A stretch of DNA of 64,000 nucleotides, taken from contig CAWGLD010000005.1 of NCBI GenBank assembly GCA_963823335.1, forward strand, positions 434,831 to 498,830, in the 5' to 3' direction. The DNA comes from an uncultured delta proteobacterium (GTDB taxonomy: Bacteria; Desulfobacterota; Desulfobacteria; Desulfobacterales; B30-G6). Position numbers and translations under genes: made by a program. Shown here one piece after another: positions 1 to 64,000 of the stretch (position 1 is the first letter of the stretch; each line of letters opens with the position of its first letter). The notes beneath the pieces were generated by a model. It had not been told where the DNA came from. It worked only from the letters and a program-made list of their open reading frames with translations, and ran no database searches.

Positions 1-674
1 TCTGACAGGGTTCGATTTTGAAAGTGCTGAATGAGCTGCTCCTTATCTATGATGGCAATGAGGGGGCTGTAAATCGTCTCATACCAATCTTGTGCCGAGT
101 CTTTCTTGGAAACCTTTCTGCCCGTGATCCGCCAGAGATAGTCCTGGTGCTTTTTGATTTGCTCCTCGAGATAGTCATACTGGCCTAATTCCGTCAGGTC
201 GATGGTCTGTGACAAGCCTGTATTCTCCTGAAAAACAGATCGTTGTCGATAGAGAATGTTTTCGAGTGTCTTTTTTGACGGAATAAACTCGACAATATCT
301 GCCCGGATTGTTTCGTGGCCGAATTCTTTGGCTGCTGAAACCCGGTGATTGCCGTCCAGAACATAAAAATCATCCTTGATCTGATACAGTTTGACGGGTG
401 GCAGTCGTTTTCCCCTCCGCATGGAAGCCTTGATGTTTTCAAGTCGCTCCGATGGAATATGCTTTTTAATCCGAAAGTGGTTGTCGAAATCCTGATAACG
501 TCCTACGCTGCCCGTAATCTGTTTTAGTGGAACAGAGCAACTACCACGAATAACCGTGTCAAAAGCGCCTTCAGTGATCTGGTCTTCCTTGAAGTTTTTG
601 GTCTCCTGCGGATTTGCTGGTGGAAGATGGTCTGATATTTCCGGAGTGCGTTTCTTTCTAAATATTGATTTCAA
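1..674 (-). CDS. ParB/sulfiredoxin-like domain protein (DUF4032-type), 3'-truncated by the window edge
   Basis: Not in the ORF track; read by hand. An open frame runs from TTG at 674 to the window edge: ...PLKQITGSVGRYQDFDNHF...RLPPVKLYQIKDDFYVLDGNHRVSAAK..., containing the ParB-like DGxHR motif. Overlaps the stop of the upstream phosphoesterase. Confidence 0.75.
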   Translation of the reverse strand, partial: MKSIFRKKRTPEISDHLPPANPQETKNFKEDQITEGAFDTVIRGSCSVPLKQITGSVGRYQDFDNHFRIKKHIPSERLENIKASMRRGKRLPPVKLYQIKDDFYVLDGNHRVSAAKEFGHETIRADIVEFIPSKKTLENILYRQRSVFQENTGLSQTIDLTELGQYDYLEEQIKKHQDYLWRITGRKVSKKDSAQDWYETIYSPLIAIIDKEQLIQHFQNRTLS

Positions 675-1326
675 GAATCGTGTAGCCATAGCTGTTAACG
701 ACCTTTGTATTATCGATGTTTGTTACCCTGTCTGAAAAATTGTCAAAATGTGCATGAATATGGCCGTGGATAAAATATTTTGGTGCATAACGATTGATAA
801 GCCAGTTGAAACTTTTAAATCCCTTGTGGCAGCGATCTTCTGCGTCATGCACATGCCTTGGCGGGGCGTGTGAGACAACTACGTCAACGCCATTTTTCCA
901 CCACAGACCTATCTTTAATCTGCGAACAATCCGACGCATTTGTCGTTCGCTATATTGATTCGGACCACCGTTGTACCATCGGGATCCTTCAAGCCCTAGA
1001 ATTTTAACACCCTTGAACTGAACCAGCCTTCCATGGATGTTAACGCATCCATCGGGTGGTTTGAGATCGTAACGGATATCATGGTTGCCTTTTATGAAAT
1101 AAAGCGGTGCCTGAATCCGGTTGGATATCGTTGTCAAGTATTCGGGCGGCAGGTCTCCGCAGGAGAGTATCAGATCGATCTCAGAAAAATGGTTCGGGTC
1201 GAAGGAATCATTGAGAATCGGTTCAACACGATCTGAAACAGTCAAAATTTTCATACATTTATTATTGTTACGTCTGGTCGCCATGTCACTATCCCGAAAG
1301 TTCATGCGTTTATAAAACATTACCAT
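658..1326 (-). CDS. Metallophosphoesterase (calcineurin-like); likely true start at 1254 (MKILTVSD)
   Basis: Motifs SD, CGDL, GNHD, SHAPP, HGHIH. Confidence 0.88.
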   Translation of the reverse strand: MVMFYKRMNFRDSDMATRRNNNKCMKILTVSDRVEPILNDSFDPNHFSEIDLILSCGDLPPEYLTTISNRIQAPLYFIKGNHDIRYDLKPPDGCVNIHGRLVQFKGVKILGLEGSRWYNGGPNQYSERQMRRIVRRLKIGLWWKNGVDVVVSHAPPRHVHDAEDRCHKGFKSFNWLINRYAPKYFIHGHIHAHFDNFSDRVTNIDNTKVVNSYGYTILEINI

Positions 1327-1393
1327 AAGTAAAGCCTCCTTGGCGACACATATTTGATGTATGGGTTCAGAACCTATGCGGATGATATTTTTC

Positions 1394-1422
1394 TTGACAA
1401 ATTCAGGGGAACCGCTTAAAAA
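1394..1422 (+). promoter_or_regulatory. Possible sigma70 promoter for the bam operon
   Basis: TTGACA-N17-TAAAAA about 210 nt upstream of bamB; the -10 match is weak. Confidence 0.3.
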
Positions 1423-1630
1423 GCTTTAATATAATTATAATATAGCTGGTTTGTAGCCATTAAACGCTTGCGGATTGAAGAGCAAGCTGCACCGAATATT
1501 TTGCCTGACGGCAACGCTTTGAAACCCGGTAAGGGTTTTCGCTATCTGATTGCGCTTGTAAATCCCGTAATAAGCTAGGGGGAGTACACCCGCTCTTACC
1601 GGTTCAAGTAAATATAGAAGGGGAAAAGAA

Positions 1631-3622
1631 ATGAGGTACGCAGAGACGGGCTTTAATTTAGAGGTGGATCTCACCAGGGGAAATATAGAGAGGGTTCCAA
1701 CAGACCCAAAAGACACGGCGCTTTATCTGGGGGGCCTGGGTACGAATGCCAAGATATTATGGGATAGGGTTCCTCCGGAAGTTGAACCCTTTTCCCCGGA
1801 CAATCTACTTATATTTGCAGCAGGCTTATTATGTGGCACACCTGCTACCGGATGTAATCGTACCATTGTATCAACGATCTCTCCCCAGACCAGGTTGATG
1901 GCATTTTCAATGATGGGCGGATTTTGGGCACCAGAGCTGAAATATGCCGGTTATGACAAAGTGATTCTTCGCGGTAAGTCAAAAGACCTGGTATATTTAT
2001 GGATACATAATGACAAAGTAGAAATACGTGATGCCTCTCATTTGCAAGGTAAAGGCTCTAATGAGACAGCAGAACTTATAAAAAAGGAATTGAAGCAACC
2101 TAAAGCTCAGGTGGCGGCCATTGGTCTGGCTGGTGAGAACAGGGTCTATTTTGCTTCCATCGAGCAGGGGCGGTCCAGTGCCAGTCGTGGGGGAATCGGG
2201 GCCGTAATGGGAGACAAAGGGGTAAAGGCAATCGTTGTCCGGGGAACAAATGATATTAGCGTCGCCCAACCTGCAGAATACATGGCACTTTGCAACGAAG
2301 TACTGGAATATATCAAATTCCGAGAAAAAAACCCCATTCCCGGTGTTATCCCCATTTTATCTGTACTTGGATCACCTCAGGAGATGGCGATTCATGATGA
2401 GAAGTGGCACACAGAAAATTTTTCCTGGGGAAACTCCCGAGTTCGCAGAAAAGATTTTTGGAACGATGACATCGCTGAAGAGTGGAAGGAAACATTGCAT
2501 AATGCGCGGACACGACTGATAAGCTGCCATAACTGCCCGATGAAATGCGGGGCGACACTTTCCATGCCCGGGCTTCCGACCTACATGATGAAGTGCTTTA
2601 CGAAACTCACTTATACCATGGCGGCCATGTCAAACCTGGAGTTTGGCTTAACCATCGCACAACGCGCTACGGAATATGGTGTGGACGGATACTCAGCACC
2701 GCAAGTGATGGCCTTTGCTTTGGAGCTTTATGAAGCGGGTATCTTTACAGATAATGACCTGGAAGGGATGCCGTCCAAAACCGAAGACAGATTTTTCTGG
2801 TTGCTTGACAAGATTGTTCGCCGGGAAGGTGTCGGTGATGTATTGGCAAATGGCACTTACTGGGCTGCCAAAGAAATCGGTAAGGGTGCTGAAGAATATG
2901 CACACAACAATATTAAGAAACATGAGCAGCTGCCGCTCAAGCTAGGCATGCTGAACCCCATCTATTTCCTGATGTATTGTACAGGAGAAAAAATAAATAT
3001 TACCCAGATTGAAGGGCAGTTTCCCCAAGGGCCTTTTCCCAAAAGAGAACACAGAGAAAAGTTTGTAAAGGATTGGTTCCAAGTCCCTGATGATAGATTC
3101 AAGCAGTATTTTCTGGACTGGGAACCCCGCGGAGAGAACTCGATGCCATATTATCCTACAGTTGAAATGACGTGTGACATCGTCGACTGGATGGAGAGAA
3201 TGCACTACATCGATGATGCCCTGGGTATGTGCGCCGGTCTGTCATCATTTCATCTGAAACCTCCCTATCATATTCACAATTATCCGAAATTTATCTCCGC
3301 CGGTGCCGGGATTGATATGGATGAAGATAAACTGACTCAGGCCGCCAAGCGGTACCGCACGTTAATTCGAGCCATCAATATCAGAAGAGGTATGCGGAGG
3401 AAAGATGAGAGACCGCCCGAAGACCACTGGAAGAAAAGAATCCCAGAACTTGAAAAAGAGCTCCTCGATACCTATTACCAATACAAAGGCTGGAATATCG
3501 AGGGGATTCCTACCAAAGCGTCCTTACATGAAATGGGTCTGGATTATGTGAGTGAAGACTTTTTAAAAAGAGGAATTTTGACGGATACTGCCGAGGATTC
3601 TTCTCAGGATGAAATAAAGTAA
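1631..3622 (+). CDS. bamB: Class II benzoyl-CoA reductase, tungsten-pterin active-site subunit (AOR family)
   Basis: N-terminus MRYAETG..EVDLTRGNIERV..YLGGLGTNAKILWDRVPPEVEPFSP, plus HDEKWHTENF and YMMKCFTKLTY, match the BamB subfamily; bamC-I follow in canonical order. Confidence 0.95.
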   Translation: MRYAETGFNLEVDLTRGNIERVPTDPKDTALYLGGLGTNAKILWDRVPPEVEPFSPDNLLIFAAGLLCGTPATGCNRTIVSTISPQTRLMAFSMMGGFWAPELKYAGYDKVILRGKSKDLVYLWIHNDKVEIRDASHLQGKGSNETAELIKKELKQPKAQVAAIGLAGENRVYFASIEQGRSSASRGGIGAVMGDKGVKAIVVRGTNDISVAQPAEYMALCNEVLEYIKFREKNPIPGVIPILSVLGSPQEMAIHDEKWHTENFSWGNSRVRRKDFWNDDIAEEWKETLHNARTRLISCHNCPMKCGATLSMPGLPTYMMKCFTKLTYTMAAMSNLEFGLTIAQRATEYGVDGYSAPQVMAFALELYEAGIFTDNDLEGMPSKTEDRFFWLLDKIVRREGVGDVLANGTYWAAKEIGKGAEEYAHNNIKKHEQLPLKLGMLNPIYFLMYCTGEKINITQIEGQFPQGPFPKREHREKFVKDWFQVPDDRFKQYFLDWEPRGENSMPYYPTVEMTCDIVDWMERMHYIDDALGMCAGLSSFHLKPPYHIHNYPKFISAGAGIDMDEDKLTQAAKRYRTLIRAINIRRGMRRKDERPPEDHWKKRIPELEKELLDTYYQYKGWNIEGIPTKASLHEMGLDYVSEDFLKRGILTDTAEDSSQDEIK

Positions 3623-3632
3623 GGGGGAAACC

Positions 3633-4175
3633 GTGACGGGCGACAAGAAAACCAAAACTAAAACGATTAAAACCATAAGGGTTGATGTCGATAAATGCAA
3701 TGGCTGCAAGGCGTGTGAAGTTATCTGCTCTGCGTTTCATGCGGCCCCAAAGTATAGCAGCAACAATCCAGCAAGGTCGCGTATTCGGGTGATTCGTGAA
3801 CCATATACCGATATATATGTACCGGTATATGCGGGTGAATACACACCAGCCGAATGTGCAGGCAGAGACAAGTATACCATCGATGGAAAGGAATATGACG
3901 AATGCGCCTTCTGTCGGGCCTCCTGCCCATCCAGGGACGAGTTCAAAGAACCGGATTCCGGTCTTCCATTGAAATGTGATATGTGTGAAGGCGAAGAAGA
4001 GCCCATGTGTGTAAAATGGTGTCTTGCAGATGCCTTGATTTATGAAGAAAGGCAAGAGGAAGTCCAGGAAGAGCTCGAACAGGAAGAGCTCGAAATCGGG
4101 TTGGAATCACTGGCCGACAAATATGGAATGGACAAGATAATGGATGCTGTATCGCGGATGAAAAAGAAGGTATAG
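3633..4175 (+). CDS. bamC: Class II BCR 4Fe-4S subunit
   Basis: CxxCxxCxxxC at the N-terminus, ECAFCRASCPSR, LKCDMC...CVKWC; directly after bamB. Confidence 0.93.
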   Translation: MTGDKKTKTKTIKTIRVDVDKCNGCKACEVICSAFHAAPKYSSNNPARSRIRVIREPYTDIYVPVYAGEYTPAECAGRDKYTIDGKEYDECAFCRASCPSRDEFKEPDSGLPLKCDMCEGEEEPMCVKWCLADALIYEERQEEVQEELEQEELEIGLESLADKYGMDKIMDAVSRMKKKV

Positions 4176-4240
4176 GATTCTATCGGCCGGGTACAGTCTC
4201 TTAATGGTAAGTATTATGCATTTTGTGAAAGAAAAAATCC

Positions 4241-4378
4241 ATCACGAAAACACGAAACTTTAAAAACACGAAATTAAAAAAAAGGGTTTCACCCATTTGG
4301 AATATTGGGATGATGGAATGGAATTGGATTCAGAAACGAAAGATATTTCGTGGTTTCGGTCTTTCGTGATTTCGTGAT
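4241..4378. repeat. CACGAAA-unit inverted-arm REP-like element, copy 1 (bamC-bamD gap)
   Basis: ATCACGAAAACACGAAA..AACACGAAAT ... ATTTCGTGG.TTCG..TTTCGTGATTTCGTGAT; related copies at 9570-9658 and 14708-14786. Confidence 0.8.
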
Positions 4379-4446
4379 AAAAAACAGTGCTCCTTTCCGG
4401 ATCATCCGGATTGGGTTTCAAGAAAATTAGAGGGAAAATAGCGAAC

Positions 4447-5607
4447 GTGGAGACTGTAGCCCCCTTCAAAGAAGTACTTGATGAGATAAAAGAGGCTGGT
4501 GGAGATGCCTTCAAGTTATGTTTTCAATGCGGATTGTGCGATGTTGTCTGTCCATGGAACAGGGTGAGGCAGTTCAGCATGCGCAAGATAATCCGGGAGG
4601 CCACTTTCGGTTTGACAGAGATAGAAGGTGAAGATATCTGGCGATGTACCACCTGCGGAAGATGTCCTGATCAATGTCCAAGGGGTGTAAAACAGATAGA
4701 GCTTGGCGTTTCTTTACGAAGGGTTGCCACGGAATACGAGGTTTTTCCTAACTCGGTGCGTTCTGCCCGTACAGCCAGAGCAAGTCTTATTTCGGAAGGC
4801 AACCCCTTGCAGGGAGAGGGGAAAAAGCGTGCGGACTGGGCCAAGGACCTGTCGGTAAAAACGTTCAAAGAGGGAATGGATGTTTTGTATTTTGTCGGCT
4901 GTTATCTAAGTTATGACCCAAGAATGAAAAAAGTAGCTGTTGCTACAGTAAATATTCTAAACCAAGCAGGGGTGGCTTTCGGTATTTTAGGTGACAAGGA
5001 AAAGTGCTGTGGAGAGAGTATTCGTAAAACAGGCAGTGAGGATGTTTTCAAAAGCCTGGCCAGGGAGAATATTAAAACGTTCATTGACAATGGCGTAAAA
5101 AAAATCATTGTTTCTTCGCCTCATTGCTACCACACCTTAAAAAACGAGTATCCCGAATTTATGGTAAACTTTGAGGTGGTCCATATTTCCCAATATCTAA
5201 CTGAGCTTTTGGATGAGGGCAGACTTGAACTTTCTGGGACCTATGAGAAGAAAGTTACCTATCATGACCCCTGTTATCTGGGTCGACATAACGACATATA
5301 TAATGAACCCCGGGATATTTTAGATAAAATACCGGGTTTAGAACTAATTGAAATGGTTGATTTTCGCAAAGGCAGTCTCTGTTGCGGCGGGGGAGGGGGA
5401 AGAATTTGGATGGACACGCCAAGGGGAGAAAGATTTTCCGACCTTAGATTGGAACAGGCAAAAGAAGTTGGGGCTGATGTGCTGGTTACCGCCTGTCCAT
5501 ACTGTATCACCAATTTTGAGGAAAGCCGTCTTAACCTTGCCTATGAAGACATTTTGGAGATCAAAGATATTACGGAAATCATCCAGGAAGTAACACGACG
5601 AACCTGA
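4447..5607 (+). CDS. bamD: Class II BCR HdrC/D-like Fe-S subunit with CCG domains
   Basis: Two CxxCxxCxxxC motifs, CCGE and [16 protein letters not shown]. Start placed at GTG 4447 after the AGAGGG RBS (ORF track starts at 4387). Confidence 0.9.
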
Positions 5608-5621
5608 CGAGGTGCTATAAA

Positions 5622-8600
5622 GTGGAAAACGAAGTATTGCCAAGAGAAATCGTGCAACAGATATCCGGAAGTCTTGGGGACAGTAATTTTGGAGACGTAC
5701 TGGTTGTTGGGGGAGGAGTCAGCGGTATTCAAGCCTCTCTTGATCTTGCCAGTGCTGGTTTTAAGGTGTATCTGATTGAGAAAGGACCGAGCATTGGTGG
5801 ACATATGGCCCAGCTCGACAAGACCTTTCCAACCAATGACTGCTCCATGTGAATTCTCTCTCCCAAACTGGTCGAGGTCGGCCGGCATCCAAACATAGAG
5901 GTTTTGACATATACCGAAGTTAATGGTGTAGATGGAGAGTCAGGCGATTTCAAAGTGTCCCTGACCCAGAAACCAAGATATATCATTGAGGAAAAATGTA
6001 CGGGTTGTACGACCTGCGTGGAGTATTGTCCGGTTGAGTACCCTGATCACTTCAACCAGGAAATATCGAAGAATAAAGCCGTCCACGTATACTTCTCTCA
6101 GGCAATTCCCCTAATTACCTATATCGATGAAAGCTGTCTTTTCCTTAAAGAGAAAAAATGTGATATCTGCAGAAGCGTTTGCAAGACCGGCGCCATTGAT
6201 TTCAACCAAACAGCGAAGACGTTAGAGGTAAAGGTCGGGGCCATAATTCTGTCAACCGGCATTGAACCTTTTGATCCCAAGGTGAAAGATGAGTATTACT
6301 ACGGTAAGATGGACAATGTGGTCACCAGTATGGACTATGAACGGCTGTTATCCTCCACCGGGCCTTATGAAGGTAAGGTGTTGCGTACTTCCGACCAGAA
6401 ACATCCCCAGAAAATTGCCTGGATTCAATGCGTCGGTTCCAGACGGGTAACCCTGAACGAGAACAGCTATTGTTCAGGTGTTTGCTGTACTTATACGCAG
6501 AAGCAGGTGATTCTGACAAAAGATCATGAAACGGAAACTGCGTGCACCATATTCCATAACGATATTCGTTCACATGGTAAGGATTTTGAACGATACTACC
6601 AAAGAGCGGAGCAGCTTCCCGGGGTCCGGTTTATAAGAAGCTATGCATCGATAATAAGAGAGATCCCGGAAAGCAAAAATGTTGTCGTAAGATACGCGAC
6701 ACCTGACCAGGGTGTCAAAGAAGAAGAATTCGATATGGTGGTATTGTCCGTTGGATTGAATCCATCGGCAGATCATGAGGCACTGGCTGATAAATTTGGA
6801 ATCGAACTCAATTCGCACGGATTTTCCAAATCAACGCATGCCAATCCCATGTCGACCACCCGGCCTGGAATTTTTGTAAGTGGCGCATTTCAGGGGCCAA
6901 CCGATATTCCCGAATCTGTTTTCAGTGCCAGTGCGGCTGGTGCCCAATGTGGTGAATCCCTTGACTACAGGCGTGGGAAACTGGCCAAGGAAAGGATATA
7001 TCCAATTGAAAGGGATGTCTCCCAGGAGGCACCGAAGATAGGCGTCTTTGTGTGTCATTGCGGGGCGAATATCGGCAGCGTGGTCAATGTTCCTTCCACT
7101 GTTGAATATGCCTTAACTTTACCTAATGTTGTTTATGCTCAGGAACAGTTGTTTTCATGTGCCACCAATTCGGCCGAGGAGATCACCAGTCTTGCCAAGG
7201 AGAAAGGGCTCAATCGTGTGGTTATCGGTGCCTGCTCTCCCAGGACCCTCGAACCGTTATTCCGGGACACCCTTCGGGAAGCAGGTTTGAATCAGTACTA
7301 CTGTGATATGGCGAATATCAGGGAACATTGCTCCTGGGTCCACTCCAAGCAAAAGGAAGCCGCAACTGAAAAGGCAAAAGATATCATCCGCATGTCGGTG
7401 GCACGGGCGCGTTATTTGGAGCCATTACAGGAATTTGACCTGCCCGTAAACAAGAGAGCCCTGGTGGTCGGTGGCGGTATAGCCGGTATGACCTGTGCAC
7501 TTTCTATCGCCAGCCAGGGGCATGAAGTTCACCTGGTTGAAAAGGATAAAGACCTGGGGGGAATGGCACGCAGAATTCACACCACCCTGGAAGGAATGGA
7601 TGTTCAAGCCTATTTGAATGATGTGATACGTGCAGTTTATAACAACCCCTTGATACATGTATCCCATGAAGCCACCATCAAGGAAGTTGCCGGTTATGTG
7701 GGGAACTTCATTACCACGCTGGAAACTGAAGGCCGGCTTAAACAGATAAAACACGGTGCTTCCATTATCGCCATTGGTGCTGATGTGTATCAACCTACCG
7801 AGTACTTATACGGTACAAACGATCAGGTTTTCACCCACATCGAGCTGGGCGAACAAATCGCCAAGGGTGAAGAAAAGGTTTTAAATGCCAAGAGTCTGGT
7901 GATGATTCAATGTGTTGGCTGCAGAAATGAGGACAGAAATTACTGTAGCAGGGTATGTTGCAGTCATGCCGTAAAAAATGCCTTGAAACTAAAAGAGCAG
8001 AATCCCAGGATGGACATCTATATCATCTTCCGGGATATGAGAACGTATGGGTTCAGGGAGGATTATTATCGGGAAGCGTCAGAGAAAGAGGTCAGGTTCA
8101 TCCGTTACGAACCGGATGATCCTCCCCAGGTGGAAGCTGTTGAAGAGGGTGGCCGGTCAATTATAAGAGTAACCGTCCCTGATCCCATATTAGGCCAACG
8201 GCTTGAGTTGGACGCCGATGTTCTTTCATTGGCTGCTGCGGTCATTCCCTCCGCATCGACAAAGGAAATGGCCGGATTATTCAAGGTAACATTGAGCCCG
8301 GACAACTTTTTCAAAGAAGCCCATGTCAAATTAAAACCTGTCGAGTTTGCTGCAGACGGCGTGTTCCTTTGTGGGACGGCTCACTATCCCAAGCACATAC
8401 CGGAAACGATTAGCCAGGCTTATGGCGCTGCGGGCCGGGTTTTAACGCTTCTCTCAAAAGATACCGTTGTAGCTTCAGGATCTGTTTGCGAAGTGAATGA
8501 GCACAATTGCGTCTCGTGTGGTGCGTGTATTACCGCTTGCACCTATGATGCCATAGAATTTGTCGATACGCCCAAAGGTCTAAAGGCCTGGGTCAATCCG

Positions 8601-8720
8601 ATTCTTTGTAAGGGGGATGGCGTCTGTAACGCAAAATGTCCCACCAATGCGATTGTGTTAAAGCATTTTACCGATGAAGAGCTAATGAGCCAGATTGATG
8701 CAGCGGCTGAACTGGTATAG
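5622..8720 (+). CDS. bamE: Class II BCR HdrA-like flavoprotein, selenoprotein (UGA at 5850-5852)
   Basis: ORFs 5622..5852 and 5904..8720 are in frame. Read-through gives [28 protein letters not shown], the HdrA motif with Cys replaced by UGA. Two GGG FAD-binding motifs and ferredoxin motifs are present. Confidence 0.92.
5868..5885 (+). promoter_or_regulatory. Bacterial SECIS-like hairpin of bamE
   Basis: CTGGTCG-AGGT-CGGCCGG: 7-bp stem (two G-U pairs) with an AGGU loop, starting 15 nt after the UGA. Confidence 0.75.
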
Positions 8721-8765
8721 ACGTATAAGCCATTTTTGAGACGTTAAACTAGGAGATGAAAATTA

Positions 8766-9533
8766 ATGAGTACAGATGCGCAATTCAATCCAAGGATACT
8801 CGGTTTTGTATGTCATTGGTGAGCATACGGCGCTGCCGACCTGGCTGGAGTTTCCAGACTGCAATATACAAATGAAATCAGGCTTATTCGCGTTATGTGT
8901 TCCGGCAGAGTCGATTTGGAATTTATTCTCAGAGCCTTCTCAAATGGACAAGACGGGGTGTTTATCGGTGGCTGCCGACTAAACGAATGCAATTATGTTA
9001 CGCATGGAAACTACGATGCATTAAGCAACACACATATATGTAGAAAAATAGTGAAGCATATTGGCCTGAACCCGGAAAGGCTGAGTATCGAATTCATGTC
9101 CGGCGCTGATGGGAATCTTCTGGCGGAAGTTACAAATAAATTCACCGAGAAGGTGAGGGCTTTAGGTCCTATTGGCGATGGTGAAGGAATAGACAAAAAC
9201 AGATTGAAGTTCAATCTTGAAGCGCTTAGGAAATTGGTTCCCTACATTAAACTTGTCGAAAGAGAAAAGCTGAGAGTGCCTTTTAAATCAGAAAAAGCAT
9301 ATAATGATTTTTACGAAAGCGACGAGGTCAACAGATTATTCAATGAGATAATCAGTGATAAACTGGCAATAAGCCAAATCATGTTATTGTTGGAAGAAAA
9401 ACCCCTCTCAACGAGCGACATCTCTGAAAAACTAGGTCTAAATCCATCTGAAGTGTCAAAGCATATGAGTCATTCATCCATGCATGGATTGGTGAGATAC
9501 GATGTGAACCGGAATTGCTATGCTATTGCATAG
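8766..9533 (+). CDS. bamF: Class II BCR MvhD-like subunit, selenoprotein (UGA at 8820-8822), with a C-terminal winged-HTH-like extension
   Basis: ATG 8766 after GGAG reads MSTDAQFNPRILGFVCHW-U-AYGAADLAGVSRLQY...RVMCSGRVD, the MvhD CxW(C/U) motif, in frame with ORF 8895..9533. Confidence 0.92.
8845..8857 (+). promoter_or_regulatory. SECIS-like hairpin of bamF
   Basis: CTGGA-GTT-TCCAG (G/U-containing apical loop) 22 nt after the UGA. Confidence 0.6.
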
Positions 9534-9569
9534 GTTTTATGTTTCCGGTGTTAAAACATAAACAATAAG

Positions 9570-9658
9570 ACGAAAACCGGAAAACACGAAATTTAACAAG
9601 GGTAATAATTTTGAGGTGCAATATTTATCGTGGTTTCGTCCTTTCGTGATTTAGCGAT
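9570..9658. repeat. CACGAAA-unit inverted-arm element, copy 2 (bamF-bamG gap)
   Basis: ACGAAAACCGGAAAACACGAAAT ... ATCGTGGTTTCGTCCTTTCGTGATTTAGCGAT. Confidence 0.7.
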
Positions 9659-9705
9659 GAAATCAGCATGACTTAAACATAAAGGTCAGGATTGGGAAAG
9701 CGCTT

Positions 9706-10158
9706 ATGGATATGGATAGAATCGATCAGATTATTGATAAACACCAAGGTGAAGCAAGTTCCTTAATTCAAATATTACTGGATATTCAAAGCGAAAACCA
9801 CTGGCTTCCCAAAGAAGCGTTGGAAAGAGTCCGCGAAAAGCTTGACGTTCCTACTAGCCGGATACAGCATATCGCCACCTTTTATAAGGCCTTCAGTTTG
9901 GTTCCAAAAGGACGCCACGAAGTTCATATTTGTGTGGGTACTGCCTGCCATGTTCGCGGTGCGACACGCATCCTCGACACGGTGGAAGAAGCAACTGGAA
10001 TCAAATCCGGAGAAACCGACCTGGATTTGAAATTTAGCCTGGAAACGGTTAATTGTCTCGGTTGCTGTGCCTTAGGTCCCGTATTGGAAGTCGATGGCAA
10101 GGTTCATGGTAAGATGTCGCCGGTCAAAACAGCCGATGTATTAAAAAATTATACGTAG
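9706..10158 (+). CDS. bamG: Class II BCR NuoE-like 2Fe-2S subunit
   Basis: ATFY, CVGTAC, CLGCC motifs. Confidence 0.92.
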   Translation: MDMDRIDQIIDKHQGEASSLIQILLDIQSENHWLPKEALERVREKLDVPTSRIQHIATFYKAFSLVPKGRHEVHICVGTACHVRGATRILDTVEEATGIKSGETDLDLKFSLETVNCLGCCALGPVLEVDGKVHGKMSPVKTADVLKNYT

Positions 10159-10167
10159 GGGAGAATT

Positions 10168-12096
10168 ATGGCGCGGTTTAACTCGCCTGAAGATTTAGAG
10201 AACTTCAGACAAGAGATATTATCAAAAAGAGACCCAAACAAACCTTGCATTTCCATATGTGCCGGTGCGGGTTGTATTGCATCCGGTGCGGATGAAGTTA
10301 TAACGGCCTTTAGAGCAGAAATTGAGAAAGAGGGTTTACAGGCTGAAGTGCACACCAAAGGGACCGGGTGCCCTGGATTTTGTGAGAGAGGGCCCGTTGT
10401 GGTTATTTATCCCCAGGAGATATGCTATCTCCAGGTAACGGCCGGAGATGTTCCCGAGATTATCTCCCAGACCATAAAAGAGAAGAAGGTCGTTGATCGT
10501 CTGCTCTACAAGGACCCTGTCACAGGAGAACGGGCCATCCATGAATCCGATATTGCTTTTTACAACAGTCAACAGCGCACAGTTCTCTGTAATAATATCA
10601 AGGTCGATTCCAGGAGCATCGATGACTATTTGGCCATAGATGGTTATTCTGCATTGGCCAAAGCCCTTTCACAGATGACCGCTGTAGACGTATTGGAGGA
10701 GGTCAAAAAGTCCAACCTGAGAGGAAGAGGCGGGGCCGGTTTTCCCGCCGGGAGAAAGTGGGAAGGATCCCGCAACGCCCCTGAACCAATTAAATATGTG
10801 ATTGTCAACGCCGATGAGGGTGACCCTGGGGCATTTATGGATAGAGCGCTTCTTGAAGGAAATCCTCATTCCATCCTTGAGGGCTTGATCATCGGTGGTT
10901 ATGCCATCGGCTCTAACGAGGGCTATATTTATGTTCGACAAGAATACCCCCTGGCAGTAAAGAACATAACTCTCGCCATCAAACAGGCCGAAGCCTATGG
11001 GCTGCTGGGGAAAAATATTCTTGGTTCAGGTTTTGAATTCAACGTGTTTGTGCACCAGGGGGCCGGCGCTTTTGTGTGTGGCGAATCAACTGCGCTGATG
11101 ACGGCACTGGAAGGGAGGGTCGGAGAACCTCGACCAAAGTATGTCCGCTCCAACGTCAAGGGGCTCTGGCAAAGACCCAGCGTGTTGAACAATGTCGAAA
11201 CATGGGCCAATGTGCCGCTCATCATCAATAATGGTGCGGACTGGTTTACCCAAATTGGCACCGAAGGCAGCAAGGGCACGAAGATCTTTTCTCTGGTCGG
11301 TAAGATAACCAATACAGGGCTTGTGGAAGTGCCCATGGGCATGACCCTGAAAGATATCATCTACAAGATCGGAGGGGGTATCCCTGGTGGCAAGAAATTC
11401 AAAGCAGTTCAGACCGGAGGACCTTCCGGGGGGTGTATTCCAGAGAGCCAGTTGGATTTGGAAGTTGGATTCGATGAACTTACCAAGGCCGGCTCAATGA
11501 TGGGATCCGGGGGGATGATTGTCATGGATGAAGATACCTGTATGGTGGATGTTGCCAGGTATTTCATTAACTTTCTTACGGATGAATCCTGCGGCAAATG
11601 CGTGCCCTGCCGTGAAGGTCTTCGTCAGATGCATCGGATTCTGACGAATATCACTCAAGGAAAGGGCAAAGAGAGTGACATAGAACTTTTAGAGACGCTG
11701 TCTGAGACAGCCGTTGAAGCCTCTCTTTGTGCTTTAGGTAAAAGTGCCCCGAACCCTTTTCTGAGCACCTTACGCTACTTCAGGGATGAGTATGAGGCCC
11801 ATATCAAAGAGAAACGATGCCCGGCCCTGTCCTGTAAAGAACTGATCGCTTTCTATATTGAGCCGGGTAAGTGCCAGGCTTGCGGGATCTGCTATAAGAA
11901 GTGCCCTGCAGAGGCCATATACGGCGGCAAGAAAAAAATCCATATCATTGACCAGGAAAAATGCACCACCTGTGGTACCTGCTTTGAAGTTTGTCCTTCA
12001 CGATTTGGTGCGGTGATAAAAATATCAGGCGAACCTGTTCCATTGCCTATCCCTGAAGAAGAAAGAATTATAATTCGAAAGAGCAAAGAAAAATGA
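10168..12096 (+). CDS. bamH: Class II BCR NuoF-like NADH/flavin-binding subunit
   Basis: LRGRGGAGFPAG, NADEGDPGAFMDR, GAGAFVCGE, ESCGKCVPCREG, and C-terminal 2x[4Fe-4S]. Confidence 0.93.
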   Translation: MARFNSPEDLENFRQEILSKRDPNKPCISICAGAGCIASGADEVITAFRAEIEKEGLQAEVHTKGTGCPGFCERGPVVVIYPQEICYLQVTAGDVPEIISQTIKEKKVVDRLLYKDPVTGERAIHESDIAFYNSQQRTVLCNNIKVDSRSIDDYLAIDGYSALAKALSQMTAVDVLEEVKKSNLRGRGGAGFPAGRKWEGSRNAPEPIKYVIVNADEGDPGAFMDRALLEGNPHSILEGLIIGGYAIGSNEGYIYVRQEYPLAVKNITLAIKQAEAYGLLGKNILGSGFEFNVFVHQGAGAFVCGESTALMTALEGRVGEPRPKYVRSNVKGLWQRPSVLNNVETWANVPLIINNGADWFTQIGTEGSKGTKIFSLVGKITNTGLVEVPMGMTLKDIIYKIGGGIPGGKKFKAVQTGGPSGGCIPESQLDLEVGFDELTKAGSMMGSGGMIVMDEDTCMVDVARYFINFLTDESCGKCVPCREGLRQMHRILTNITQGKGKESDIELLETLSETAVEASLCALGKSAPNPFLSTLRYFRDEYEAHIKEKRCPALSCKELIAFYIEPGKCQACGICYKKCPAEAIYGGKKKIHIIDQEKCTTCGTCFEVCPSRFGAVIKISGEPVPLPIPEEERIIIRKSKEK

Positions 12097-12683
12097 GTGA
12101 AATCTTTTTACAGATAGATGGAAAAGAAGTGAAAACAACCGAAGGAACGACCGTCCTGGAGGCCGCCCAAAGTGCGGGAATCTATATTCCCACGCTCTGT
12201 CACCACGAAAAGCTGGAACCGTTTGGGGGTTGCCGAATTTGCATCGTGGAAGTAGAATCGCGCGGCTGGACCAGGCTCGTTGTTTCCTGTGTTTACCCGG
12301 TGGAAGACAAATTGATCGTCAAAACCAGATCCGCGAAAATCGATAGAATACGCAAAACCATTTTAGAGCTATTGCTGGCTCATGCCCCGAACTCACGGGT
12401 CTTGCAGGATCTGGCTCAGGCGTATGGAGCAGAAAAAAACCGTTTCCCAAAAGAAACCTCGTTTTGTATTCATTGCGGTCTATGTGTAAGATACTGTGCC
12501 GAGGTCAAGAAGAAGAACGCTGTTGGATTCGTTGACAGAGGGATAAGTAAAGAGATCAGTTTTATTCCGGAAATTGCCTCTAAGGAATGCAATGACTGCA
12601 AGGAGTGTTTTCCCCTCTGTCCAACATCGTATCTTCAGGCGGCTTTTGTTTTGACCCAAGCCCTTGCGTTCGCTAAACAATAA
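12093..12683 (+). CDS. bamI: Class II BCR NuoG-N-terminal-like Fe-S subunit
   Basis: IPTLC, GGCRICIVE, CIHCGLCVRYC; ATGA overlap with bamH. Confidence 0.9.
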   Translation: MSEIFLQIDGKEVKTTEGTTVLEAAQSAGIYIPTLCHHEKLEPFGGCRICIVEVESRGWTRLVVSCVYPVEDKLIVKTRSAKIDRIRKTILELLLAHAPNSRVLQDLAQAYGAEKNRFPKETSFCIHCGLCVRYCAEVKKKNAVGFVDRGISKEISFIPEIASKECNDCKECFPLCPTSYLQAAFVLTQALAFAKQ

Positions 12684-12803
12684 GCCATAAGCTGTAAGCA
12701 GCTCATAGCTTACAGCTTAAAAGTGTTTTCGTGAAGATGTTCAGCTAAAAACCCAATACCTAAAAATCTATTTATGGAATAGCTAAAAAAGCAGGAGGAT
12801 ATT

Positions 12804-13589
12804 TTGAAAATTCTCACAACAGTAAAAAAAGTAGTTGATGTGGAATTGACCCTCCACGTTGAGAACGGTGCCATCGTTGAAGACGGTTTGCAGTATGTCA
12901 TGAATGCCTGGGATGAAAACGCGGTGGAGGCCACGGTACAACTCAAGGAAAATAGCAACGCCGAAACAACTCTGGTCAGTATCGGTGGCGGTGAAGAAAA
13001 CACTAAAATTATTCGCAAAGGCTTTGCCATGGGCATTGAAAACGGGATTCAGATCGATGATCCGGCCTTGGACAAGGCGGACGCATCCATCTTTGCCAAG
13101 GTACTGCAAAAAGTCTATGAGAAGGGAAACTATGATCTTGTTATCCTGGGAAAACAGGCCCAGGATACCGACAATGGACAAACCGGGATCCTCTTTGCAG
13201 AGTATCAGGGCTTGCCATGCGTAAGTAATGTCATTGCCATCCAAGTGATGGACGATCAGCATATAAAGGTTTCCAGATTGGGGGATGCCGGAACAGAAAA
13301 TGTTGAATTGGAAATGCCCGCCGTGGTTACGGTTAGTGATAGTATCAACGAACCCCGGCTGACCCAGATGCGCGGTATCATGATGGCAAAGAAAAAGAAA
13401 ATAGATGTCATGGATCTGGCTGCGTTAGGGACGTCGATTGATGAAATCGGAGGTGTGGGTCCGAAATCGGAAGTCGCTGAATTTATGGCTTCGGAATCAC
13501 GTAAGGCCGGGCAAAAATATGAAGGCGATGCTGCTGAAATTACCGCCCAGGTTGTCGGTCTTTTGGTTAATGAAGCCAAAGTACTATAG
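12804..13589 (+). CDS. etfB: Electron transfer flavoprotein beta subunit
   Basis: MNAWDENAVE, GKQAQDTDNGQ, INEPR; TTG start after the AGGAGG RBS. Confidence 0.92.
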   Translation: MKILTTVKKVVDVELTLHVENGAIVEDGLQYVMNAWDENAVEATVQLKENSNAETTLVSIGGGEENTKIIRKGFAMGIENGIQIDDPALDKADASIFAKVLQKVYEKGNYDLVILGKQAQDTDNGQTGILFAEYQGLPCVSNVIAIQVMDDQHIKVSRLGDAGTENVELEMPAVVTVSDSINEPRLTQMRGIMMAKKKKIDVMDLAALGTSIDEIGGVGPKSEVAEFMASESRKAGQKYEGDAAEITAQVVGLLVNEAKVL

Positions 13590-13683
13590 CCTAAGGTGAG
13601 TGTTACAAAATTTAAGGATATGTAATTTTTCCCTACGCTGAAAGCAGCGGGGAAAATCAACTATCATATAAGGATAAATTATT

Positions 13684-14643
13684 ATGGCGAAAATACTCGT
13701 AATCGCAGAAATCAAAGAAGGTGTTCTAAAAGGCAGCACCAGGGAACTTTTGTCAAAAGCCAAAACCATGGGGGCGGAAACAGCTGTTGTTGGGATTGGC
13801 AGCAATATCGAATCGTTAATTCCAGACATGGTAAGCGCCGGTTCCGATACCCAGTATGTCGTCGATGATCCAGGTTTGGAGCTGTTTTCAGCCGGCCCAT
13901 ACGCAGCCTGTGTCGTCGATGCAGCCAAGCAATTTGGAGCCAAGTTAATCTGGTTCGGTTTTTCCGAAAGCGGCAAAGCCGCCGCCCCGAGGGTTGCCGC
14001 TCAACTGGATGCTGCCTGTGCCACTGAAATCACCGACGTGGTGCTTTACGGGGATCAAATCGAAGTTGTCAGACCCGCCATTGCCAACAAGGTGATGCAA
14101 CGCGTCAAAATCAATACCGAGCAACTGGTAGCGGTTGTCAGAGCGGGTGCGTTCGAGGCGGCGGAAGGAATCACGGGAACGGAAAACGTCATAAAACTTT
14201 CTCCTCCAGCCCCTGATTTAAAGGCCGTGATCAAGGAACTCGTGTCGGATGCAAGCGGTGAAATCGATCTTGCCGATGCCAACATCGTCATTTCCGTGGG
14301 ACGCGGCGTGAAAGATCAAACCGGAGTCGATCTTGTAAAAGAGCTGGCTACTGATTTAAAAGCCGGTTTTGGCTCTTCGCGTGCCATGGTCGATGCGGGT
14401 TTCATGGCCCACAATAAACAAGTCGGGCAAACCGGTAAAATTGTTGCACCTTCCCTGTATATGGCCATCGGTATTTCCGGCGCCATACAGCATCTTGCCG
14501 GAATGAACGGTTCAAAAGTGATCCTGGCGGTCAATAAAGATCCCGAAGCCCCCATATTCAATGTGGCTGACTATGGTATCGTCGGAGACCTGTTCGAAGT
14601 GGTGCCGATTCTGCGGGAGGAAATAAAAAAGCTCAGAGCTTAA
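13684..14643 (+). CDS. etfA: Electron transfer flavoprotein alpha subunit
   Basis: [27 protein letters not shown]. Confidence 0.95.
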
Positions 14644-14707
14644 CCCTGCCAGATCGATGGGAGGTAAGCATAAATCATGGCTCATCGAGTAAAAGAATAA
14701 ATATTTA

Positions 14708-14786
14708 ATCACGAAAACACGAAAGGACGAAAACACGAAAAGATCATTATTAATTTCGTGTTTTCTATATTTCGTGTTTTCGTGAT
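14708..14786. repeat. CACGAAA-unit inverted-arm element, copy 3 (etfA-EMO gap)
   Basis: ATCACGAAAACACGAAAGGACGAAAACACGAAA-13 nt-TTTCGTGTTTT.....TTTCGTGTTTTCGTGAT. Confidence 0.85.
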
Positions 14787-14849
14787 ATTTTTAACCCAAA
14801 ACCAAAAATACTAAACACCAAACCCAAAACCAAACTCACAAAGGTAGCC

Positions 14850-16958
14850 ATGAATCCTCTGCTCATGTCTTTGCTCCTCATTGTCGGGCTGGCGATATTC
14901 GGTCGTACAATAGTCCATAAGATTCGATTGCTGATGGCGCTCGAACCCGCCGGCAGGATCAATCACTTCAAAGCACGGCTCAAGAATTTAATGGTTCTGG
15001 CAATGGGTCAGAAGCGCCTGGTGGGAAGGAGAAAGGAGCGTGCTTCTGGGTTAATGCACGCCTTGATCTTCTGGGGATTCTGCATCCTGTTGATACGCAG
15101 CCTGACACTATATGGCGAAGGATTTGTGCATGGGTATACCCTGCCTTTATTTGGTGATCATTACTTGCTGGGGTATCTCTATATCGCCCTGAAGGACATT
15201 ATGGAGGGCATTGTGCTGCTGATGGTCATTTACGCTATCATCCGCAGAGCTGTTTTTAAGCCGGAACGGCTGCACAATACATGGGAAGCATATTTTGTAT
15301 TGGGAATGATTGGTGTTTTGATGATTTCAGACCTCCTGTATGATGGCGCCCGCTATAACTTGATTGTGCAGCATAACAACCTGGCGCAGCTTCATTTTTT
15401 CAATAACCCCCAGTATGGCTCCGAGTTTCTTTGGACACCTGTTTCCGTGGGGGCAGGGGCCTTCATATCCGGTATGAATGCCAATGCCGTCGGCTATATC
15501 ATGGTCTGCATGTTCTGGCTGCATATCATCACCCAGTTGACCTTTCTCAATTTTTTGCCTTTGGGAAAACACTTTCATGTCATCACCGCACTTCCCAATG
15601 TTTTTTTTAAAAAACTGGGATATCCCCACCAAAAAACCAGACTTCTGGATTTGGAGGATGAAGCGGCCTGGGAAGACGAATCCCTGGGAATCAATCACAT
15701 CCATCAGCTCAACTGGAAACAGGGCCTGGATCTTTACACCTGCACGGAGTGCGGCCGTTGTAAGGAGGTTTGCCCCACATATATCACTGAAAAACCGTTA
15801 AACCTGCATGACTTCAATGACAAACTGAAACTGGAGCTTTTCGATAACGCAGACAATATTATCAAAAGAGCGAAATTGTCTGCCAAGATCAAACAAAATA
15901 CCGACATCGATCAGACAGATAACATAAAATCGGAGATGGTCCAGCTAAACAGCCAAAAGCAGCTGATTGGTGACGTGATATCCCAAGAGACGCTCTGGGC
16001 CTGTACCACCTGCCGTGCCTGTGAAGAGGTTTGCCCGGTGACCATCGAACATGTTCCACGTATTATGGCCATGAGGCAGGGGCAGACCTTGATGGCTGAA
16101 ACCTATCCCAAAGAGTTGAATACAGCTCTCAAGGGACTTGAGCGCAATGGCAACCCATGGGGAATCGGGTATGATAAACGTGCCGATTGGGCAAATGGAT
16201 TAAACGTCAAAACAATGGCGGATAATACCGATGCCGACTATTTACTCTGGGTCGGCTGTGCCGGGTCCTTCGATGATCGCACAAAAAAAGTTTCCACCAG
16301 TCTGGTCAAGATCCTGCAAAAAGCCAATGTTGACTTCGCAATTCTGGGTGTGGAAGAAAAATGCACCGGTGACTTTGCCAGACGTGTTGGCAATGAGATG
16401 TTGTTCCAGATGATGGCTCAGGAAAACATAGAAACCTTGAACAATTACAAGGTCAAAAAAATTATTGCGGCCTGCCCCCATTGTCTCAATACCATAAAAC
16501 ATGAGTATCCCCAAATGGGCGGCAATTATCACGTGGTCCATCATTCAGAATTCATCGCTCAACTCGTGAAAGAGGGCCGAATTACCTTAAACAAATCATT
16601 GGCAGGATCTTTGACCTACCATGACCCTTGTTATTTGGGACGCTACAATTCAATATATGAGCAACCCAGATCGATATTGAAATCCATATCAAAAGAGGGG
16701 CTCAAAGAACTCCAGCGGCATGGTCGGGAAAGTTTTTGTTGTGGCGCCGGTGGGGGGAGGATGTGGATGGAGGAAACCATCGGTAAGAGAATCAATCTGG
16801 AACGGGCACAAGAAATTGCTGGTCAGCAGATAGCCAATGTGGCGGTCGGCTGTCCGTTCTGCTTGACCATGATTGAAGACGGCATGAAAGAACTAGATAA
16901 AGACGAGCAAGTCAAGACACTGGATATCGCTGAGCTGGTGGCAAACAATATGACGTGA
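14850..16958 (+). CDS. Membrane Fe-S oxidoreductase, ETF:menaquinone oxidoreductase (EMO/FadF) type
   Basis: N-terminal transmembrane region with conserved His (MHALIFWGF, WLH, KHFH), two CxxCxxCxxxC motifs, CCG domains; directly after etfBA. Confidence 0.85.
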   Translation: MNPLLMSLLLIVGLAIFGRTIVHKIRLLMALEPAGRINHFKARLKNLMVLAMGQKRLVGRRKERASGLMHALIFWGFCILLIRSLTLYGEGFVHGYTLPLFGDHYLLGYLYIALKDIMEGIVLLMVIYAIIRRAVFKPERLHNTWEAYFVLGMIGVLMISDLLYDGARYNLIVQHNNLAQLHFFNNPQYGSEFLWTPVSVGAGAFISGMNANAVGYIMVCMFWLHIITQLTFLNFLPLGKHFHVITALPNVFFKKLGYPHQKTRLLDLEDEAAWEDESLGINHIHQLNWKQGLDLYTCTECGRCKEVCPTYITEKPLNLHDFNDKLKLELFDNADNIIKRAKLSAKIKQNTDIDQTDNIKSEMVQLNSQKQLIGDVISQETLWACTTCRACEEVCPVTIEHVPRIMAMRQGQTLMAETYPKELNTALKGLERNGNPWGIGYDKRADWANGLNVKTMADNTDADYLLWVGCAGSFDDRTKKVSTSLVKILQKANVDFAILGVEEKCTGDFARRVGNEMLFQMMAQENIETLNNYKVKKIIAACPHCLNTIKHEYPQMGGNYHVVHHSEFIAQLVKEGRITLNKSLAGSLTYHDPCYLGRYNSIYEQPRSILKSISKEGLKELQRHGRESFCCGAGGGRMWMEETIGKRINLERAQEIAGQQIANVAVGCPFCLTMIEDGMKELDKDEQVKTLDIAELVANNMT

Positions 16959-17127
16959 GCATAGGTTACTACGGCAACTTATACAATCGCTCAACTTAGG
17001 TTAAGCATCTCACTCGACCCCTTGTTGAATGCTAGGACGCTAGAATGCTTGGAAGCTGGGATGCTGCTGTTTGCTTATAGCTGTCAGCCACCCTCGAACC
17101 CTTGTATCACCCTCGGACCTTTGAACC

Positions 17128-17760
17128 CTATGTATTAAAAGGCAGCCACAAGAAGACGGTTACATCCCAGAGAGTATGGCTGACAACGTTCAGTGTGATG
17201 GAACCGTACCGGAGATACAGGTATCCCCAGAACAGGCCACACACAGCGGCTGCCAGAACGAGCATGGCATTGCCGCTGCCTAGATGAACGAGCGTATAAA
17301 TGGCGGTTGCCAAGAAAAAACCCATATATTTGCCTGTCTTTTCTTGAAGTCTGCGCTGAAGAAATCCCCGCCAGAAAAGTTCTTCCCCGGGCCCGATAAT
17401 GAAAAACATCAGAACGGCGATGCGAAACCTGGAGGCGCCCATCTTGAACGCATAGACATCCTGGATACCACTCCCCGCAAAGGAAAAGATGTTTCTCGAA
17501 AGGAAATTTCCTACAGCAAAAACCAGGTATAAAAGCACTGCAGAAAGGACACCCATACCGATCTTGAAATGGATGTTTCCAGCCAAATCCTGGCTCAGGG
17601 AAGAACGCCAAGCCGGGTCAAAAAAGGCGGCGATGGCAATCAGAATGATCAGATTGGCGGAGAGCCACCACCAGAAATCGATGGGTCCCAAGCCTCTTGT
17701 GACGAATAAAGGTACAAAAAGAATGGTGGCTAAAAGGGTTGTCGAGACAATCAATTTCAT
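17128..17760 (-). CDS. CPBP (CAAX/Abi) intramembrane glutamic endopeptidase
   Basis: EELFWRG, YTLVH, SHTLWD motifs; hydrophobic. Confidence 0.9.
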   Translation of the reverse strand: MKLIVSTTLLATILFVPLFVTRGLGPIDFWWWLSANLIILIAIAAFFDPAWRSSLSQDLAGNIHFKIGMGVLSAVLLYLVFAVGNFLSRNIFSFAGSGIQDVYAFKMGASRFRIAVLMFFIIGPGEELFWRGFLQRRLQEKTGKYMGFFLATAIYTLVHLGSGNAMLVLAAAVCGLFWGYLYLRYGSITLNVVSHTLWDVTVFLWLPFNT

Positions 17761-17817
17761 ACAACATAGCCTAACTGATTAAATTAATAGCGATAATTAT
17801 CTAAATCCAAGGGAAGC

Positions 17818-18825
17818 TTAATTAAACAGTCCAGACAGAATCGCATCAAGCCCCAGTGCAACGGTACAAAGAATGCCGAAAAAAAGATTCAGTTGAGCTG
17901 TTTCCCCATCCAGCGCAATGAAATCAAGCGGCATTACCGGATTCTTTCTTCGTTGTCCTTTTCTAATAAGCTTAATAGCCTTGGGAATGGCAAAAAAAGT
18001 TACCAGGAATGTCATGGGCATTTGTGGTTGCAGCCCACTAATGATCGATAGAAGCAAGTACAACAAAATGATGACAAAGGGAGAGAGGAGCAGAAAGATA
18101 TAGTAGCCTTCCGAAGCCTTATCCCCCAAAAGACTGGCCATTGTCTGGATACCTCCGGCCTGATCACTCTGAATGTCACGCCAATTATTAGCGTGTAGGA
18201 TGCCGACGACGAATATGGACATGGGTATGGCCCAGAGAGCCGGTGTCCAGGAAAGGGTGCCGGTCTGAACCGTCCAGGCACCCAGGGAACCGAGGACACC
18301 GAAATTCAGGAAAACGGCAAGATCTCCCAGGGCATTGAATTTCAAGGGTATGGGGCCCCATGTATAGAATCCACCCACGGCAACACCCGTTATACCGATC
18401 CAGAGGATGGGTTTGCCCACACGGCTTAGGATGAACAGGCCGATCATGCTACCGATCAACAGGAAGAACAACCCTGCCCTCAATGCCTGGGCAGGTGTAA
18501 TCCAGCCCCGGACTACGGCACCACTGACGGGATTGACGTTTCGATCGACACCTTTTTTAAAGTCAAAAACATCGTTGAGCAGGTTGCTGCCGGTGTGCAG
18601 AAACACCATGCCGAAAAAGGCAGCGATAAAGTGGACCAGATTGAACGGTGTGTTGCCGATGGTGATGGCCAGAACAGTGCCAAAAATAACCGACATGGTC
18701 GAGGCCGGTAAGGCGAATGGGCGTGTGGCAACCAGCCATTTTTTCAGCCATGAGGGTAGTGGCTGGTCCGGCGTTGAATGATTTCTCATTTCCGCTTCTT
18801 TCATCAACAAACAATTTCCTTTCAC
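17818..18825 (-). CDS. menA: UbiA/MenA-family prenyltransferase (probable DHNA polyprenyltransferase); start may be slightly downstream
   Basis: ATRPFAL, NLLNDVFDFKKGVD, NNWRDIQSD Asp-rich motifs. Confidence 0.75.
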   Translation of the reverse strand: MKGNCLLMKEAEMRNHSTPDQPLPSWLKKWLVATRPFALPASTMSVIFGTVLAITIGNTPFNLVHFIAAFFGMVFLHTGSNLLNDVFDFKKGVDRNVNPVSGAVVRGWITPAQALRAGLFFLLIGSMIGLFILSRVGKPILWIGITGVAVGGFYTWGPIPLKFNALGDLAVFLNFGVLGSLGAWTVQTGTLSWTPALWAIPMSIFVVGILHANNWRDIQSDQAGGIQTMASLLGDKASEGYYIFLLLSPFVIILLYLLLSIISGLQPQMPMTFLVTFFAIPKAIKLIRKGQRRKNPVMPLDFIALDGETAQLNLFFGILCTVALGLDAILSGLFN

Positions 18826-18861
18826 TATAAATTATGAACCCTGACAGCGAGCAAATTTCCC

Positions 18862-20637
18862 TTACACATAAAGACCATATGTGGAGCCATTTTTCAGGTT
18901 CACATAACCCTCTTCGCATATTCTTAAAAAAGGTATGGCCGCACCGGTGAGTGTTATAATTGTCAACAGCGGGTCCGGAAACGGAACACCGCGATCCTTC
19001 AGGGCCTTTTTCAGGGCCGATATCCGTGTTACCAATTCCGTGGTCTGGAGATCCGATATCAAACCCCAAATCGGCAAGGGGACTTCGGCCACAATGTGGT
19101 TCTTTTCACACAAAACATATCCTCCCTGCAAGGCATGTATACGGTTGACGGCAGATGCCATATCATGGTCATTGGCGCCGATAACGATAATATCGGAGGT
19201 GTCCCATGCGGCGCTACTGGCAAAAGCGCCCGATTTAAGACCGAAACCTTTGACAAGACCTACAAAGGCTTTTCCCTGCTCATGTTGTCGATCTATGGCG
19301 GCCACTTTCAGTAGGTCCTGATCAATGTCGCTGGTGATAGTGTCGCCAACTGCAGGCAAGGTCAGGTGAATTTCTTTTGTGACGAGATCGGTAATCATTT
19401 CCATAGCGCGAACAGACCTTATCGCCGATTGTGATCCTGATTCAAGAGCAAAATCATCCGGCTCGAATTGCTTTGCAAGGTGGACAGTATGACGGCTTTC
19501 ATTGGAATAGGCATGCGGACGCGGTGGAACGAGAAGCGCGTCGTTGTCGAAAACGATCCGGCCGTTGCTAATAACCGTCAGGGGTTGGATGGTGGATATG
19601 TCCGGAATGACGAGCATATCTGCAAATCTGCCCGGCGCAATGCCACCGATCAAATGATCCACGGCAAAATGCTCGGCTACATTCAGTGTGGCCATCTGAA
19701 CAGCAGCAACAGGGTCGAAACCGTAGGTGATGGCTTTTTGAACGACGTACTCCATGTATCCTTTTTCCAAAAGATCGTCCGGGTGAATTCCGTCTGTAAC
19801 CAGGATCAACCTTCTTAGATCCACCTGGGTTTTGCTTATCTTCGCAATCTCTTTCAGGTCTCTACGAATGCTGCCTTCCCGGGCCATGACGTGAATTCCA
19901 AGTCGCAAACGCTGTATGACTTCATCGGCTTTTATGGGTTCGTGACACGATGTAATGCCCGTGGCAACATAAGCATTCAGTTTTTTGTCACTGGCACCGG
20001 CGGAATGTCCTTCCAGGATTTTGCCTGATGCCAATGTTTGGGCGAAACGTGGGAGCAGAATGTCCGGCTGCTGTAAAACACTCTGCCAGTACGATTCGCC
20101 TAATCCAACAACCTTGTCGGATGACAAAAGTTGTTTTAAATCCTGCATGGGCATATGGCCGGCCTTCCGGCTGATGGAGGCCATGGCAGGTGCCGTGGCG
20201 AGAAATTTTATGGGTTGGTTTTCCAGAGATGCCAGAAATTCCTGGACCGCAGCTATACCGCCCACCGGATAAAGTTCCAGTGTCTCTGTGACAATGGTTG
20301 TGGTGCCACCCGGGATGATATAGCGTAAATATTCGTCGATGGTGCACATCCATCCAAGATGGGTGTGACCGTCGATCAGCCCGGGAATAAGGGTCTTGCC
20401 GGCGGCATCGACGACGATGGTTTCAGATCCGATGGCGTCTTGGGCGTCTTCGCCCACATAGGCAATCCGTTTGTCAACGACGCTGACAGATTGTTTTTTC
20501 AACAACTCGCCCGTGTATACATTCAGTAGCATTGCATTGACAACAACCAGATCGGCTGGTGCGTTACCAAGCGCAACATCCATCAATTTATTAGCGTCTC
20601 TGGACATTGTCCATGGTGATGTTTTCTGGGTGGTCAT
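18862..20637 (-). CDS. ade: Adenine deaminase family amidohydrolase
   Basis: PGLIDGHTH, EGH, CHE, REGS, VTD, GGIAPGRFAD. Confidence 0.8.
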   Translation of the reverse strand: MTTQKTSPWTMSRDANKLMDVALGNAPADLVVVNAMLLNVYTGELLKKQSVSVVDKRIAYVGEDAQDAIGSETIVVDAAGKTLIPGLIDGHTHLGWMCTIDEYLRYIIPGGTTTIVTETLELYPVGGIAAVQEFLASLENQPIKFLATAPAMASISRKAGHMPMQDLKQLLSSDKVVGLGESYWQSVLQQPDILLPRFAQTLASGKILEGHSAGASDKKLNAYVATGITSCHEPIKADEVIQRLRLGIHVMAREGSIRRDLKEIAKISKTQVDLRRLILVTDGIHPDDLLEKGYMEYVVQKAITYGFDPVAAVQMATLNVAEHFAVDHLIGGIAPGRFADMLVIPDISTIQPLTVISNGRIVFDNDALLVPPRPHAYSNESRHTVHLAKQFEPDDFALESGSQSAIRSVRAMEMITDLVTKEIHLTLPAVGDTITSDIDQDLLKVAAIDRQHEQGKAFVGLVKGFGLKSGAFASSAAWDTSDIIVIGANDHDMASAVNRIHALQGGYVLCEKNHIVAEVPLPIWGLISDLQTTELVTRISALKKALKDRGVPFPDPLLTIITLTGAAIPFLRICEEGYVNLKNGSTYGLYV

Positions 20638-20650
20638 CTAACATCTCCTT

Positions 20651-20794
20651 AGTGCCCATCCACACATGGTCTTTTTCCGCGATATCGGCGTTGGACGCCA
20701 TGATTTAACTCCTCAAAATAGAACGCTATTACTCCGGGTTAAATCTGTCGTCCGCCTTGATCTCACGAAAAATCCTCATTTCTGGACGGATACT
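20651..20794. mobile_element. MITE of about 145 bp, copy 1, 4-bp TSD CCTT
   Basis: Imperfect TIRs AGTGCCCATCCACACATG / CATTTCTGGACGGATACT; CCTT at 20647-20650 and 20795-20798; reverse-complement homolog at 23203-23351. Confidence 0.8.
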
Positions 20795-20824
20795 CCTTAG
20801 AATATAGCATTTTTTGTTATAAAA

Positions 20825-20866
20825 GCGACAACGTCGCGACAAATAAAATCGTGCAACGATTTTATT
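20825..20866. repeat. About 42-bp double-hairpin REP-like repeat (representative copy)
   Basis: GCGAC-AAC-GTCGC..ATAAAATCG-N5-CGATTTTAT; related copies near 22378, 33584, 34940, 35445, 36619, 37044, 50469. Confidence 0.75.
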
Positions 20867-20960
20867 AATGGTTGAAAAACAAACGATTGTAAAGCATAAA
20901 TAAATACGCAACGCGTATTTATCGATCGCGGCCATGCCGCTCTACTTATGAGGATGTCAT

Positions 20961-21680
20961 ATGCATTTGAAACGCGTGTCAATTTTGCCTGAAAAATATC
21001 CCAACAAAGATGTCTATCCTTTCAATCTGGATATTTTTCGTCATACGGATGTGATCGTCTTTGATTCCAATTTGACTTTTTTGGTTGGAGAGAATGGTAC
21101 CGGAAAGTCAACCCTGCTTGAGGCCATATCGCATCGATGTGGCTTTCATATCTGGCGGGGGCATAGTCGCTCACGCTATAACAGTAATCCATACGAAAAG
21201 GAACTGTATCGCTATATTTCGTTGGATTGGGAGAACGGTCGTGTGCCGGGATCATTTTTTGCGTCCGATATCTTTCGGAATTTCGCACGGAATCTGGACG
21301 AATGGGCGTCCATGGACCCTGCCATGCTGTCATATTTTGGGGGGAAATCCCTCATGTCCCAGTCACACGGGCAATCGTTGATGTCCTTGTTTCAGGCGCG
21401 ATACAAGATCAAGGGGCTCTATCTCCTGGATGAACCGGAGACCGCCCTTTCCCCCAAAAGTCAGTTTGAGCTTTTATCCGTTCTGAAACGAACCAGTAGT
21501 CAGGGGCATGCCCAGTTTGTTATTGCCACCCATTCACCCATTCTACTTGCCTGTCCAGGCGCCACTATTTTAAGTTTCGACCAAAATCCCATACGGGCGA
21601 TTGAATATGAAGAGACCGCATATTACAAGCTTTACAAGGCATTCATGGAGAATAGAGATCAGATGCTGTCCGAGCTATAA
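20961..21680 (+). CDS. AAA/ABC-type ATPase (predicted ATPase family)
   Basis: GENGTGKS, SHGQS, LLDEPETALSP, IATHSP. Confidence 0.88.
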   Translation: MHLKRVSILPEKYPNKDVYPFNLDIFRHTDVIVFDSNLTFLVGENGTGKSTLLEAISHRCGFHIWRGHSRSRYNSNPYEKELYRYISLDWENGRVPGSFFASDIFRNFARNLDEWASMDPAMLSYFGGKSLMSQSHGQSLMSLFQARYKIKGLYLLDEPETALSPKSQFELLSVLKRTSSQGHAQFVIATHSPILLACPGATILSFDQNPIRAIEYEETAYYKLYKAFMENRDQMLSEL

Positions 21681-21735
21681 TAAACCCTATCGTTGCATGA
21701 ACAACTTGGCAACGTTAGGGTAAAAAGGAGTGCCT

Positions 21736-22245
21736 ATGGATCTTCAGCCAATTGAAGAAATGAACCGGGAGGACTTGCAGAAATACACAGAATTCCTGTT
21801 GTGGCATTATCGGGTGATGGATGCTTTCTGGTTTATCAACGTAGGGGAGGCATTTGATCAACCCACCGCAGAGAGAATCAACGAGAAAGTCTGGCGTCGT
21901 GTATCTGGAATGGCATCCAAGGATCTGTTGAATCGATTCCAGATCAAGGAAAAAGGTCTGACAGGATTTGTGAAAGCGCTGAAGCTTTTCCCCTGGTGCA
22001 TTCTCGTGGGGTATCATATTCAAGAAAAACCCGATGAAGTTCTTATTACCGTTCCCTCCTGTCCCACTCAGGAGGCACGGCTGCGTCGTGGCCTGGATGA
22101 GTTTGTCTGCAAGGAAATGCATCGGGGTGAGTTTGAAGGATTTGCACACGAAATCGATCCCGAAATAATGGTGGAGTGTCAATTCGCTCCGCCTGATCCA
22201 CACCCCCCTGACATGTTTTGTCAGTGGCGATTTTATATGCGCTAA
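21736..22245 (+). CDS. DUF6125-like hypothetical protein (V4R-like Cys pattern)
   Basis: [32 protein letters not shown] after AAGGAG. Confidence 0.65.
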
Positions 22246-22420
22246 GTCTTAATCCATTTGCGGTCTATGGATTAGCAGATTGGCAATTGGGGAGTTTTTC
22301 GTGGTTTTGGAGAGAAAGAGGTAATCAGCGACGTCAAAGCGCAGACGCAAGAATAAAGTGTCGAAGAAGGTTTTAAAGCGGCAAGGCCGCGACAAATAAA
22401 TTCGCGCAACGAATTTATAT

Positions 22421-22855
22421 TTATATGGATTTACGCAGGTTAATAAAATTGCTGCGGTCGAATCCCATGGTCTTGAAGAAAGACAACAGGTCTGGCGAGT
22501 CCCATCTGACGGAGGTATATACGTTTTCAATACCTTCGGATTTATAGTATTCAAATATTTTTGTGGCCAGGTTTTTCCCGATATCTTGCCCCATGTACTC
22601 AGGTTTTACACCTAATGTGGCAATCCAGGCACTCTTCTCGATGCCAAATCCCAGTGTCAGAATATAGCTGATCATGAAGCCGACAATCTTCCCGTCGAGT
22701 TCCGCCACCAGACAGATATCTTCATCTCTTTGGGCATGCTGTTCAATGAGACGATTGAAATCAGGATGTACGGGTTTTTGAATGATACCGCCGTAGATTG
22801 CACTGATTTCAACAACGTCTTCTTTTATCATTTTTCTGATGGTGATATTTTTCAC
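22421..22855 (-). CDS. GNAT family N-acetyltransferase
   Basis: LVAELDGKIVGF, LGVKPEYMGQDIG, FFKTMGF. Confidence 0.85.
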   Translation of the reverse strand: MKNITIRKMIKEDVVEISAIYGGIIQKPVHPDFNRLIEQHAQRDEDICLVAELDGKIVGFMISYILTLGFGIEKSAWIATLGVKPEYMGQDIGKNLATKIFEYYKSEGIENVYTSVRWDSPDLLSFFKTMGFDRSNFINLRKSI

Positions 22856-22881
22856 AAAAAGATCCTTTTCAGATAAACAGG

Positions 22882-23070
22882 TTAATCGATCCGAATGATC
22901 TTGACTTGGTGCCCGACCCAGTTCGGGGGAAGATATACCCGGCCACTGTTGCCACTGGACTTGACTTTTTTCTCGATCATCTCTTCGCCGTAAATTTCAA
23001 ACTTGACCTTGGCTCTTGTCATATCGTTTTCGGCATTCTGGTTGGCCATTGATTTATTCCCCGAAGTCAT
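22882..23070 (-). CDS. DUF2080-family small AbrB-like protein
   Basis: IEKKVKSSGNSGRVYLPPNWVGHQVKIIRID. Confidence 0.8.
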   Translation of the reverse strand: MTSGNKSMANQNAENDMTRAKVKFEIYGEEMIEKKVKSSGNSGRVYLPPNWVGHQVKIIRID

Positions 23071-23202
23071 AATTTATCAAACTTTTATCAATAACAGCAG
23101 AGGGTGCCGCATACCTCACTATAGCGGAACAGCATCTTCCTTGTAGCTACGGAAACCTCGACAATCGCTCAACAAGGATCTATATTTATTATTAAAATAA
23201 CT

Positions 23203-23351
23203 AATGTTCGTCCAGAAATGAGGATTTTTGCGTGAGATCAAGGCGGACGACGGATTTAACGCGGAGCAATAGCACACAAGCTATTTTGCGGAGTTAAATC
23301 GCTATCCCTATTGCCGATATCGCGGAAAAAGGCCATTTGTGGATGGGCATT
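23203..23351. mobile_element. MITE of about 149 bp, copy 2 (inverted), 4-bp TSD AACT
   Basis: TIRs AATGTTCGTCCAGAAATG / CATTTGTGGATGGGCATT; AACT at 23199-23202 and 23352-23355. Confidence 0.8.
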
Positions 23352-23412
23352 AACTAACACTTCTCATGGGGGTGGTCAAGAAATATTAGCTGTTATTTAG
23401 CTGTATCGTAGC

Positions 23413-23459
23413 ATCAGAGCGTTTATCATCTGAAGCGTTCAGATGATAAACGCTCTGAT
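23413..23459. repeat. Perfect 22-bp inverted repeat with a 3-nt loop
   Basis: ATCAGAGCGTTTATCATCTGAA-GCG-TTCAGATGATAAACGCTCTGAT. Confidence 0.9.
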
Positions 23460-23755
23460 CTGTCGCGGCTTCGCCGCTAATCGGGATTGCTGGTTTTATG
23501 AACCACAACAGCGAGCGCATTCCCCGTAGGTTCTGCCGTTCGGCAGTGCTGCGCATGCTGCGAGGTTCTTCAATTCATTGAGCGTGTCTAATGACTTGCT
23601 TTTTTATGGCTTATGATTTAAACCGGTTCGAAAACTGAGACACAACCAGCGCTACAATTTGGAATGTAGTACAGGGCTTTAGCCCTGCCAAGACAAATTG
23701 CTGTCAGGTCTTAAGCTCCGTAATTTTGAAACAGCTTCATGAAAAAGGAGTGCCC

Positions 23756-24889
23756 ATGCACAAAGATATCGCGTTAATTATAGAACGGTTTCAAAAAGCG
23801 GCCAAGGACCCAGGGGCTTATGCACGGAGTTGGAAAGAAAAAAACCAGAAGGATGTTATCGGTTACTTTTGTTCCTACGCACCTGAAGAGATTATCTTGG
23901 CTACAGGTGCGTTACCCTTCAGAATATTTGGCGTCCAAAAGCAGATATCATTGGCTGATGCCCATCTTCAAGCATACAGTTGCAGTCTGGTACGTGGTGC
24001 CCTTGAGGACGCCCTTTCCGGTGGTCTTGATTTCTTGAAAGGGACCGTGTTTCCGCATACCTGCGATTCTGTTATGCGTTTATCCGATATCTGGCGTATG
24101 AACCTGGGGTTCGACTTCCATATCGATGTGGTGCTGCCTGTGAAGCTCAATACCCAAAACGCACGAGAATACATGGTCGATGTGATGCGAAAATTCAAAC
24201 GCGACCTTGAAAGAGAAATGAAGACAGAAATAACCGATGAGCAAATCGGATCATCCATAAAAACGATAAATCGGATTCGAGAACTTCTTCGTGAACTATA
24301 TGATATCAAGTGTCAACAACCGCTGATACTTTCAGGGTCGGAATTAAATGTCATTGTCAAAGGGTGTATGATTATGGACCGACAAGAAGTGCGGGAGATG
24401 CTTGAGGATCTTTTAGAGCATTTCAAGACCTTGGATACAATGGTTCCTTCAGAGGGCAAACGGCTTTTACTTGCCGGCGGTTTATGCAATATGCCTGATA
24501 TTTTCAAAATTGTCGAATCTTCCGGTGGCTTCATTGTATCGGATGATTTTTGCACAGGGTCACGCTATGTTGACGGGCAGGTTCCTATACATGATGATAT
24601 GATGACGGCAATTGCGGATCGGTACGCTGAACGGGTTGTATGCCCGGCCAAGCATGCCGCGCTCTATTCAAGAGGGGATCATGTGTTGCGGCTTGCCAGA
24701 GAAAAGGATGTGGATGGGGTTATCTTTTTATATCTCAAGTTTTGCGATCCTCATGCATTTGATTATCCTTACATGAAAGCGATGCTTGACAATGAGAACA
24801 TACCGAGCATGTTGTTTGAAATCGAAGATCAATTGCTCTCTGAGGGCCAGTTCAAGACCAGGTGTGAGGCATTTATCGAAATGTTATAA
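23756..24889 (+). CDS. 2-hydroxyacyl-CoA dehydratase / class I BCR family subunit (HgdB/BzdN/BcrC-like)
   Basis: IGYFCSYAPEEII, HTCD, DDFCTGSR, KFCDPHAFDYP, TRCEAFIEML; ATG after AAGGAG. Confidence 0.85.
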   Translation: MHKDIALIIERFQKAAKDPGAYARSWKEKNQKDVIGYFCSYAPEEIILATGALPFRIFGVQKQISLADAHLQAYSCSLVRGALEDALSGGLDFLKGTVFPHTCDSVMRLSDIWRMNLGFDFHIDVVLPVKLNTQNAREYMVDVMRKFKRDLEREMKTEITDEQIGSSIKTINRIRELLRELYDIKCQQPLILSGSELNVIVKGCMIMDRQEVREMLEDLLEHFKTLDTMVPSEGKRLLLAGGLCNMPDIFKIVESSGGFIVSDDFCTGSRYVDGQVPIHDDMMTAIADRYAERVVCPAKHAALYSRGDHVLRLAREKDVDGVIFLYLKFCDPHAFDYPYMKAMLDNENIPSMLFEIEDQLLSEGQFKTRCEAFIEML

Positions 24890-24921
24890 AATTGCATGGC
24901 AAATTTATAACATCTGACTAT

Positions 24922-25060
24922 AAGCCATCTCAAAAAAAGGGTTTTGGCTCAAGTTCAAGGCGGGCCCGAACTTCAACCCGCAGGCATACTGCAGTATTCC
25001 GAGGAGTTGAAGCAAGGGACCAACACAGAAATTGGGTAAAAAACTTTTTTGAGATAGCTT
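24922..25060. mobile_element. MITE-like element between the two dehydratase-family genes
   Basis: TIRs AAGCCATCTCAAAAA / TTTTTGAGATAGCTT; flanks CTAT/CTAA (imperfect TSD). Confidence 0.6.
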
Positions 25061-25143
25061 CTAATTCATCGTTGCGTTTTATATAAGCGCCAACATTTTA
25101 TCTCTATCGAATATCAAGCGTGAGTCCGCAAAAGAGGGAAGTG

Positions 25144-26379
25144 ATGACCGAAAAGGAAAAAATACGGGATCCGGAGAAAGAAAAACGCAAGATCAAGTCT
25201 GTCAAGCAGATGAAAGATATCATGACTCAATATTATATCGAGGCAAAGACAGCAGCGGAAGTCGGAAAAAAAGTTGCCTGGATTACCAGTGGCGGACCCG
25301 TCGAACCGCTGATCGCCATGGATGTCATTCCGGTTTACCCGGAAAATCACGGTGCCATGATCGGGGCTTCAAAAATGGGTGTCGATCTGTGTGAAAAAGC
25401 CGAGGAGATGGGCTACTCAAGGGATCTTTGTTCCTACGCCATGGCGGATATTGCTTGTGCACCTATAAACGGGGGCCCCATTGGCGGTCTGCCCAAACCC
25501 GATATGCTGGTTTGCAGCACCAATATTTGCGGAACGGTTCTCAAATGGTATGAGATCCAGGCCCGACTATTCAATGTGCCGCTATTTATTTTGGATACTC
25601 CTTTTTGCCACACGGAATATTCAGATGAAGCCAGAAAATATGTTCGAAATCAGTTTGATGAATATGCCCAATTCTTGACAAATACATGTGGTAAATCATT
25701 TGATTACGATCGGCTGAAGGAAGTGGGTAAACTTTCACTCGAAGCCCAACGTCTATGGCAGGCTGTTCTGGACAGCTGTGTGCATAAACCTTCGCCCATG
25801 AGTGCCTTTGATGCATTTATGCACCTGGCACTTATTGTAACACTACGGGGAAAGCAGGTTACCATTGATTACTACCGGAACCTGCTAAATGAAATGAAAG
25901 AAAGAATCGCCCAGAGCATTTCAGCGGTGCCCAATGAACGCTACCGCTTGTTGTGGGATAATCTACCGGTCTGGTTTCGGACACGATGGTTGTCGGATAA
26001 GTTCGCCTCCCATAATGCCTGCCTGGTTGCCGATACGTACACATCAGCCTGGTGTGCTGCCATGGAATACATTGATGAAGATAACTTTCTGGACAGTATG
26101 GCCGAGAGTCATACGCGTATATACCTCAATATCGGTGTCGACGTGATGGCCAAAAGTATTTTACGGATGATCGACAAATATGATGTCGACGGTTTTGTCT
26201 TGCATTCCAACCGAAGCTGCAAACCTTACTCTTTGGGTCAATACGATATTCAAAAAATTATCCAAAAGGAAAGAGGCATCCCCACATTGATGATTGAAGC
26301 GGATATGGTGGATGAACGGAATTTTTCCGAGGGCCAGGTAGAGACCCGTATCGATGCGTTCATGGAAAATTTATTATGA
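25144..26379 (+). CDS. 2-hydroxyacyl-CoA dehydratase / class I BCR family subunit (HgdA/BzdO/BcrB-like)
   Basis: YPENHGA, DLCSY, NICGTVLKWY, HSNRSCKP, TRIDAFME. Confidence 0.87.
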   Translation: MTEKEKIRDPEKEKRKIKSVKQMKDIMTQYYIEAKTAAEVGKKVAWITSGGPVEPLIAMDVIPVYPENHGAMIGASKMGVDLCEKAEEMGYSRDLCSYAMADIACAPINGGPIGGLPKPDMLVCSTNICGTVLKWYEIQARLFNVPLFILDTPFCHTEYSDEARKYVRNQFDEYAQFLTNTCGKSFDYDRLKEVGKLSLEAQRLWQAVLDSCVHKPSPMSAFDAFMHLALIVTLRGKQVTIDYYRNLLNEMKERIAQSISAVPNERYRLLWDNLPVWFRTRWLSDKFASHNACLVADTYTSAWCAAMEYIDEDNFLDSMAESHTRIYLNIGVDVMAKSILRMIDKYDVDGFVLHSNRSCKPYSLGQYDIQKIIQKERGIPTLMIEADMVDERNFSEGQVETRIDAFMENLL

Positions 26380-26431
26380 TTTTTCAATCATAATAAATTT
26401 TGGTGCGGTTTTGCCACTGATTTTTCTTGTG

Positions 26432-26594
26432 AACCGAAAAAGCGAGCGAATTCCCCGTAGGTTCTGCCGTTCGGCAGTGCTTGGCATGCTGCGGGGTTAG
26501 CGAGCGAATCTAAATTAGACAGAATTCCTTACGGTCGCTGCGAAGCACTGCCGTAAGGCAGAACATTCCTCGTAGCTTGCTGCGAGGTTCTTCA
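26432..26594. repeat. GCGAGCG(A/C)ATTCCCCG family intergenic repeat (composite copy)
   Basis: AACCGAAAAAGCGAGCGAATTCCCCGTAGGTTCTGCCGTTCGGCAG...GCTGCGAGGTTCTTCAAT; related copies at 23501-23575, 33517-33558, 54774-54810. Confidence 0.75.
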
Positions 26595-26642
26595 ATGATA
26601 GCTGAATAGAATCGCATAGCCATTCTATTGGGGGAATAGAGA

Positions 26643-27404
26643 GTGCTAACAATAGGAATCGATGTGGGTTCGATTACCACGAAGGCCGCAGTTGTGGTAG
26701 ATGGTGAGTTGAAACTGTCAAAGATAGAATCAACAGGGTATGATGCGAAAAAGTCGGCCAATACGGTTTTTAAACAGGTATTGGAAGAATTGAAACTCAG
26801 ACGGGATGACATTCAGGGAATTGTGTCCACGGGTTACGGCCGAAACAGTGTATCCTTTGCGAACAAAGCTATTACCGAAATCACCTGTCATGCTGCGGGA
26901 GCATTTTTTATCAATCCGGAAATTCGCTCCGTGATCGATATTGGCGGCCAAGATAGCAAGGTTATTCTACTGAATGAGAAAGGTCGCGTATCGGACTTTG
27001 CCATGAATGATAAATGTGCCGCAGGAACCGGTCGATTTTTGGAGGTTATGGCACGGGCGCTCGAAATTGAGCTGGAACACTTTGGTGAGATGTCATTAAA
27101 ATCACGAACGCCTTCTCAAATAAGCAGTCTGTGCACGGTCTTTGCGGAATCAGAAGTAATATCATTAATTGCCAAGGGTGAAAAACGGGAAAATATCGTT
27201 GCCGGGATCCATGATGCCATCGGGGCCAGGGTTGCCTCAATGGCTAAACGAGTCAAGATAGTGGCCCCGGTGATGATGACCGGTGGTGTTGCTAAGAATA
27301 AAGGTCTGGTAAAGGCACTTGAAAAAAGATTGATGCAAGATATCCTGATAACTGAATCGGCCCAGGTTGTTGGCGCTATAGGTGCTGCATTATTGGCTCG
27401 ATAA
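26643..27404 (+). CDS. CoA-substrate-specific enzyme activase (HgdC/BzdQ/BcrAD ASKHA ATPase)
   Basis: GIDVGS, TGYGR, DIGGQDSK, MNDKCAAGTGRFLE, CTVFAESEVIS, GGVAKN. Confidence 0.93.
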   Translation: MLTIGIDVGSITTKAAVVVDGELKLSKIESTGYDAKKSANTVFKQVLEELKLRRDDIQGIVSTGYGRNSVSFANKAITEITCHAAGAFFINPEIRSVIDIGGQDSKVILLNEKGRVSDFAMNDKCAAGTGRFLEVMARALEIELEHFGEMSLKSRTPSQISSLCTVFAESEVISLIAKGEKRENIVAGIHDAIGARVASMAKRVKIVAPVMMTGGVAKNKGLVKALEKRLMQDILITESAQVVGAIGAALLAR

Positions 27405-27418
27405 AGTGGTATTTACTT

Positions 27419-29532
27419 TTACTCTTTCAATATGTGAAACGCGATATCAATTTCAGTGCCATTGGTTCTGTTGATCTGTAGATCTCCTTTTAACTGCGTC
27501 AAAACAAGATCCCGGACCAGTTTTATTCCCAAAGTTTCCGTTTTGTCGATATCGACATGATCAGGGATCCCGATACCGTTGTCCGTGATGTTCAGATGAA
27601 GTCTTGGGCCTTTTATCTCCTCAAGTGATATTGAAATTTTGCCACTGTTTAATCCGTCAAAGGCGTGTTTGTAGGCGTTGGAGATAATTTCGTTGACAAC
27701 CAGTGCGCAGGGGATGGCTTGGGTGACGGACAAATAGATATCCTCAACCTTGATGTTGAGACGTATATCCCTGTCACTCTGATGCATCTGTGCCAACTGA
27801 GCAATTAGGTCCCGAATATACCGGCCCATATTGATTTCATCAAACCGGTCGCTTTGATAGAGTTGCGAATGTATCAGTGACATGGTGAATATTTTAGCAT
27901 GTGCTTCTGAAAGCATATCTTCGGTTTCGGGATGTTTTGCGCGACGTTTACTCATGTCTAATAGACTCGAAATGACCTGCAGGTTGTTTTTTACCCTGTG
28001 GTGAACTTCTTTGATAAGCACATCCTTTTCCTTGATGGATGTCCTGAGTCGATTTTCGGTTTTCAACCTTTCCGCGATTTCCAGGTTCAGTTCACGGTTC
28101 AGTTCCTCCAATTCGGATGTTCGTTTCTCCACACGAAGCTCGAGGTCATCGTGTGAGCGCTGAAGCTCTTCTTGGATGGCTCGTAGTTTTTGAAAAGAGC
28201 GGACATTGTTGATGCCGACCGCTATCTGAGAGGCCACGCCGATCAGGAAGCTCATATCACTCTGCGTTAGCTGCTTTTTCATTTCGATATTTTCAACCAC
28301 CAGAATGCCAAGACTCATTTTTTCGTAAATTATGGGAACGCAAATAATCGATTTGGTTCCAATTTGCTTAAATAAATCCATATCCACGGATTCATTTTCT
28401 TCTAAACGGCCCATCCGATTCTGCAGGCATGGCTCTTGCGAACGGAAAGCATTTATGATGACACTGTTGTGACTGATGTCGTTTTCGTTGAAATTCGCAG
28501 AGACGAGAGTCCCTTTCATTTCATTCTCATAGCCAATACCTGTGTGGTAGCGGAGAGTTTCACGTGTTTCATTCGCCAACAGTATCATTGCGCGGTCGTA
28601 TGTGAGATGCCGCATGATGCTTTCCATCACGTCCCGGATCAATAGGTCGATGTCAACAATCGTCGATGTCACCTGCCCAATTTCTTGGACCAGTAAGGAA
28701 TTACTATGGCGAATGTTGATTTCGTTGACCAGTTCTTTGGCGGCATTGCCCTGTGCTTTAATGGTATTGTACAGTTCCTTTTTTTCAATTTTTTCGGAAT
28801 AGTTTGAAAGAAGTAAAGCGATGAAGATGAGACTCAAGATTAAAATGATCCAGATATTGAAAGAGAGGAAGAAAAAAGAGAATGGGGCCTGATAAAGCGA
28901 TGCCAAAGAAGCAGATAGTTTCTAAACAATTTCAGCACTAAGGAGGGCGTTTTATCCCATTCAATAACATATCGACAGTGTTTGTCACCGTTGTGAAAGC
29001 AGTGTGTTTCATTGATGTTGGCATATTGGCCGGTGAATGCTTTTGCGAGAGATTCAAAAGTTCCTTTCCTATTTAAACATTGGTAGGGTTTTTCAACGGT
29101 CTTTTTACTGGGTGTTACAGTGATTTCTACCTTATTTGGACCTAATTTGATTGCGTTTGCTTTGGCTCCCCTGGTCATAATACGGTAAAATGTTTCGACC
29201 ATCAAATATACTGACAAGGGGTTCATTAAACCTAAACCATACTGTTTCACCGCTCCAGCGCTTTCGGAAGATGTAATAAAACGACCGACTTCTCTTGGGA
29301 GATCTGGATTTCCTGACTCTTTAACAGCGTGTTCATGAAAACGGTCGACCTGTGTTTGTGTAAACCAGTGCCCAGGATCCTCAACTTCGTAGCGGGTCAT
29401 CCCGGAATATTCCAAGATAGTGTCTATCTTGATATCCGGATAGAATTTCTGAAGATACTCGACATATGTATTGGTGATCCGGCTGCTGTACAGGGGCACA
29501 TCATCTTGCTGTTTCATAGAATTATCTGGCAT
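27419..29532 (-). pseudogene. Sensor histidine kinase (H-NOX/V4R-like N-terminus, TM, GAF, HisKA_2), frameshifted near 28840-28910
   Basis: Overlapping ORFs 28840..29532 and 27419..28906; EVHHRVKNNLQ, NEIISNAYKHAF, DNGIG. The junction lies in a T-rich TM-coding stretch and may be a sequencing indel. Confidence 0.7.
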
Positions 29533-29549
29533 CTGTTTGTAGCGTTAAT

Positions 29550-30074
29550 CTATTTTATCGAAATCTCAAAAAGAGGGTGTTCAACTTGGTCGATTACACG
29601 TATCGATGTTCTACCAACACGCTGAACTTTTAGCAGCATAAAAGGGCTTGTCACTGTCTGGGTCAACAAAACGCCTTCATCCGGAACTTTCCAGAAAATA
29701 TTGATAACAGCCTGCTTATGAATCACACGAGACAAAGAGGGGCTGAAGTCAATTGCATATCCACCCGTCGGCTTTTGGCCCATTTCCAGAAATAATACAC
29801 CATATACATCAAAATCAATATCCGGTGGTGCTACAGCATCTTTTAAATGGCGTTTGTTCAAATTGGAATATACTTGTTCCAGGTCCAGACGATTTGTGAT
29901 CCAAAGAGCGGAAGGGCCATGCATCGTACGTGTGCCGTATACACCGCTGTATAGCAGTTCTGCAGGCTTTGAGCCATCACCGGCGCTATCCTGTTGCGTA
30001 AGCAGGCAACCTGAAAGCAACCCTAAAAGAATGATCAGGAGAAATCGAAAATATCGAAAGATTGTATTTCTCAT
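29550..30074 (-). CDS. Lipoprotein with PrcB C-terminal-like domain
   Basis: Lipobox LLSGC; MGQKPTGGYAI and TQTVTSPF motifs. Confidence 0.7.
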   Translation of the reverse strand: MRNTIFRYFRFLLIILLGLLSGCLLTQQDSAGDGSKPAELLYSGVYGTRTMHGPSALWITNRLDLEQVYSNLNKRHLKDAVAPPDIDFDVYGVLFLEMGQKPTGGYAIDFSPSLSRVIHKQAVINIFWKVPDEGVLLTQTVTSPFMLLKVQRVGRTSIRVIDQVEHPLFEISIK

Positions 30075-30078
30075 ACGC

Positions 30079-32685
30079 TTATTTTGTTCTCATCCTTTTT
30101 ACGTCTGGATGGTGCTTGACAGTGTCGGCTGATAACCCCGCTGGCAGATCGACATTGAAAGAAGTGTTGAAATCAATGCCACCAAGATCCTTGTTAACAT
30201 GGATAGCTGTTGGCTGATCCAAAGAATTATAGGCACCGGAAGATTCTCCGGCGTCACCGATAAGAAAATCATTATCGGAGTCTGTACCGGCAAAGACAAT
30301 GTAATCACCTTCCGAAACCGAAGGGAATTTGTAGGCATAGGACCCATTAATGGCGATTGCTTCATCATAGTAGTGAGTTAGGTAGGTATTGGCATCAAGA
30401 AGCAATACATAATGAAATCCCGAATCGCCTGAAACCGCTATGCTCCCTGTGAACATGGTCACTGACAGGCCGACTTCGTTTTCACTCGAATCAAAGGTAA
30501 TCGTTGCGTAATAGGGCCCGTCTGGTAATCCACTGCGATTGACAGCCACCGTGTAGGTGCCGAGACCATCACCATCGACAATATTGGGCGTTACCGTCAG
30601 CCAGTCGGCATTGTCGGTAACGCTCTGAACCGTCAAGAAGTTGTCATTTGATTTGTTTACAGTTAACAGTATTTCTTCCGTTTCATTCCCAAAATTCAGA
30701 GATAGCGGGTTGATAATCAGAAATGATGGGATTTGCCCCGGATCTGCTGCCGCCAGGACGGCCTTGTATGCGTCGATGAGCCCATAGCCAAAGTTATTAT
30801 CCCTTATTGTGGGTCCATTTCCGGCCAGATCTTCTGTAATGACACCTTGACTTATAAGTATGTCCAACGCATCAGGGGTCAATTCAGGATATATGGATTT
30901 CATCAGCGCAACAACGCCAGCCACATGGGGTGATGCCATGGAGGTGCCCTGGGCGTAGCTGTAAACATTCTGAATTGTGCCCCCCGGAGATGAATCATCG
31001 CCGCTGGTGCTCAAAACACCGTCGCCATAGCCGTCGTTGTTGATATCCTTGGAGAAGTCGCCTCCGGGAGCTGCCACATCGATGGTCGTACCATAGTTGG
31101 AATAGGGTGCCAGTTCCTTTTCAGGTCCCACAGCACTGACTGAGACAACACCTTCGTAGGCCGCAGGATAATTGAGGGCACTGCTATCTTCGTTGCCTGC
31201 CGCAGCGATGATGATAACACCTGTCGAACGAACCTGCTCGACAATATCCTGTTCAGACCGAGAGAAAGATCTTCCCCCTAAACTCATGTTGACAATGTCT
31301 GCCCGTTGGTTGGGAGTAGTGCCTGAATCATTGTCCAGCCCTGCGGCGTACAGCATTGCTTCCATGATGTCTGAACTGAGACCGCCGCCCACGCCCAAGG
31401 CTCTCAACGGCATGATGGTGGATTGAAATGCGATACCGGCTACACCCATAGCGTTATCGGAGGCAGCGCCGATGGTGCCGGATACATGCGTACCGTGAAA
31501 GGAGCTTCCGCCTTGATTATTATCGCCCACGTCCTCGGGATTATCGTCAATGCCGTCGCCATCCTGTGAGATTTTATTTGAACTGATGAAATCATAGCCG
31601 TCCGGCGACAGTTGTCCTTGTATATCGGGATGCCCTGATAAAATACCCGTATCGATGACTGCTACGATGACATCGCTGTTACCCTGGGTGATGTCCCAGG
31701 CCTGGGGAAGATTGATCAAGGGATAATGCCACTGCTTGGCATAGTGGGTATCGTTGGGCACAAAAAATGGGCGCCGGATATAGTTGGGCTCTGCATAACG
31801 AATACCCGGGTCGCGATTCAAAGCATCGATGACTCGCAGGGTGTCCAGTTTGAGCTGTTGGTCTTCATTACGGGTCTGATAAAGAGCCCTGTTGGTTTCC
31901 GGAGGGGCTATTCTTAATTCCTGGAAAACCTGTTGTCTACTTTCCGGTGTGAATTGGTACAAGCGGGTGCTGCCGTGTCTCATAGCCGTGTTCGACATGG
32001 ACGAAAAGAATGTCCGTCTTGGTGATAGGCTGGTTTGCTTGTCTGTTCTTGTTTCTTTGCGGAAGGCAACGATGATGTGCCCGGGTGCAAATTCGTCATT
32101 CATTCGTGGATCGAGAACATTTGCAGACGCAATGGGTTGACCGACAGTCAAGATATAATTGGACGCACCTTGAAGTGCGCTTACTTCGATATAAAAATCT
32201 CCGGCCGCAGGCGCAGTTACTGTTTCCGTCGCGCCGGTACCAGTGGAACTATCCACAATACTTTCATTTTTATCGTACAAGTATAAATCAAAATCCGGTT
32301 GCGTGTCCGAATAATCGGCGATGTAAAGGGTAATGGTTTGATTGCTGGTTAACGTTACCGAATAAAAATCCTTTAGATCACCACTGGAATAAGAACGCCC
32401 CACCTGTCCACCATCACCGACCCATCCAGTTCCGGGAGTATTGACATAACCTCCTAAAATAGCCGGGTTTGGTATTGTTTGAGCATCAGCAAATGTATCA
32501 TTGCTATCATAGTCAGCATAAATATCATTGACATCGCTGTCTATGAAGGAGTTGTTTGCCGCCAGGATAGCTCCGCTGACTGAATATGTCTCGGTATTGC
32601 CACCACCACCACCACCACACCCAAAAAGATAAGACAAAAGCAAGATAGCAATAGTGTTATTGATCCATATCGAATATTTTTTCAT
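30079..32685 (-). CDS. S8 (subtilisin-like) serine protease lipoprotein with PPC-like and C-terminal beta domains
   Basis: Lipobox LFGC; catalytic triad motifs VIDTG, HGTHVSG, GTSMASPHVAG. Confidence 0.93.
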   Translation of the reverse strand: MKKYSIWINNTIAILLLSYLFGCGGGGGGNTETYSVSGAILAANNSFIDSDVNDIYADYDSNDTFADAQTIPNPAILGGYVNTPGTGWVGDGGQVGRSYSSGDLKDFYSVTLTSNQTITLYIADYSDTQPDFDLYLYDKNESIVDSSTGTGATETVTAPAAGDFYIEVSALQGASNYILTVGQPIASANVLDPRMNDEFAPGHIIVAFRKETRTDKQTSLSPRRTFFSSMSNTAMRHGSTRLYQFTPESRQQVFQELRIAPPETNRALYQTRNEDQQLKLDTLRVIDALNRDPGIRYAEPNYIRRPFFVPNDTHYAKQWHYPLINLPQAWDITQGNSDVIVAVIDTGILSGHPDIQGQLSPDGYDFISSNKISQDGDGIDDNPEDVGDNNQGGSSFHGTHVSGTIGAASDNAMGVAGIAFQSTIMPLRALGVGGGLSSDIMEAMLYAAGLDNDSGTTPNQRADIVNMSLGGRSFSRSEQDIVEQVRSTGVIIIAAAGNEDSSALNYPAAYEGVVSVSAVGPEKELAPYSNYGTTIDVAAPGGDFSKDINNDGYGDGVLSTSGDDSSPGGTIQNVYSYAQGTSMASPHVAGVVALMKSIYPELTPDALDILISQGVITEDLAGNGPTIRDNNFGYGLIDAYKAVLAAADPGQIPSFLIINPLSLNFGNETEEILLTVNKSNDNFLTVQSVTDNADWLTVTPNIVDGDGLGTYTVAVNRSGLPDGPYYATITFDSSENEVGLSVTMFTGSIAVSGDSGFHYVLLLDANTYLTHYYDEAIAINGSYAYKFPSVSEGDYIVFAGTDSDNDFLIGDAGESSGAYNSLDQPTAIHVNKDLGGIDFNTSFNVDLPAGLSADTVKHHPDVKRMRTK

Positions 32686-33058
32686 TTGCTTTGTTCCTCA
32701 AAACATAGACCGCAACAGAGAGCGTGCTCCTCCTGGTTTGCAAGCGATCCAGGTTTGTCGGGGCCGCGTGGTAAGCGAGCGGAACTTAGAATTAGCATAA
32801 TTATAAGCAGTTTGCAATCCAAGCATATATTCGTTACCGGATGCATAGACGCTGCTTCGAAACTTTTATTCTTGTTGGAATAAATTTTCATGCACAAACG
32901 CGCACAACGAAGCATGAAACATAAATTTAATTGAAATGCCATAGCTATCCTCTAAGAAATGGAGCATAATAATTTATCACTTGAAGTATAGAAATCTGTT
33001 GACAATCTCCGATCGATATATATTATTTGTCAAAAATAATAATCCGAGGTTCGATAAT

Positions 33059-33238
33059 ATGCCGGTATATGAATTTAAATGCAGTGAAGGAACGATTACT
33101 GAACAATTTGTAAAGATGGGCACAAAAGAGATAGAATGCCCCAAGTGTCATAAAAAAGCCAAGAAAATCATATCCCCCTGCACGTTCAACCTGAAGGGCG
33201 GTGGCTGGTATGCAGACGGGTACACTAAAAAATCTTAA
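33059..33238 (+). CDS. FmdB family zinc-ribbon protein
   Basis: MPVYEFKC...CPKC...FNLKGGGWYADGY; ATG after GAGG. Confidence 0.85.
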   Translation: MPVYEFKCSEGTITEQFVKMGTKEIECPKCHKKAKKIISPCTFNLKGGGWYADGYTKKS

Positions 33239-33307
33239 TCCATAATCTTCGATGATGGGTTAAGATTTTTAGTACGCGACTTCGTCGCTAATATTTTATG
33301 AGATTTG

Positions 33308-33338
33308 GCCACATTAACGGTGTGGCTTTTTTCTTTTT
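33308..33338 (+). terminator. Rho-independent terminator
   Basis: GCCACATT-AAC-GGTGTGGC followed by a T-run. Confidence 0.65.
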
Positions 33339-33646
33339 AAGCCATCGATAGACCCGTGGAAGCACAACTCCTGGATTTTTCGAACCCTTTAGCCAGGACA
33401 TTTAATTAAATAACCTGTATATATTCTTTCCACATACAAGTTTCTTCATCTTATTTTTCCATCACTACAGTATTATTGACCGATAGTCCAAAATTGCATC
33501 CAAGTATTAAATTTGAACCGAAACAGCGAGCGTATTCCCCGCAGCTTGCTACAGGGATAGGGATTTTTGCCTTTCCAAATGGAGCGACAACGTCGCGTTT
33601 TAAAAAATCGTTTCACGATTTTTTGCCTATATTGATGTTTTAGCTC

Positions 33647-33674
33647 TTGACACACACTATATATTGTGTAAAAC
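33647..33674 (+). promoter_or_regulatory. Sigma70-type promoter with an NrdR-box-like palindrome in the spacer
   Basis: TTGACA (33647-33652)-N16-TAAAAC; ACACTATATATTGTGT at 33654-33669 fits the NrdR consensus acaCwAtATaTwGtgt. Confidence 0.55.
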
Positions 33675-33680
33675 AATGTT

Positions 33681-33832
33681 TGCGCTTAAGTGAAAGAGGT
33701 TGCTCACCGGAACCTGAGCTGGACGAAAACTCTGTGCTGATCTGTTAAAATCTGCTTTCCTGTGAATGTTGATAAGCGCATCCCTGGATAGGGCCCTTGA
33801 AGATGTTTTGTCTTCAAGGGCCCTTTTTATTT
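33681..33832 (+). ncRNA. Candidate small RNA or leader of unknown family
   Basis: Promoter immediately upstream; closing stem TGCGCTTA (33681)...TAAGCGCA (33780); strong terminator immediately downstream; no convincing ORF. Confidence 0.45.
33790..33832 (+). terminator. Rho-independent terminator
   Basis: AGGGCCCTTGAAGA-loop-TCTTCAAGGGCCCT followed by TTTTATTTT. Confidence 0.85.
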
Positions 33833-33952
33833 TGACAAAACTGGTTAAGATCAATATAAAAATATAATTGTTGCCGATTTTATCTGATGCGGCTTGGCCG
33901 CTAAAACAATTCAAAACTTCTAATTTAAAATCGATCTTTCGTGGGAGCTTTC

Positions 33953-34750
33953 ATGGCAAGATTTAATAGCGCTGGGTTGGAAGAGATGAACGCATTTTCA
34001 TTGGATCTGGTTCAACAGGCAGGAAAGGAAGCCCTCAAATATTATGGCAAAGGCAGATCACACTCCGTTTTTGATCAGAGCCTTGTCACAGAAGCCGAAC
34101 TGCGATTGTCGAATTTATTCCAGGAGCAGCTGAACCATCGCTTTCCCGATCATAAAGTTTTCAATAGTGGCAATATCGGCAATGAATATTCCCATGACAA
34201 GAAGAGATATCTCTGGATTTTCGACCCCATTGACGGGGTGGACAACTTCCAGGCCGGTATACCCATCTGGGGCATGTCGCTGGCACTTCTTGACAATTTC
34301 TGGCCTATTTTGGGGCTATTCCACATGCCGGCAACAGGGGATTTATTCCACGCCCAGGCAGACAAGCGTGCATTCTGGGGCAAAATAAATATCAATGTCA
34401 ACACCAAGGAAAATGTAGATGACGAAAGTCTGCTGTTGACCTTTTCAAGATTTCATCAGCATTACAGCTGTAAATTTCCAGGCAAAATAAGGAATTTGGG
34501 CTGCACTGCTGCCCACATATGCTATGTGGCCAAGGGCAGGGCAGACGCCGCTGTCATCGCCAATGAGTCGTACCAGGATCTGGCTGCCACGCGGGTGATA
34601 ATCGAGGCCGCCGGTGGCAAAATCAGCAAAATGGATGGCAGCGATTTCCATCTGAACGAATATATCGACGGCGGACGCATACCAGAACATCTTCTGGTGG
34701 CGTCACCTGAGAATCTGAAGCAGGTTTTGGCCTACCTGGAAAGAAATTAA
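33953..34750 (+). CDS. Inositol monophosphatase family protein
   Basis: VTEAE, WIFDPIDGVDNF, DLAA..VIIEAAGG. Confidence 0.88.
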   Translation: MARFNSAGLEEMNAFSLDLVQQAGKEALKYYGKGRSHSVFDQSLVTEAELRLSNLFQEQLNHRFPDHKVFNSGNIGNEYSHDKKRYLWIFDPIDGVDNFQAGIPIWGMSLALLDNFWPILGLFHMPATGDLFHAQADKRAFWGKININVNTKENVDDESLLLTFSRFHQHYSCKFPGKIRNLGCTAAHICYVAKGRADAAVIANESYQDLAATRVIIEAAGGKISKMDGSDFHLNEYIDGGRIPEHLLVASPENLKQVLAYLERN

Positions 34751-34817
34751 GATAGGAATGCTGGGATGCTTGGAAGCTGTTGTCCGTATACAGCTTAAGA
34801 AGGTAGAAAGATTATTT

Positions 34818-34910
34818 TTACCACAGAGACACAGAGAACACAGAGATTAAATCATTTAGCATGTCGGGAGATACCGTCATGCTAAAAACCTCCTGCCATT
34901 TCATGGCAAG
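34818..34910. repeat. CACAGAG-unit element, solitary left arm
   Basis: CCACAGAGACACAGAGAACACAGAG then hairpin TTTAGCATGTCGG-GAGATA-CCGTCATGCTAAA; same loop as 59345-59378. Confidence 0.75.
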
Positions 34911-34982
34911 AGATTCTATCTTATTTGAAATAAAAAAAAGCGACAACGTCGCGTATGATAAAATCGCAAAGCGAGTTTATTT

Positions 34983-35360
34983 ATGATATCGAATGTAAAA
35001 ATCGTCGTGGTGGATAAGGACAAGCTGGTCAGGGAATTTACGGTGGATGTGCTGGAATTCTGCGTCAACAGGGAAGTGCTGGCATTTGACAATGGCGGTG
35101 ACGCATGGGATTTTATCCAAACGCCTGATAACGCTCATGTCATTATAGTCGATGCAGAAATTCCTATTATGAATGGATTCGATCTTTTAAAAAATATCAA
35201 AGAGAAATTCCCCGAAAAAATCTGTATAATCATGTCTCATAAGTACCAGAATGAAAAAGTTGCCAAGGAGCTAGGGGCGGATGCCTTTTTAGCCAAACCG
35301 TTTTATATCGATGAGCTTTTTGAGTTGGTACAGCAATATGTTGTAGCTGATAGTAGATAG
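34983..35360 (+). CDS. Single-domain response regulator
   Basis: IVVVD, IIVDAEIPIMNGFDLL, FLAKPF. Confidence 0.85.
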   Translation: MISNVKIVVVDKDKLVREFTVDVLEFCVNREVLAFDNGGDAWDFIQTPDNAHVIIVDAEIPIMNGFDLLKNIKEKFPEKICIIMSHKYQNEKVAKELGADAFLAKPFYIDELFELVQQYVVADSR

Positions 35361-35510
35361 CGGAAAGCTCATAGCTCAAAGGCAGTAGGGATCTGGGAGA
35401 CAGGAGGTCACTATCGGCGCATTGCTCATAGCAACCCTAATATAGCGACGAAGTTCGCGTCTGATAAAATCGCGCAGCGATTATATTTCAGCATTCAAAC
35501 CCGCTATCAA

Positions 35511-36554
35511 CTATGCTTCTTCATTTTTGTGTGGTGGTATTATCCCCAGATCACTGATCTTGTACAACAGTGTTTTATAACTTATTTTCAAGATCTTGGT
35601 GGCTTTGCTGCGGTTCCAGCCTGTTTTATCCAGTACGTGGGATATGACCTCTTTTTCAACCCGATCCAGAGCCGTTTTCCTGATTGTTTTAAGTGAGAAA
35701 GAGGGATCGTCGGGCGAATCCTTGCCGTTGAAATCAAGTATTCCTTTGTTGCCTGCGGCATGCTTGTCAGATAGCGTCCCCTCCGGCGTATCGGGATTTG
35801 CATCTGCCCGGCGGTGCATTTCATCTAGAATTTTTTCGGCGTCACCTAGTACGAGCATGCGTTTGAGAATGTTTTGGAGTTCCCGAACATTTCCCGGCCA
35901 GGGGTATTTTGTCAATTCATCAATCACAGTATCGCTTGGCTGGATAATCTTATCGGAATTGAAGAGCAGTGAATATTCTTTTAAGTAGTAATCCACCAGA
36001 TGAGGAATGTCTTCAGGTCGTTCGCGTAAAGGTTGGATGTAGATTCTGATGATGTTGAGACGATAATAGAGATCTTCCCTGAATTTACCTTCGGAAATTT
36101 CCTTTTCCAGTTCGTGGTTGGTGGCTGCAATGACCCAAGTGTCTGTCGTGAACTCTTTTTCAGAGCCCAGAGGAGCAAAGGCGCCGCCCTGGAGAACATG
36201 CAGCAGTTTTGCCTGAAGGGGAAGGGACATGTCCCCGATTTCGTCGAGCATGAGAACACCTTTGTTGGCCAGTTCGAACTTGCCCCTTGTCTTTCTATCA
36301 GCACCGGTAAAGGCGCCTTTTTCATACCCGAACAGTTCGCTTTCGAGTAGGCCGTCCGGTAGCGCAGCACAATTTACTTTGATAAACGGTTTTCCGTTTC
36401 TCGAAGATTTTTGATAGAGGGTCTGGGCCACCACTTCCTTGCCAACGCCGCTTTCCCCACAAATCACCGTATTCAAACCGGTATCGGCAATGTGGTTGAT
36501 GACTTCTCGAATTTTTACGATATTTTCGCTTACGCCGATTATTGGACGAGACAT
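35511..36554 (-). CDS. Sigma54 enhancer-binding protein lacking a sensory domain (AAA+ and Fis HTH)
   Basis: GESGVGKE, ESELFG, GAFTGA, LDEIG, FREDLYYRL, WPGNVREL. Confidence 0.93.
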   Translation of the reverse strand: MSRPIIGVSENIVKIREVINHIADTGLNTVICGESGVGKEVVAQTLYQKSSRNGKPFIKVNCAALPDGLLESELFGYEKGAFTGADRKTRGKFELANKGVLMLDEIGDMSLPLQAKLLHVLQGGAFAPLGSEKEFTTDTWVIAATNHELEKEISEGKFREDLYYRLNIIRIYIQPLRERPEDIPHLVDYYLKEYSLLFNSDKIIQPSDTVIDELTKYPWPGNVRELQNILKRMLVLGDAEKILDEMHRRADANPDTPEGTLSDKHAAGNKGILDFNGKDSPDDPSFSLKTIRKTALDRVEKEVISHVLDKTGWNRSKATKILKISYKTLLYKISDLGIIPPHKNEEA

Positions 36555-36648
36555 AATTTTACAATTACCTTCTGATGTTCAATTCAAGAAAAATGGTATT
36601 TGCTGTTTGCAAAAAAAAGCGACTGAGTTGCGTCAGATAAAATCAGAC

Positions 36649-37038
36649 TTACGATTTTATTAATAGCTTGGAAATATGACTTTCCAGTTTATCGAGTTTA
36701 AATGGCTTTTCCATCACGAGATCAGCGTGAGCTTCTCGAGCCAGTGATTCGGGTTGTTCCCCATAGCCTGTGATAGCTATGACCGGGATCGCGGGGTTTC
36801 GTTTTTTTATAATTGCGGTAATGGCAACACCGCTGATATTTGGCATAACAAGGTCGGTAATCACCAGATCAAAATCAACCGTAGCTGCTTCAAGGAGCTT
36901 CAAGGCATCCAGACCATTTGAGGCCGATACAACCTCATAACCCTTTTTGTTAAGGAAACCCTTCAGGGAAACGAGAATTTCCTCATTGTCATCGATGACC
37001 AGTAGCCGATACTTTTTATCCACTTGCTGATACCTCAT
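36649..37038 (-). CDS. Single-domain response regulator
   Basis: LVIDD, ITDLVMPNISG, ITGY, EKPF. Confidence 0.88.
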   Translation of the reverse strand: MRYQQVDKKYRLLVIDDNEEILVSLKGFLNKKGYEVVSASNGLDALKLLEAATVDFDLVITDLVMPNISGVAITAIIKKRNPAIPVIAITGYGEQPESLAREAHADLVMEKPFKLDKLESHISKLLIKS

Positions 37039-37485
37039 TCTACGCGGCAAGGCCGCGACATATAAATTTATATAATTAATTTATTATTACATGTATTACC
37101 TAATTGCAACTCAAAACAGTTAACTATAGCGAATTTATTTACCAACAGCCTTTCAGCTCTTAATCCTTATGTCCGGCAAACATTGACATTTATATCAAAA
37201 AATGCTATTTATTCTGAAAAAGTCTGCTGATAACTGGTAAAGTTTTACATAATGTGGAAGCGATTTCCGAATTCTTATAATAGACCAGGCTTAGAAAGAA
37301 ATACATTTTCAACTAACTGTAATCGCAACAAAAAGTAAGTTTATCTCGTATTGGTCGTCCTCGACCTGCGATATGTGCCGCAGCAATTCTGGGACTGGTA
37401 TATTCGTATGCGACGTTGTCAATGAAACCTTTTCAGCCAGCATCTTCAACGATAACATCCCTTTTTATTCAGTGATCTATCCGAA

Positions 37486-37500
37486 AGGCATGGAATTTGC
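37486..37500 (+). promoter_or_regulatory. Sigma54 -24/-12 promoter
   Basis: AGGCAT-GGAAT-TTGC (GG-N10-GC) about 60 nt before the 37559 operon. Confidence 0.6.
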
Positions 37501-37558
37501 TTGATACCATGGAACTTGGAACTGCTTCCATAAATTCTATCGAGATTCGGTCTGATTT

Positions 37559-38968
37559 ATGCTTGAGAAAAAACAAAATAGAATCGTCATTCTTGAAGAA
37601 AATCATACACGTCGGGATTATCTGAAGTCCATCGTATCGCAAGGCTCGGACCTGGCGTTTTGTTTTGGGCAGGTGGCCAGTTGTTTTGATAACGTGTTTC
37701 ATCTCAACCCGGACCTCATCGTGGTGGGGTCCTTGCCACGTGAGGACATCATCCGATTTATCAATGCCCATAGTGCTACACAATGCGATTTTCCTTCCAT
37801 TCTGATCACCAAAGATACGATTGTTAAGCGTTATCTCGAGCTCAACAACGGCCGAGGAATTTTTGCTTGTGATTCGGAACTGAGCCTTGCCCGGAACAAA
37901 AAATCTGCATCTAAAATATATAATAATCCTCAGCATCTATATACTGGAGAAGACTCACCCATTCTTGTCGGCAGCAGTTCATGGGTATCGGAGATTAGAG
38001 CGGCACTGCCAGGTTTGATTCGGTCGCATGAAAATGTGCTTATCCAGGGTGAAAAGGGTGCTGGCAAGGAATTTCTCGCTCGAATCATTCACTTTGGTGA
38101 AGAGCAATATGCACACGGTGTGTTTGCCAAGATGTCGGCGTCCCTGCTCCAAGGTTGCGCGTCACGAGTCTCATTGATCGACAATCTACGGAACACCTGT
38201 GCCTCCATGGATCTGAGCCTTCGCGGAAAGGAAAATAAAGGGGTTCCGGTCACACTCTATATTGACGAGCTGTGTGACATCCCCGAGTTTCTACAACGTG
38301 ATATTTTGATGCTCATAAACTGCGAGAGGATAAACGACAGCGTCAAAGAAAATATGAACATTGAAAACCTGCGGCTGCTTGCCGGTACGAGTGTGGATAC
38401 TGATAAAATAGTTTCCGGCGAGATCCTAAGAAAAGATATATTTTATCGCCTCAACGTGTTAAAGATTAGCGTGCCGCCGTTGAGGCATAGAAAAGAAGAC
38501 ATACCCTTTATCATCGACTTTTTGGTGTACAGATATTGCAAACGGTATGGGAAAAGCTACTTTGAAATGCCGGGGAAAGCCAAACAAGCATTTTTACAAT
38601 ATCACTGGCCTGGAAACATGCGTGAAATGGAAGAAGTGGTCAAACGTATGGTGCTCGGGGGTGAAAACCAGACCTTGCTGAAGAATATTCTGCCCCAAGA
38701 GACCCCTATAGATACGAGGCCACCTGGCATGTGGTTGGAAAGCCTGCGCTTTATCGATCAAACCATCAGCGCCAAGGAATATTTAAACTTTGCAGGAAAT
38801 AGGCCGATGAAACAGATATCTGCCGAATTTATGGCCGAAGTCGAAAAGAAAGTGATGAAGAGCGCGCTTTCGTCAACCAACTGGAATCGAAAAAGGGCGG
38901 CGTCTATATTGAATATCAGCTACAAGTCGATTCTGAATAAAATCAAATACTATGGATTAGTTTCATGA
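37559..38968 (+). CDS. Degenerate NtrC-like regulator (pseudo-receiver, AAA+ without GAFTGA, Fis HTH)
   Basis: GEKGAGKE, LYIDE, DIFYRL, WPGNMREM, WNRKRAASILNISYK; no GAFTGA. Confidence 0.8.
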   Translation: MLEKKQNRIVILEENHTRRDYLKSIVSQGSDLAFCFGQVASCFDNVFHLNPDLIVVGSLPREDIIRFINAHSATQCDFPSILITKDTIVKRYLELNNGRGIFACDSELSLARNKKSASKIYNNPQHLYTGEDSPILVGSSSWVSEIRAALPGLIRSHENVLIQGEKGAGKEFLARIIHFGEEQYAHGVFAKMSASLLQGCASRVSLIDNLRNTCASMDLSLRGKENKGVPVTLYIDELCDIPEFLQRDILMLINCERINDSVKENMNIENLRLLAGTSVDTDKIVSGEILRKDIFYRLNVLKISVPPLRHRKEDIPFIIDFLVYRYCKRYGKSYFEMPGKAKQAFLQYHWPGNMREMEEVVKRMVLGGENQTLLKNILPQETPIDTRPPGMWLESLRFIDQTISAKEYLNFAGNRPMKQISAEFMAEVEKKVMKSALSSTNWNRKRAASILNISYKSILNKIKYYGLVS

Positions 38969-40587
38969 ACCAGACAACAGATACGCTAAACCCCATGCAG
39001 ATTATCGACATCGTGAAACGGCGGCGCTGGTATTTAATGCTGCCTTTTTTCGCGTCGTTGATCGTTGGAATCGTTTTGGCCATTGTCTTGCCAAAAGTTT
39101 ACGTGGCGAGCACCATGATTTTGGTGCAACCTCAAAAGGTTCCAGATGAATATGTCCGTTCCATCGTTTCCACCGACATCGATTCCAGGATCAACACCAT
39201 ATCCCAGCAGATCTTGAGCCGTTCGAACATCGAGCGGATTATAAAAGAATTCAATCTGTTCTCCGAGGTCAATCAACAGAATATGTTCATGGAGGACAAG
39301 GTCGAGCTCATGCGTAAATGGATATCGGTGGATTTGATTCGTGAAGATCGCCGCGGTCCGGCCGACGCATTTTCAATTTCATTCAGAGGTACGGATCCGG
39401 ACCTTGTGATGCGAGTTACCAATGCACTGGCTTCCTATTTTATCAATGAGAATCTACGGGTTCGCGAGGAACAAGCCTCAGGTACCAGTGATTTTCTGGA
39501 TGACGAGCTTGGTGACACCCGCTTGAAACTGGAAAAACAGGAAGAGGCACTCAAGGAATATCGGGCCCGGTACATGGGAGGACTTCCTGAGCAGCTTCAA
39601 ACCAATTTGCGTATTCTGGAAGGGTTACAGCTCCAGCAAAACATCAAGAACGAAGCCTTACGCTTCGCCAAGAACAATCTTTTGCTACTGGAGAAACAGA
39701 TTGAAGAAAGCACAATTATACGTAATTCAAACACCGGAAACTTTTCCGGTGTTATCCAGGATGACAGGTCTGAAAATCAAATCAAGCTGGAACAGCTTGA
39801 AAACCAGTTAACGGAGCTCGAGTTGAATTATACGCCGCGGCACCCGGACATCATTCGACTGAAAAAACAGATCGAAGATTTGACGGCAAAGATTGCCGCC
39901 GAAACAGATAGCGCTCCGGAAAAACCAGCCCCACAGGTCATCTTCAGCAGTGGCCAGAACCGGCTGATGGATGAGCGATCACGGCAGTTGCTGGAACGGG
40001 AAGATTTAAAACTTCAAATTGCAGGTCTGGAGTCCGAAATAAAAAAGAACGAAGGCCAGATGCTGCACTACCAACGCATGGTAGAGGACACGCCGAAAAG
40101 AGAACAGGAATTGATTTCTCTGAACCGGGACTACCAAAACATCAAGGCCAGTTATGATTCCTTGCTGAGTCGCAAGCTGGAGTCGGACATTGCCGTCAAC
40201 ATGGAAAAAAAGCAAAAAGGTGAGCAATTCCGTATCCTGGATCCGGCCAAGTTCCCCGAGAAACCGAGCGAGCCGGATATGAAAAAAATGTTTGTGATGG
40301 TGCTTGCGGCAGGTCTGGGGATTGGTGCCGGTTGGATATTTTTGTTGGAGTACATGGATACCTCGTTCCGAAAACCGGAAGGTGTGGAAGCAGCGCTGGG
40401 TGTCCCGGTGTTGTGCACCATTCCACAACTGTTTCAAGCCAGGGAACTGAGACTGGGGCGTATCAACCATGTGCTTTTCGCTGTTTCAGCCCTGGTCTCG
40501 TTGGGTCTCTTTTTGGGGTTTGCAGCTTTGACCCTAAAGGGCGTTGACAAGACGCTGGCATTTGTGCGGCAGTTTGTAGATATATAA
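38965..40587 (+). CDS. Polysaccharide chain-length determinant (Wzz/GumC, Wzc periplasmic part; PEP-CTERM-locus type)
   Basis: TM-LPKVY, coiled coils, YTPRHPDI, FRILDPAKFPEKP-TM. Confidence 0.9.
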   Translation: MNQTTDTLNPMQIIDIVKRRRWYLMLPFFASLIVGIVLAIVLPKVYVASTMILVQPQKVPDEYVRSIVSTDIDSRINTISQQILSRSNIERIIKEFNLFSEVNQQNMFMEDKVELMRKWISVDLIREDRRGPADAFSISFRGTDPDLVMRVTNALASYFINENLRVREEQASGTSDFLDDELGDTRLKLEKQEEALKEYRARYMGGLPEQLQTNLRILEGLQLQQNIKNEALRFAKNNLLLLEKQIEESTIIRNSNTGNFSGVIQDDRSENQIKLEQLENQLTELELNYTPRHPDIIRLKKQIEDLTAKIAAETDSAPEKPAPQVIFSSGQNRLMDERSRQLLEREDLKLQIAGLESEIKKNEGQMLHYQRMVEDTPKREQELISLNRDYQNIKASYDSLLSRKLESDIAVNMEKKQKGEQFRILDPAKFPEKPSEPDMKKMFVMVLAAGLGIGAGWIFLLEYMDTSFRKPEGVEAALGVPVLCTIPQLFQARELRLGRINHVLFAVSALVSLGLFLGFAALTLKGVDKTLAFVRQFVDI

Positions 40588-40647
40588 GAGGAGGTCATAG
40601 CTAATAGGATATAGCTGACAGTTTGGTGAAAATTAACAAAGCGAGGT

Positions 40648-41502
40648 ATGAGGTTGGGCAAAATTAACGATGCACTGGAAAAAAGCCGGCAACAACGCGA
40701 AACGACTGTTCACGGGACAAAGGGATCGGTGGTTGACTTTTACGAAAAAACCGGAAAGTCAAGCGAACATGAAAATGTTCCCAACACTATGATATTCAAT
40801 GCAAAAATAGACCAGAACCTTGTGACGCTTCTGAAGCCCCGTTCGATCGAATCTGAAATGTTCAAGATTCTGCGTGGCAATATCCTGTTTCCGGCCAGTG
40901 GAAAACCGCCACGGTCCATCCTGGTAACGAGCGCAGTTCCGGGAGAAGGGAAATCATTTGTGTCGACCAATCTGGCAGTCAGTATCGCCCAGAACATCAA
41001 TGAGCATGTATTTCTCATGGATTGCGATATCCGAAAACCCAGCGTGCATCGTGCCTTGGGGCTGGATGATAAGCCTGGGCTGGCCGAGTATTTATCTGAT
41101 GACCTGCCGCTGGAATCGCTCCTGGTGAGGACCCAGGTGAAAAAGCTGACCATATTGCCCGGCGGCAGACCTCCGCACAATCCGGCCGAACTGTTATCGT
41201 CCCAAAAGATGTCGGCATTGCTGAAAGAGGTCAGGGAGCGCTACGGGGATCGATATGTCATTATTGATTCACCGCCACCGCAGTTAACGGCCGAGACCAG
41301 TGCAATTGCCAGACAGGTTGACGGCATTATCATCGTCTTGAAATCCGGCAGCACACCCCGTGAGATGGTTATTGAACTTGTGGAGACCCTGGGAAAAGAA
41401 AAAATCATCGGATGCGTGATGAACTGGTTTGATCTGAGTTCCTCAACATATTACGGCTACGGAAAATACGGAAAGTACGGCAAATATTACAGCACCCAAT
41501 AG
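40648..41502 (+). CDS. BY-kinase (CpsD/CapB tyrosine autokinase)
   Basis: TSAVPGEGKS, DCDIRKP, IIDSPP, C-terminal Tyr cluster YYGYGKYGKYGKYY. Confidence 0.93.
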   Translation: MRLGKINDALEKSRQQRETTVHGTKGSVVDFYEKTGKSSEHENVPNTMIFNAKIDQNLVTLLKPRSIESEMFKILRGNILFPASGKPPRSILVTSAVPGEGKSFVSTNLAVSIAQNINEHVFLMDCDIRKPSVHRALGLDDKPGLAEYLSDDLPLESLLVRTQVKKLTILPGGRPPHNPAELLSSQKMSALLKEVRERYGDRYVIIDSPPPQLTAETSAIARQVDGIIIVLKSGSTPREMVIELVETLGKEKIIGCVMNWFDLSSSTYYGYGKYGKYGKYYSTQ

Positions 41503-41583
41503 GGCATATATTTAATTGTCTTGTGAATATTACGACTATCAATAATACCAATAATTATTGTTTGGCATGAAAAAAATAAGAAT

Positions 41584-41654
41584 ATGCCCGAAGGGTATGA
41601 TGAATGATCATCGATCAGGTCGATCGATGATTGTCTGCGTATGTCTGCGGCAAA
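41584..41654. repeat. CACAGAC-unit element, right arm only (copy a)
   Basis: ATGCCC-GAA-GGGTAT...ATCATCGATC-AGGTC-GATCGATGAT.TGTCTGCGTATGTCTGCGGCAAA. Confidence 0.85.
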
Positions 41655-41662
41655 ATAAATAG

Positions 41663-41734
41663 AACTCAATGAACCCAACAAACTCAATAAACCCAACAAA
41701 CTAAACAAACCCAATGAACCCAATAAACTCAAAA
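41663..41734 (+). repeat. 9-bp tandem repeat x8 (AACYCAAYR) overlapping the sat-cysC start
   Basis: AACTCAATG AACCCAACA AACTCAATA AACCCAACA AACTAAACA AACCCAATG AACCCAATA AACTCAAAA. Confidence 0.9.
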
Positions 41735-43435
41735 AACCAGACCCCCCACGGTGGTAAACTCATCAACCTGCTTGTGGACCACCCACGTGCCACCAAGCTC
41801 AAAGAAGTGGCACAGAGTTTGCCGGATATTATTCTGAACGATCGCCAGCTGTGCGATCTCGAGATGCTGGCAACAGGCGCATTCAGCCCGCTGACAGGGT
41901 TCATGTGCCGGACAGACTACGAGTCTGTTCTGGACCGCATGCGTCTACAAGACAACACCTTATGGCCTATACCCATCTGCCTGGATATTTCGGAGACCAA
42001 GGCCGGCACCCTGGAAGTCGGCCAGTCCGTTTCCCTGCGGGATCCCGAAGGCTTTCTGCTGGCGATCCTGCACATCGAGGACATGTGGCCGGTGGAAAAG
42101 GAAAAGGAAGCTACGCTTGTGTACGGCACGCTGGACAGCAGGCACGACGGTGTGGGGCATGTTTTCAATACGACCAAAACCTGTTATGTGGGTGGGCGGA
42201 TCGACGTCTTGAGCCTGCCGATCCATTCGGATTTCAATCAGCTGCGCTTGACACCTGTGGAGATACGGCAACTATTTGAAAAGCTCAACTGGCAGAGGGT
42301 CGTCTGCTTTCAGACAAGAAACCCTATTCATCGTCCCCACTTTGAAATGACCATTCGGGCCATGCGGCATGCCAAGGCCAACATCCTGATTCACCCCGTG
42401 GTGGGTATGACCAAAACCGGCGATTTTGATCATTTCACCCGGGTTCGGTGTTACCGTTCCATTGCCGACCATTATCCACCCAACAGTTGGATGCTGAATC
42501 TGCTACCGTTTGCCATGCGACTGGCGGGTCCCCGGGAGGCTCTCCTCGATACCATTATCGCAAAAAATTACGGCTGCACCCATTTTATCGTGGGAAGAGG
42601 ACACGCCAGCCCGGGGAACGATGGTAATGGAGAACTGTTCTACGAAAAAAACGAAGCCCAGAAGCTTGCCGAAGCATTCAGCCAGGAAATCGGTATGAGC
42701 ATCGTGCCCTTTGAAGAACTGGTGTACCTGCCTTTCGAAGACGAATACAAGACGGTGGATCAGGTGCCCGAAGGCGCCCAAACAATCTCACTTTCCGGCA
42801 GCGACATCCGCCAGCGTATCCGCAGTGGCAAAAAAATACCGGACTGGGCCACGTTCCCGGAAGTCATGGCCGAACTTCAAAAGGCCTATCCACCCCCCAA
42901 AAAACAGGGGGTCACCATTTTCATGACCGGACTTTCCGGCTCTGGAAAATCGACCATCGCCAAGGTGCTTTATGCAAGATTCCAGGAGATCGGCGAACGA
43001 CCGGTGACGCTTTTGGACGGGGATATTGTGCGTCGCAACCTTTCCAGTCAACTGAGTTTTTCAAAGGAAGACCGGGATACCAACGTGCGACGCATCGGAT
43101 TTGTGGCCAGTGAAATTACCAAAAACAGGGGCATCGCCATCTGCGCTCCCATTGCGCCCTACACGGCCACAAGACAGGAGATCAGGAAAATCATTGAAGA
43201 ATACGGGGGCTTTATCGAAGTGCATGTGGCAACACCTCTCGAAGAGTGCGAAAAACGGGACCGCAAAGGCATGTATGCCAAAGCCAGGGCAGGCTTGATC
43301 AAAGGGTTCACAGGTGTCGACGACCCCTATGAGGTTCCTGAATCGCCCGAAGTAAAAATCGACACCACCCACATTACCCCCGAAGAAGCCGCCCAGGAAG
43401 TGCTGCTGTATCTGGGACATAAGGGATATATTTAG
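41714..43435 (+). CDS. sat-cysC: Bifunctional sulfate adenylyltransferase / adenylylsulfate kinase
   Basis: PHGGKL, FQTRNPIHRPH, GPREA, NYGCTHFIVGR; TGLSGSGKST, LLDGD, FTGVDDPYE. Confidence 0.93.
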   Translation: MNPINSKNQTPHGGKLINLLVDHPRATKLKEVAQSLPDIILNDRQLCDLEMLATGAFSPLTGFMCRTDYESVLDRMRLQDNTLWPIPICLDISETKAGTLEVGQSVSLRDPEGFLLAILHIEDMWPVEKEKEATLVYGTLDSRHDGVGHVFNTTKTCYVGGRIDVLSLPIHSDFNQLRLTPVEIRQLFEKLNWQRVVCFQTRNPIHRPHFEMTIRAMRHAKANILIHPVVGMTKTGDFDHFTRVRCYRSIADHYPPNSWMLNLLPFAMRLAGPREALLDTIIAKNYGCTHFIVGRGHASPGNDGNGELFYEKNEAQKLAEAFSQEIGMSIVPFEELVYLPFEDEYKTVDQVPEGAQTISLSGSDIRQRIRSGKKIPDWATFPEVMAELQKAYPPPKKQGVTIFMTGLSGSGKSTIAKVLYARFQEIGERPVTLLDGDIVRRNLSSQLSFSKEDRDTNVRRIGFVASEITKNRGIAICAPIAPYTATRQEIRKIIEEYGGFIEVHVATPLEECEKRDRKGMYAKARAGLIKGFTGVDDPYEVPESPEVKIDTTHITPEEAAQEVLLYLGHKGYI

Positions 43436-43509
43436 ATCAATTTTTAATTTTGAGTTTTTAATTTTGAATTGCGGTAGGAGATTGGTGATAGTCTGTATTT
43501 TAATATCTT

Positions 43510-43771
43510 TTAGCCACAGACCCACACAGACATTCACAGACATTTTATTTTTCTCTTCGATCGACTTGATCGAAGAGAACCAATCACTCTATCGCGAAAT
43601 TTAACAAGTCTATGATTCGAGAAACATCAAACTTGCCAGAATGTTATATTGGAATGATCAATAGATAAAAATGCCCGAAGGGCATGATGATTAATCATCG
43701 ATCAAGTCGATCGATGATTGTCTGTGTCAGTCCGTGTGCTCAGGGGGTAAAAGAATGTAATCTGTGGCTAA
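43510..43771. repeat. CACAGAC-unit inverted-arm element (copy b, complete)
   Basis: TTAGCCACAGAC...GACTT-loop hairpin...TGCCC-GAA-GGGCA...AAGTC-loop hairpin...TCTGTGGCTAA. Confidence 0.9.
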
Positions 43772-43786
43772 TAAAAAGGAAAACCA

Positions 43787-44366
43787 ATGAAAAAATACTT
43801 CACCTATATAACCATATTCCTTGCTGTCAGTTTCATCTTTGTCAACACGCACCCGTGTCTTCGCCCAGGAGGAAGCCAAGGACACCTACCTCATCGGCAG
43901 TGGTGACATCCTCGAAATCACCACCTGGAAAGAAGTCGATTTTACCCGGGAGGAAATTCTCGTGCGTCTGGATGGTATGATTACTTTCCCGTTAATAAAT
44001 GACATCCTGGCCAAGGGCCGAACTTCCATGCAGGTAAAGCAGGATATCGAGGAGAAGCTCAAAGATTACGTTGAAAGCCCCATTGTAACGGTTACCGTGC
44101 GGACATCCGGCAGCAAGCGTTTTTACATCCTGGGAGAGGTCGTCAACACCGGTGAATACCCGCTTGTAAAGGGTTTGACGGTTCTGCAGGCCTTTGCTCT
44201 GGCCGGTGGTTTCACCGAGTGGGCTTCTAAAAAAGAAATCATCCTCATGCGTAACGAAGACGGCCAGGAAAAGATATTCCGTGTCAATTACAAGGACATC
44301 ATCAAAGGCAAAGACACCAGTCAGAACATCAAAATTCAGCCCGACGACACCATAATCGTGCCGTAG
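43787..44366 (+). CDS. Polysaccharide export protein (Wza/Poly_export-SLBB); signal peptide out of frame (indel near 43850)
   Basis: YLIGSGDILEI, VRLDGMITFPLI, GEVVNTG, ALAGGFT, QPDDTIIVP. ATG 43787 after AAAGGA encodes MKKYFTYITIFLAVSFIF in a different frame. Confidence 0.85.
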
Positions 44367-44398
44367 GGTAGGTTATGAAGCATAATGATCTTCTATAT

Positions 44399-44673
44399 TT
44401 AGCCACGAGCAGGATATACAGAAATTTATATTTATTTATTCGAGGACTTGATCGAATAAAAACAATCATCGCTTCGCGAAAGCAAACCAAGATTCTAATA
44501 AACCTATGATTGTAGAAACATCAAATTTGTCGGAGAATTTTCTTGAAATGATAAAAGATTTTAAGTTGCCCAAAGGGCATGAGATTTAATCATCGATCAG
44601 GTCGATCGATGATTGTCTGTGTCGGTCCGTGTACCCCTCAAGGGGGTAGTATACAGAATGTGTCTGTGGCTAA
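44399..44673. repeat. CACAGAC-unit element (copy c, left arm degenerate)
   Basis: TTAGCCAC...CGCTTCGCG...TGCCC-AAA-GGGCA...AGGTC-loop hairpin...GTCTGTGGCTAA. Confidence 0.85.
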
Positions 44674-44708
44674 ATATAAAGAACTTGAGCTTTTGTGGTG
44701 AAAAAAAC

Positions 44709-46026
44709 ATGAACTGTAAATCGATCTTTTTTGTCTTGCTCTTCCTGATAATATTATTGCCGATATCGTATTCGGCTGCATATCAGGTAACGTTTCAACC
44801 TCGCTTGACCTTAAGAACCGAATACACGGACAACCTTGAAAGGGAAAACAATAACGAGAAGGATGACATCATCACCACCGTGTCTCCGGGCTTTACCCTT
44901 TCCGCTTTCGGACAAACACAGGGCCTCAACCTGGCTTACGACCCGGCCTATGCCTGGTACCGGGATAATTCGAAATATAACTCACCGCGGCACACAGTCA
45001 ACCTGGGTATCTGGAAACAGGCCACCCGCAACACCCGGCTCTACATCAATGACGCTTTCTTCTACACCGAAGACCCCGGGGTGGAAGATTTCAACACCGA
45101 TGCCGAAGACCGGCGGGGTCGGGAACCCTACTACACGAACACCGCCACCGTGGGCATGACCAACCAGTTCGGGCCATCGGATGTTGTTACCCTGGAGTTC
45201 AACCGCCGGGCCTTGGTAAATGACGACGACACCCAGGATGACTCCTTTGAAAACAATCCCACGGCCTCGCTGACCTACTACCCCTTTCGAAACTTTGGAA
45301 CGGAAACGAACGTTTCTTTCAGTCAGACCGATTTTGACAACAACGATAAAAACGTTCAGCCGGCGGATGATTTTGAAAATTACTTTGGCTCGATTCGCCT
45401 GATCCAACGCCTGTCGCGAACGTTCAGCACGTTCGTGGGTTACAGCTATACACTCATGGATTATGTGGATAATGAAGACGCAAACTATGAACTGCACTAC
45501 CCCAACATCGGTTTTTCCTATGAAAGGGAAGATATCGCGAACATCAATGTCAGTGCAGGCTACCTGATAATAGACCGTGAAAAGGAAACCGAGGGTTTGG
45601 AAGATGATAAGCGCTTGCAGGTCAATGGCAGATATCAGCAGGGTCTGGCAATTTCGTACAGCTTCCTTAAGCGTCACGGGTGCCAGCGGTTACGATCAGC
45701 CTTCCTTTGACCAGGATGATTTGGGTTTGCGCATTTATTATGACGCCACTGCTGTCTTCAATCACGAGTTCCTGCGGGACATCAGTTATGAAATAAACGG
45801 CGGTTATCGATTGGATCATTACATCGATATCAACCCGGAAAGAAAAGATAAAACAAGCACGGCAGGTGTCGGCCTCATATTCAGCCGTGTCGAATTTATG
45901 ACCACCAGAATCGACTATGCTTACCGAAATGTGACCTCCGACGAGACAGAAGAAGAATACACCGAAAATCGCGTTTCCTTCACCATTATCCTGACACCCC
46001 GTAATCCGATTTATCTGAAACGATAA
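44709..46026 (+). CDS. EPS-associated outer-membrane beta-barrel protein, frameshifted near 45630
   Basis: Signal peptide, PRLTLRTEYTDN, DDIITTVSPG, C-terminal YTENRVSFTI; split over ORFs ending at 45710 and 46026. Confidence 0.75.
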
Positions 46027-46089
46027 ATAGGATAAAATTTAAGGGTCTTGGACTAGAGACAGAGCATAAATAGTTAGCCTAGAGCTCTT

Positions 46090-47430
46090 GTCTGATGGAT
46101 AGCGTGGCAATAATAGCCTTGTATATCTGGTTTTAAAAAGCATTATCGTGTTAACCAATGGAGCCGATCAATTTGCGCATGGTAAAAGTCACATTAACGG
46201 TATTGAATCGTTTTGGGCCTTTGCCAAAGGTAGGCTAACCGAGTTCCGCTGGAATTGGTGATTCTACTGTTCTATTTACATTTAAAAGAATACGGACCTA
46301 TAAACAATAAAAAGGCTAAACAGCTGTTCTTACGTACAGGCGAAAGTAAAAAAGCTACAATTCTGAGTTCGACGTATCTGTCTTCCGCCAGCAAAAGACA
46401 ATAATGCATGAAATATCTCAATGGTCGGTTTGGGTTTCATGATTACTTTGTTTTTACCTTTTTTCTTAATAGTTCGTGCGGGAACTCTATGTTCCCAGCG
46501 AAACTCAAATTCATGCAAATATCGATGCAAGTGGCTCTGGCTTAGATAATGGAAGACACCTTGCTTTGCACGTTCAAGGAGAGCACCAAAAGATTCGGCT
46601 GTATTGATATGTACCGAGTCTCTTACATATTCTTTTTGGCCGTGTGATACTGTTAAATGTGATGCATGTTGTTGACCGATCTTTCGATACGACAGATGAC
46701 CGTCAGTCATCAAATTTGAATCGGTATCAATCCACATTTCAGTCACCGGCTGGATTTGATCGATACTATCATTAACAATTGGAACGGCCCGTACCGAGCC
46801 ATTTCGCTCTGCGGCTACCAGTACTCATTGTTTTTGAGTACCTCGACCGCGTTTATGAGTCAAACCTTGTTGGTAGCGGGGTTTACCCCCAAAATAGGTT
46901 TCGTCTACTTCGACGATACCGCTTAACTTACGAACCTGGTCGGGTGCCATCATGGTTCGAATGGCATGCCCCATCCTCCATGCGGTCGGCTGGGAGACAC
47001 CGATCCATCTGGATAGCACAACCGAGGAGATACCCTTGCTGGAGCAGACGATGTAATAAATGGCCTGCAACCATTTCCACAAAGGCAGTTTGGTACTATG
47101 AAGCGGCGTGTGTGTCGTAACCGTGAAATGGCTTTTACATCGGGCACATTCGTATAGCCCCTGGCGTACGGATTGTCCTTGTAAATGATAGGACTTTTCA
47201 CATTTACAATGTGGGCAAACACGTCCGTCAGCCCAGATGATGGATTCGAAAAATTGGCGACATGCTGCTTCATTTGGTAATTGTTTTCTAAGTTGGTCAA
47301 TGTTCATCGCTTACCTCCTTGTGGTTTGGAGGAAAGCATATCAGATGCGTTTGACAGATACGGTCACAACTATCCTACTTTTTGTTTGTAGGTCCGAAAG
47401 AATATGAGTTTAGGTTTAATCACCGCAAAA
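46090..47430 (+). pseudogene. Older IS1595-family transposase remnant, interrupted by a second IS
   Basis: KKHYRVN...SHINGIESFWAFAKGRL...FYLHLKE left of 46292 resumes as (KEY)EFRFNHR right of 47397. Confidence 0.75.
46293..47396 (-). mobile_element. IS1595-family element (1104 bp) with 8-bp TSD; transposase has one in-frame TGA
   Basis: TIRs CGGACCTATAAACA / TGTTTGTAGGTCCG; AAAGAATA at 46285-46292 and 47397-47404. Zn ribbon CPHC..CARC, VEVDETY, MTDG, HINTAES, YLHEFEFRW; ORFs 47307-46825 and 46746-46330 are in frame. Confidence 0.92.
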
Positions 47431-47559
47431 AGGAATAAATGCCATCATCTCTGGCGCTTCCTCCCAGGCGACCTTACGCATCAAGTTGGGGCTGTGAAGG
47501 GTTGGAATAACCGACGAGGTTCAATCGTGGCATCTGTCGAATACCCCCTTGATCACCGA

Positions 47560-47730
47560 TGTTAAAGGTCGAAGCTTCTGGAAGAAGCATCAATCGAATC
47601 GGGTCCGTCCTGAAATGTTCAACACGGATTCTAGATGCTCAGTTCACGAGTAGGTGCATTCACCGATGTTTCGACCAATGTCATAACCTCAAAATCAGCA
47701 CGGACGGTCGAGGCCGGGTTGAGGTCTCTA
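47560..47730 (+). pseudogene. IS3-family integrase-core fragment
   Basis: Mosaic of frames gives FNTD..AQFTS..FT....KISTDGRGR, resembling the IS3 NTDQGSQFTS...ISMDGKGR motif. Confidence 0.55.
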
Positions 47731-48033
47731 CCTTCATTTAACTACTCACCACATGAGTAATGCGGCAGCAGTTCCATTGCAAGCGCACTACCTACTTAAT
47801 ATGTAACTACGGCGTTGCTATCACAATGATTAAGTAGTTTTTCTCCCAATCTATATCTCTTATTATTCATACCCTGTTTTTAGATAGCTGTAATTATTCA
47901 CAATATATTCTTTTCACACGCTGCACGCTTAATTGTCATCCAATTTCACAGTGTCTATAAGCCCCATATGACTTCGGTGTCGCAATGATATGTGTTTGTC
48001 AATGCTAACTGACATCAGTGAAAATGAGGAAAA

Positions 48034-48664
48034 ATGAATAAGCTAGGCATTTTAACGAAGTGTGTTTTTATTAATTGCAGGGATTGCAGGACACTGCTGC
48101 CGCATTACCAATACTCCTAACTATAATTAGAACGGCAGCAAGCGTTGCTTTGTAGGATGTGAACGAATTATGGTATTGACTTAGCGCAAACATGACTCAT
48201 ATCTGGTCGGACGCCGTCCCTCCTTGAGGCGTACACCTTCTCTTTTGTTATTAGATGAAGGGGACAGTGATACACTTGACTAGATAGACTTTACCCGTTC
48301 GCCAACCTAGTTATGTTGGATAGGATGGATACGCTAGAGTTGAGGCAATTAGGCCTTTATTCGAACCTCCAGGTTGCTGATCGTTGATTGGGACTTGGGA
48401 AGCATATTATGGTCATATTTTTGAGACATTTAAAGCCAGTAGTTTGCCATTGGCTGCCTGTTTCCTCGTCATCTATCTTGCTGATGAGCTGCCACTTTGA
48501 TGTATCGTCCCATGCTACGCTGCAGTTAGGTTTAATATATGTGTGACACTACCATTACATCTAAAGTAACCTTTGGCGTTCCCGAACCAGCATCCATGTT
48601 TCTCCTGGTACTGGTCCCACCTGGTTTGGCAGTAATTGGCAGAAAAAAGTTATTCAAAAAATAA
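48034..48664 (+). pseudogene. Disrupted PEP-CTERM protein gene
   Basis: Signal-like start MNKLGILTKCVF after GAGG; near 48578 VPEPASMFLL..., then in a shifted frame GLAVIGRKKLFKK-stop; no continuous ORF. Confidence 0.6.
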
Positions 48665-48708
48665 TAAAATCGTTCAATCGGTTTTATTGATCGTGACTTT
48701 GTCATTCT

Positions 48709-48743
48709 TAAAGAACCCGCTCTACAAAGAGCGGGTTCTTTTT
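48709..48743 (+). terminator. Rho-independent terminator (potentially bidirectional)
   Basis: AAAGAACCCGCTCT-ACAA-AGAGCGGGTTCTTTTT. Confidence 0.85.
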
Positions 48744-48957
48744 GCAAAAAATCCGCTAACTGAAAATTCATAAATGATAATTTTCCGCAGATCTTACCTC
48801 CCAAATATAACCCAAACCGTTTTGCACAACAATTAATAATTCACTTCTGTTAAAATTAATCAAATTTACAAAGTGCCCTTAATGTTTCCCCGACTCTGAT
48901 TTGCCTATGTGACCTATCAGCTCCGAGCTAACAACGACTTCTCACTTTTCCGCATAA

Positions 48958-48972
48958 TGGTACTATAATTGC
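48958..48972 (+). promoter_or_regulatory. Sigma54 -24/-12 promoter of the PEP-CTERM gene
   Basis: TGGTAC-TATAA-TTGC. Confidence 0.7.
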
Positions 48973-49035
48973 GATATACTCATAACAGCTGAAGCGCAAA
49001 GATTGTTGTCAAATATTAAAAATGTAGAGCAAAAC

Positions 49036-49748
49036 ATGAATAAATGCCTAAAAGTTCCGATGATACTTTTTTTGTCTTTATTTTTATTGTCGGGTATATC
49101 GATGGCCACAACTTATACTATCGACGACGTGTATAACGACATTTCCAGGCAGTTGGTTAACCGGTCTTGCGGGCTAGTGACCACAATGGCGTACCCTGAC
49201 ATTGATAGCGCCAGCATCACGGTTGCTGAAGGCGACTATATCACACAGATACAGATCATTGGCAGCCAATTTGACAATTCCATTTTCACGAGCACATATA
49301 CCTACTGGGATTCCCTCTTCATCAATACCAATGAGACGGATCTTCATAATCAGGTAGTGTTGCCGATGGAGCAGGTGGTCAGGTGTGGGACAATTGGGAT
49401 TATTATGTGACCACGCTGAGTGGATCTGCAGCAGGATACAGTGTACCTGTTACTGGCTGGAATTACACCCTTGCCAGTCTGCCAAACTATCGTGATCCGC
49501 ACCCCAATGGATTGACAGGGTACGGTAGCAATGGCCTGGTTGTCGGCTATGCATTGACAGGAAGTGGCGTCACATACGTTTTCACAAACGGCGGCTCATC
49601 AGGGATTGCTTATACAGACGGCATTATTTTCGGGTATACGCCTTTCTGTGCGAATGAGGTGTTTCTTGGCTCCGTACCTGAGCCGTCCAACATTTTCTTG
49701 ATAGGAACGGGGTTGTTATGGCTGGTTGCGGTAGGTGTAGGGCGATAA
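49036..49748 (+). CDS. PEP-CTERM sorting-domain protein, frameshifted
   Basis: Signal peptide in ORF 49003..49410; ORF 49383..49748 ends TPFCANEV..SVPEPSNIFLIGTGLLWLVAVGVGR. Confidence 0.8.
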
Positions 49749-49940
49749 GCGCTATTTCAAAATAAAAACGTGCTTTGCAGGTTTTTATGGAGTTCGCGCT
49801 TTGCCACTTTAAAATATCATTCTGAAAAAACCATGCTTCCTGCGTTATCGGGTGACGTGGGTTGCCTCTCAATAAAACGTCTGCTCTTTATTGTCAAGAG
49901 TGGGCGTTTTATTTGGGTTCCTGGTGCACGAAGAGAATTT

Positions 49941-50297
49941 TTAGCCGCAGACGTTCGCAGACAATTACATACATTTCTTCGGACGACTTTGTCCGAAGAA
50001 AAACAATCTTCGCTATCGCGAAATATTCATACCTCATTATAAATGGTATTATTGTATACTCCGGCAACAAAAAATACCAACCTCGTCAGGCCGGGCTTGA
50101 TCCGGCATCCAGCCTTTTTCTATATTCCTGCCTTCGCAGGAATGACAACCGTTGGGATGTTTAATTGCCACATTAATAACATTTCAAAGAGCTGTAATGG
50201 ATGAGTAGAATTGTAATATATATGATGAATGATAAAGTGCCCGTAGGGCATTGAAGTGAAACTTCGACCATATCGGTCGAAGATTGTCTGCGGCAAA
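49941..50297. repeat. C(G)CAGAC-unit element (copy d) with a nested REP
   Basis: TTAGCCGCAGAC...TTCTTCGGAC-GACTTT-GTCCGAAGAA...TGCCC-GTA-GGGCA...CTTCGACC-ATATC-GGTCGAAG.TTGTCTGCGGCAAA. Confidence 0.85.
50085..50146. repeat. GTCA...GGAATGAC-type REP pair nested in copy d
   Basis: GTCAGGCCGGGCTTGATCCGGCATCCAG ... TTCCTGC-CTTC-GCAGGAA-TGAC. Confidence 0.7.
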
Positions 50298-50621
50298 AAG
50301 AAACACGAACCTTCAGCCAGTAACTATATCCCATAGAAATTAAAATTCAAAATTAAGAAATCAAAATTGATTGATAGCCTTCAGGCAGCTTATCAGCCAA
50401 CTCTTCGGTACTGATTGTGTAACATTATTCATATCTATGAAGTTTACCTTCTATGGCAGACGTATCTGGCGACGAAGGCGTAAAAAATAAATTGTGAAAC
50501 GATTATATGTCTGTATTTTTATGCCCAAATATGGTATAGAAATTAACAATTTGCATATATAGCCACAATATGTAGTGTTTTTACCTTTTGGGGTTACAAT
50601 TAATTTTGAAAAAAAATATGT

Positions 50622-50636
50622 TGGTATGTTAGTTGC
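50622..50636 (+). promoter_or_regulatory. Sigma54 -24/-12 promoter of the sugar-synthesis operon
   Basis: TGGTAT-GTTAG-TTGC. Confidence 0.65.
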
Positions 50637-50865
50637 TTTAGTTTAGGCTGAATTTGACGCTATCTCAGCAGTGTAATAGCAATCGCCAAAATCACACACT
50701 AATAAATAAAAAGTTATAATAACAGCATATTAAACGAATGTGTCAATGTAATTGACCAGGCGGAGCTGTGTGTGCGCTGCTCATTTTGTTCGCAGCGCAC
50801 ACAGGTCATAGCTGATAGCTCATAGGCTGTAGGAAATAAGCTGAGAGGAAAGAGGAGTAAAGGAC

Positions 50866-51012
50866 TTAGATTTTCCGAGATGAGTTTCGCATTCGTTGCT
50901 GCAAATATTAAAGAAGAAAACCTGGCTACAAGAAGAGCATTATAAAAGCCTGTACGATGATGCTACCGAAATTAATAAAATGATTTCTGGCTTAATCAAT
51001 TCAATCCAATAG
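50866..51012 (+). pseudogene. Four-helix-bundle protein C-terminal remnant
   Basis: LQEEHYKSLYDDATEINKMISGLINSIQ-stop parallels YLKDENYNHIEEECKIISGMLGSLIK of 53761..54120; bracketed by heptamer arrays. Confidence 0.65.
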
Positions 51013-51136
51013 TGAGACTTTTTATCCCCATGATTTTCAGCTCCTAAAAGCAGCAAACTCCTATGAGTTGATGCGCGCCAGCGCATCATTAAATTCTAAC
51101 ACCTAAATCCTATCAGCTATCAGCTATGAGCTGCGA

Positions 51137-52318
51137 ATGGAGTTGCAAATGCAAGTGCCATTTCTTGATTTAAAGGTGCAGTACCGGCAAATAGAAAATG
51201 AAGTATTGCCCATGATCCAGGATGCCATGGCGAACGGTATGTTCATCGGTGGGCCACAGGTTTCCGGCTTCGAGGAAGAATTCGCAGCTTTCTGCGACAC
51301 CCGATTCTGCGCCGGCGTCAACTCCGGCACCGACGCCCTGCGGTTTGCCCTCATGGCGCTGGGAATAGGACCGGGAGACGCCGTCATCACCGTGCCCAAC
51401 ACCTTCATCGCCACCACCGAGGCCATATCTCAAGTCGGCGCCAAACCCGTGTTCGTGGACATCGACCCTCATACCTGCAACATGGACCACAATATGCTCG
51501 AAGCGTGCTTCGAGGGGCAGGCACAAGGCGCAAGGCACAAGGATCGTCTCACGTCTCACACCTCACATCTCACGACCAGGCCCAAGGCAGTGATGCCAGT
51601 CCATTTGTATGGTCAGCCGGCGGATATGGACCCAATCCTTGGCTTCGCTGAAAAATTTGGTTTGAAGGTCATCGAAGATGCCTGCCAGGCTCACGGTGCC
51701 ACGTACAAGGGGCGAAAAGCCGGTTCCATGGGATCTGCCGGTTGTTTCAGTTTCTATCCGGGAAAAAATCTGGGCGCCTTCGGCGAAGGCGGGTGCCTGG
51801 TTACAACCGAGGAAAAGACATTGCCGTCACGATCAAGATGATCCGCGATCACGGTCAGGCCCAGAAATACTTTCACGACATGGAAGGTTACAACGGCCGC
51901 CTGGATGCCATACAGGCCGGGGTGCTGCGCATCAAGCTGAAAAGACTGGCGGCCTGGAATCAGAAACGACAGAGAAAATGCCAGGTATTATGACGCTTTG
52001 CTGGCGGATGTACCAGAGGTCACTGTGACCCATGAAGCGAAAGACAACGTCTCCGTGTATCACCTTTACGTCATCCAGGTGGATGATCGTGATGCACTGC
52101 AGCGGTTCTTGAGCGAAAAAGGGATTGCCACAGGCCTGCATTATCCATTGCCGTTACACCTGCAAAAGGCCTATGCGCACATGGGACATAAAAAAGGTGA
52201 TTTCCCGGTAACGGAACGAATCGCCGATCGCCTGCTCTCGCTGCCCATGTTCCCCGAGCTGACCCACGAACAGATGGATTACGTGGTCGATTCGATAAAA
52301 TCGTTTTTGGGAAGATGA
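51137..52318 (+). CDS. DegT/DnrJ/EryC1/StrS aminotransferase (WbpE/WlbC-like), two frameshifts near 51812 and 51972
   Basis: VPFLDLK, NSGTDAL, PVHLYGQ, EDACQAHG, SFYPGKNLGAFGEGG; RDHGQ..GYNGRLDAIQA; HYPLPLHLQ, LSLPMFP spread over three frames. Confidence 0.88.
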
Positions 52319-52346
52319 TTTATTATTTGGCGAGACAAGGCGCAAG

Positions 52347-52568
52347 CGCAGACAATTACTTGTCTTCGATCGAGGTCGAAGTAGAAATCTTGCTGCGAAG
52401 TATGCAACCGGTGTTTGGCACCATTATCACTAAACAGTTAGATTGAACATATGAAAGTAATGGCAGCTTGGAAGGCATAAAGAGAATAGGCAAGTATATT
52501 TTGCTCAAAGGGCATGATATGATCTTCGACCATGTCGGTCGAGGATTGTCTACGTTGTCTGCGGCAAA
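52347..52568. repeat. C(G)CAGAC-unit element (copy e, degenerate left arm)
   Basis: CGCAGACAATTAC..CTTCGATCGAGGTCGAAG ... TCTTCGACC-ATGTC-GGTCGAGGA.TGTCTACGTTGTCTGCGGCAAA. Confidence 0.75.
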
Positions 52569-52611
52569 TATCGCCCAACACCTTACGCTCTCACAATTAA
52601 GGAGAACTTTT

Positions 52612-53622
52612 ATGATCAATATCGGACTTATCGGATACGGCTACTGGGGACCCAACCTGGCCCGCAACTTCAACAACAACCCGGACTTCAACCTCAAGGC
52701 CATCTGCGACTTTTCAGAAGACCGCGTCAAACGCGCCGCAACCTTCTACCACCAGGCAACCGTCACAGACAACGCCGACGATCTTTTCAACGGCCTGGAC
52801 CTGGATGCCATCGCCATTGCCACGCCGGTGTCCACCCATTTCGACCTGGCCCACAAGGCCTTGTCTGCCGGTAAACACGTCTGGCTCGAAAAACCCATGA
52901 CAGAAAGCGTTGAACAGGCCGAGCAGCTCATCGACCTGGCAGACAGGAAGAACCTCAAACTGCTCATCGACCACACCCTGGTCTATACGGGATCGATCAT
53001 CAAGGTCAAGGAACTCGTGGACAAAGGCGACCTGGGCGATCTGATGTATTACGACTCCACCCGTCTCAACCTGGGATTGTTCCAGCAGGATGTGGATGTC
53101 ATCTGGGACTTGGCACCCCACGATTTGTCGGTCATGGATTATCTGATGCCCTATAAAAAAATGGCCGTGTCCGCAACAGGCTCCAGCTACTACGGCAAAA
53201 ATATTGTACCCAAGGCCATGTTGACGATTTATATGGAAAATGAGGTCATTGCCCACATCAACACCAGCTGGGTGTCACCGGTCAAGGTGAGGCAGACCAT
53301 GATCGGCGGTACGTCGAAGATGGTGCTGTTCGACGACAACGAACCCAGTGAAAAGATCAAGATATACGACAAAGGCGTCAACCTGTTCGACACCAAGGAA
53401 GCCCTTTACAAGTTGAAGGTGCAGTACAGGGTAGGGGACATGTATGCACCCCGGCTCAGCACAAGGGAAGCGCTGGCCCTCGAAACCGAACACTTTGCCG
53501 ACTGCATCCTGAACGGCGCTGAGCCCATCACCGGCGGCAGGACAGGCTTGGAAGTCGTCAAAGTCCTGGTGGCCTCAAAAAAATCACTCAAGCTCAAGGG
53601 GGCGCCAATCGAGCTTGAATGA
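52612..53622 (+). CDS. Gfo/Idh/MocA oxidoreductase (WbpB/WlbA-like)
   Basis: IGYGYWGPNLARN, IATP, HVWLEKP, WDLAPHD; ATG after AAGGAG. Confidence 0.88.
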   Translation: MINIGLIGYGYWGPNLARNFNNNPDFNLKAICDFSEDRVKRAATFYHQATVTDNADDLFNGLDLDAIAIATPVSTHFDLAHKALSAGKHVWLEKPMTESVEQAEQLIDLADRKNLKLLIDHTLVYTGSIIKVKELVDKGDLGDLMYYDSTRLNLGLFQQDVDVIWDLAPHDLSVMDYLMPYKKMAVSATGSSYYGKNIVPKAMLTIYMENEVIAHINTSWVSPVKVRQTMIGGTSKMVLFDDNEPSEKIKIYDKGVNLFDTKEALYKLKVQYRVGDMYAPRLSTREALALETEHFADCILNGAEPITGGRTGLEVVKVLVASKKSLKLKGAPIELE

Positions 53623-53624
53623 CG

Positions 53625-54167
53625 GTGTAAGGTGTAGGGTATAAGGTTATTAGGTAAATAATGGTGTTAGGTTTATGATGGGGTTCGCAGTAAAAGGCTT
53701 AGTGGGGAGCGCATAAGGTGATTGTTCAAAAATTGAAAACAAGAGTGAATAGGATTAAGATTGGGTAAGTTTCAGGAATTGAATGTATGGAAGCGAGCTA
53801 AAGACCTAGCAGTTTACACTTATAAAATATCGGATGAAGGAAGATTCGCAAAAGACTTTGGTTTAAGGGATCAAATGAGGCGAGCGGCTGTGTCAATCTC
53901 CAGCAATATCGCTGAAGGCGATGAGCTCGATACAAATAAACAAGCGATCAGATTTTTTTATATCGCAAAAGGTTCAGCCGCTGAATTACGATCACAGGCC
54001 ATTATCGCAGCGGAAATCGGTTACCTTAAAGATGAGAATTACAACCATATTGAAGAAGAATGTAAAATAATATCCGGTATGCTCGGTAGCCTTATCAAGG
54101 CAAGAGCAAAACATAACTGACAACCCACCAACAAATCCATACACCATATATCTTATACCCTATACCT
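53625..54167. repeat. Inverted heptamer arrays bracketing the four-helix-bundle gene
   Basis: Left GGTGTAA GGTGTAG GGTATAA GG (53625-53647); right CCATACA CCATATA TCTTATA CCCTATA CC (54138-54166). Confidence 0.75.
53761..54120 (+). CDS. Four-helix-bundle protein (23S rRNA IVP / TIGR02436-type family)
   Basis: FQELNVWKRA, FGLRDQMRRAAVSISSNIAEG, IAKGSAAELRSQ. Confidence 0.92.
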   Translation: MGKFQELNVWKRAKDLAVYTYKISDEGRFAKDFGLRDQMRRAAVSISSNIAEGDELDTNKQAIRFFYIAKGSAAELRSQAIIAAEIGYLKDENYNHIEEECKIISGMLGSLIKARAKHN

Positions 54168-54641
54168 ATGACCCCTTTAAAAAAAATATCTGAAGATGTA
54201 AAACTTGGTGAGAACGTTACGATTCAGGAATTTACGAATTTATACGGCTGCACCATCGACGATGACACCCGTATTGGCCCCTTTGTCGAGATCCAGAAAA
54301 ACGCCCACATCGGCAAACGTTGCAAGATCCAGAGTCACACCTTTATCTGCGAAGGCGTCACCATCGAAGACGATGCATTTATCGGCCACGGTGTCATGTT
54401 CATCAACGACAAATACCCCGGTTCCGTAAACGAAGCCGGCGAGCTCCAGACCGAAGCCGACTGGGTAGTGGTCCCCACGGTGGTGCAAAAGGGTGTCTCC
54501 ATCGGCTCCAATGCCACCATCATGTGTGGCATCACCATTGGAGCGAAAGCCATCATCGGTGCCGGCAGCGTGGTCACCAAGGATGTTCCGTCTAAAGCCA
54601 TTGTCGCTGGGAATCCGGCGAAGGTTATCCGTAAGATCTAA
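54168..54641 (+). CDS. Hexapeptide-repeat N-acetyltransferase (WbpD/WlbB-like)
   Basis: NLYGC.I, IGPFVEIQKN, GHGVMFIND, IGAGSVVTKDV, GNPA. Confidence 0.9.
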   Translation: MTPLKKISEDVKLGENVTIQEFTNLYGCTIDDDTRIGPFVEIQKNAHIGKRCKIQSHTFICEGVTIEDDAFIGHGVMFINDKYPGSVNEAGELQTEADWVVVPTVVQKGVSIGSNATIMCGITIGAKAIIGAGSVVTKDVPSKAIVAGNPAKVIRKI

Positions 54642-54644
54642 TTT

Positions 54645-55019
54645 TTTGCCGCAGACACACGCAGACATCCACGGACATTATCTCTGTCGACTTGACAGAG
54701 ATAATACTTCCATGCCCTTCGGGCATATACTTCACACTTAAACAATCTCTCTGGAAAGACGGTTAATATCTGAACCGAAAAAGCGAGCGCATTCCCCTTC
54801 ACTTCGTGAATGAAGGTATTTTCAAATAATAGTTACAACATGATACGCCAATGTTTCCAGATCGCTATTACCTTAGTTGAGGTTTTTGTAACGCAATATG
54901 AATGCGTTTTAGAGTATTAAAATAATATTTAAGTCAAAAGTGGATTTTATGCCAGAAGGGCATGATAGTTGATCTTCGGCCATGTCGGCCGAAGATTGTC
55001 TGCGTTCGTCTGCGGCAAA
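54645..55019. repeat. C(G)CAGAC-unit element (copy f)
   Basis: TTTGCCGCAGAC..ATTATCTCTGTC-GACTT-GACAGAGATAAT..ATGCCC-TTC-GGGCAT ... ATCTTCGGCC-ATGTC-GGCCGAAGAT..GTCTGCGGCAAA. Confidence 0.88.
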
Positions 55020-55035
55020 ATATAAATGAACCATC

Positions 55036-55500
55036 ATGCGTGATTCTTCAGCTAAACATGAGATGAACATTAACGACGTCACTTATAAAATCAATGGAGC
55101 CATATTTGAAGTCAATCGTGTTCTTGGGTCTGGTTTTATGGAGAAAGTATATGAAAATGCACTGCTTATCGAATTACGGAAACTCGATCTGAGAGCAGAA
55201 AATCAGGTTCCTGTTGATGTAACATACAAAGGCCAAAACGTAGGGGAGTATGTAGTTGATATTTTGATTGAAGATAAGGTCATTGTTGAGCTCAAGGCCG
55301 TTGAAAAGCTGACAAAGCTGCATGAAGCACAATTACTGAACTACCTGAAAGCAACCGACATCAAAGTTGGATTATTGGTTAATTTCCACGGGAAAAAAGC
55401 AAATATCAAGCGAATGGTTTTCAATATGCCCGCAGGGCATGGGAGTGAATCTTCGGCCAGGTCGGCCGAAGATTGTCTGCGTCCGTCTGCGGCAAAATAA
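55036..55500 (+). CDS. GxxExxY protein (PD-(D/E)xK-like), C-terminus extended by a repeat arm
   Basis: LGSGFMEKVYENAL, DILIEDKVIVELK, HEAQLLNYLKAT, GLLVNF. Confidence 0.92.
   Translation: MRDSSAKHEMNINDVTYKINGAIFEVNRVLGSGFMEKVYENALLIELRKLDLRAENQVPVDVTYKGQNVGEYVVDILIEDKVIVELKAVEKLTKLHEAQLLNYLKATDIKVGLLVNFHGKKANIKRMVFNMPAGHGSESSARSAEDCLRPSAAK
55426..55496. repeat. Right arm only (copy g), inside the GxxExxY 3' end
   Basis: ATGCCC-GCA-GGGCAT..AATCTTCGGCC-AGGTC-GGCCGAAGATT-GTCTGCGTCCGTCTGCGGCAAA. Confidence 0.88.
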
Positions 55501-55506
55501 AAATAA

Positions 55507-56367
55507 ATGAAAAACAACTATTCCAGAATAACGATATTCATCATCCTATGCCTCTTATCAGGCGTCATCTTTTATCGTGAAGCCCTAACCCAAGTCTTCA
55601 CCACCGTAATCCACAGGGATGGAAGCTCCCACGGTATCTTTGTCCCATTTCTGTCCATCTACTTTCTGTGGTTCAAATTCGACACCCTGAAGACCATCGA
55701 CCTCAAAACCGATCCCCGGGGCGTGGGTCTCATGCTGGTGGGATTGTTTTTTGCGGTGTTCAATATAGGCACCTTTCACATCCGGTTCATCGCCTACATC
55801 CTGGTCATCGCCGGGCTTGTCATGCTCATACTGGGGAGAGACATGTTCAAGCATACGGCATTTCCGTTGTTCTTTCTCATTGCAGCCGTTCCTATTCCCG
55901 AGACCCTTTACGAGACCCTGGCCAATTACTCGCGTCACATTGCCTTCGGCGGATCCCTCAAGATCATTTCCTTTTTAGGTATTCCATATTTCAAAGAAGG
56001 GTGGCTGATTCATCTGCACAATGCCTTACTCGAGGTCGCCATTTCCTGCAGCGGCATCCGCTATCTCATCTCCTATTTCGTTTTCGGGATCGCGTATGCC
56101 TACATAACCAGAGAGAACAACTGGAAACGGGCTTTGATCGTGCTGCTGACTATTCCCATATCGCACCTTGCCAGTATCGGGCGGCTGACGATCATTTTTT
56201 TCATGACGCACCATTTTGGCCCATTTTGGTCCCAACACAAACCGCACGTTTTTCTCAGTTGGTGTGTCTTCGCCGTTATCCTTCTGGGTGCCATCGCCAT
56301 CGATCAATATTTCATAAATCGCTCGGAAAACAGGGAACTGGGAAACCTGGAGACTGGGACCAGTTAA
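55507..56367 (+). CDS. Exosortase (EpsH/XrtA-like)
   Basis: SHGIFVP, AVPIP, EVAISCSGIR (Cys), SIGR (Arg), PH (His); multi-TM. Confidence 0.88.
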   Translation: MKNNYSRITIFIILCLLSGVIFYREALTQVFTTVIHRDGSSHGIFVPFLSIYFLWFKFDTLKTIDLKTDPRGVGLMLVGLFFAVFNIGTFHIRFIAYILVIAGLVMLILGRDMFKHTAFPLFFLIAAVPIPETLYETLANYSRHIAFGGSLKIISFLGIPYFKEGWLIHLHNALLEVAISCSGIRYLISYFVFGIAYAYITRENNWKRALIVLLTIPISHLASIGRLTIIFFMTHHFGPFWSQHKPHVFLSWCVFAVILLGAIAIDQYFINRSENRELGNLETGTS

Positions 56368-56381
56368 TAACAAAATTATTT

Positions 56382-56665
56382 TTAGCCACAGACCCACACG
56401 AACCCTCACAGACATTTTATTTATTTCTTCGATCGACTTGATCGAAGAAAAACAATCATCATTATCGCGAAATTTTTCGAGTCTTATAACAAGCTTGTGA
56501 AATACATATAATTCGAATTTTTCAAAATATATCTTCAGAGTGATAAATGTATTCAAAATGCCCGAAGGGCATTGATGGTAATCATCGATCAAGTCGATCG
56601 AAGATTGTCTGTGTCGGTCCGTGCACCCCTCAAGGGGGTGTTATACAGAATGTGTCCGTGGCCAA
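56382..56665. repeat. CACAGAC-unit element (copy h, complete)
   Basis: TTAGCCACAGAC ... TGCCC-GAA-GGGCA ... GTCCGTGGCCAA. Confidence 0.9.
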
Positions 56666-56730
56666 ATAAAAAAGACACGGTTAAACACGTTGTCCTTCAA
56701 TTTATCATGACTGGTCGTAATCATAAAAGA

Positions 56731-57714
56731 ATGAATATTTTAGTCGTCGGTGGGGCAGGGTATATTGGATCGCACATGTGCAAGTGTCTGGCACAGGCAG
56801 GCTACACACCCATAGTCCTGGACAGTCTGGTCTATGGCCATCGTCAGGCAGTCCAGTGGGGACCCTTTGTCAAAGGATCCTTAGACGATGCCGATGTCTT
56901 AAAACACCTGTTCAGAACCTATGACATTGCAGCGGTGATGCATTTTGCCGCCTTCACCTATGTGGGTGAGTCCGTCCAGAACCCGGCCATTTATTACCAG
57001 AACAACGTCGCCGCGACCCTGTCCCTGCTCAATGCCATGGTCGAAGCAGAGGTAAAGAAGTTCATCTTTTCATCGTCCTGCGCCGTCTACGGCGAACCCA
57101 TGCAGATACCCATCAGCGAAGAGCACCCTCTGAACCCCATCAGCCCCTACGGAAGAACCAAGCGCATGGTGGAAGAGATCCTGGCGGATTTCGGAAAGGC
57201 CTATGGGATGTCATCGGTGGCGCTCCGCTATTTCAATGCCGCCGGCGCAGATCCGGACGGCCAACTGGGCGAAGATCACGACCCTGAAACCCATCTCATC
57301 CCATTGGTGCTGCAGGTTGCGCTGGGTCAAAAAGAAGATGTCAAAGTATTCGGCAACGATTACCAGACAGACGACGGCACCTGCATCCGGGACTATATCC
57401 ACATCAACGATCTTGCCTCGGCACATCTGCTTGCCTTGGAGAAACTTCTAAATGGTGATCCCGGCGGAAATTTCAATTTAGGAAACGGCAGTGGCTATTC
57501 CGTCATGGAGGTCATCGACAAAGCCCGCGAAATAACCGGCAAGCCGATACCCTTTGAGATAACACAGCGGCGTCAAGGGGACCCAGCGGTTCTGGTCGGG
57601 TCCAGCAATAAGGCCGTGAGCGAATTGGGCTGGAAACCGCAGTATGCCGAGCTCGACACGATCATCGAACACGCATGGCGCTGGCACAAAACGCACCCGA
57701 ATGGATACACATAG
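56731..57714 (+). CDS. galE: UDP-glucose 4-epimerase
   Basis: GGAGYIGSH, HFAA, SSSCAVYG, YGRTK, LRYFNAAG, GTCIRDYIH. Confidence 0.95.
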   Translation: MNILVVGGAGYIGSHMCKCLAQAGYTPIVLDSLVYGHRQAVQWGPFVKGSLDDADVLKHLFRTYDIAAVMHFAAFTYVGESVQNPAIYYQNNVAATLSLLNAMVEAEVKKFIFSSSCAVYGEPMQIPISEEHPLNPISPYGRTKRMVEEILADFGKAYGMSSVALRYFNAAGADPDGQLGEDHDPETHLIPLVLQVALGQKEDVKVFGNDYQTDDGTCIRDYIHINDLASAHLLALEKLLNGDPGGNFNLGNGSGYSVMEVIDKAREITGKPIPFEITQRRQGDPAVLVGSSNKAVSELGWKPQYAELDTIIEHAWRWHKTHPNGYT

Positions 57715-57745
57715 CTGAAAGGTCGTAGCTGATAGGAAAATCAAT

Positions 57746-58026
57746 TTAGCCACGGACACACACGGACATTCACAGACATTTTATTTATTTCTTCGATCGA
57801 CCTGATCGAAGAAAACCAATCTTCGCTATCGCGAAATAACAAAATCATTGATTGATCTTATGAATACAAAATATCTCAAATATGCCAGGGTATTATTTTG
57901 AAATGATAAAAAGAAAATTGCCCATAGGGCATGGTAGTATTTTCTCTGCCATGTCGGCAGAGGAAATGTCTGTGTCGGTCCGTGTACCCCTCAAAGGGGT
58001 ATTAAACTGAATGTGTCCGTGGCAAA
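57746..58026. repeat. CACAGAC-unit element (copy i, complete)
   Basis: TTAGCCACGGAC ... TTTTCTCTGCC-ATGTC-GGCAGAGGAAA ... GTCCGTGGCAAA. Confidence 0.9.
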
Positions 58027-58049
58027 AGAATAATAAACTGTGTAACTAA

Positions 58050-58424
58050 ATGTCGAAAACAATTCAATTAGAAGAACTTACATACAAGATAAACGGTGCT
58101 ATATATGAAGTGAACAAAGTACTCGGGTCAGGCTTCCTCGAAAAAGTATACGAAAATGCGCTATTCCATGAACTGAATAATCGAGGCATCAATGCAATAT
58201 GCCAAGTTCCAGTCACCGTTGAATACAAGAAGGTGTCTGTCGGAGAATATATAGCAGATATGATTATTGAGGATTCGGTTCTCATAGAAATCAAAGCTAT
58301 AGAGGCATTACAAAAAGTTCATGAAGCACAAATCTTGAATTATTTGAAGGCGACAGGGTATAAAGTCGGTCTTCTGGTGAATTTCACACACCCCAAAGCT
58401 GTTATAAAAAGGTTTGTATTGTAG
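58050..58424 (+). CDS. GxxExxY protein (PD-(D/E)xK-like)
   Basis: LGSGFLEKVYENAL, DMIIEDSVLIEIK, HEAQILNYLKATG, GLLVNF. Confidence 0.93.
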   Translation: MSKTIQLEELTYKINGAIYEVNKVLGSGFLEKVYENALFHELNNRGINAICQVPVTVEYKKVSVGEYIADMIIEDSVLIEIKAIEALQKVHEAQILNYLKATGYKVGLLVNFTHPKAVIKRFVL

Positions 58425-58432
58425 ATTATTTA

Positions 58433-58686
58433 TTAGCCACAGACCCACACGGACATTCACAGACATTTTATTTATTTCTTCGATCGACCTGATCGAAGAA
58501 AACCAATCCTCGCTATCGCGAAATTACCCAGGCCGTTCAGTACGGCTATGAATTAAAAAACTATCAAATATGCCGGAATATTTTATTGAAATGATAAATG
58601 AAAAATTGCCCGCAGGGCATGGATGGTAATCATCGATCAAGTCGATCGATGATTGTCTGTGTCAGTCCGTGTGTGTCCGTGGCAAA
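58433..58686. repeat. CACAGAC-unit element (copy j, complete)
   Basis: TTAGCCACAGAC..TTCTTCGATC-GACCT-GATCGAAGAA ... TGCCC-GCA-GGGCA..AATCATCGATC-AAGTC-GATCGATGATT..GTCCGTGGCAAA. Confidence 0.92.
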
Positions 58687-58714
58687 TAATAATAAGAGTT
58701 GATAAAGGTCTATC

Positions 58715-59122
58715 ATGAGAGTTCTCAAAACTGAAGACATCATTTGCGTTACAAGTAAATACCTGGAAAACAGGGACGATATAACATTTGCCTATCTATT
58801 TGGTAGTTACGCCAAAGGGAATCAGACGCATCTGAGTGACATCGACATAGCCGTATACATGAAATATGATAACCAGGTATTTGAAAAAAAGCTGCAAGTT
58901 CTCAGCGACTTGACAAAAATATTGGAGACAGACGATATTGATCTTGTAATTCTAAACAAGGCGCCCATCTCGCTGTTGACCAAAATACTGGCAAGTAAAG
59001 CTGTATTGATAGACAAGGACCCCCCTGTACGGCATACGTTTGAATCGCTGAAAATGAGAATGGGTTTTGATTTTTCCTTTTTAGAGAAACGAATTTTGGA
59101 ACAGAGGTTCTTAAATGGTTGA
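58715..59122 (+). CDS. MNT nucleotidyltransferase (MntA-type antitoxin of HEPN-MNT TA)
   Basis: AYLFGSYAKG, SDIDIAV, IDLVILN. Confidence 0.9.
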   Translation: MRVLKTEDIICVTSKYLENRDDITFAYLFGSYAKGNQTHLSDIDIAVYMKYDNQVFEKKLQVLSDLTKILETDDIDLVILNKAPISLLTKILASKAVLIDKDPPVRHTFESLKMRMGFDFSFLEKRILEQRFLNG

Positions 59123-59236
59123 CCGGACCCTTATATTGCGGAAACTGTCTGCACTTGAAGAATATTATGAGCAGAATGATTTTTTAAAATTAAAGATGCC
59201 ATCGTGAAACTCATTAAAAAAGAAGGTCAAAATTAG
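59115..59236 (+). pseudogene. Internally deleted HEPN/DUF86 toxin
   Basis: MVDRTLILRKLSALEEYYEQ (typical DUF86 start, overlapping the MNT stop) joined to a C-terminal-like FKIKDAIVKLIKK; no RxxxxH motif. Confidence 0.65.
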
Positions 59237-59251
59237 TGAAGTTGTATTTAA

Positions 59252-59578
59252 CTCACCACAGAGACATTCACTCAGTGGAATACCACTAAAGTGGCCCTCC
59301 TTTGGAGGATTCCACCGGGCAGGAAGAATGCAGAGATGTAATATTTAATCCTTGCCGGGAGATACCGGCAAGGATTAACCAATCTGACTTTCAGGCAATA
59401 AACTATCATTTTGCAATAATCTTAGTTCTTGAGGCATAAATTTCATACCCATGCAGAATATGAAATGTCGTCGAAGGATGTAAATTGCGCAGCGATTTTG
59501 ATAGTGGTTTTTATCGATCGGTATCTCCCGATCGATAAAAAAAGGTCTTCTCTGTGCTCTCTGTTTCTCTGTGGTGAG
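59252..59578. repeat. CACAGAG-unit inverted-arm element (sibling family, complete)
   Basis: CTCACCACAGAG ... TTAATCCTTGCCGG-GAGATA-CCGGCAAGGATTAA ... TTTTTATCGATCGG-TATCTC-CCGATCGATAAAAA ... CTCTGTGGTGAG. Confidence 0.88.
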
Positions 59579-59614
59579 GAAAAATAAATCCTGTAAATCC
59601 TGTCGAATAAGAAA

Positions 59615-60648
59615 ATGCCCGATATACAGATTATAAATCCAATCAAGCACCCTGATTGGGACGCACTACTGGCCACCAATCCAGGAGCCACCTTTTTTCA
59701 TACTTCCGGATGGTGCCGGGTTCTCGCAGAAAGCTACGGCTACAAGCCCCTGTACTTCACGCAGATCGACAACGGCAAGCTGACAGGCCTGCTGGCAGTC
59801 ATGGAGGTAAACAGCCTGCTGACCGGCAAACGGGGCGTGTCCCTGCCGTTTACCGATCACTGCCCGGTCATTGCAAAAGACAGACAAGCCTTCGACGCAT
59901 TGTTCGAATTTGCGGTCGGATTTGGATCGAAACATGGCTGGAAAAACCTGGGTCTTCGCGGGGGGCTTTTTTTTTAAAGAATGAAAAACCTGATGAAACC
60001 TTTTTGACGCATGAGCTGAAGCTCAATTCCGATGAAAATATGTTGCTGGCAACTTTTCGAAGCAGCACCAGACGGAACATCAAAAAGGCCCAAAAAGAGG
60101 GAATTACGGTAAAGAAAAACAATTCCCTTGAAGCTGTCAAGGCTTTTTACCGCCTCAATTGTCTGACGCGAAAGGATCATGGTTTGCCGCCCCAGCCGAG
60201 TTCTTTCTTTGAGCACCTGCACGATCACGTCATCTCAAAAAAAAAAGGTTGGATTTTTCTGGCGCAATATGATGGAAAACCGATTGCCGGTGCCGTATTT
60301 GCTTTTTTCGATGAGCAGGCTATATACAAATATGGCGCATCTGACAAGACATGTCAAACGTTGCGACCCAACAATCTGGTGATGTGGGAAGCCATCAAGC
60401 ATTTTTCAAATAACGGCTGCAGAACATTCGATTTCGGACGCACAGACCTGGACCACAAAGGACTGCTGCAGTTCAAAAGAGGCTGGGGAACAAAGGAAGA
60501 CACCCTTCACTATTACAATTACGATCTGTCCAAAAAACAGTTTGTTACCAAGTACCCCAGAATCAAGACGTCCTATCCCATATTCAGAAACATGCCCATG
60601 CCACTGCTCAAGTTAGTCGGCAGGGTGCTTTACAAGCACATGGGGTAG
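59615..60648 (+). CDS. FemAB-like GNAT protein (EPS/PEP-CTERM-associated), frameshifted at G6-C-T9 (59960-59975)
   Basis: ATFFHTSGW, VSLPFTDHC in the first frame; RRNIKKA, YKYGAS, PNNLVMWEAI, FDFGRT, LLQFKRGWG in the second. Confidence 0.85.
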
Positions 60649-60695
60649 CAATATTTGTGAGATGCAAGACGTGAGACGTGGCGAATGGCCAAAAG

Positions 60696-60894
60696 CCTGA
60701 TCGAAGAAACCCAATCATCGCTATCGCGAAGTAACAAAAGAAATGATTGACCCTATGAGTAAAGAAATATCAATTATGCCAGACTTTCCCAATAGAGTGA
60801 ATAATGGATTAAATTGCCCATAGGCATGGTAGTATTTTCTCTGCCATGTCGGCAGAGGAAATGTCTGTGTCAGTCCGTGTGTGTCCGTGGCAAA
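60696..60894. repeat. CACAGAC-unit element (copy k, left end truncated)
   Basis: CCTGATCGAAGAAACCCAATCATCGCTATCGCGAA ... CTCTGCC-ATGTC-GGCAGAG ... GTCCGTGGCAAA. Confidence 0.85.
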
Positions 60895-60928
60895 AGAAAA
60901 CAGCACTTTAAGCTCAACTGAATTATTT

Positions 60929-60997
60929 ATAGCCACAGACCCACACAGACATTATAATTATTTCTTCGATCGACGTGATCGAAGAAAAACAATCATC
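60929..60997. repeat. Left arm only (copy l)
   Basis: ATAGCCACAGACCCACACAGAC..TTTCTTCGATC-GACGT-GATCGAAGAAA. Confidence 0.85.
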
Positions 60998-61061
60998 AAC
61001 AAATAAAAATTATACTGAAAGAATTGCATATTTATCAAAATAGTTCCCATGAAATTATTAA

Positions 61062-61361
61062 ATGAAGAAATTATCACATAAAGAAAAGGACAAGCTACTA
61101 TCAAGAATCTTCTGGGATTTGCATATTAATTCCAATGAAATTAGCAAGATGCTTGACAGGCCGATTGAAGAGATAACAACAAACACTCTTCATATAAATT
61201 TATACCGTCGGCTGCTTACATCCTGTGATTGGTACACATTGATAAAACTAATCCCATTAGAAAAAATAAATGAAATACTTAGCGATTTGATCATCGAAGG
61301 AATCTATCCCAAGGACATTAAAAGAAAATATATATATGCACGGAAATATTTATCGCGATAA
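61062..61361 (+). CDS. Small hypothetical protein, probable antitoxin partner of the AbiEii-like gene
   Basis: LSRIFWD motif; overlaps the start of the nucleotidyltransferase. Confidence 0.6.
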   Translation: MKKLSHKEKDKLLSRIFWDLHINSNEISKMLDRPIEEITTNTLHINLYRRLLTSCDWYTLIKLIPLEKINEILSDLIIEGIYPKDIKRKYIYARKYLSR

Positions 61362-61923
61362 AATATACCCGCTTCAGGATAAAATCTTAAAAGTTTTGGA
61401 AGAATTAGATTTAGATTTTTATCTGACAGGAGGTACAGCTCTCAGCAGATGCTATCTCCAGCATCGATATTCTGATGATCTTGACCTTTTTGTTAACAAC
61501 CTTCCCGCGTTTAAAAACCAATGCAAAAAGAAATGGCCTGTGGACATTACAACGACATCTGATTCATTTTTACGATATTTTATTGAAGCGGGGGGAAACG
61601 TATCTATCAAAATCGACTTTGTAAACGACGTGCCCTTCCATTATGGAAAGATCGAAACATGCTCTATCTTTCACAGGGTCGATAATTGGAGGAATATATT
61701 ATCTAACAAGATATGTGCATTAAGTAGATTGGAAATTAAAGATTTGGTAGACATTATCTATATTTCACAAAAGTATGCGTTTGATTGGGAAAGAATTGTC
61801 AGTGAGGCAAAAGAGAAAGACCTATGGGTTGATCCATTGGAGATATGCCGGATGATCAATGAATTTAATTTAGATCTACTCAGCGATATCAAATGGATAA
61901 AAGAGTTAAGCGGTTCTCTATAA
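61336..61923 (+). CDS. AbiEii/AbiGii-family nucleotidyltransferase, C-terminus displaced by an IS
   Basis: FYLTGGTALSR.YLQHRYSDDLDLF, KIDFV, NKICAL.R..KDLVD; the probable native C-terminus resumes at 63013-63093. Confidence 0.85.
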   Translation: MHGNIYRDKIYPLQDKILKVLEELDLDFYLTGGTALSRCYLQHRYSDDLDLFVNNLPAFKNQCKKKWPVDITTTSDSFLRYFIEAGGNVSIKIDFVNDVPFHYGKIETCSIFHRVDNWRNILSNKICALSRLEIKDLVDIIYISQKYAFDWERIVSEAKEKDLWVDPLEICRMINEFNLDLLSDIKWIKELSGSL

Positions 61924-62920
61924 AGCTCAAGTAACCAGTACGTGTGACCGGATCTGTCACACGGCCATGTTATAACAGCCTCAAACTCAAAAAGGAGGCT
62001 GTCATGACAGATTTTACGATCACCGAAGATTTCCCCAAAAGCGAAATTGAGTTCGATCAACGGTTTTCAGACCCAAAGGCTTGTTACGATTATTTGTTTA
62101 AACAAAAATGGCCCAATGGTTTCATCTGTAAAAAATGCGGCCATTCCAAGTACTGGGTCAGTGCACGCAATCTTTATATTTGTACCCAGTGTGAGCACCA
62201 GCATTCATTGATCGCCGGTACGATTATGGACAGTTCCAAAAAGCCGATCACCTATTGGTTCAAAGCCATGTGGTGGTTCACCACCCGAAAATCAGGGATC
62301 AATGCGGTCAATCTCAAAGAGCTTTTAGGCTTTGGCAGTTACGGCACAGCCTGGTGCTGGCTGCAAAAGCTCAGACGCTGCACCATACGCCAGGATCGTG
62401 AAAAACTATCCGGACGCGTCGAAGTGGATGAATTTTTCATCGGCGGCCAAAGATCCGGCAAAAGAGGCCGCGGTGCTGAGGGCAAAACAATCGTCGCTGT
62501 CGCCGTTGAAAGATGAAACTGGAAAGAGCGAATGGGTCGCATTCGCCTGCATGTCACCTTGGATTGCTCAGCATATTCGTTAGAAACATTCATCCTTGGA
62601 TAATATTGAACCCGGCAGCACCATTGCCACGGATTCATTGGCAAGCTACAGTTTCATTGATAACGGGCCATATGTCCATGAAAAAACGAACCAAAGCAAT
62701 ACCAAGAACTATGAAAATCTATATGGCGTCCACTTGGTGACGTCCCTTGATAAAAAGACTCATCAGAGGAACTTTTCAAGGACGCTTTGAACCGAAATAT
62801 CTTCAAAATTATCTTGATGAGTATGTGTTTTCGTTTCAACCGTAGAAAGTCAAAGAGCATTGGCAAAAAGTTTATGCGTCTTGTTCAACAGGTTGTAAGA
62901 ATCGGCCAAGATTACCAGAT
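61911..62920 (+). mobile_element. IS1595-family element, transposase multiply frameshifted, right end missing
   Basis: From ATG 62004: KWPNGFICKKC..CTQC, VEVDEFFIGG, IATD, YLDEY.FRFNRR in successive frames. Confidence 0.85.
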
Positions 62921-63012
62921 CTATGGGTTGATCCATTGGAGATATTGATCCGGATGATCAATGAATTTAATTTAGAGCTACTCAGCGATATCAAAGGACT
63001 AAAAGAGTTAAG
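62921..63012 (+). repeat. About 90-bp imperfect direct duplicate of 61822-61910
   Basis: CTATGGGTTGATCCATTGGAGATAT...CTACTCAGCGATATCAAA...AAAAGAGTTAAG on both sides of the IS. Confidence 0.9.
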
Positions 63013-63136
63013 TATTAGAGAGATAAAAGAAAAAGCCAGTGTGCTACATGATGATATATTTCGAGGGAATTCCAATTCATTATTTATCGGATAGCAACTG
63101 ATACCTGAAATAATTAAAAACTCAAAATTAAAAATT

Positions 63137-63343
63137 GTGGAGCATCCATTTTTGAGTTTGCATCCAGAACAAATAAAAATATTTAAAACTTTAACCCCTG
63201 GTGAAAATCTGAAAATCGCAAAAAATTTGTATGCTTCGGCAAGGACGCTTAAAATGTCGGTTATACGGCAGCAACACCCGCAATGGAGCGAAGAAGAGGT
63301 CGCTCAGAAAGTGATGGAAATATTTCTATATGCAAGATCATAG
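63137..63343 (+). CDS. Small hypothetical protein, antitoxin-like (type usually upstream of a nucleotidyltransferase)
   Basis: IFKTLTPGE.LKIA..L....IRQQHPQWSEEEV pattern; no partner gene follows. Confidence 0.55.
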   Translation: MEHPFLSLHPEQIKIFKTLTPGENLKIAKNLYASARTLKMSVIRQQHPQWSEEEVAQKVMEIFLYARS

Positions 63344-63376
63344 ACAGCAGGTAATTTGATTAATGTTATTTTTATT

Positions 63377-63654
63377 TTAGCCACAGACCCACACAGACAT
63401 TCACAGACATTTTATTTTTTTCTTCGATCGACTTGATCGAAGAAAACCAATCATCGCTATCGCGAAATAGCCAAATCATTGATTGATCCTATGAGTTCAG
63501 AAATATCAATTACGTCAGAATATTGTTATAGAAATTTAAAAGGATAGAATGCCGAAGGGCATGAGAGTTAATCATCGATCAAGTCGATCGATGATTGTCT
63601 GTGTCAGTCCGTGTACCCCTCAAGGGGGTATTATACAGAATGTGTCCGTGGCAG
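63377..63654. repeat. CACAGAC-unit element (copy m, complete)
   Basis: TTAGCCACAGAC..GACTT-loop hairpin ... AAGTC-loop hairpin..GTCCGTGGCAG. Confidence 0.92.
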
Positions 63655-63710
63655 AAATAAAAATAAACTGAGTGACTCAATAATACAAATAATCACAGAT
63701 TGAGAGAATA

Positions 63711-64000
63711 ATGTTTAGAAACAAAATGTATTACACTTTGAAACCAATCATTCCCAGACGCTTGCAACTCTTCGTCCGCCGTCGCATCGCCGTCTACAAG
63801 GAACAAAAGTACCGGCACATCTGGCCCATCGACCCGAAATCGGCCACACCGCCCAAGAACTGGAAAGGCTGGCCGGATGGCAAAAAATTTGCCCTGGTGC
63901 TCTCCCACGACGTGGACACCCAGAAGGGTCACGACGATGTCCCCAAGCTCATGGACATCGAAGAAAAGATGGGCTTTAGGTCATCCATCAACTTCGTACC
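63711..64000 (+). CDS. Polysaccharide deacetylase-like protein, truncated by the window edge
   Basis: Hand translation: MFRNKMYYTLKPIIPRRLQ...WKGWPDGKKFALVLSHDVDTQKGHD...MGFRSSINFV. Confidence 0.75.
   Translation, partial: MFRNKMYYTLKPIIPRRLQLFVRRRIAVYKEQKYRHIWPIDPKSATPPKNWKGWPDGKKFALVLSHDVDTQKGHDDVPKLMDIEEKMGFRSSINFV

Follow-up and report, generated by a model that had tools for sequence, protein, structure and literature searches.

Inverted arms of phased words accompany GxxExxY nuclease-like genes in a polysaccharide locus of an uncultured Desulfobacterales bacterium

In this work we describe a family of word-arm cassettes, in which inverted arms built of phased words bracket genes of the GxxExxY family and the type of word follows the clade of the GxxExxY protein, a pattern that the genome of the uncultured bacterium studied here also fits. 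GxxExxY (PF13366) is a large family without known function, listed as 'Unknown' in a 2012 survey of PD-(D/E)xK enzymes, and in the searchable literature naming it we found nothing that ties it to word-arm repeats. As read from the sequences, the link between gene and arms is positional and phylogenetic. Our preferred explanation, which we hold with about even confidence, is that gene-less copies are members of a selfish 'phased-word hairpin' family, that its gene-carrying members are GxxExxY cassettes with like arms and that, as we infer, the nuclease of the matching clade acts on these arms.

The window, meaning the whole 64,000-nt stretch of DNA that was analysed, contains 22 arms detectable with our arm HMM, all between positions 41581 and 63619 and none 5' of 41581. 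Each of the 13 positions listed in the earlier note proved to be a whole or partial copy (Table 1). Eight copies are full and two-armed, and complete elements range in size from 255 to 375 bp. All copies in the window share a single orientation and lie between co-directional protein genes. The first 41 kb had been described as empty, which is right for the GAC-word family but not for word-repeat hairpins in general, since hairpins of CACGAAA octads occur at about 4243-4400 and 14710-14795. There is also a 9-nt word array at positions 41663-41738. Small accessory genes and genes of toxin-antitoxin type are found between copies, and a four-helix-bundle gene with word arms of its own lies within the same locus.

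Table 1. Positions of the element copies, solo arms and GxxExxY genes in the window.
Feature	Position	Strand	Evidence
Right-type arm alone (CGCAGAC x2 subtype), separating sat/cysC from the gene of a tyrosine-kinase-like ATPase	41581..41653	-	arm HMM 58 bits + sequence
Two-armed complete element between the sat/cysC and Wza-like genes	43510..43771	+	arm HMM
Complete element, left arm degenerate, between the Wza-like and BBP2 porin genes	44399..44672	+	arm HMM
Complete element, long centre, CGCAGAC subtype	49941..50312	+	arm HMM
Right arm intact, left arm decayed; 5' of GFO/IDH/MocA oxidoreductase gene (likely start 52613)	52347..52567	+	arm HMM
Complete element, span 375 nt, 3' of hexapeptide transferase gene	54645..55019	+	arm HMM
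GxxExxY gene 1 (PF13366/TIGR04256)	55036..55500	+	Pfam E 3e-42, NCBIfam E 2e-43; G004 cassette alignment
Solo right-type arm abutting the start of exosortase EpsH (55507)	55422..55496	-	arm HMM + G004 cassette alignment
Complete element between the EpsH and epimerase genes	56382..56664	+	arm HMM
Complete element, 23 nt 5' of GxxExxY gene 2	57746..58026	+	arm HMM
GxxExxY gene 2, 124 aa, D70/E80/K82 and E31 intact	58050..58424	+	Pfam E 1e-39
Complete element, 8 nt past the stop of GxxExxY gene 2	58433..58687	+	arm HMM, predicted fold
Element without left terminal words (left arm truncated), after FemAB-like gene	60696..60894	+	arm HMM
Left-type arm alone, adjoining copy 60696..60894 back to back	60929..61011	+	arm HMM
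Complete element, followed by the contig's last gene (cut)	63377..63654	+	arm HMM

The layout claimed earlier for the arm is correct. From the outside inwards an A/T-rich end is followed by TT(A/T)GCC, two to three C(A/G)C(A/G)GAC words with 10-nt phasing, a 10-bp hairpin and a small GC hairpin, and the word core GAC reappears in the loop of the larger hairpin. The stem of this hairpin covaries and its loop, GAC(N)T, is fixed. Across 52 hairpins (29 distinct) 93.8% of cells are paired, a level that none of 500 shuffles reaches (73.4%); the percentage paired is inflated by our choice of frame, the best hairpin of each arm. Changes on both sides are seen in 9 of the 10 hairpin pairs and a one-sided change in none of the 10. 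The pairing above shuffles, the both-sided changes and the kept loop together indicate that the hairpin structure is selected. When the two arms of each of 19 elements are compared, there are 517 matches, 38 G-T, 33 A-C and 103 other mismatches; the words are conserved and the spacers are not complementary. The words therefore behave as sites read by their sequence, like those of multi-site transposon ends.

Both GxxExxY genes of the window score well above the family cut-offs (135.9 and 144.1 bits against 22 in Pfam, 140.6 and 147.6 against 35 in NCBIfam). All of 30 sequences share the residues D70, E80, K82 and E31, which argues that the GxxExxY nuclease is under selection. The model of the gene 2 product has a pLDDT of 95 and a PD-(D/E)xK fold, nearest to Cas4, lambda exonuclease and Hjc, so that the kept residues and the confident predicted fold bear out the description of the family as PD-(D/E)xK-like. 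The domain of gene 1 extends to near 55419; the stop has been lost, so that the open reading frame reads through the arm that follows. This gene is flanked, as had been noted, and sits between two right arms that are direct repeats of each other (54947-55019 and 55422-55496). Gene 2 is flanked by the outer ends of two complete copies, at exactly the distances of 23 and 8 nt given before. In neither case do the arms form a single hairpin round the gene.

The earlier note had looked to an enrichment of arms beside GxxExxY genes and to their co-variation with GxxExxY phylogeny, and we observe both, the former far beyond the window. In a sample of the order (27 genomes), the inverted word arms of 22 of 27 GxxExxY genes outscore every one of 52 control intervals, and in a second sample, of the phylum, 16 of 26 genes outscore each of 50 controls. 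None of the control intervals in either sample (0 of 52, 0 of 50) forms inverted word arms. Searching with the arm pattern only, we obtained 80 loci. A GxxExxY gene directly adjoins the arm in five of them, where a rough estimate derived from 128 matches in 101 genomes would give about 0.1, and 75 have no such gene within 1.5 kb. The gene may be found within the hairpin, with a complete copy on either side of it, or next to a right arm that has been duplicated. Word type tracks protein clade, with 6 changes of word class on the GxxExxY protein tree; shuffles need 13.7, and none of 200 comes down to 6. All three GxxExxY genes of the source genome carry word arms of the type fitting their clade: two GAC-clade genes have GAC words, and the GAG-clade gene, on contig C6, has CACAGAG as its word and GAG in its loop. 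Since linked DNA is inherited together, this match of clade and word could also be due to linkage alone.

Within the 4.37-Mb source genome the hairpin pattern (at most two mismatches) occurs in 16 places, compared with 0 for the reversed control, and 12 of the 16 fall in the last 22 kb of the window. A regular expression for phased GAC words has 26 matches, all but one in C5:476-499 kb or C6:171-212 kb, and nhmmer finds elements in these two regions only. The distribution is therefore not REPIN-like as had been supposed, because the GAC family is restricted to two regions and is not dispersed as REPINs are. Word families without a matching GxxExxY clade were seen in two assemblies. In the source genome (94% complete) 71 phased CACGAA(A/G) arrays are spread over many contigs, although it has no GxxExxY gene of the matching clade, and in G027 (83% complete) at least 18 contigs bear the GAC arm, although its three GxxExxY genes have ACAGGAT or ACAGGGAT arms.

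A unit of movement is seen in G173, where two unlinked loci have 473 nt in common at 96.2% identity. The shared unit consists of the gene and both arms; the likeness stops at the inverted termini, beyond which the two loci are unrelated. We saw no target-site duplication at the two copies; in the window a short one could be hidden, as the A/T-rich flanks there are themselves inverted. The copies of the source genome are only 63-91% alike, so none of them has moved recently. Junctions between the same genes differ among relatives. Between nadE and a GNAT gene three congeners have a GAC element; of two further congeners, one has an ACAGGAT element there and the other a cassette with a four-helix-bundle gene. 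In G009 a four-helix-bundle gene replaces a GAC element at an orthologous junction. The junction of sat and Wza exists in three variants; where the window has 43510-43771, G004 shows a CGCAGAC variant and G005 an element with ACAGGAT words. At the junction of the Wza-like and BBP2 porin genes, G004 has the 44399-44672 element and, adjoining this resident element, a GxxExxY gene with a further right arm, so that the right arm is directly duplicated. At the 49941-50312 site G007 has an internal deletion in which the TTAGCCGC end is kept, and in this genome the modules between copies are reordered with their orientation retained. The comparison of congener junctions, which the earlier note had proposed for finding empty sites, yielded none. 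A unit beside the GxxExxY gene on C6 retains only 15 C-terminal GxxExxY residues, 13 of them identical, and this remnant suggests that gene loss yields gene-less units. The centres of the gene-less copies in the window hold no detectable gene remnant (all z below 2).

These observations lead us to a possible mechanism. The compact cassette would be a GxxExxY nuclease gene held between arms of one type, and each arm might be a recognition module with an A/T-rich end, 7-nt words one helical turn apart and a hairpin loop displaying GAC. The nuclease of the matching clade would most likely bind words and loop and cut at or near the arm, and through repair or rejoining both cassettes and gene-less copies could then be copied or moved to junctions at which co-directional genes adjoin. 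At such junctions copies would be transcribed with the operon and would probably do little harm. Several copies in one locus might act as portable recombination sites through which gene modules are duplicated, deleted and reordered. We put forward a broader claim with considerable hesitation, namely that GxxExxY might be the enzyme of a transposase-free class of selfish DNA, a minimal PD-(D/E)xK nuclease which would read phased 7-nt words and the loop bearing the word and would spread its cassette and gene-less copies over operon junctions in many bacterial lineages, making portable recombination sites that reshuffle polysaccharide modules in an integron-like way without a recombinase.

A rather improbable alternative, though one with several points in its favour, is that the hairpin repeats are independent and serve as landing pads, with GxxExxY genes and the four-helix-bundle genes known from intervening sequences (IVS) being homing-type parasites that cut word arrays and are copied in or beside them. 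The orphan word families, the large majority of gene-less arm loci (75 of 80), the several gene topologies and the same design in two unrelated families of small genes would all be expected, and a match between clade and word suits target specificity as well as self-recognition. However, the recent duplicate in G173 comprises arms and gene in unrelated flanks and is not a gene dropped into an older repeat. The gene-deleted unit on C6 shows that descent from gene-carrying to gene-less is possible, and we found no other enzyme that could spread the repeats, the Y1 transposases not being near them.

We consider it unlikely that the elements are regulatory sites whose words bind a host protein, either a nucleoid or global regulator or an adjacent sigma-54 activator, and so tune EPS genes. 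The 10-nt word spacing with free spacers does resemble protein-binding arrays, right arms stop 7-60 nt upstream of start codons, genes for sigma-54 activators lie at 35511-36554 and 37559-38968, and the searchable text of a Geobacter genome paper makes the same proposal for paired tandem 7-9-nt repeats (PMC2700814). Against this, elements of this type are also found at the unrelated junctions nadE-GNAT, livG-livF and response regulator-agmatinase, and orthologous junctions of congeners differ in word type or hold a gene cassette. Word type tracks the clade of the adjacent nuclease and not the neighbouring operon, and there is no enrichment of promoter-like (43 against 41.6 expected) or terminator-like sequences (22 against 18.5).

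Even less probable, although compatible with the other readings, is an element acting at the RNA level, where operon-transcribed stems would be cut by RNase III and the mRNA segmented or stabilised. The shared orientation of the window copies between co-directional genes would suit such a role, as would the strong predicted fold of element 58433-58687 (z -11.2 and -103.7 kcal/mol as RNA, z -9.4 as DNA) and the design resembling the IVS, which according to the accessible text of PMC4990558 are excised by RNase III. But there are no G-U pairs among 272 paired hairpin cells, one-sided changes are absent from all 10 pairs, G-T is not in excess of A-C between arms, and the copies on C6 have the opposite orientation relative to genes. 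Selection on DNA or on both strands fits these observations better than selection on one transcript.

Among the 56 ORFs scanned in the window, which ends where the contig ends, there is no integrase or HUH transposase, the earlier note having likewise seen no RAYT or integrase gene, and the only transposase-related hits are IS1595 fragments at 46330-47307 and 61944-62516; the whole window has no Rfam match at gathering score. In the genome we found eight matches to PF01797 (Y1 transposase), all on contigs without arms (C1, C2, C4 and C7, the elements being on C5 and C6), in agreement with the suggestion of a REP-like family not tied to RAYT. The attC core is GTTRRRY. An ordinary MITE or REP moved by a DDE or HUH/RAYT transposase, or an attC-like array served by a distant tyrosine recombinase, would account for terminal inverted repeats with sub-terminal repeats, for accessory and toxin-antitoxin-type genes between copies and for the differing module order of congeners, but it is hardly credible given that the IS1595 fragments have no arm motif at their ends, that no Y1 match shares a contig with the arms, that the termini TT(A/T)GCC and GGC(A/T)AA do not fit attC and that integrase and Rfam matches are lacking in the window. 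We likewise rejected membership of REPIN/RAYT, since facing inverted hairpin units are present but no RAYT flanked by repeats and no genome-wide dispersal, and a 23S rRNA intervening sequence, since all copies are between protein genes.

The phased-word arms, whose type tracks the protein clade, give the GxxExxY family a fixed physical partner and thereby a first testable substrate. If the nuclease does act on them, intergenic repeats could be made and moved without an HUH or DDE enzyme, which would also explain repeats filed as regulator sites in genome papers. The elements could furthermore drive rearrangement of surface-polysaccharide loci, whose module order differs between close relatives.

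The elements share features with several known systems. Like REP, BIME and REPIN sequences with their RAYT, they are intergenic palindromic repeats, often doublets of inverted arms, with one gene that is flanked by them and thought to act on them, but here the gene encodes a PD-(D/E)xK and not an HUH enzyme, the arms have phased 7-nt words and a fixed-loop hairpin, and the family occupies two regions only. As with MITEs, gene-less copies outnumber gene-carrying ones, and both terminal inverted repeats and derivatives with internal deletions occur; in contrast to MITEs no transposase was found, no target-site duplication was seen at the G173 copies and internal hairpins are kept by covariation. 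Integron attC arrays also place a structured imperfect palindrome after each co-oriented module, vary in order and include toxin-antitoxin genes, whereas the present elements are of 255-375 bp, have other termini, lack a detected IntI and have core biosynthetic genes between copies. The 23S rRNA IVS of Coxiella and Leptospira, with an S23p/four-helix-bundle ORF, are described in the accessible text of PMC4990558 as selfish elements whose mode of mobility is not known, and they too have a small gene or none between inverted arms inserted in a transcribed region; our elements differ in lying between protein genes, in their nuclease cargo and in hairpins free of G-U pairs. The earlier note took the system for a candidate undescribed one, which agrees with the absence of an Rfam match, but the gene-less paired word repeats are not entirely new, since Geobacter metallireducens has such repeats annotated. 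According to the searchable text of Aklujkar et al. (2009, PMC2700814), these are putative IHF/HU 'global regulator' sites, intergenic pairs on opposite strands with 3-5 tandem repeats of 7-9 nt (hepta- and octanucleotides among them) each at a variable distance, found inside operons, as between proB and proA, and giving way to other sequence in a sister species. That text reads them as regulator sites and draws no link to a nuclease gene, and it gives the class 2 consensus as TCTCCGTS, to which the CACGGAGA-type words flanking GxxExxY genes in our samples are reverse complementary.

Our analysis shows that GxxExxY genes (PF13366/TIGR04256) and phased-word hairpin arms form a real, lasting and widespread partnership. 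The association was tested in both directions on DNA selected independently of it, with all samples from within this phylum. When one genome per species was scanned for the arm pattern, at least 130 stretches matched, almost all of them from Desulfobacterales-type assemblies. A GxxExxY gene lay directly beside the arm in 5 of 80 fetched arm loci, compared with a rough expectation of about 0.1 that was derived from 101 genomes of the order with 128 matches; the other 75 loci had no GxxExxY within 1.5 kb. For the reverse direction we compared the two 250-nt flanks of each gene, upstream against downstream, and scored their best inverted match, with intervals from the same loci as controls. In the order sample (one gene per genome from 29 genomes, 27 with a long enough flank) 22 of the 27 genes scored above all 52 control intervals, and in the phylum sample 16 of 26 scored above all 50. 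The enrichment near GxxExxY genes that the earlier note had proposed to test is found from both sides. The matching flanks are phased-word arms built of CRCAGAC, CGCAGAG, CACGAAG, CACGGAA, CACGGAT, ACAGGAT and other words, often with TTxxCC at the start and often leading into a hairpin that has the word core again in its loop. With words typed as degenerate classes, exact 6-mer calling being too noisy, the word class changes 6 times on a 30-protein tree compared with 13.7 times in shuffles, none of 200 being as low; word type follows GxxExxY phylogeny, a co-variation that the earlier note had proposed to test. Since gene and arms are linked and inherited together, this match shows a lasting partnership and not recognition. 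One locus (L234, G027:C178:1551-2330) carries a fused double GxxExxY, with an open frame of about 260 aa, two PF13366 matches and ACAGGGAT-word arms on either side.

The source genome has three PF13366 genes, two in the window and one on contig C6. Gene 2 has a complete copy on each side, their outer ends facing the gene at 23 and 8 nt, distances that agree with the earlier note. Gene 1 is flanked too, with a directly oriented right arm on each side, and its ORF reads through the second arm. The C6 gene comes from the other main clade of the protein, has CACAGAG words and a GAG-loop hairpin at its flanks, and was overlooked by the profile of the C(A/G)C(A/G)GAC-word (GAC) family. All of 30 GxxExxY sequences share the catalytic D and E-x-K and an N-terminal E, and the structure model (pLDDT 95) predicts a minimal PD-(D/E)xK core. 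The solved structures closest to it in fold are Cas4, lambda exonuclease/RecE, AddB, Hjc resolvase and tRNA splicing endonuclease, all with modest scores (best E 3e-4); a sequence search of solved structures gave nothing below E 0.1, and PADLOC found no more than a weak resemblance to Cas4 (E 0.0025). Taken together, the invariant residues, the model and the fold matches say "active nuclease" and nothing finer.

The window's final 22 kb hold a PEP-CTERM/exosortase exopolysaccharide (EPS) locus with interspersed small accessory genes, namely a four-helix-bundle "23S IVS" protein, the two GxxExxY, an MntA-type nucleotidyltransferase, AbiEii and IS1595 fragments. The repeat search and two profiles, one of the whole element and one of the arm, all give 22 GAC arms here, which make up 8 complete two-armed copies (255-375 bp) and 5 partial ones. 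Each of the 13 copies placed by the earlier note was recovered, and there are no arms of this family in the window before 41581.

Features in and around the EPS locus, with other repeats of the window
Feature	Position	Strand	Remark
Wzz		+	EPS locus
Tyrosine-kinase-like ATPase		+	EPS locus
Fused ATP sulfurylase/APS kinase (sat/cysC)		+	EPS locus
Wza-like exporter	43684-44366	+	EPS locus; broken across two frames
BBP2 porin	44613-46026	+	EPS locus; broken across two frames
DegT aminotransferase	51137-52318	+	EPS locus; broken across two frames
GFO oxidoreductase		+	EPS locus
Hexapeptide transferase		+	EPS locus
Exosortase EpsH		+	EPS locus
Epimerase		+	EPS locus
FemAB-like protein		+	EPS locus
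GAC arms	41581-63619		
GxxExxY gene 1	55036-55500		
GxxExxY gene 2	58050-58424		124 aa
Four-helix-bundle unit with arms	53625-54165		GGTGTA/GGTATA-type inverted word arms
Sigma-54 activator, Fis-type HTH	35511-36554	-	directly upstream of EPS locus
Sigma-54 activator, Fis-type HTH	37559-38968	+	directly upstream of EPS locus
IS1595-type transposase	46330-47307	-	mid-locus; broken into two ORFs
Stretch without long + strand ORF	~46-49 kb		3 kb; surrounds the preceding transposase
IS1595-type fragment	61944-62516		AbiEii region
63-nt direct repeats around this fragment	61848-63012		94% alike
CACGAAA(A) hairpin elements	~4243-4400; 14710-14795		100-190 nt; arms are tandem octads
AAC(C/T)CAA(C/T)(A/G)A words	41663-41738		about eight 9-nt words, reaching into annotated sat/cysC start
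CAATTTTTAATTTTGAGTTTTTAATT, perfect 26-nt inverted pair	43438-43463; 63112-63137		19.6 kb apart
AGCTGATAG / CTATCAGCT, inverted pair	50802-50833; 51102-51133		268 nt apart, upstream of DegT
AGCTGATAG / CTATCAGCT-family words	57717-57740		

The three frame-split genes are either pseudogenes or draft-assembly errors, and the two sigma-54 activators are candidate regulators of the locus. In contigs from two public runs, 61897 is joined to 63000 and the 1102-nt IS1595-bearing piece is absent.

Left arms and reverse-complemented right arms can be aligned as a single unit, which bears out the fixed order described before. From the outside this runs from an A/T-rich end through TT(A/T)GCC, two or three C(A/G)C(A/G)GAC words with a 10-nt period, a 10-bp hairpin and a spacer of about 10 nt to a small GC hairpin. 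One arm subtype has CGCAGAC twice and stems GGCC or GACC, the other has CAC(A/G)GAC three times and the stem ATCGATC. We modelled the arm by nhmmer profiles and a pair count. The stem sequence of the hairpin varies while its pairing is kept and its loop GAC(N)T is fixed. Of the cells in 52 hairpins, which come from the source genome and from relatives and comprise 29 distinct rows, 93.8% pair, compared with 73.4% in shuffles and 24-50% in slid controls, where the frames are the best hairpin of each arm and so favour pairing; the two-sided changes seen in 9 of 10 pairs are at homologous positions and independent of frame choice. There are no G-U pairs in the hairpins. When left arms are compared with right arms in 19 elements, the words agree but not the spacers, with no surplus of G-T mismatches (38) over A-C (33). 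For these reasons the words are read as sequence sites and the hairpin as a structure, with selection probably acting on DNA or on both strands and not on a single transcript. The predicted fold of an entire copy is a branched stem, well beyond what shuffles reach (z -9.4 as DNA, -11.2 as RNA).

The source assembly comprises 4.37 Mb in 11 contigs and is 94% complete, and the window is the terminal part of contig C5. All profile matches and 25 of 26 phased-word matches fall in C5:476-499 kb, within the window, or in C6:171-212 kb, so the GAC family is confined to two regions and does not have the dispersal implied by calling it REPIN-like. The C6 copies are found at the nadE/GNAT junction, the junction of two liv ABC ATPase genes and the response regulator/agmatinase junction, adjoining a UDP-glucose dehydrogenase gene, and near rhamnose genes; with copies between such unrelated genes, its setting is not restricted to EPS genes. 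Two origins that could have undone the earlier note's proposal were looked for: Rfam has no match anywhere in the window, and the genome's 8 Y1-transposase matches, which might have indicated a RAYT, are all on contigs other than those with arms. No integrase was found among 56 ORFs scanned in the window, as stated earlier, and a scan for promoter-like and terminator-like sites gave no enrichment. Sequence of the congener G007 past the window end, used in an attempt to join the contig end to C6, had no match of at least 200 nt in the source assembly.

The partnership also shows signs of mobility and locus reshuffling. In genome G173, two unlinked loci (L240/L241) have 473 nt in common at 96.2% identity, which is exactly the gene and both arms; the likeness stops at the inverted termini, the flanks are unrelated and no target duplication is seen. 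Genome G030 (L250, C99:6192-8813) has a tandem duplication of the GxxExxY-plus-arms unit, 98.6% alike over 920 nt, and these duplicates and those of G173 are the youngest copies seen. The unit adjoining the C6 GxxExxY gene is a gene-less derivative formed by deletion, as only 15 C-terminal residues of the protein remain. At the Wza|porin junction of the congener G004, the resident element comes first, then a leader, then a GxxExxY gene with another right arm after it, and the window has this arrangement at a different junction. Module order also differs, with AbiE, FemAB and GxxExxY in G007 and GxxExxY, MntA-FemAB and AbiE in the window. All of these modules share one strand. A simple inversion cannot produce such a change; direct copies exchanging with each other could, as could excision followed by re-entry.

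The comparison of orthologous loci for empty and filled sites, as proposed in the earlier note, found no empty site at the junctions compared with congeners (49948-50184, sat|Wza and nadE|GNAT), only other elements or an internal deletion. At nadE|GNAT three congeners have a GAC element (one shortened), a fourth has an ACAGGAT-word element, and a fifth has a four-helix-bundle gene with TTGAGTT/AACTCAA arms. At sat|Wza there are CACAGAC, CGCAGAC and ACAGGAT variants between conserved flanks, and G007 carries a deletion inside the element at 49948-50184 that leaves the element end in place. Just outside the sat|Wza element, the 43438-43463 copy of CAATTTTTAATTTTGAGTTTTTAATT is flank conserved in G004 and G005, and words akin to AGCTGATAG / CTATCAGCT lie between conserved flank and element in both. 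A protein query found no exosortase in G001, G002, G005 and G008, which leaves their exosortase loci outside the comparison. Among contigs from four public runs we saw only short fragments from relatives, and none contained an excision joint at an element; none of the public runs listed is recorded as RNA, and sampled-word content is at most 0.20 in each of them. In many of these contigs only the 33-nt word part is common and both sides diverge.

The four-helix-bundle gene (23S IVS-type, PF05635) has its own inverted word arms, and its unit has the design of the GxxExxY cassette with a different cargo. The AAC(C/T)CAA(C/T)(A/G)A words are dispersed in all 5 congeners searched and form the right arm of a four-helix-bundle cassette in G009 (L230).

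The earlier note had proposed that GxxExxY recognises, mobilises or processes the elements. This is partly supported, by the lasting partnership and the signs of mobility and reshuffling; action of the nuclease on the arms is putative, and either partner may depend on the other. Several observations speak against the simple version in which the nuclease moves its repeats. The source genome holds 71 phased CACGAA(A/G) arrays, on many contigs and mostly as 100-nt hairpins, and none of its three GxxExxY belongs to the clade carrying these words (assembly 94% complete). In G027 the GAC arm is on at least 18 contigs and the three GxxExxY genes have other words (assembly 83% complete). The centres of 9 gene-less copies in the window hold no remnants of the nuclease gene, the copies are old, with a mutual identity of 63-91%, and the junctions compared include no empty site. 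These observations are why we keep as the main rival a landing-pad (homing) reading of the word repeats and GxxExxY. As a lesser rival the repeats might be regulator sites. A 2009 Geobacter paper (PMC2700814) gives such a reading, that of putative IHF/HU global-regulator sites, to gene-less paired word repeats in G. metallireducens; one consensus word there is the reverse complement of a word type found round GxxExxY genes, and the searchable text contains no link to a GxxExxY nuclease.

We found no description of the GxxExxY/arm pairing in the open literature. Among known systems, REP/REPIN with RAYT is most alike in working, but the present family has neither an HUH gene at the repeats nor dispersal, and with these defining features lacking we reject membership. 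Closest in design are the ORF-bearing 23S rRNA intervening sequences, and a gene of that family is itself present in the EPS locus, at 53761-54120.

Follow-up and report, generated by a model that had tools for sequence, protein, structure and literature searches.

Intergenic cassettes of Desulfobacterales whose inverted arms combine covarying hairpins, a conserved loop and short repeated words around a putative nuclease gene

Short intergenic hairpin repeats of the REP, BIME and REPIN types often occur as inverted pairs and far outnumber the repeat-flanked, nuclease-like RAYT gene; it is probably the folded strand that is recognised, and the REP hairpin has a conserved tetranucleotide at its 5′ foot. 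In integron attC sites and at the ends of IS200/IS605 elements, structure is conserved and sequence variable, with the folded single strand being recognised, and MITEs such as Correia or ERIC are intergenic, co-transcribed elements of 150–300 bp with inverted ends, arising from a longer gene-bearing form. Furthermore, palindromic and short direct-repeat families, termed ‘multicopy nucleotide sequences’, occupy about 12% of the intergenic regions of Geobacter in a non-random placement (PMC2996986); the accessible text of this catalogue makes no mention of hairpin-loop conservation, covariation or a link to GxxExxY genes, and its supplements may list related repeats. The elements considered here lie between the protein genes of a polysaccharide locus, within a 64,000-nt stretch of DNA (the window) from an uncultured member of the order Desulfobacterales, and their hairpin repeats form inverted pairs between genes, as in REP and REPIN families. 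These hairpins are the inner module of both inverted arms of a cassette family with a small, uncharacterised, putative nuclease gene.

Six hairpins quoted in an earlier, sequence-only reading of the window were all found letter for letter at 43693, 50262, 55448, 57940, 60835 and 54677. A scan of the whole genome (4.37 Mb) for perfect hairpins (stem of at least 8, 5-nt loop) gave 370, 20 of which carried an A-N-R-T-C loop on one strand or the other, with 15 in the window part of contig C5 and five on contig C6. When one mismatch and loops of 5–6 nt were permitted, 54 hairpins were obtained, 30 of them followed by a GTCYGYG-type heptamer; 29 of these were arms (20 in the window and nine on the second contig, C6), the remaining one, on C2, resembled chance, and the other 24 were unrelated to the arms. 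The arm model matched the genome 30 times, the 29 matches listed all being on C5 and C6 only. Each arm consists of a hairpin and then GTCYGYG heptamers at exact 10-nt spacing, a period kept in 341 of 353 steps, and nine stem types occur within the source genome alone. The repeat had been placed from 43693 to 60862, where hairpins do occur, but the family really extends from 41601 to 63644. All arms in the window are co-oriented with + strand genes, and most copies there are gene-less miniatures that retain the two arms together with some 100 nt from either side of the lost gene.

The family starts with a solo right (R) arm at 41601–41670 (+; hairpin 41607–41631, loop AGGTC, then two GTCTGCG heptamers; 65.2 bits). 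Element E1 has its left (L) arm at 43494–43583 (−), with three heptamers and then a hairpin at 43551–43579 (loop GACTT on the + strand; 83.2 bits), and its R arm at 43688–43783 (+), with a small hairpin ATGCCCGAAGGGCAT, the hairpin at 43693–43719 (AAGTC) and heptamers with a terminal GTGGCTAA. E2 (44399–44662, +), between polysaccharide-export and beta-barrel genes, comprises a decayed L arm near 44399–44470 and an R arm at 44583–44662 (hairpin 44588–44614, AGGTC). E3 is formed by an L arm at 49925–50006 (−) with an 11-bp hairpin and the 6-nt loop AAAGTC on the − strand, and an R arm at 50254–50313 (+; hairpin 50262–50282, loop ATATC, one heptamer); a solo R arm at 52516–52584 (+; loop ATGTC, one T·G wobble) lies 5′ of an oxidoreductase gene. 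In E4, the hairpin of the L arm (54629–54709, −; hairpin 54677–54705, loop GACTT on the + strand) has the stem ATTATCTCTGTC, unlike the stem ATCTTCGGCC of the R arm (54966–55035, +; hairpin 54972–54996, loop ATGTC); because the two stems of a single element are not alike, pairing must take place inside each arm. The first GxxExxY gene follows at 55036–55500 (+; conserved protein about 55063–55419) and an R arm lies right behind it at 55443–55512 (+; hairpin 55448–55474, AGGTC), the open frame continuing through this arm. E6 has an L arm at 56366–56455 (−; hairpin 56424–56450) and an R arm at 56575–56654 (+; hairpin 56580–56606, AAGTC, one A·A mismatch), the two hairpin halves of the latter corresponding to two different stem types. 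Between the R arm of E7 (57935–58015, +; hairpin 57940–57966, loop ATGTC, one T·G wobble), whose L arm is at 57730–57819 (−; hairpin 57788–57814), and the L arm of E8 (58417–58506, −; hairpin 58475–58501) lies the second GxxExxY gene (58050–58424, +; 124 aa). The R arm of E8 is at 58623–58702 (+; hairpin 58628–58654, AAGTC). E9 (60698–60910, +) is 5′-truncated, its L hairpin being reduced to the 3′ half (60698–60719), followed by the core and the R arm at 60830–60910 (hairpin 60835–60861). Finally, an L arm without a recognisable R partner (60913–60992, −; hairpin 60961–60987, loop ACGTC on the − strand) precedes E10, with arms at 63361–63450 (L, −; hairpin 63418–63446; 85.9 bits) and 63565–63644 (R, +; hairpin 63570–63596, AAGTC).

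The proposal that stems change in compensating pairs was borne out. In the genome's own 29 arms, 96.6% of 290 stem cells pair and two-sided changes affect seven of the ten pairs, with a covariation score of 0.552 vs. 0.178 ± 0.022 in shuffles, reached by none of 500; sliding the partner columns gave 0.114 at most. A larger alignment, in which a lack of covariation would have counted against the proposal, upheld it: over 141 distinct arms of relatives, pairing extends to 97.4% of stem cells, with two-sided changes in all ten pairs and a score reached by 0 of 500 shuffles. Moreover, selection for structure was also seen in two arm sets gathered without requiring a hairpin. The heptamer-anchored set had an adjacent hairpin at 106 of 138 arrays (a count that contains some overlapping loci), with the loop AGGTC, AAGTC or ATGTC in 82 of the 106, and in the protein-anchored set, composed of 80 GxxExxY loci found by protein alone, the R hairpin was directly 3′ of the gene at 22, its loop typically starting 36 nt past the last aligned codon, compared to a hairpin at one of 264 control motif sites within genes. 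The loop, described initially as a fixed A-N-(G/A)-T-C, is (A/G)-N-G-T-C across relatives, free only at position 2, and two arms depart from it with 6-nt A-N-N-G-T-C loops. Neutral drift of the loop, named as part of one refuting outcome, was not observed: in an alignment whose search model already included the loop, entropy was 0.19–0.43 bits at positions 1, 3, 4 and 5, whereas stem columns reached 1.9 bits. Not every stem pair varies freely, with conservation of about 87–94% at the closing C-G pair and at two inner ones, C-G and G-C. Outside the stem, the four farthest flank columns had entropies of 1.77–1.98 bits and the two adjoining ones were T-rich (1.06 and 1.28 bits). A total of 62 distinct 5′ stems were found among relatives, 56 of them with the loop [AG]NGTC, and across families of the order the stems pass from GGCCGGCC-rich to CTCTTTC-rich, with the loop and its distance from the gene persisting. 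At least six hairpins have their loop interrupted immediately 5′ of GTC by foreign sequence, about 30 nt in length. These patterns support selection on the hairpin arms for both structure and loop sequence; what it would keep, as one part of an explanation that is tentative as a whole, is the loop (A/G)-N-G-T-C, closed by a C-G pair on an 8–12-bp stem whose sequence is nearly free.

On the ANGTC strand of the right arms, which is the sense strand of the gene, G·T wobbles exceeded A·C mismatches (30 vs. 10, P = 0.002), and this asymmetry points, although not decisively, to a single folded strand. Two explanations lose ground here. Palindromes without function, owing their perfection to gene conversion among copies or to intrastrand template switching and their shared loop only to recent common descent, would agree with hybrid stems (such as that at 56580, with its A·A mismatch between two stem types), with the arm types swapped at orthologous sites of relatives and with the many near-identical copies inside one genome. 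However, this reading is already disfavoured, and quite improbable, given the loop retained over so many distinct stems, the persistence of loop and gene distance across families of the order, loop variation at position 2 only, and the strand-biased intermediates of the right arms, which templated correction does not predict. A never-folding duplex operator for a dimeric regulator would account for the dyad symmetry with a 5-bp spacer and for the intergenic position, but a base-reading dimer would require fixed half-sites, whereas these change in compensating pairs through nine stem types here and 62 across relatives; this diversity, together with a wobble asymmetry pointing to a folded strand, makes an operator the least credible of the readings considered.

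In the miniatures, two inverted arms flank a core of about 100 nt, while complete units instead hold a GxxExxY gene of the PD-(D/E)XK type at fixed distances, in the following order: heptamer array, L hairpin (GACNT on the gene strand), small TCGCGA-type hairpin, gene, small GCCCnnnGGGC hairpin, R hairpin (ANGTC) and heptamer array. The L hairpin was found 32–58 nt 5′ of the start at 20 of the 80 protein-anchored loci, and both hairpins at 11. Gene-bearing longer forms with the same ends occur in L014, where the complete unit is present, at the G004 site and at 11 of these 80 loci, and the register of the hairpins with the GxxExxY start and stop is fixed in distant genomes as well. Regarding the protein, TIGR04256 was the only family match of the two window genes (148.5 bits for the first and 140.6 bits for the second, cut-off 35), and PF13366 is precomputed on homologues. 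Across 25 sequences there is no variation at G28, E31 and Y34 of the G-x-x-E-x-x-Y motif or at the nuclease residues D70, E80 and K82 of the D...E-x-K motif, and the predicted fold is confident (pLDDT 92.2), with weak matches to the PD-(D/E)XK nucleases lambda exonuclease, Cas4 and Hjc. Only three GxxExxY genes accompany the 29 arms of the genome, and one of the three carries a different arm type.

The heptamers are 91% alike between the two arms and the inner spacers match at only 40 of 213 positions, so the arrays are apparently repeated words and not a duplex; their 10-nt period would suit B-DNA. The left arms lack the wobble asymmetry (10 G·T vs. 7 A·C; 3 vs. 3 by motif class), in agreement, with any confidence, with neither the symmetric model of the sequence-only reading nor a sense-transcript model. 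An RNA-level element, a somewhat doubtful candidate, would be co-transcribed with the operon, its heptamer arrays pairing as an outer stem cuttable by a double-strand RNase, after which the hairpins would protect both termini, 5′ and 3′, of the GxxExxY message set free, or of neighbouring messages, as caps, and the conserved loops would be used by an RNA-binding factor or in contacts between loops. Such an element is consistent with the fold of E8 (outer stem plus two branch hairpins, −104.2 kcal/mol, z = −10.9), with UTR-like distances between hairpin and gene, with the right-arm bias on the sense strand, and with a second arm family whose L and R loops are exact complements that differ between two elements (GAGATA/TATCTC in the source genome, GGAGACGA/TCGTCTCC in a relative). 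An RNA role also fits the co-orientation of arms and genes, complete in the window and 15 vs. 6 in genome G030. However, the two arms of one transcript would show different loops (GACNU and ANGUC), so that one reader cannot serve both, and the free loop position shows no covariation when the two arms of the same element are compared (about 7 matches vs. 8 mismatches, a tally of printed rows). The non-complementary spacers and the period also argue against it, as do G030 and contig C6, where copies lie either way round and also between convergent or divergent genes, and the hairpins do not resemble terminators. The earlier preference for recognition of DNA over mRNA is favoured by the period, the spacers and both orientations in G030, but not by the right-arm asymmetry and its single folded strand; the evidence is divided between the two levels and cannot decide. 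Overall, the observation made in the sequence-only reading is confirmed and its interpretation partly supported, a putative protein reading the loop being a plausible and reasonable proposal.

The repeat element with hairpin ends is widespread and undescribed. Among 151 genomes sampled across the order, 56 were matched by the arm model, which also picks up arrays without the ANGTC hairpin; for sampled genomes that have a GxxExxY protein at least 56% identical, the figure was 13 of 14. Relatives carry different cassettes at the same intergenic sites, one of them a four-helix-bundle cassette. The arms could be a non-autonomous vehicle moved in trans by another enzyme (a hairpin-reading Y1/HUH or a DDE transposase), with GxxExxY merely as cargo, like the four-helix-bundle genes of sister elements. 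Arms are in fact abundant without a close GxxExxY, since 12 of 22 genomes with at least five model matches lacked one at E ≤ 1e−25 with the query used, among them a genome in one contig that had 19 matches; other small genes are found in sister cassettes, and in G027 the same heptamers accompany a different hairpin. Furthermore, the source genome has eight Y1_Tnp matches (on C1, C2, C4 and C7), the locus contains IS1595 fragments, and many G030 copies are nested in a larger element with outer inverted repeats, at whose two ends TNA is duplicated in three of three testable copies. Nonetheless, a vehicle moved by another enzyme is improbable: none of the eight Y1 genes was near any of the 29 listed arm matches, the register with GxxExxY is fixed in distant genomes, and within the window's own genus no target duplication could be read, the element flanks holding remnants of other repeats.

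The most likely mechanism, put forward tentatively from these comparisons of sequence, would be a hairpin cassette marked or cut at its ends by a sequence-specific factor reading the folded arm. The arm would fold as a single strand and expose an unpaired GTC, which is also the first three letters of each neighbouring heptamer; the factor, for which the PD-(D/E)XK protein of the cassette is the best candidate, would read it while docked on the 10-nt-spaced heptamers, and copying or exchange of the marked or cut cassette, or its retention between genes, might then follow. Such a mechanism is supported by stem covariation with a fixed loop, hairpins at fixed distances from GxxExxY genes, invariant nuclease residues, the heptamer period, the right-arm wobble bias, the 13 of 14 GxxExxY genomes with model matches, site swaps and loop-splitting inserts. 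It is weakened by the arm-rich genomes lacking GxxExxY at the above threshold, by a model that also matches hairpin-free arrays, by the symmetric left arms, by the three genes for 29 arms, and by the outer repeat of G030, where spread may owe nothing to the hairpin.

Unlike in REP/RAYT systems, the arm-flanked gene is a PD-(D/E)XK GxxExxY gene and not a Y1 HUH gene, Y1_Tnp genes being elsewhere in the genome; conservation falls on the loop and closing pair rather than the hairpin foot, each arm adds two to three heptamers at a 10-nt period, and stems vary widely within one genome. As in attC arrays, genes are separated by structured sites in an array-like locus, but neither a tyrosine recombinase nor a Y1 transposase, as in IS200/IS605, was seen beside the arms, with no recombinase match among 14 window ORFs scanned, and the arms form inverted pairs with the same loop and apparently lack the conserved attC core sites. 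The window elements resemble MITEs in being small, with inverted ends and no intact gene, and in having longer gene-bearing relatives; in contrast, the longer form encodes no known transposase (TIGR04256 being the gene's only family match), target duplication could not be read in the window's own genus, and the stems covary instead of being simple copies. Finally, as far as the accessible text on ORF-bearing 23S rRNA intervening sequences goes (PMC4990558), these differ in encoding a four-helix-bundle protein, and not GxxExxY (TIGR04256), in lying within rRNA, and in lacking the extra covarying hairpin with a fixed pentaloop and the non-complementary spacers. With that same scope, they share with the present family a small gene inside inverted arms of tandem short words, gene-less copies between co-directional genes, and arms able to form a long stem around the small ORF, despite the non-complementary array spacers here.

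The six hairpins quoted in the sequence-only reading were recovered letter for letter at their window coordinates, and 17 hairpins turned up in the window in a scan for A-N-R-T-C loops, or the reverse complement, closed by a perfect stem of 7 bp or more. The entire 4.37-Mb assembly contained 370 perfect hairpins with a 5-nt loop and a stem of 8 bp or more; an A-N-R-T-C-type loop was present in 20, namely 15 within the stretch of contig C5 covered by the window and five on contig C6. When 6-nt loops and one mismatch were allowed in the hairpin search, a total of 29 hairpins were followed by a GTCYGYG-type heptamer (20 in the window and nine on C6), and one extra heptamer-adjoining hairpin, on contig C2, looks like a chance occurrence. 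A covariance model trained on these 29 arms gave 30 matches in the genome itself, and the 29 matches listed were all on C5 or C6. Read with the loop as A-N-G-T-C, each arm is composed of a small hairpin (right arms, ATGCCCnnnGGGCAT; left arms, a TCGCGA-type motif), the 8–12-bp hairpin and two to three GTCYGYG heptamers, a series that terminates in GGCTAA or GGCAAA and whose spacing was exactly 10 nt in 341 of 353 steps. The first heptamer directly abuts the 3′ half of the stem in right arms, and in the left arms of the window's genus the two are separated by about 10 nt of A/T-rich sequence. One left and one right arm in facing orientation, with a conserved core of some 100 nt between them, make up an element about 290 nt long; eight of these pairs were present in the window, together with one truncated element, one partnerless left arm and three solo right arms. 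Moreover, a small ACCCCTCAAGGGGGT hairpin was present within the heptamer arrays of the window right arms starting at 44583, 56575, 57935 and 63565. Directly after a solo right arm, at least six tandem 9-nt units of the AACTCAATG / AACCCAACA type (41663–41738) extend into the start of the sulfurylase/APS-kinase ORF.

Among the genome's own 29 arms, pairing was retained in 96.6% of 290 alignment cells, with both-sided changes at seven of the ten pairs, and the covariation score was 0.552, compared with 0.178 in shuffles (none of 500 reached it) and at most 0.114 with slid partners. The arms of relatives (150 matches from 70 sources, giving 141 distinct rows) showed the same: 97.4% of 1369 cells were paired, both-sided changes appeared at all ten pairs, and the score reached 0.772 against 0.206 when shuffled (again none of 500) and at most 0.187 in slid controls. 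The earlier claim that the stems are selected for structure was thus upheld, the larger alignment included. Since the relatives' alignment had been fitted to the covariance model, two sets collected with no hairpin requirement weigh more. In the set anchored on heptamers, in which loci overlap and some copies were counted twice, an adjacent hairpin was found at 106 of 138 arrays, and its loop was AGGTC, AAGTC or ATGTC in 82 of the 106. The loops of the 110 distinct hairpins were AGGTC (31), AAGTC (20), ATGTC (16), GAGTC (3), ACGTC (2) and GCGTC (2), followed by six 6-nt loops ending in GTC and scattered variants. For the 101 distinct hairpins with 10 bp and a 5-nt loop, the entropy at loop positions 1 to 5 was 0.43, 1.70, 0.28, 0.27 and 0.19 bits, and that of the outer stem positions rose to 1.5–1.9 bits; the stem itself is partly constrained, the closing C-G pair and both pairs of the central CG step being 87–94% conserved. 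Neutral drift of the loop, named in the sequence-only reading as what would speak against it, is therefore not what is seen, given this low entropy and an [AG]NGTC loop on 56 of 62 distinct 5′ stems. Template switching may contribute to keeping the stems perfect, and selection on both the structure and the loop sequence is well supported. In at least six hairpins (loci L012, L016, L020, L021, L134 and L136 of relatives), a related insert some 30 nt long interrupted the pentaloop directly 5′ of GTC, and a similar insert separated hairpin and heptamers in many left arms of G030, one of the relatives' genomes.

Both small ORFs adjoining arms in the window (55036–55500 and 58050–58424) encode GxxExxY proteins (TIGR04256), a family of which 5731 relatives were found at E ≤ 1e-10 among 5743 candidates scored. 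The loci of relatives found through their arms often included such a gene as well, and a complete unit in one relative read array, left hairpin, TCGCGA-type hairpin, gene, GCCCnnnGGGC hairpin, right hairpin and array. The second set was anchored on the protein and comprised 80 loci with 52–89% identity from, by record title, Desulfobacterales, Geobacter, Syntrophobacterales and others. In 22 of them (two of which look spurious), an (A/G)N(N)GTC loop on a stem of 7 bp or more was located just 3′ of the gene, the loop typically starting 36 nt beyond the last aligned codon. A GACN(T/C) hairpin was located 32–58 nt upstream of the start codon in 20 loci, both hairpins were present in 11, and a right-type arm was found upstream instead in nine; inside the GxxExxY genes, taken as control, such a stem occurred at only one of 264 motif sites. 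The left and right stems of one unit were usually different, which means that pairing takes place within an arm. In the window's gene-less elements, the left-arm motif is retained with a start-codon region at one flank and the GCCCnnnGGGC hairpin at the opposite flank, which fits an origin by internal deletion of the GxxExxY gene. Furthermore, the over-long N-termini of four homologous proteins (P0018, P0040, P0084 and P0118) are translated heptamer arrays in either orientation (...VSFRVGLWL..., ...ATDPHGPTQT...) and so show independently that arrays of this kind flank the metagenomic relatives. As for the protein, D70, E80 and K82 were invariant in all 25 aligned sequences and the predicted fold was confident. 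Foldseek returned only generic PD-(D/E)XK matches (best E 5.7e-4), and a sequence search of the PDB gave no match and hence no solved relative. In the literature searched, nothing was found on the function of GxxExxY or on a link to repeats, and PF13366/PDDEXK_3 is listed there with function 'Unknown'.

Of 41 close relatives, 26 had matches to the covariance model, as did 56 of 151 genomes sampled from the order (41 of 110 genera). Matches were present in 13 of the 14 sampled genomes with a GxxExxY protein at least 56% identical to the window's, compared with the 56 of 151 overall, these being related genomes and not independent samples. Against a strict dependence of the arms on GxxExxY, 12 of the 22 genomes with at least five model matches lacked a GxxExxY match at E ≤ 1e-25 with the window query. 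The model also matched arrays carrying another hairpin: the matches in the genomes G027 and G109 combined the same heptamers with a different hairpin and do not enter into the hairpin counts. In G027 (loci L063–L091), GTCTGTG heptamer arrays appeared 72 times around a different inner hairpin (ACGGCATAT...ATATGCCGT), so the words and the ANGTC hairpin are separable modules. The arm family was not described in the literature searched, and Rfam gave no match on the arms of window 41000–64000 at E ≤ 1, only six weak matches near 48.7 kb. The genome also carries an unrelated dispersed hairpin, AACCGCGTG-CCAAG-CACGCGGTT, with an identical stem in 22 copies on contigs C1, C3, C4, C6, C7 and C8.

As to what moves the elements, a transposase acting in trans is an improbable explanation, as the genome's eight Y1 transposase matches were far from any arm. 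In G030, 112 matches over many contigs corresponded to about 38 paired elements, located in intergenic regions of every kind, and the spread of these copies may be the work of another enzyme. Many of them (e.g. L040 and L043) were embedded in a longer unit whose inverted ends are of GTGCAC type and, in each of the three testable copies, have the same TNA triplet on either side, which suggests capture by a conventional transposon-derived vehicle.

A protein that reads the loop, on DNA rather than mRNA, had been proposed from the sequence alone. A factor reading the unpaired GTC on the folded arm, with the cassette's own nuclease as best candidate, is the reading tentatively preferred here, at somewhat below even chances. 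A role at the RNA level is the next alternative and somewhat less probable. In the computed fold of one element (58417–58702), a single strand of either polarity formed an outer stem from the arrays with the two hairpins as branches, at z of about −10.9 as RNA and −10.4 as DNA. The arrays of the two arms were 91% alike at heptamer positions and 19% at inner spacers, so they look like words repeated per DNA helical turn and not like a selected duplex. On the ANGTC strand of right arms, 30 G.T versus 10 A.C events were counted (p = 0.002), which indicates that the right hairpin is selected on that strand, the sense strand of the gene. The corresponding ratio in left arms was 10:7, or 3:3 when classed by motif, and these counts are soft because the spacer and motif rules disagreed for 16 of 120 hairpins (14 right by spacer with a left motif, two left by spacer with a right motif); they do not discriminate between a symmetric DNA model and one based on a sense transcript. 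Orientation was biased towards gene direction, for every arm in the window (genes on the + strand) and by 15 versus 6 in G030, but in-place deletion of a gene needing read-through would produce the same bias. In three metatranscriptomes, 5–7% of the words were present, and contigs showed arm-bearing pieces of many loci, with no usable ends or strand. A promoter and terminator scan of window 54500–64000 gave counts equal to shuffles (22 versus 22.0 and 12 versus 9.4), and the large hairpins there were not terminator-like. Loop-loop (kissing) pairing of ANGTC loops was not supported, with about seven matches and eight mismatches at the free position between left and right arms of one element.

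Elements were found at nearly every gene junction of the window's exosortase-type polysaccharide locus, which encodes an ATP sulfurylase/APS kinase, a polysaccharide export protein, a beta-barrel protein, a DegT aminotransferase, an oxidoreductase, a hexapeptide transferase, an exosortase, an epimerase and a FemAB-like protein. Scattered through it are two GxxExxY genes, one four-helix-bundle gene, toxin-antitoxin-like genes and IS1595-type transposase fragments (46825–47307, − strand; 61944–62516, + strand). On C6, arms lay between assorted genes, some for nucleotide sugars, with two elements co-oriented with the genes, two anti-oriented and one ambiguous. The export/beta-barrel junction held a gene-less element in the window genome and one relative, an element with a GxxExxY gene and an extra right arm in a second, a GxxExxY gene accompanied by different words and a different loop in a third, and a four-helix-bundle cassette in a fourth; at the sulfurylase/export junction, one relative had an element from yet another word family. 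Comparison of window 44366–44613 and 43436–43820 with L132, L138, L141 and L143 gave different cassette families per relative at these two junctions, namely other-word GxxExxY, four-helix-bundle and ACAGGAT-word element. Gene order around the GxxExxY orthologue also differed between the window genome and a congener, and the flanks of the window elements, inspected for target duplications, were overlaid with remnants of other, older word repeats. The beta-barrel gene (44613–46026) and the DegT gene (51137–52318) each appear split into two ORFs that overlap or adjoin, a sign of probable frameshifts. A four-helix-bundle gene remnant (50802–51133) lies between 32-nt inverted word arrays that are 88% complementary, 2.6 kb upstream of an intact gene of this kind (TIGR02436, 53761–54120). 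A second arm family with CTCTGTG/CACAGAG words occupies 59247–59600, its hairpins at about 59343–59380 (loop GAGATA) and 59505–59538 (TATCTC) having different stems and exactly reverse-complementary loops; a related pair surrounds a GxxExxY gene in L143 (loops GGAGACGA and TCGTCTCC), and the genome's third GxxExxY gene (L003, 14598–14990) has CACAGAG-type words too. Loops of another sequence thus accompany two further GxxExxY clades.

Taken together, a strongly covarying nucleic-acid structure is now tied to a huge, functionally uncharacterised protein family. Because cassettes are present at nearly every junction and those of relatives differ there, they may be the joints where variable polysaccharide loci are rebuilt. 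More speculatively, and with low confidence, GxxExxY proteins could be putative hairpin-loop-specific single-strand DNA endonucleases that would dock on the heptamers and nick at the unpaired GTC, leading to copying or exchange of their own cassette. Such loop nicking, if true, could also explain the gathering and reshuffling of cassettes at polysaccharide loci, and it would amount to a RAYT/REPIN-like partnership with a PD-(D/E)XK protein. The element seems to work like REP/REPIN-RAYT and like attC-type systems, yet the membership tests placed it outside the former, and it probably lies outside the latter as well; it is best filed as a new form of structured palindromic repeat tied to the GxxExxY family.
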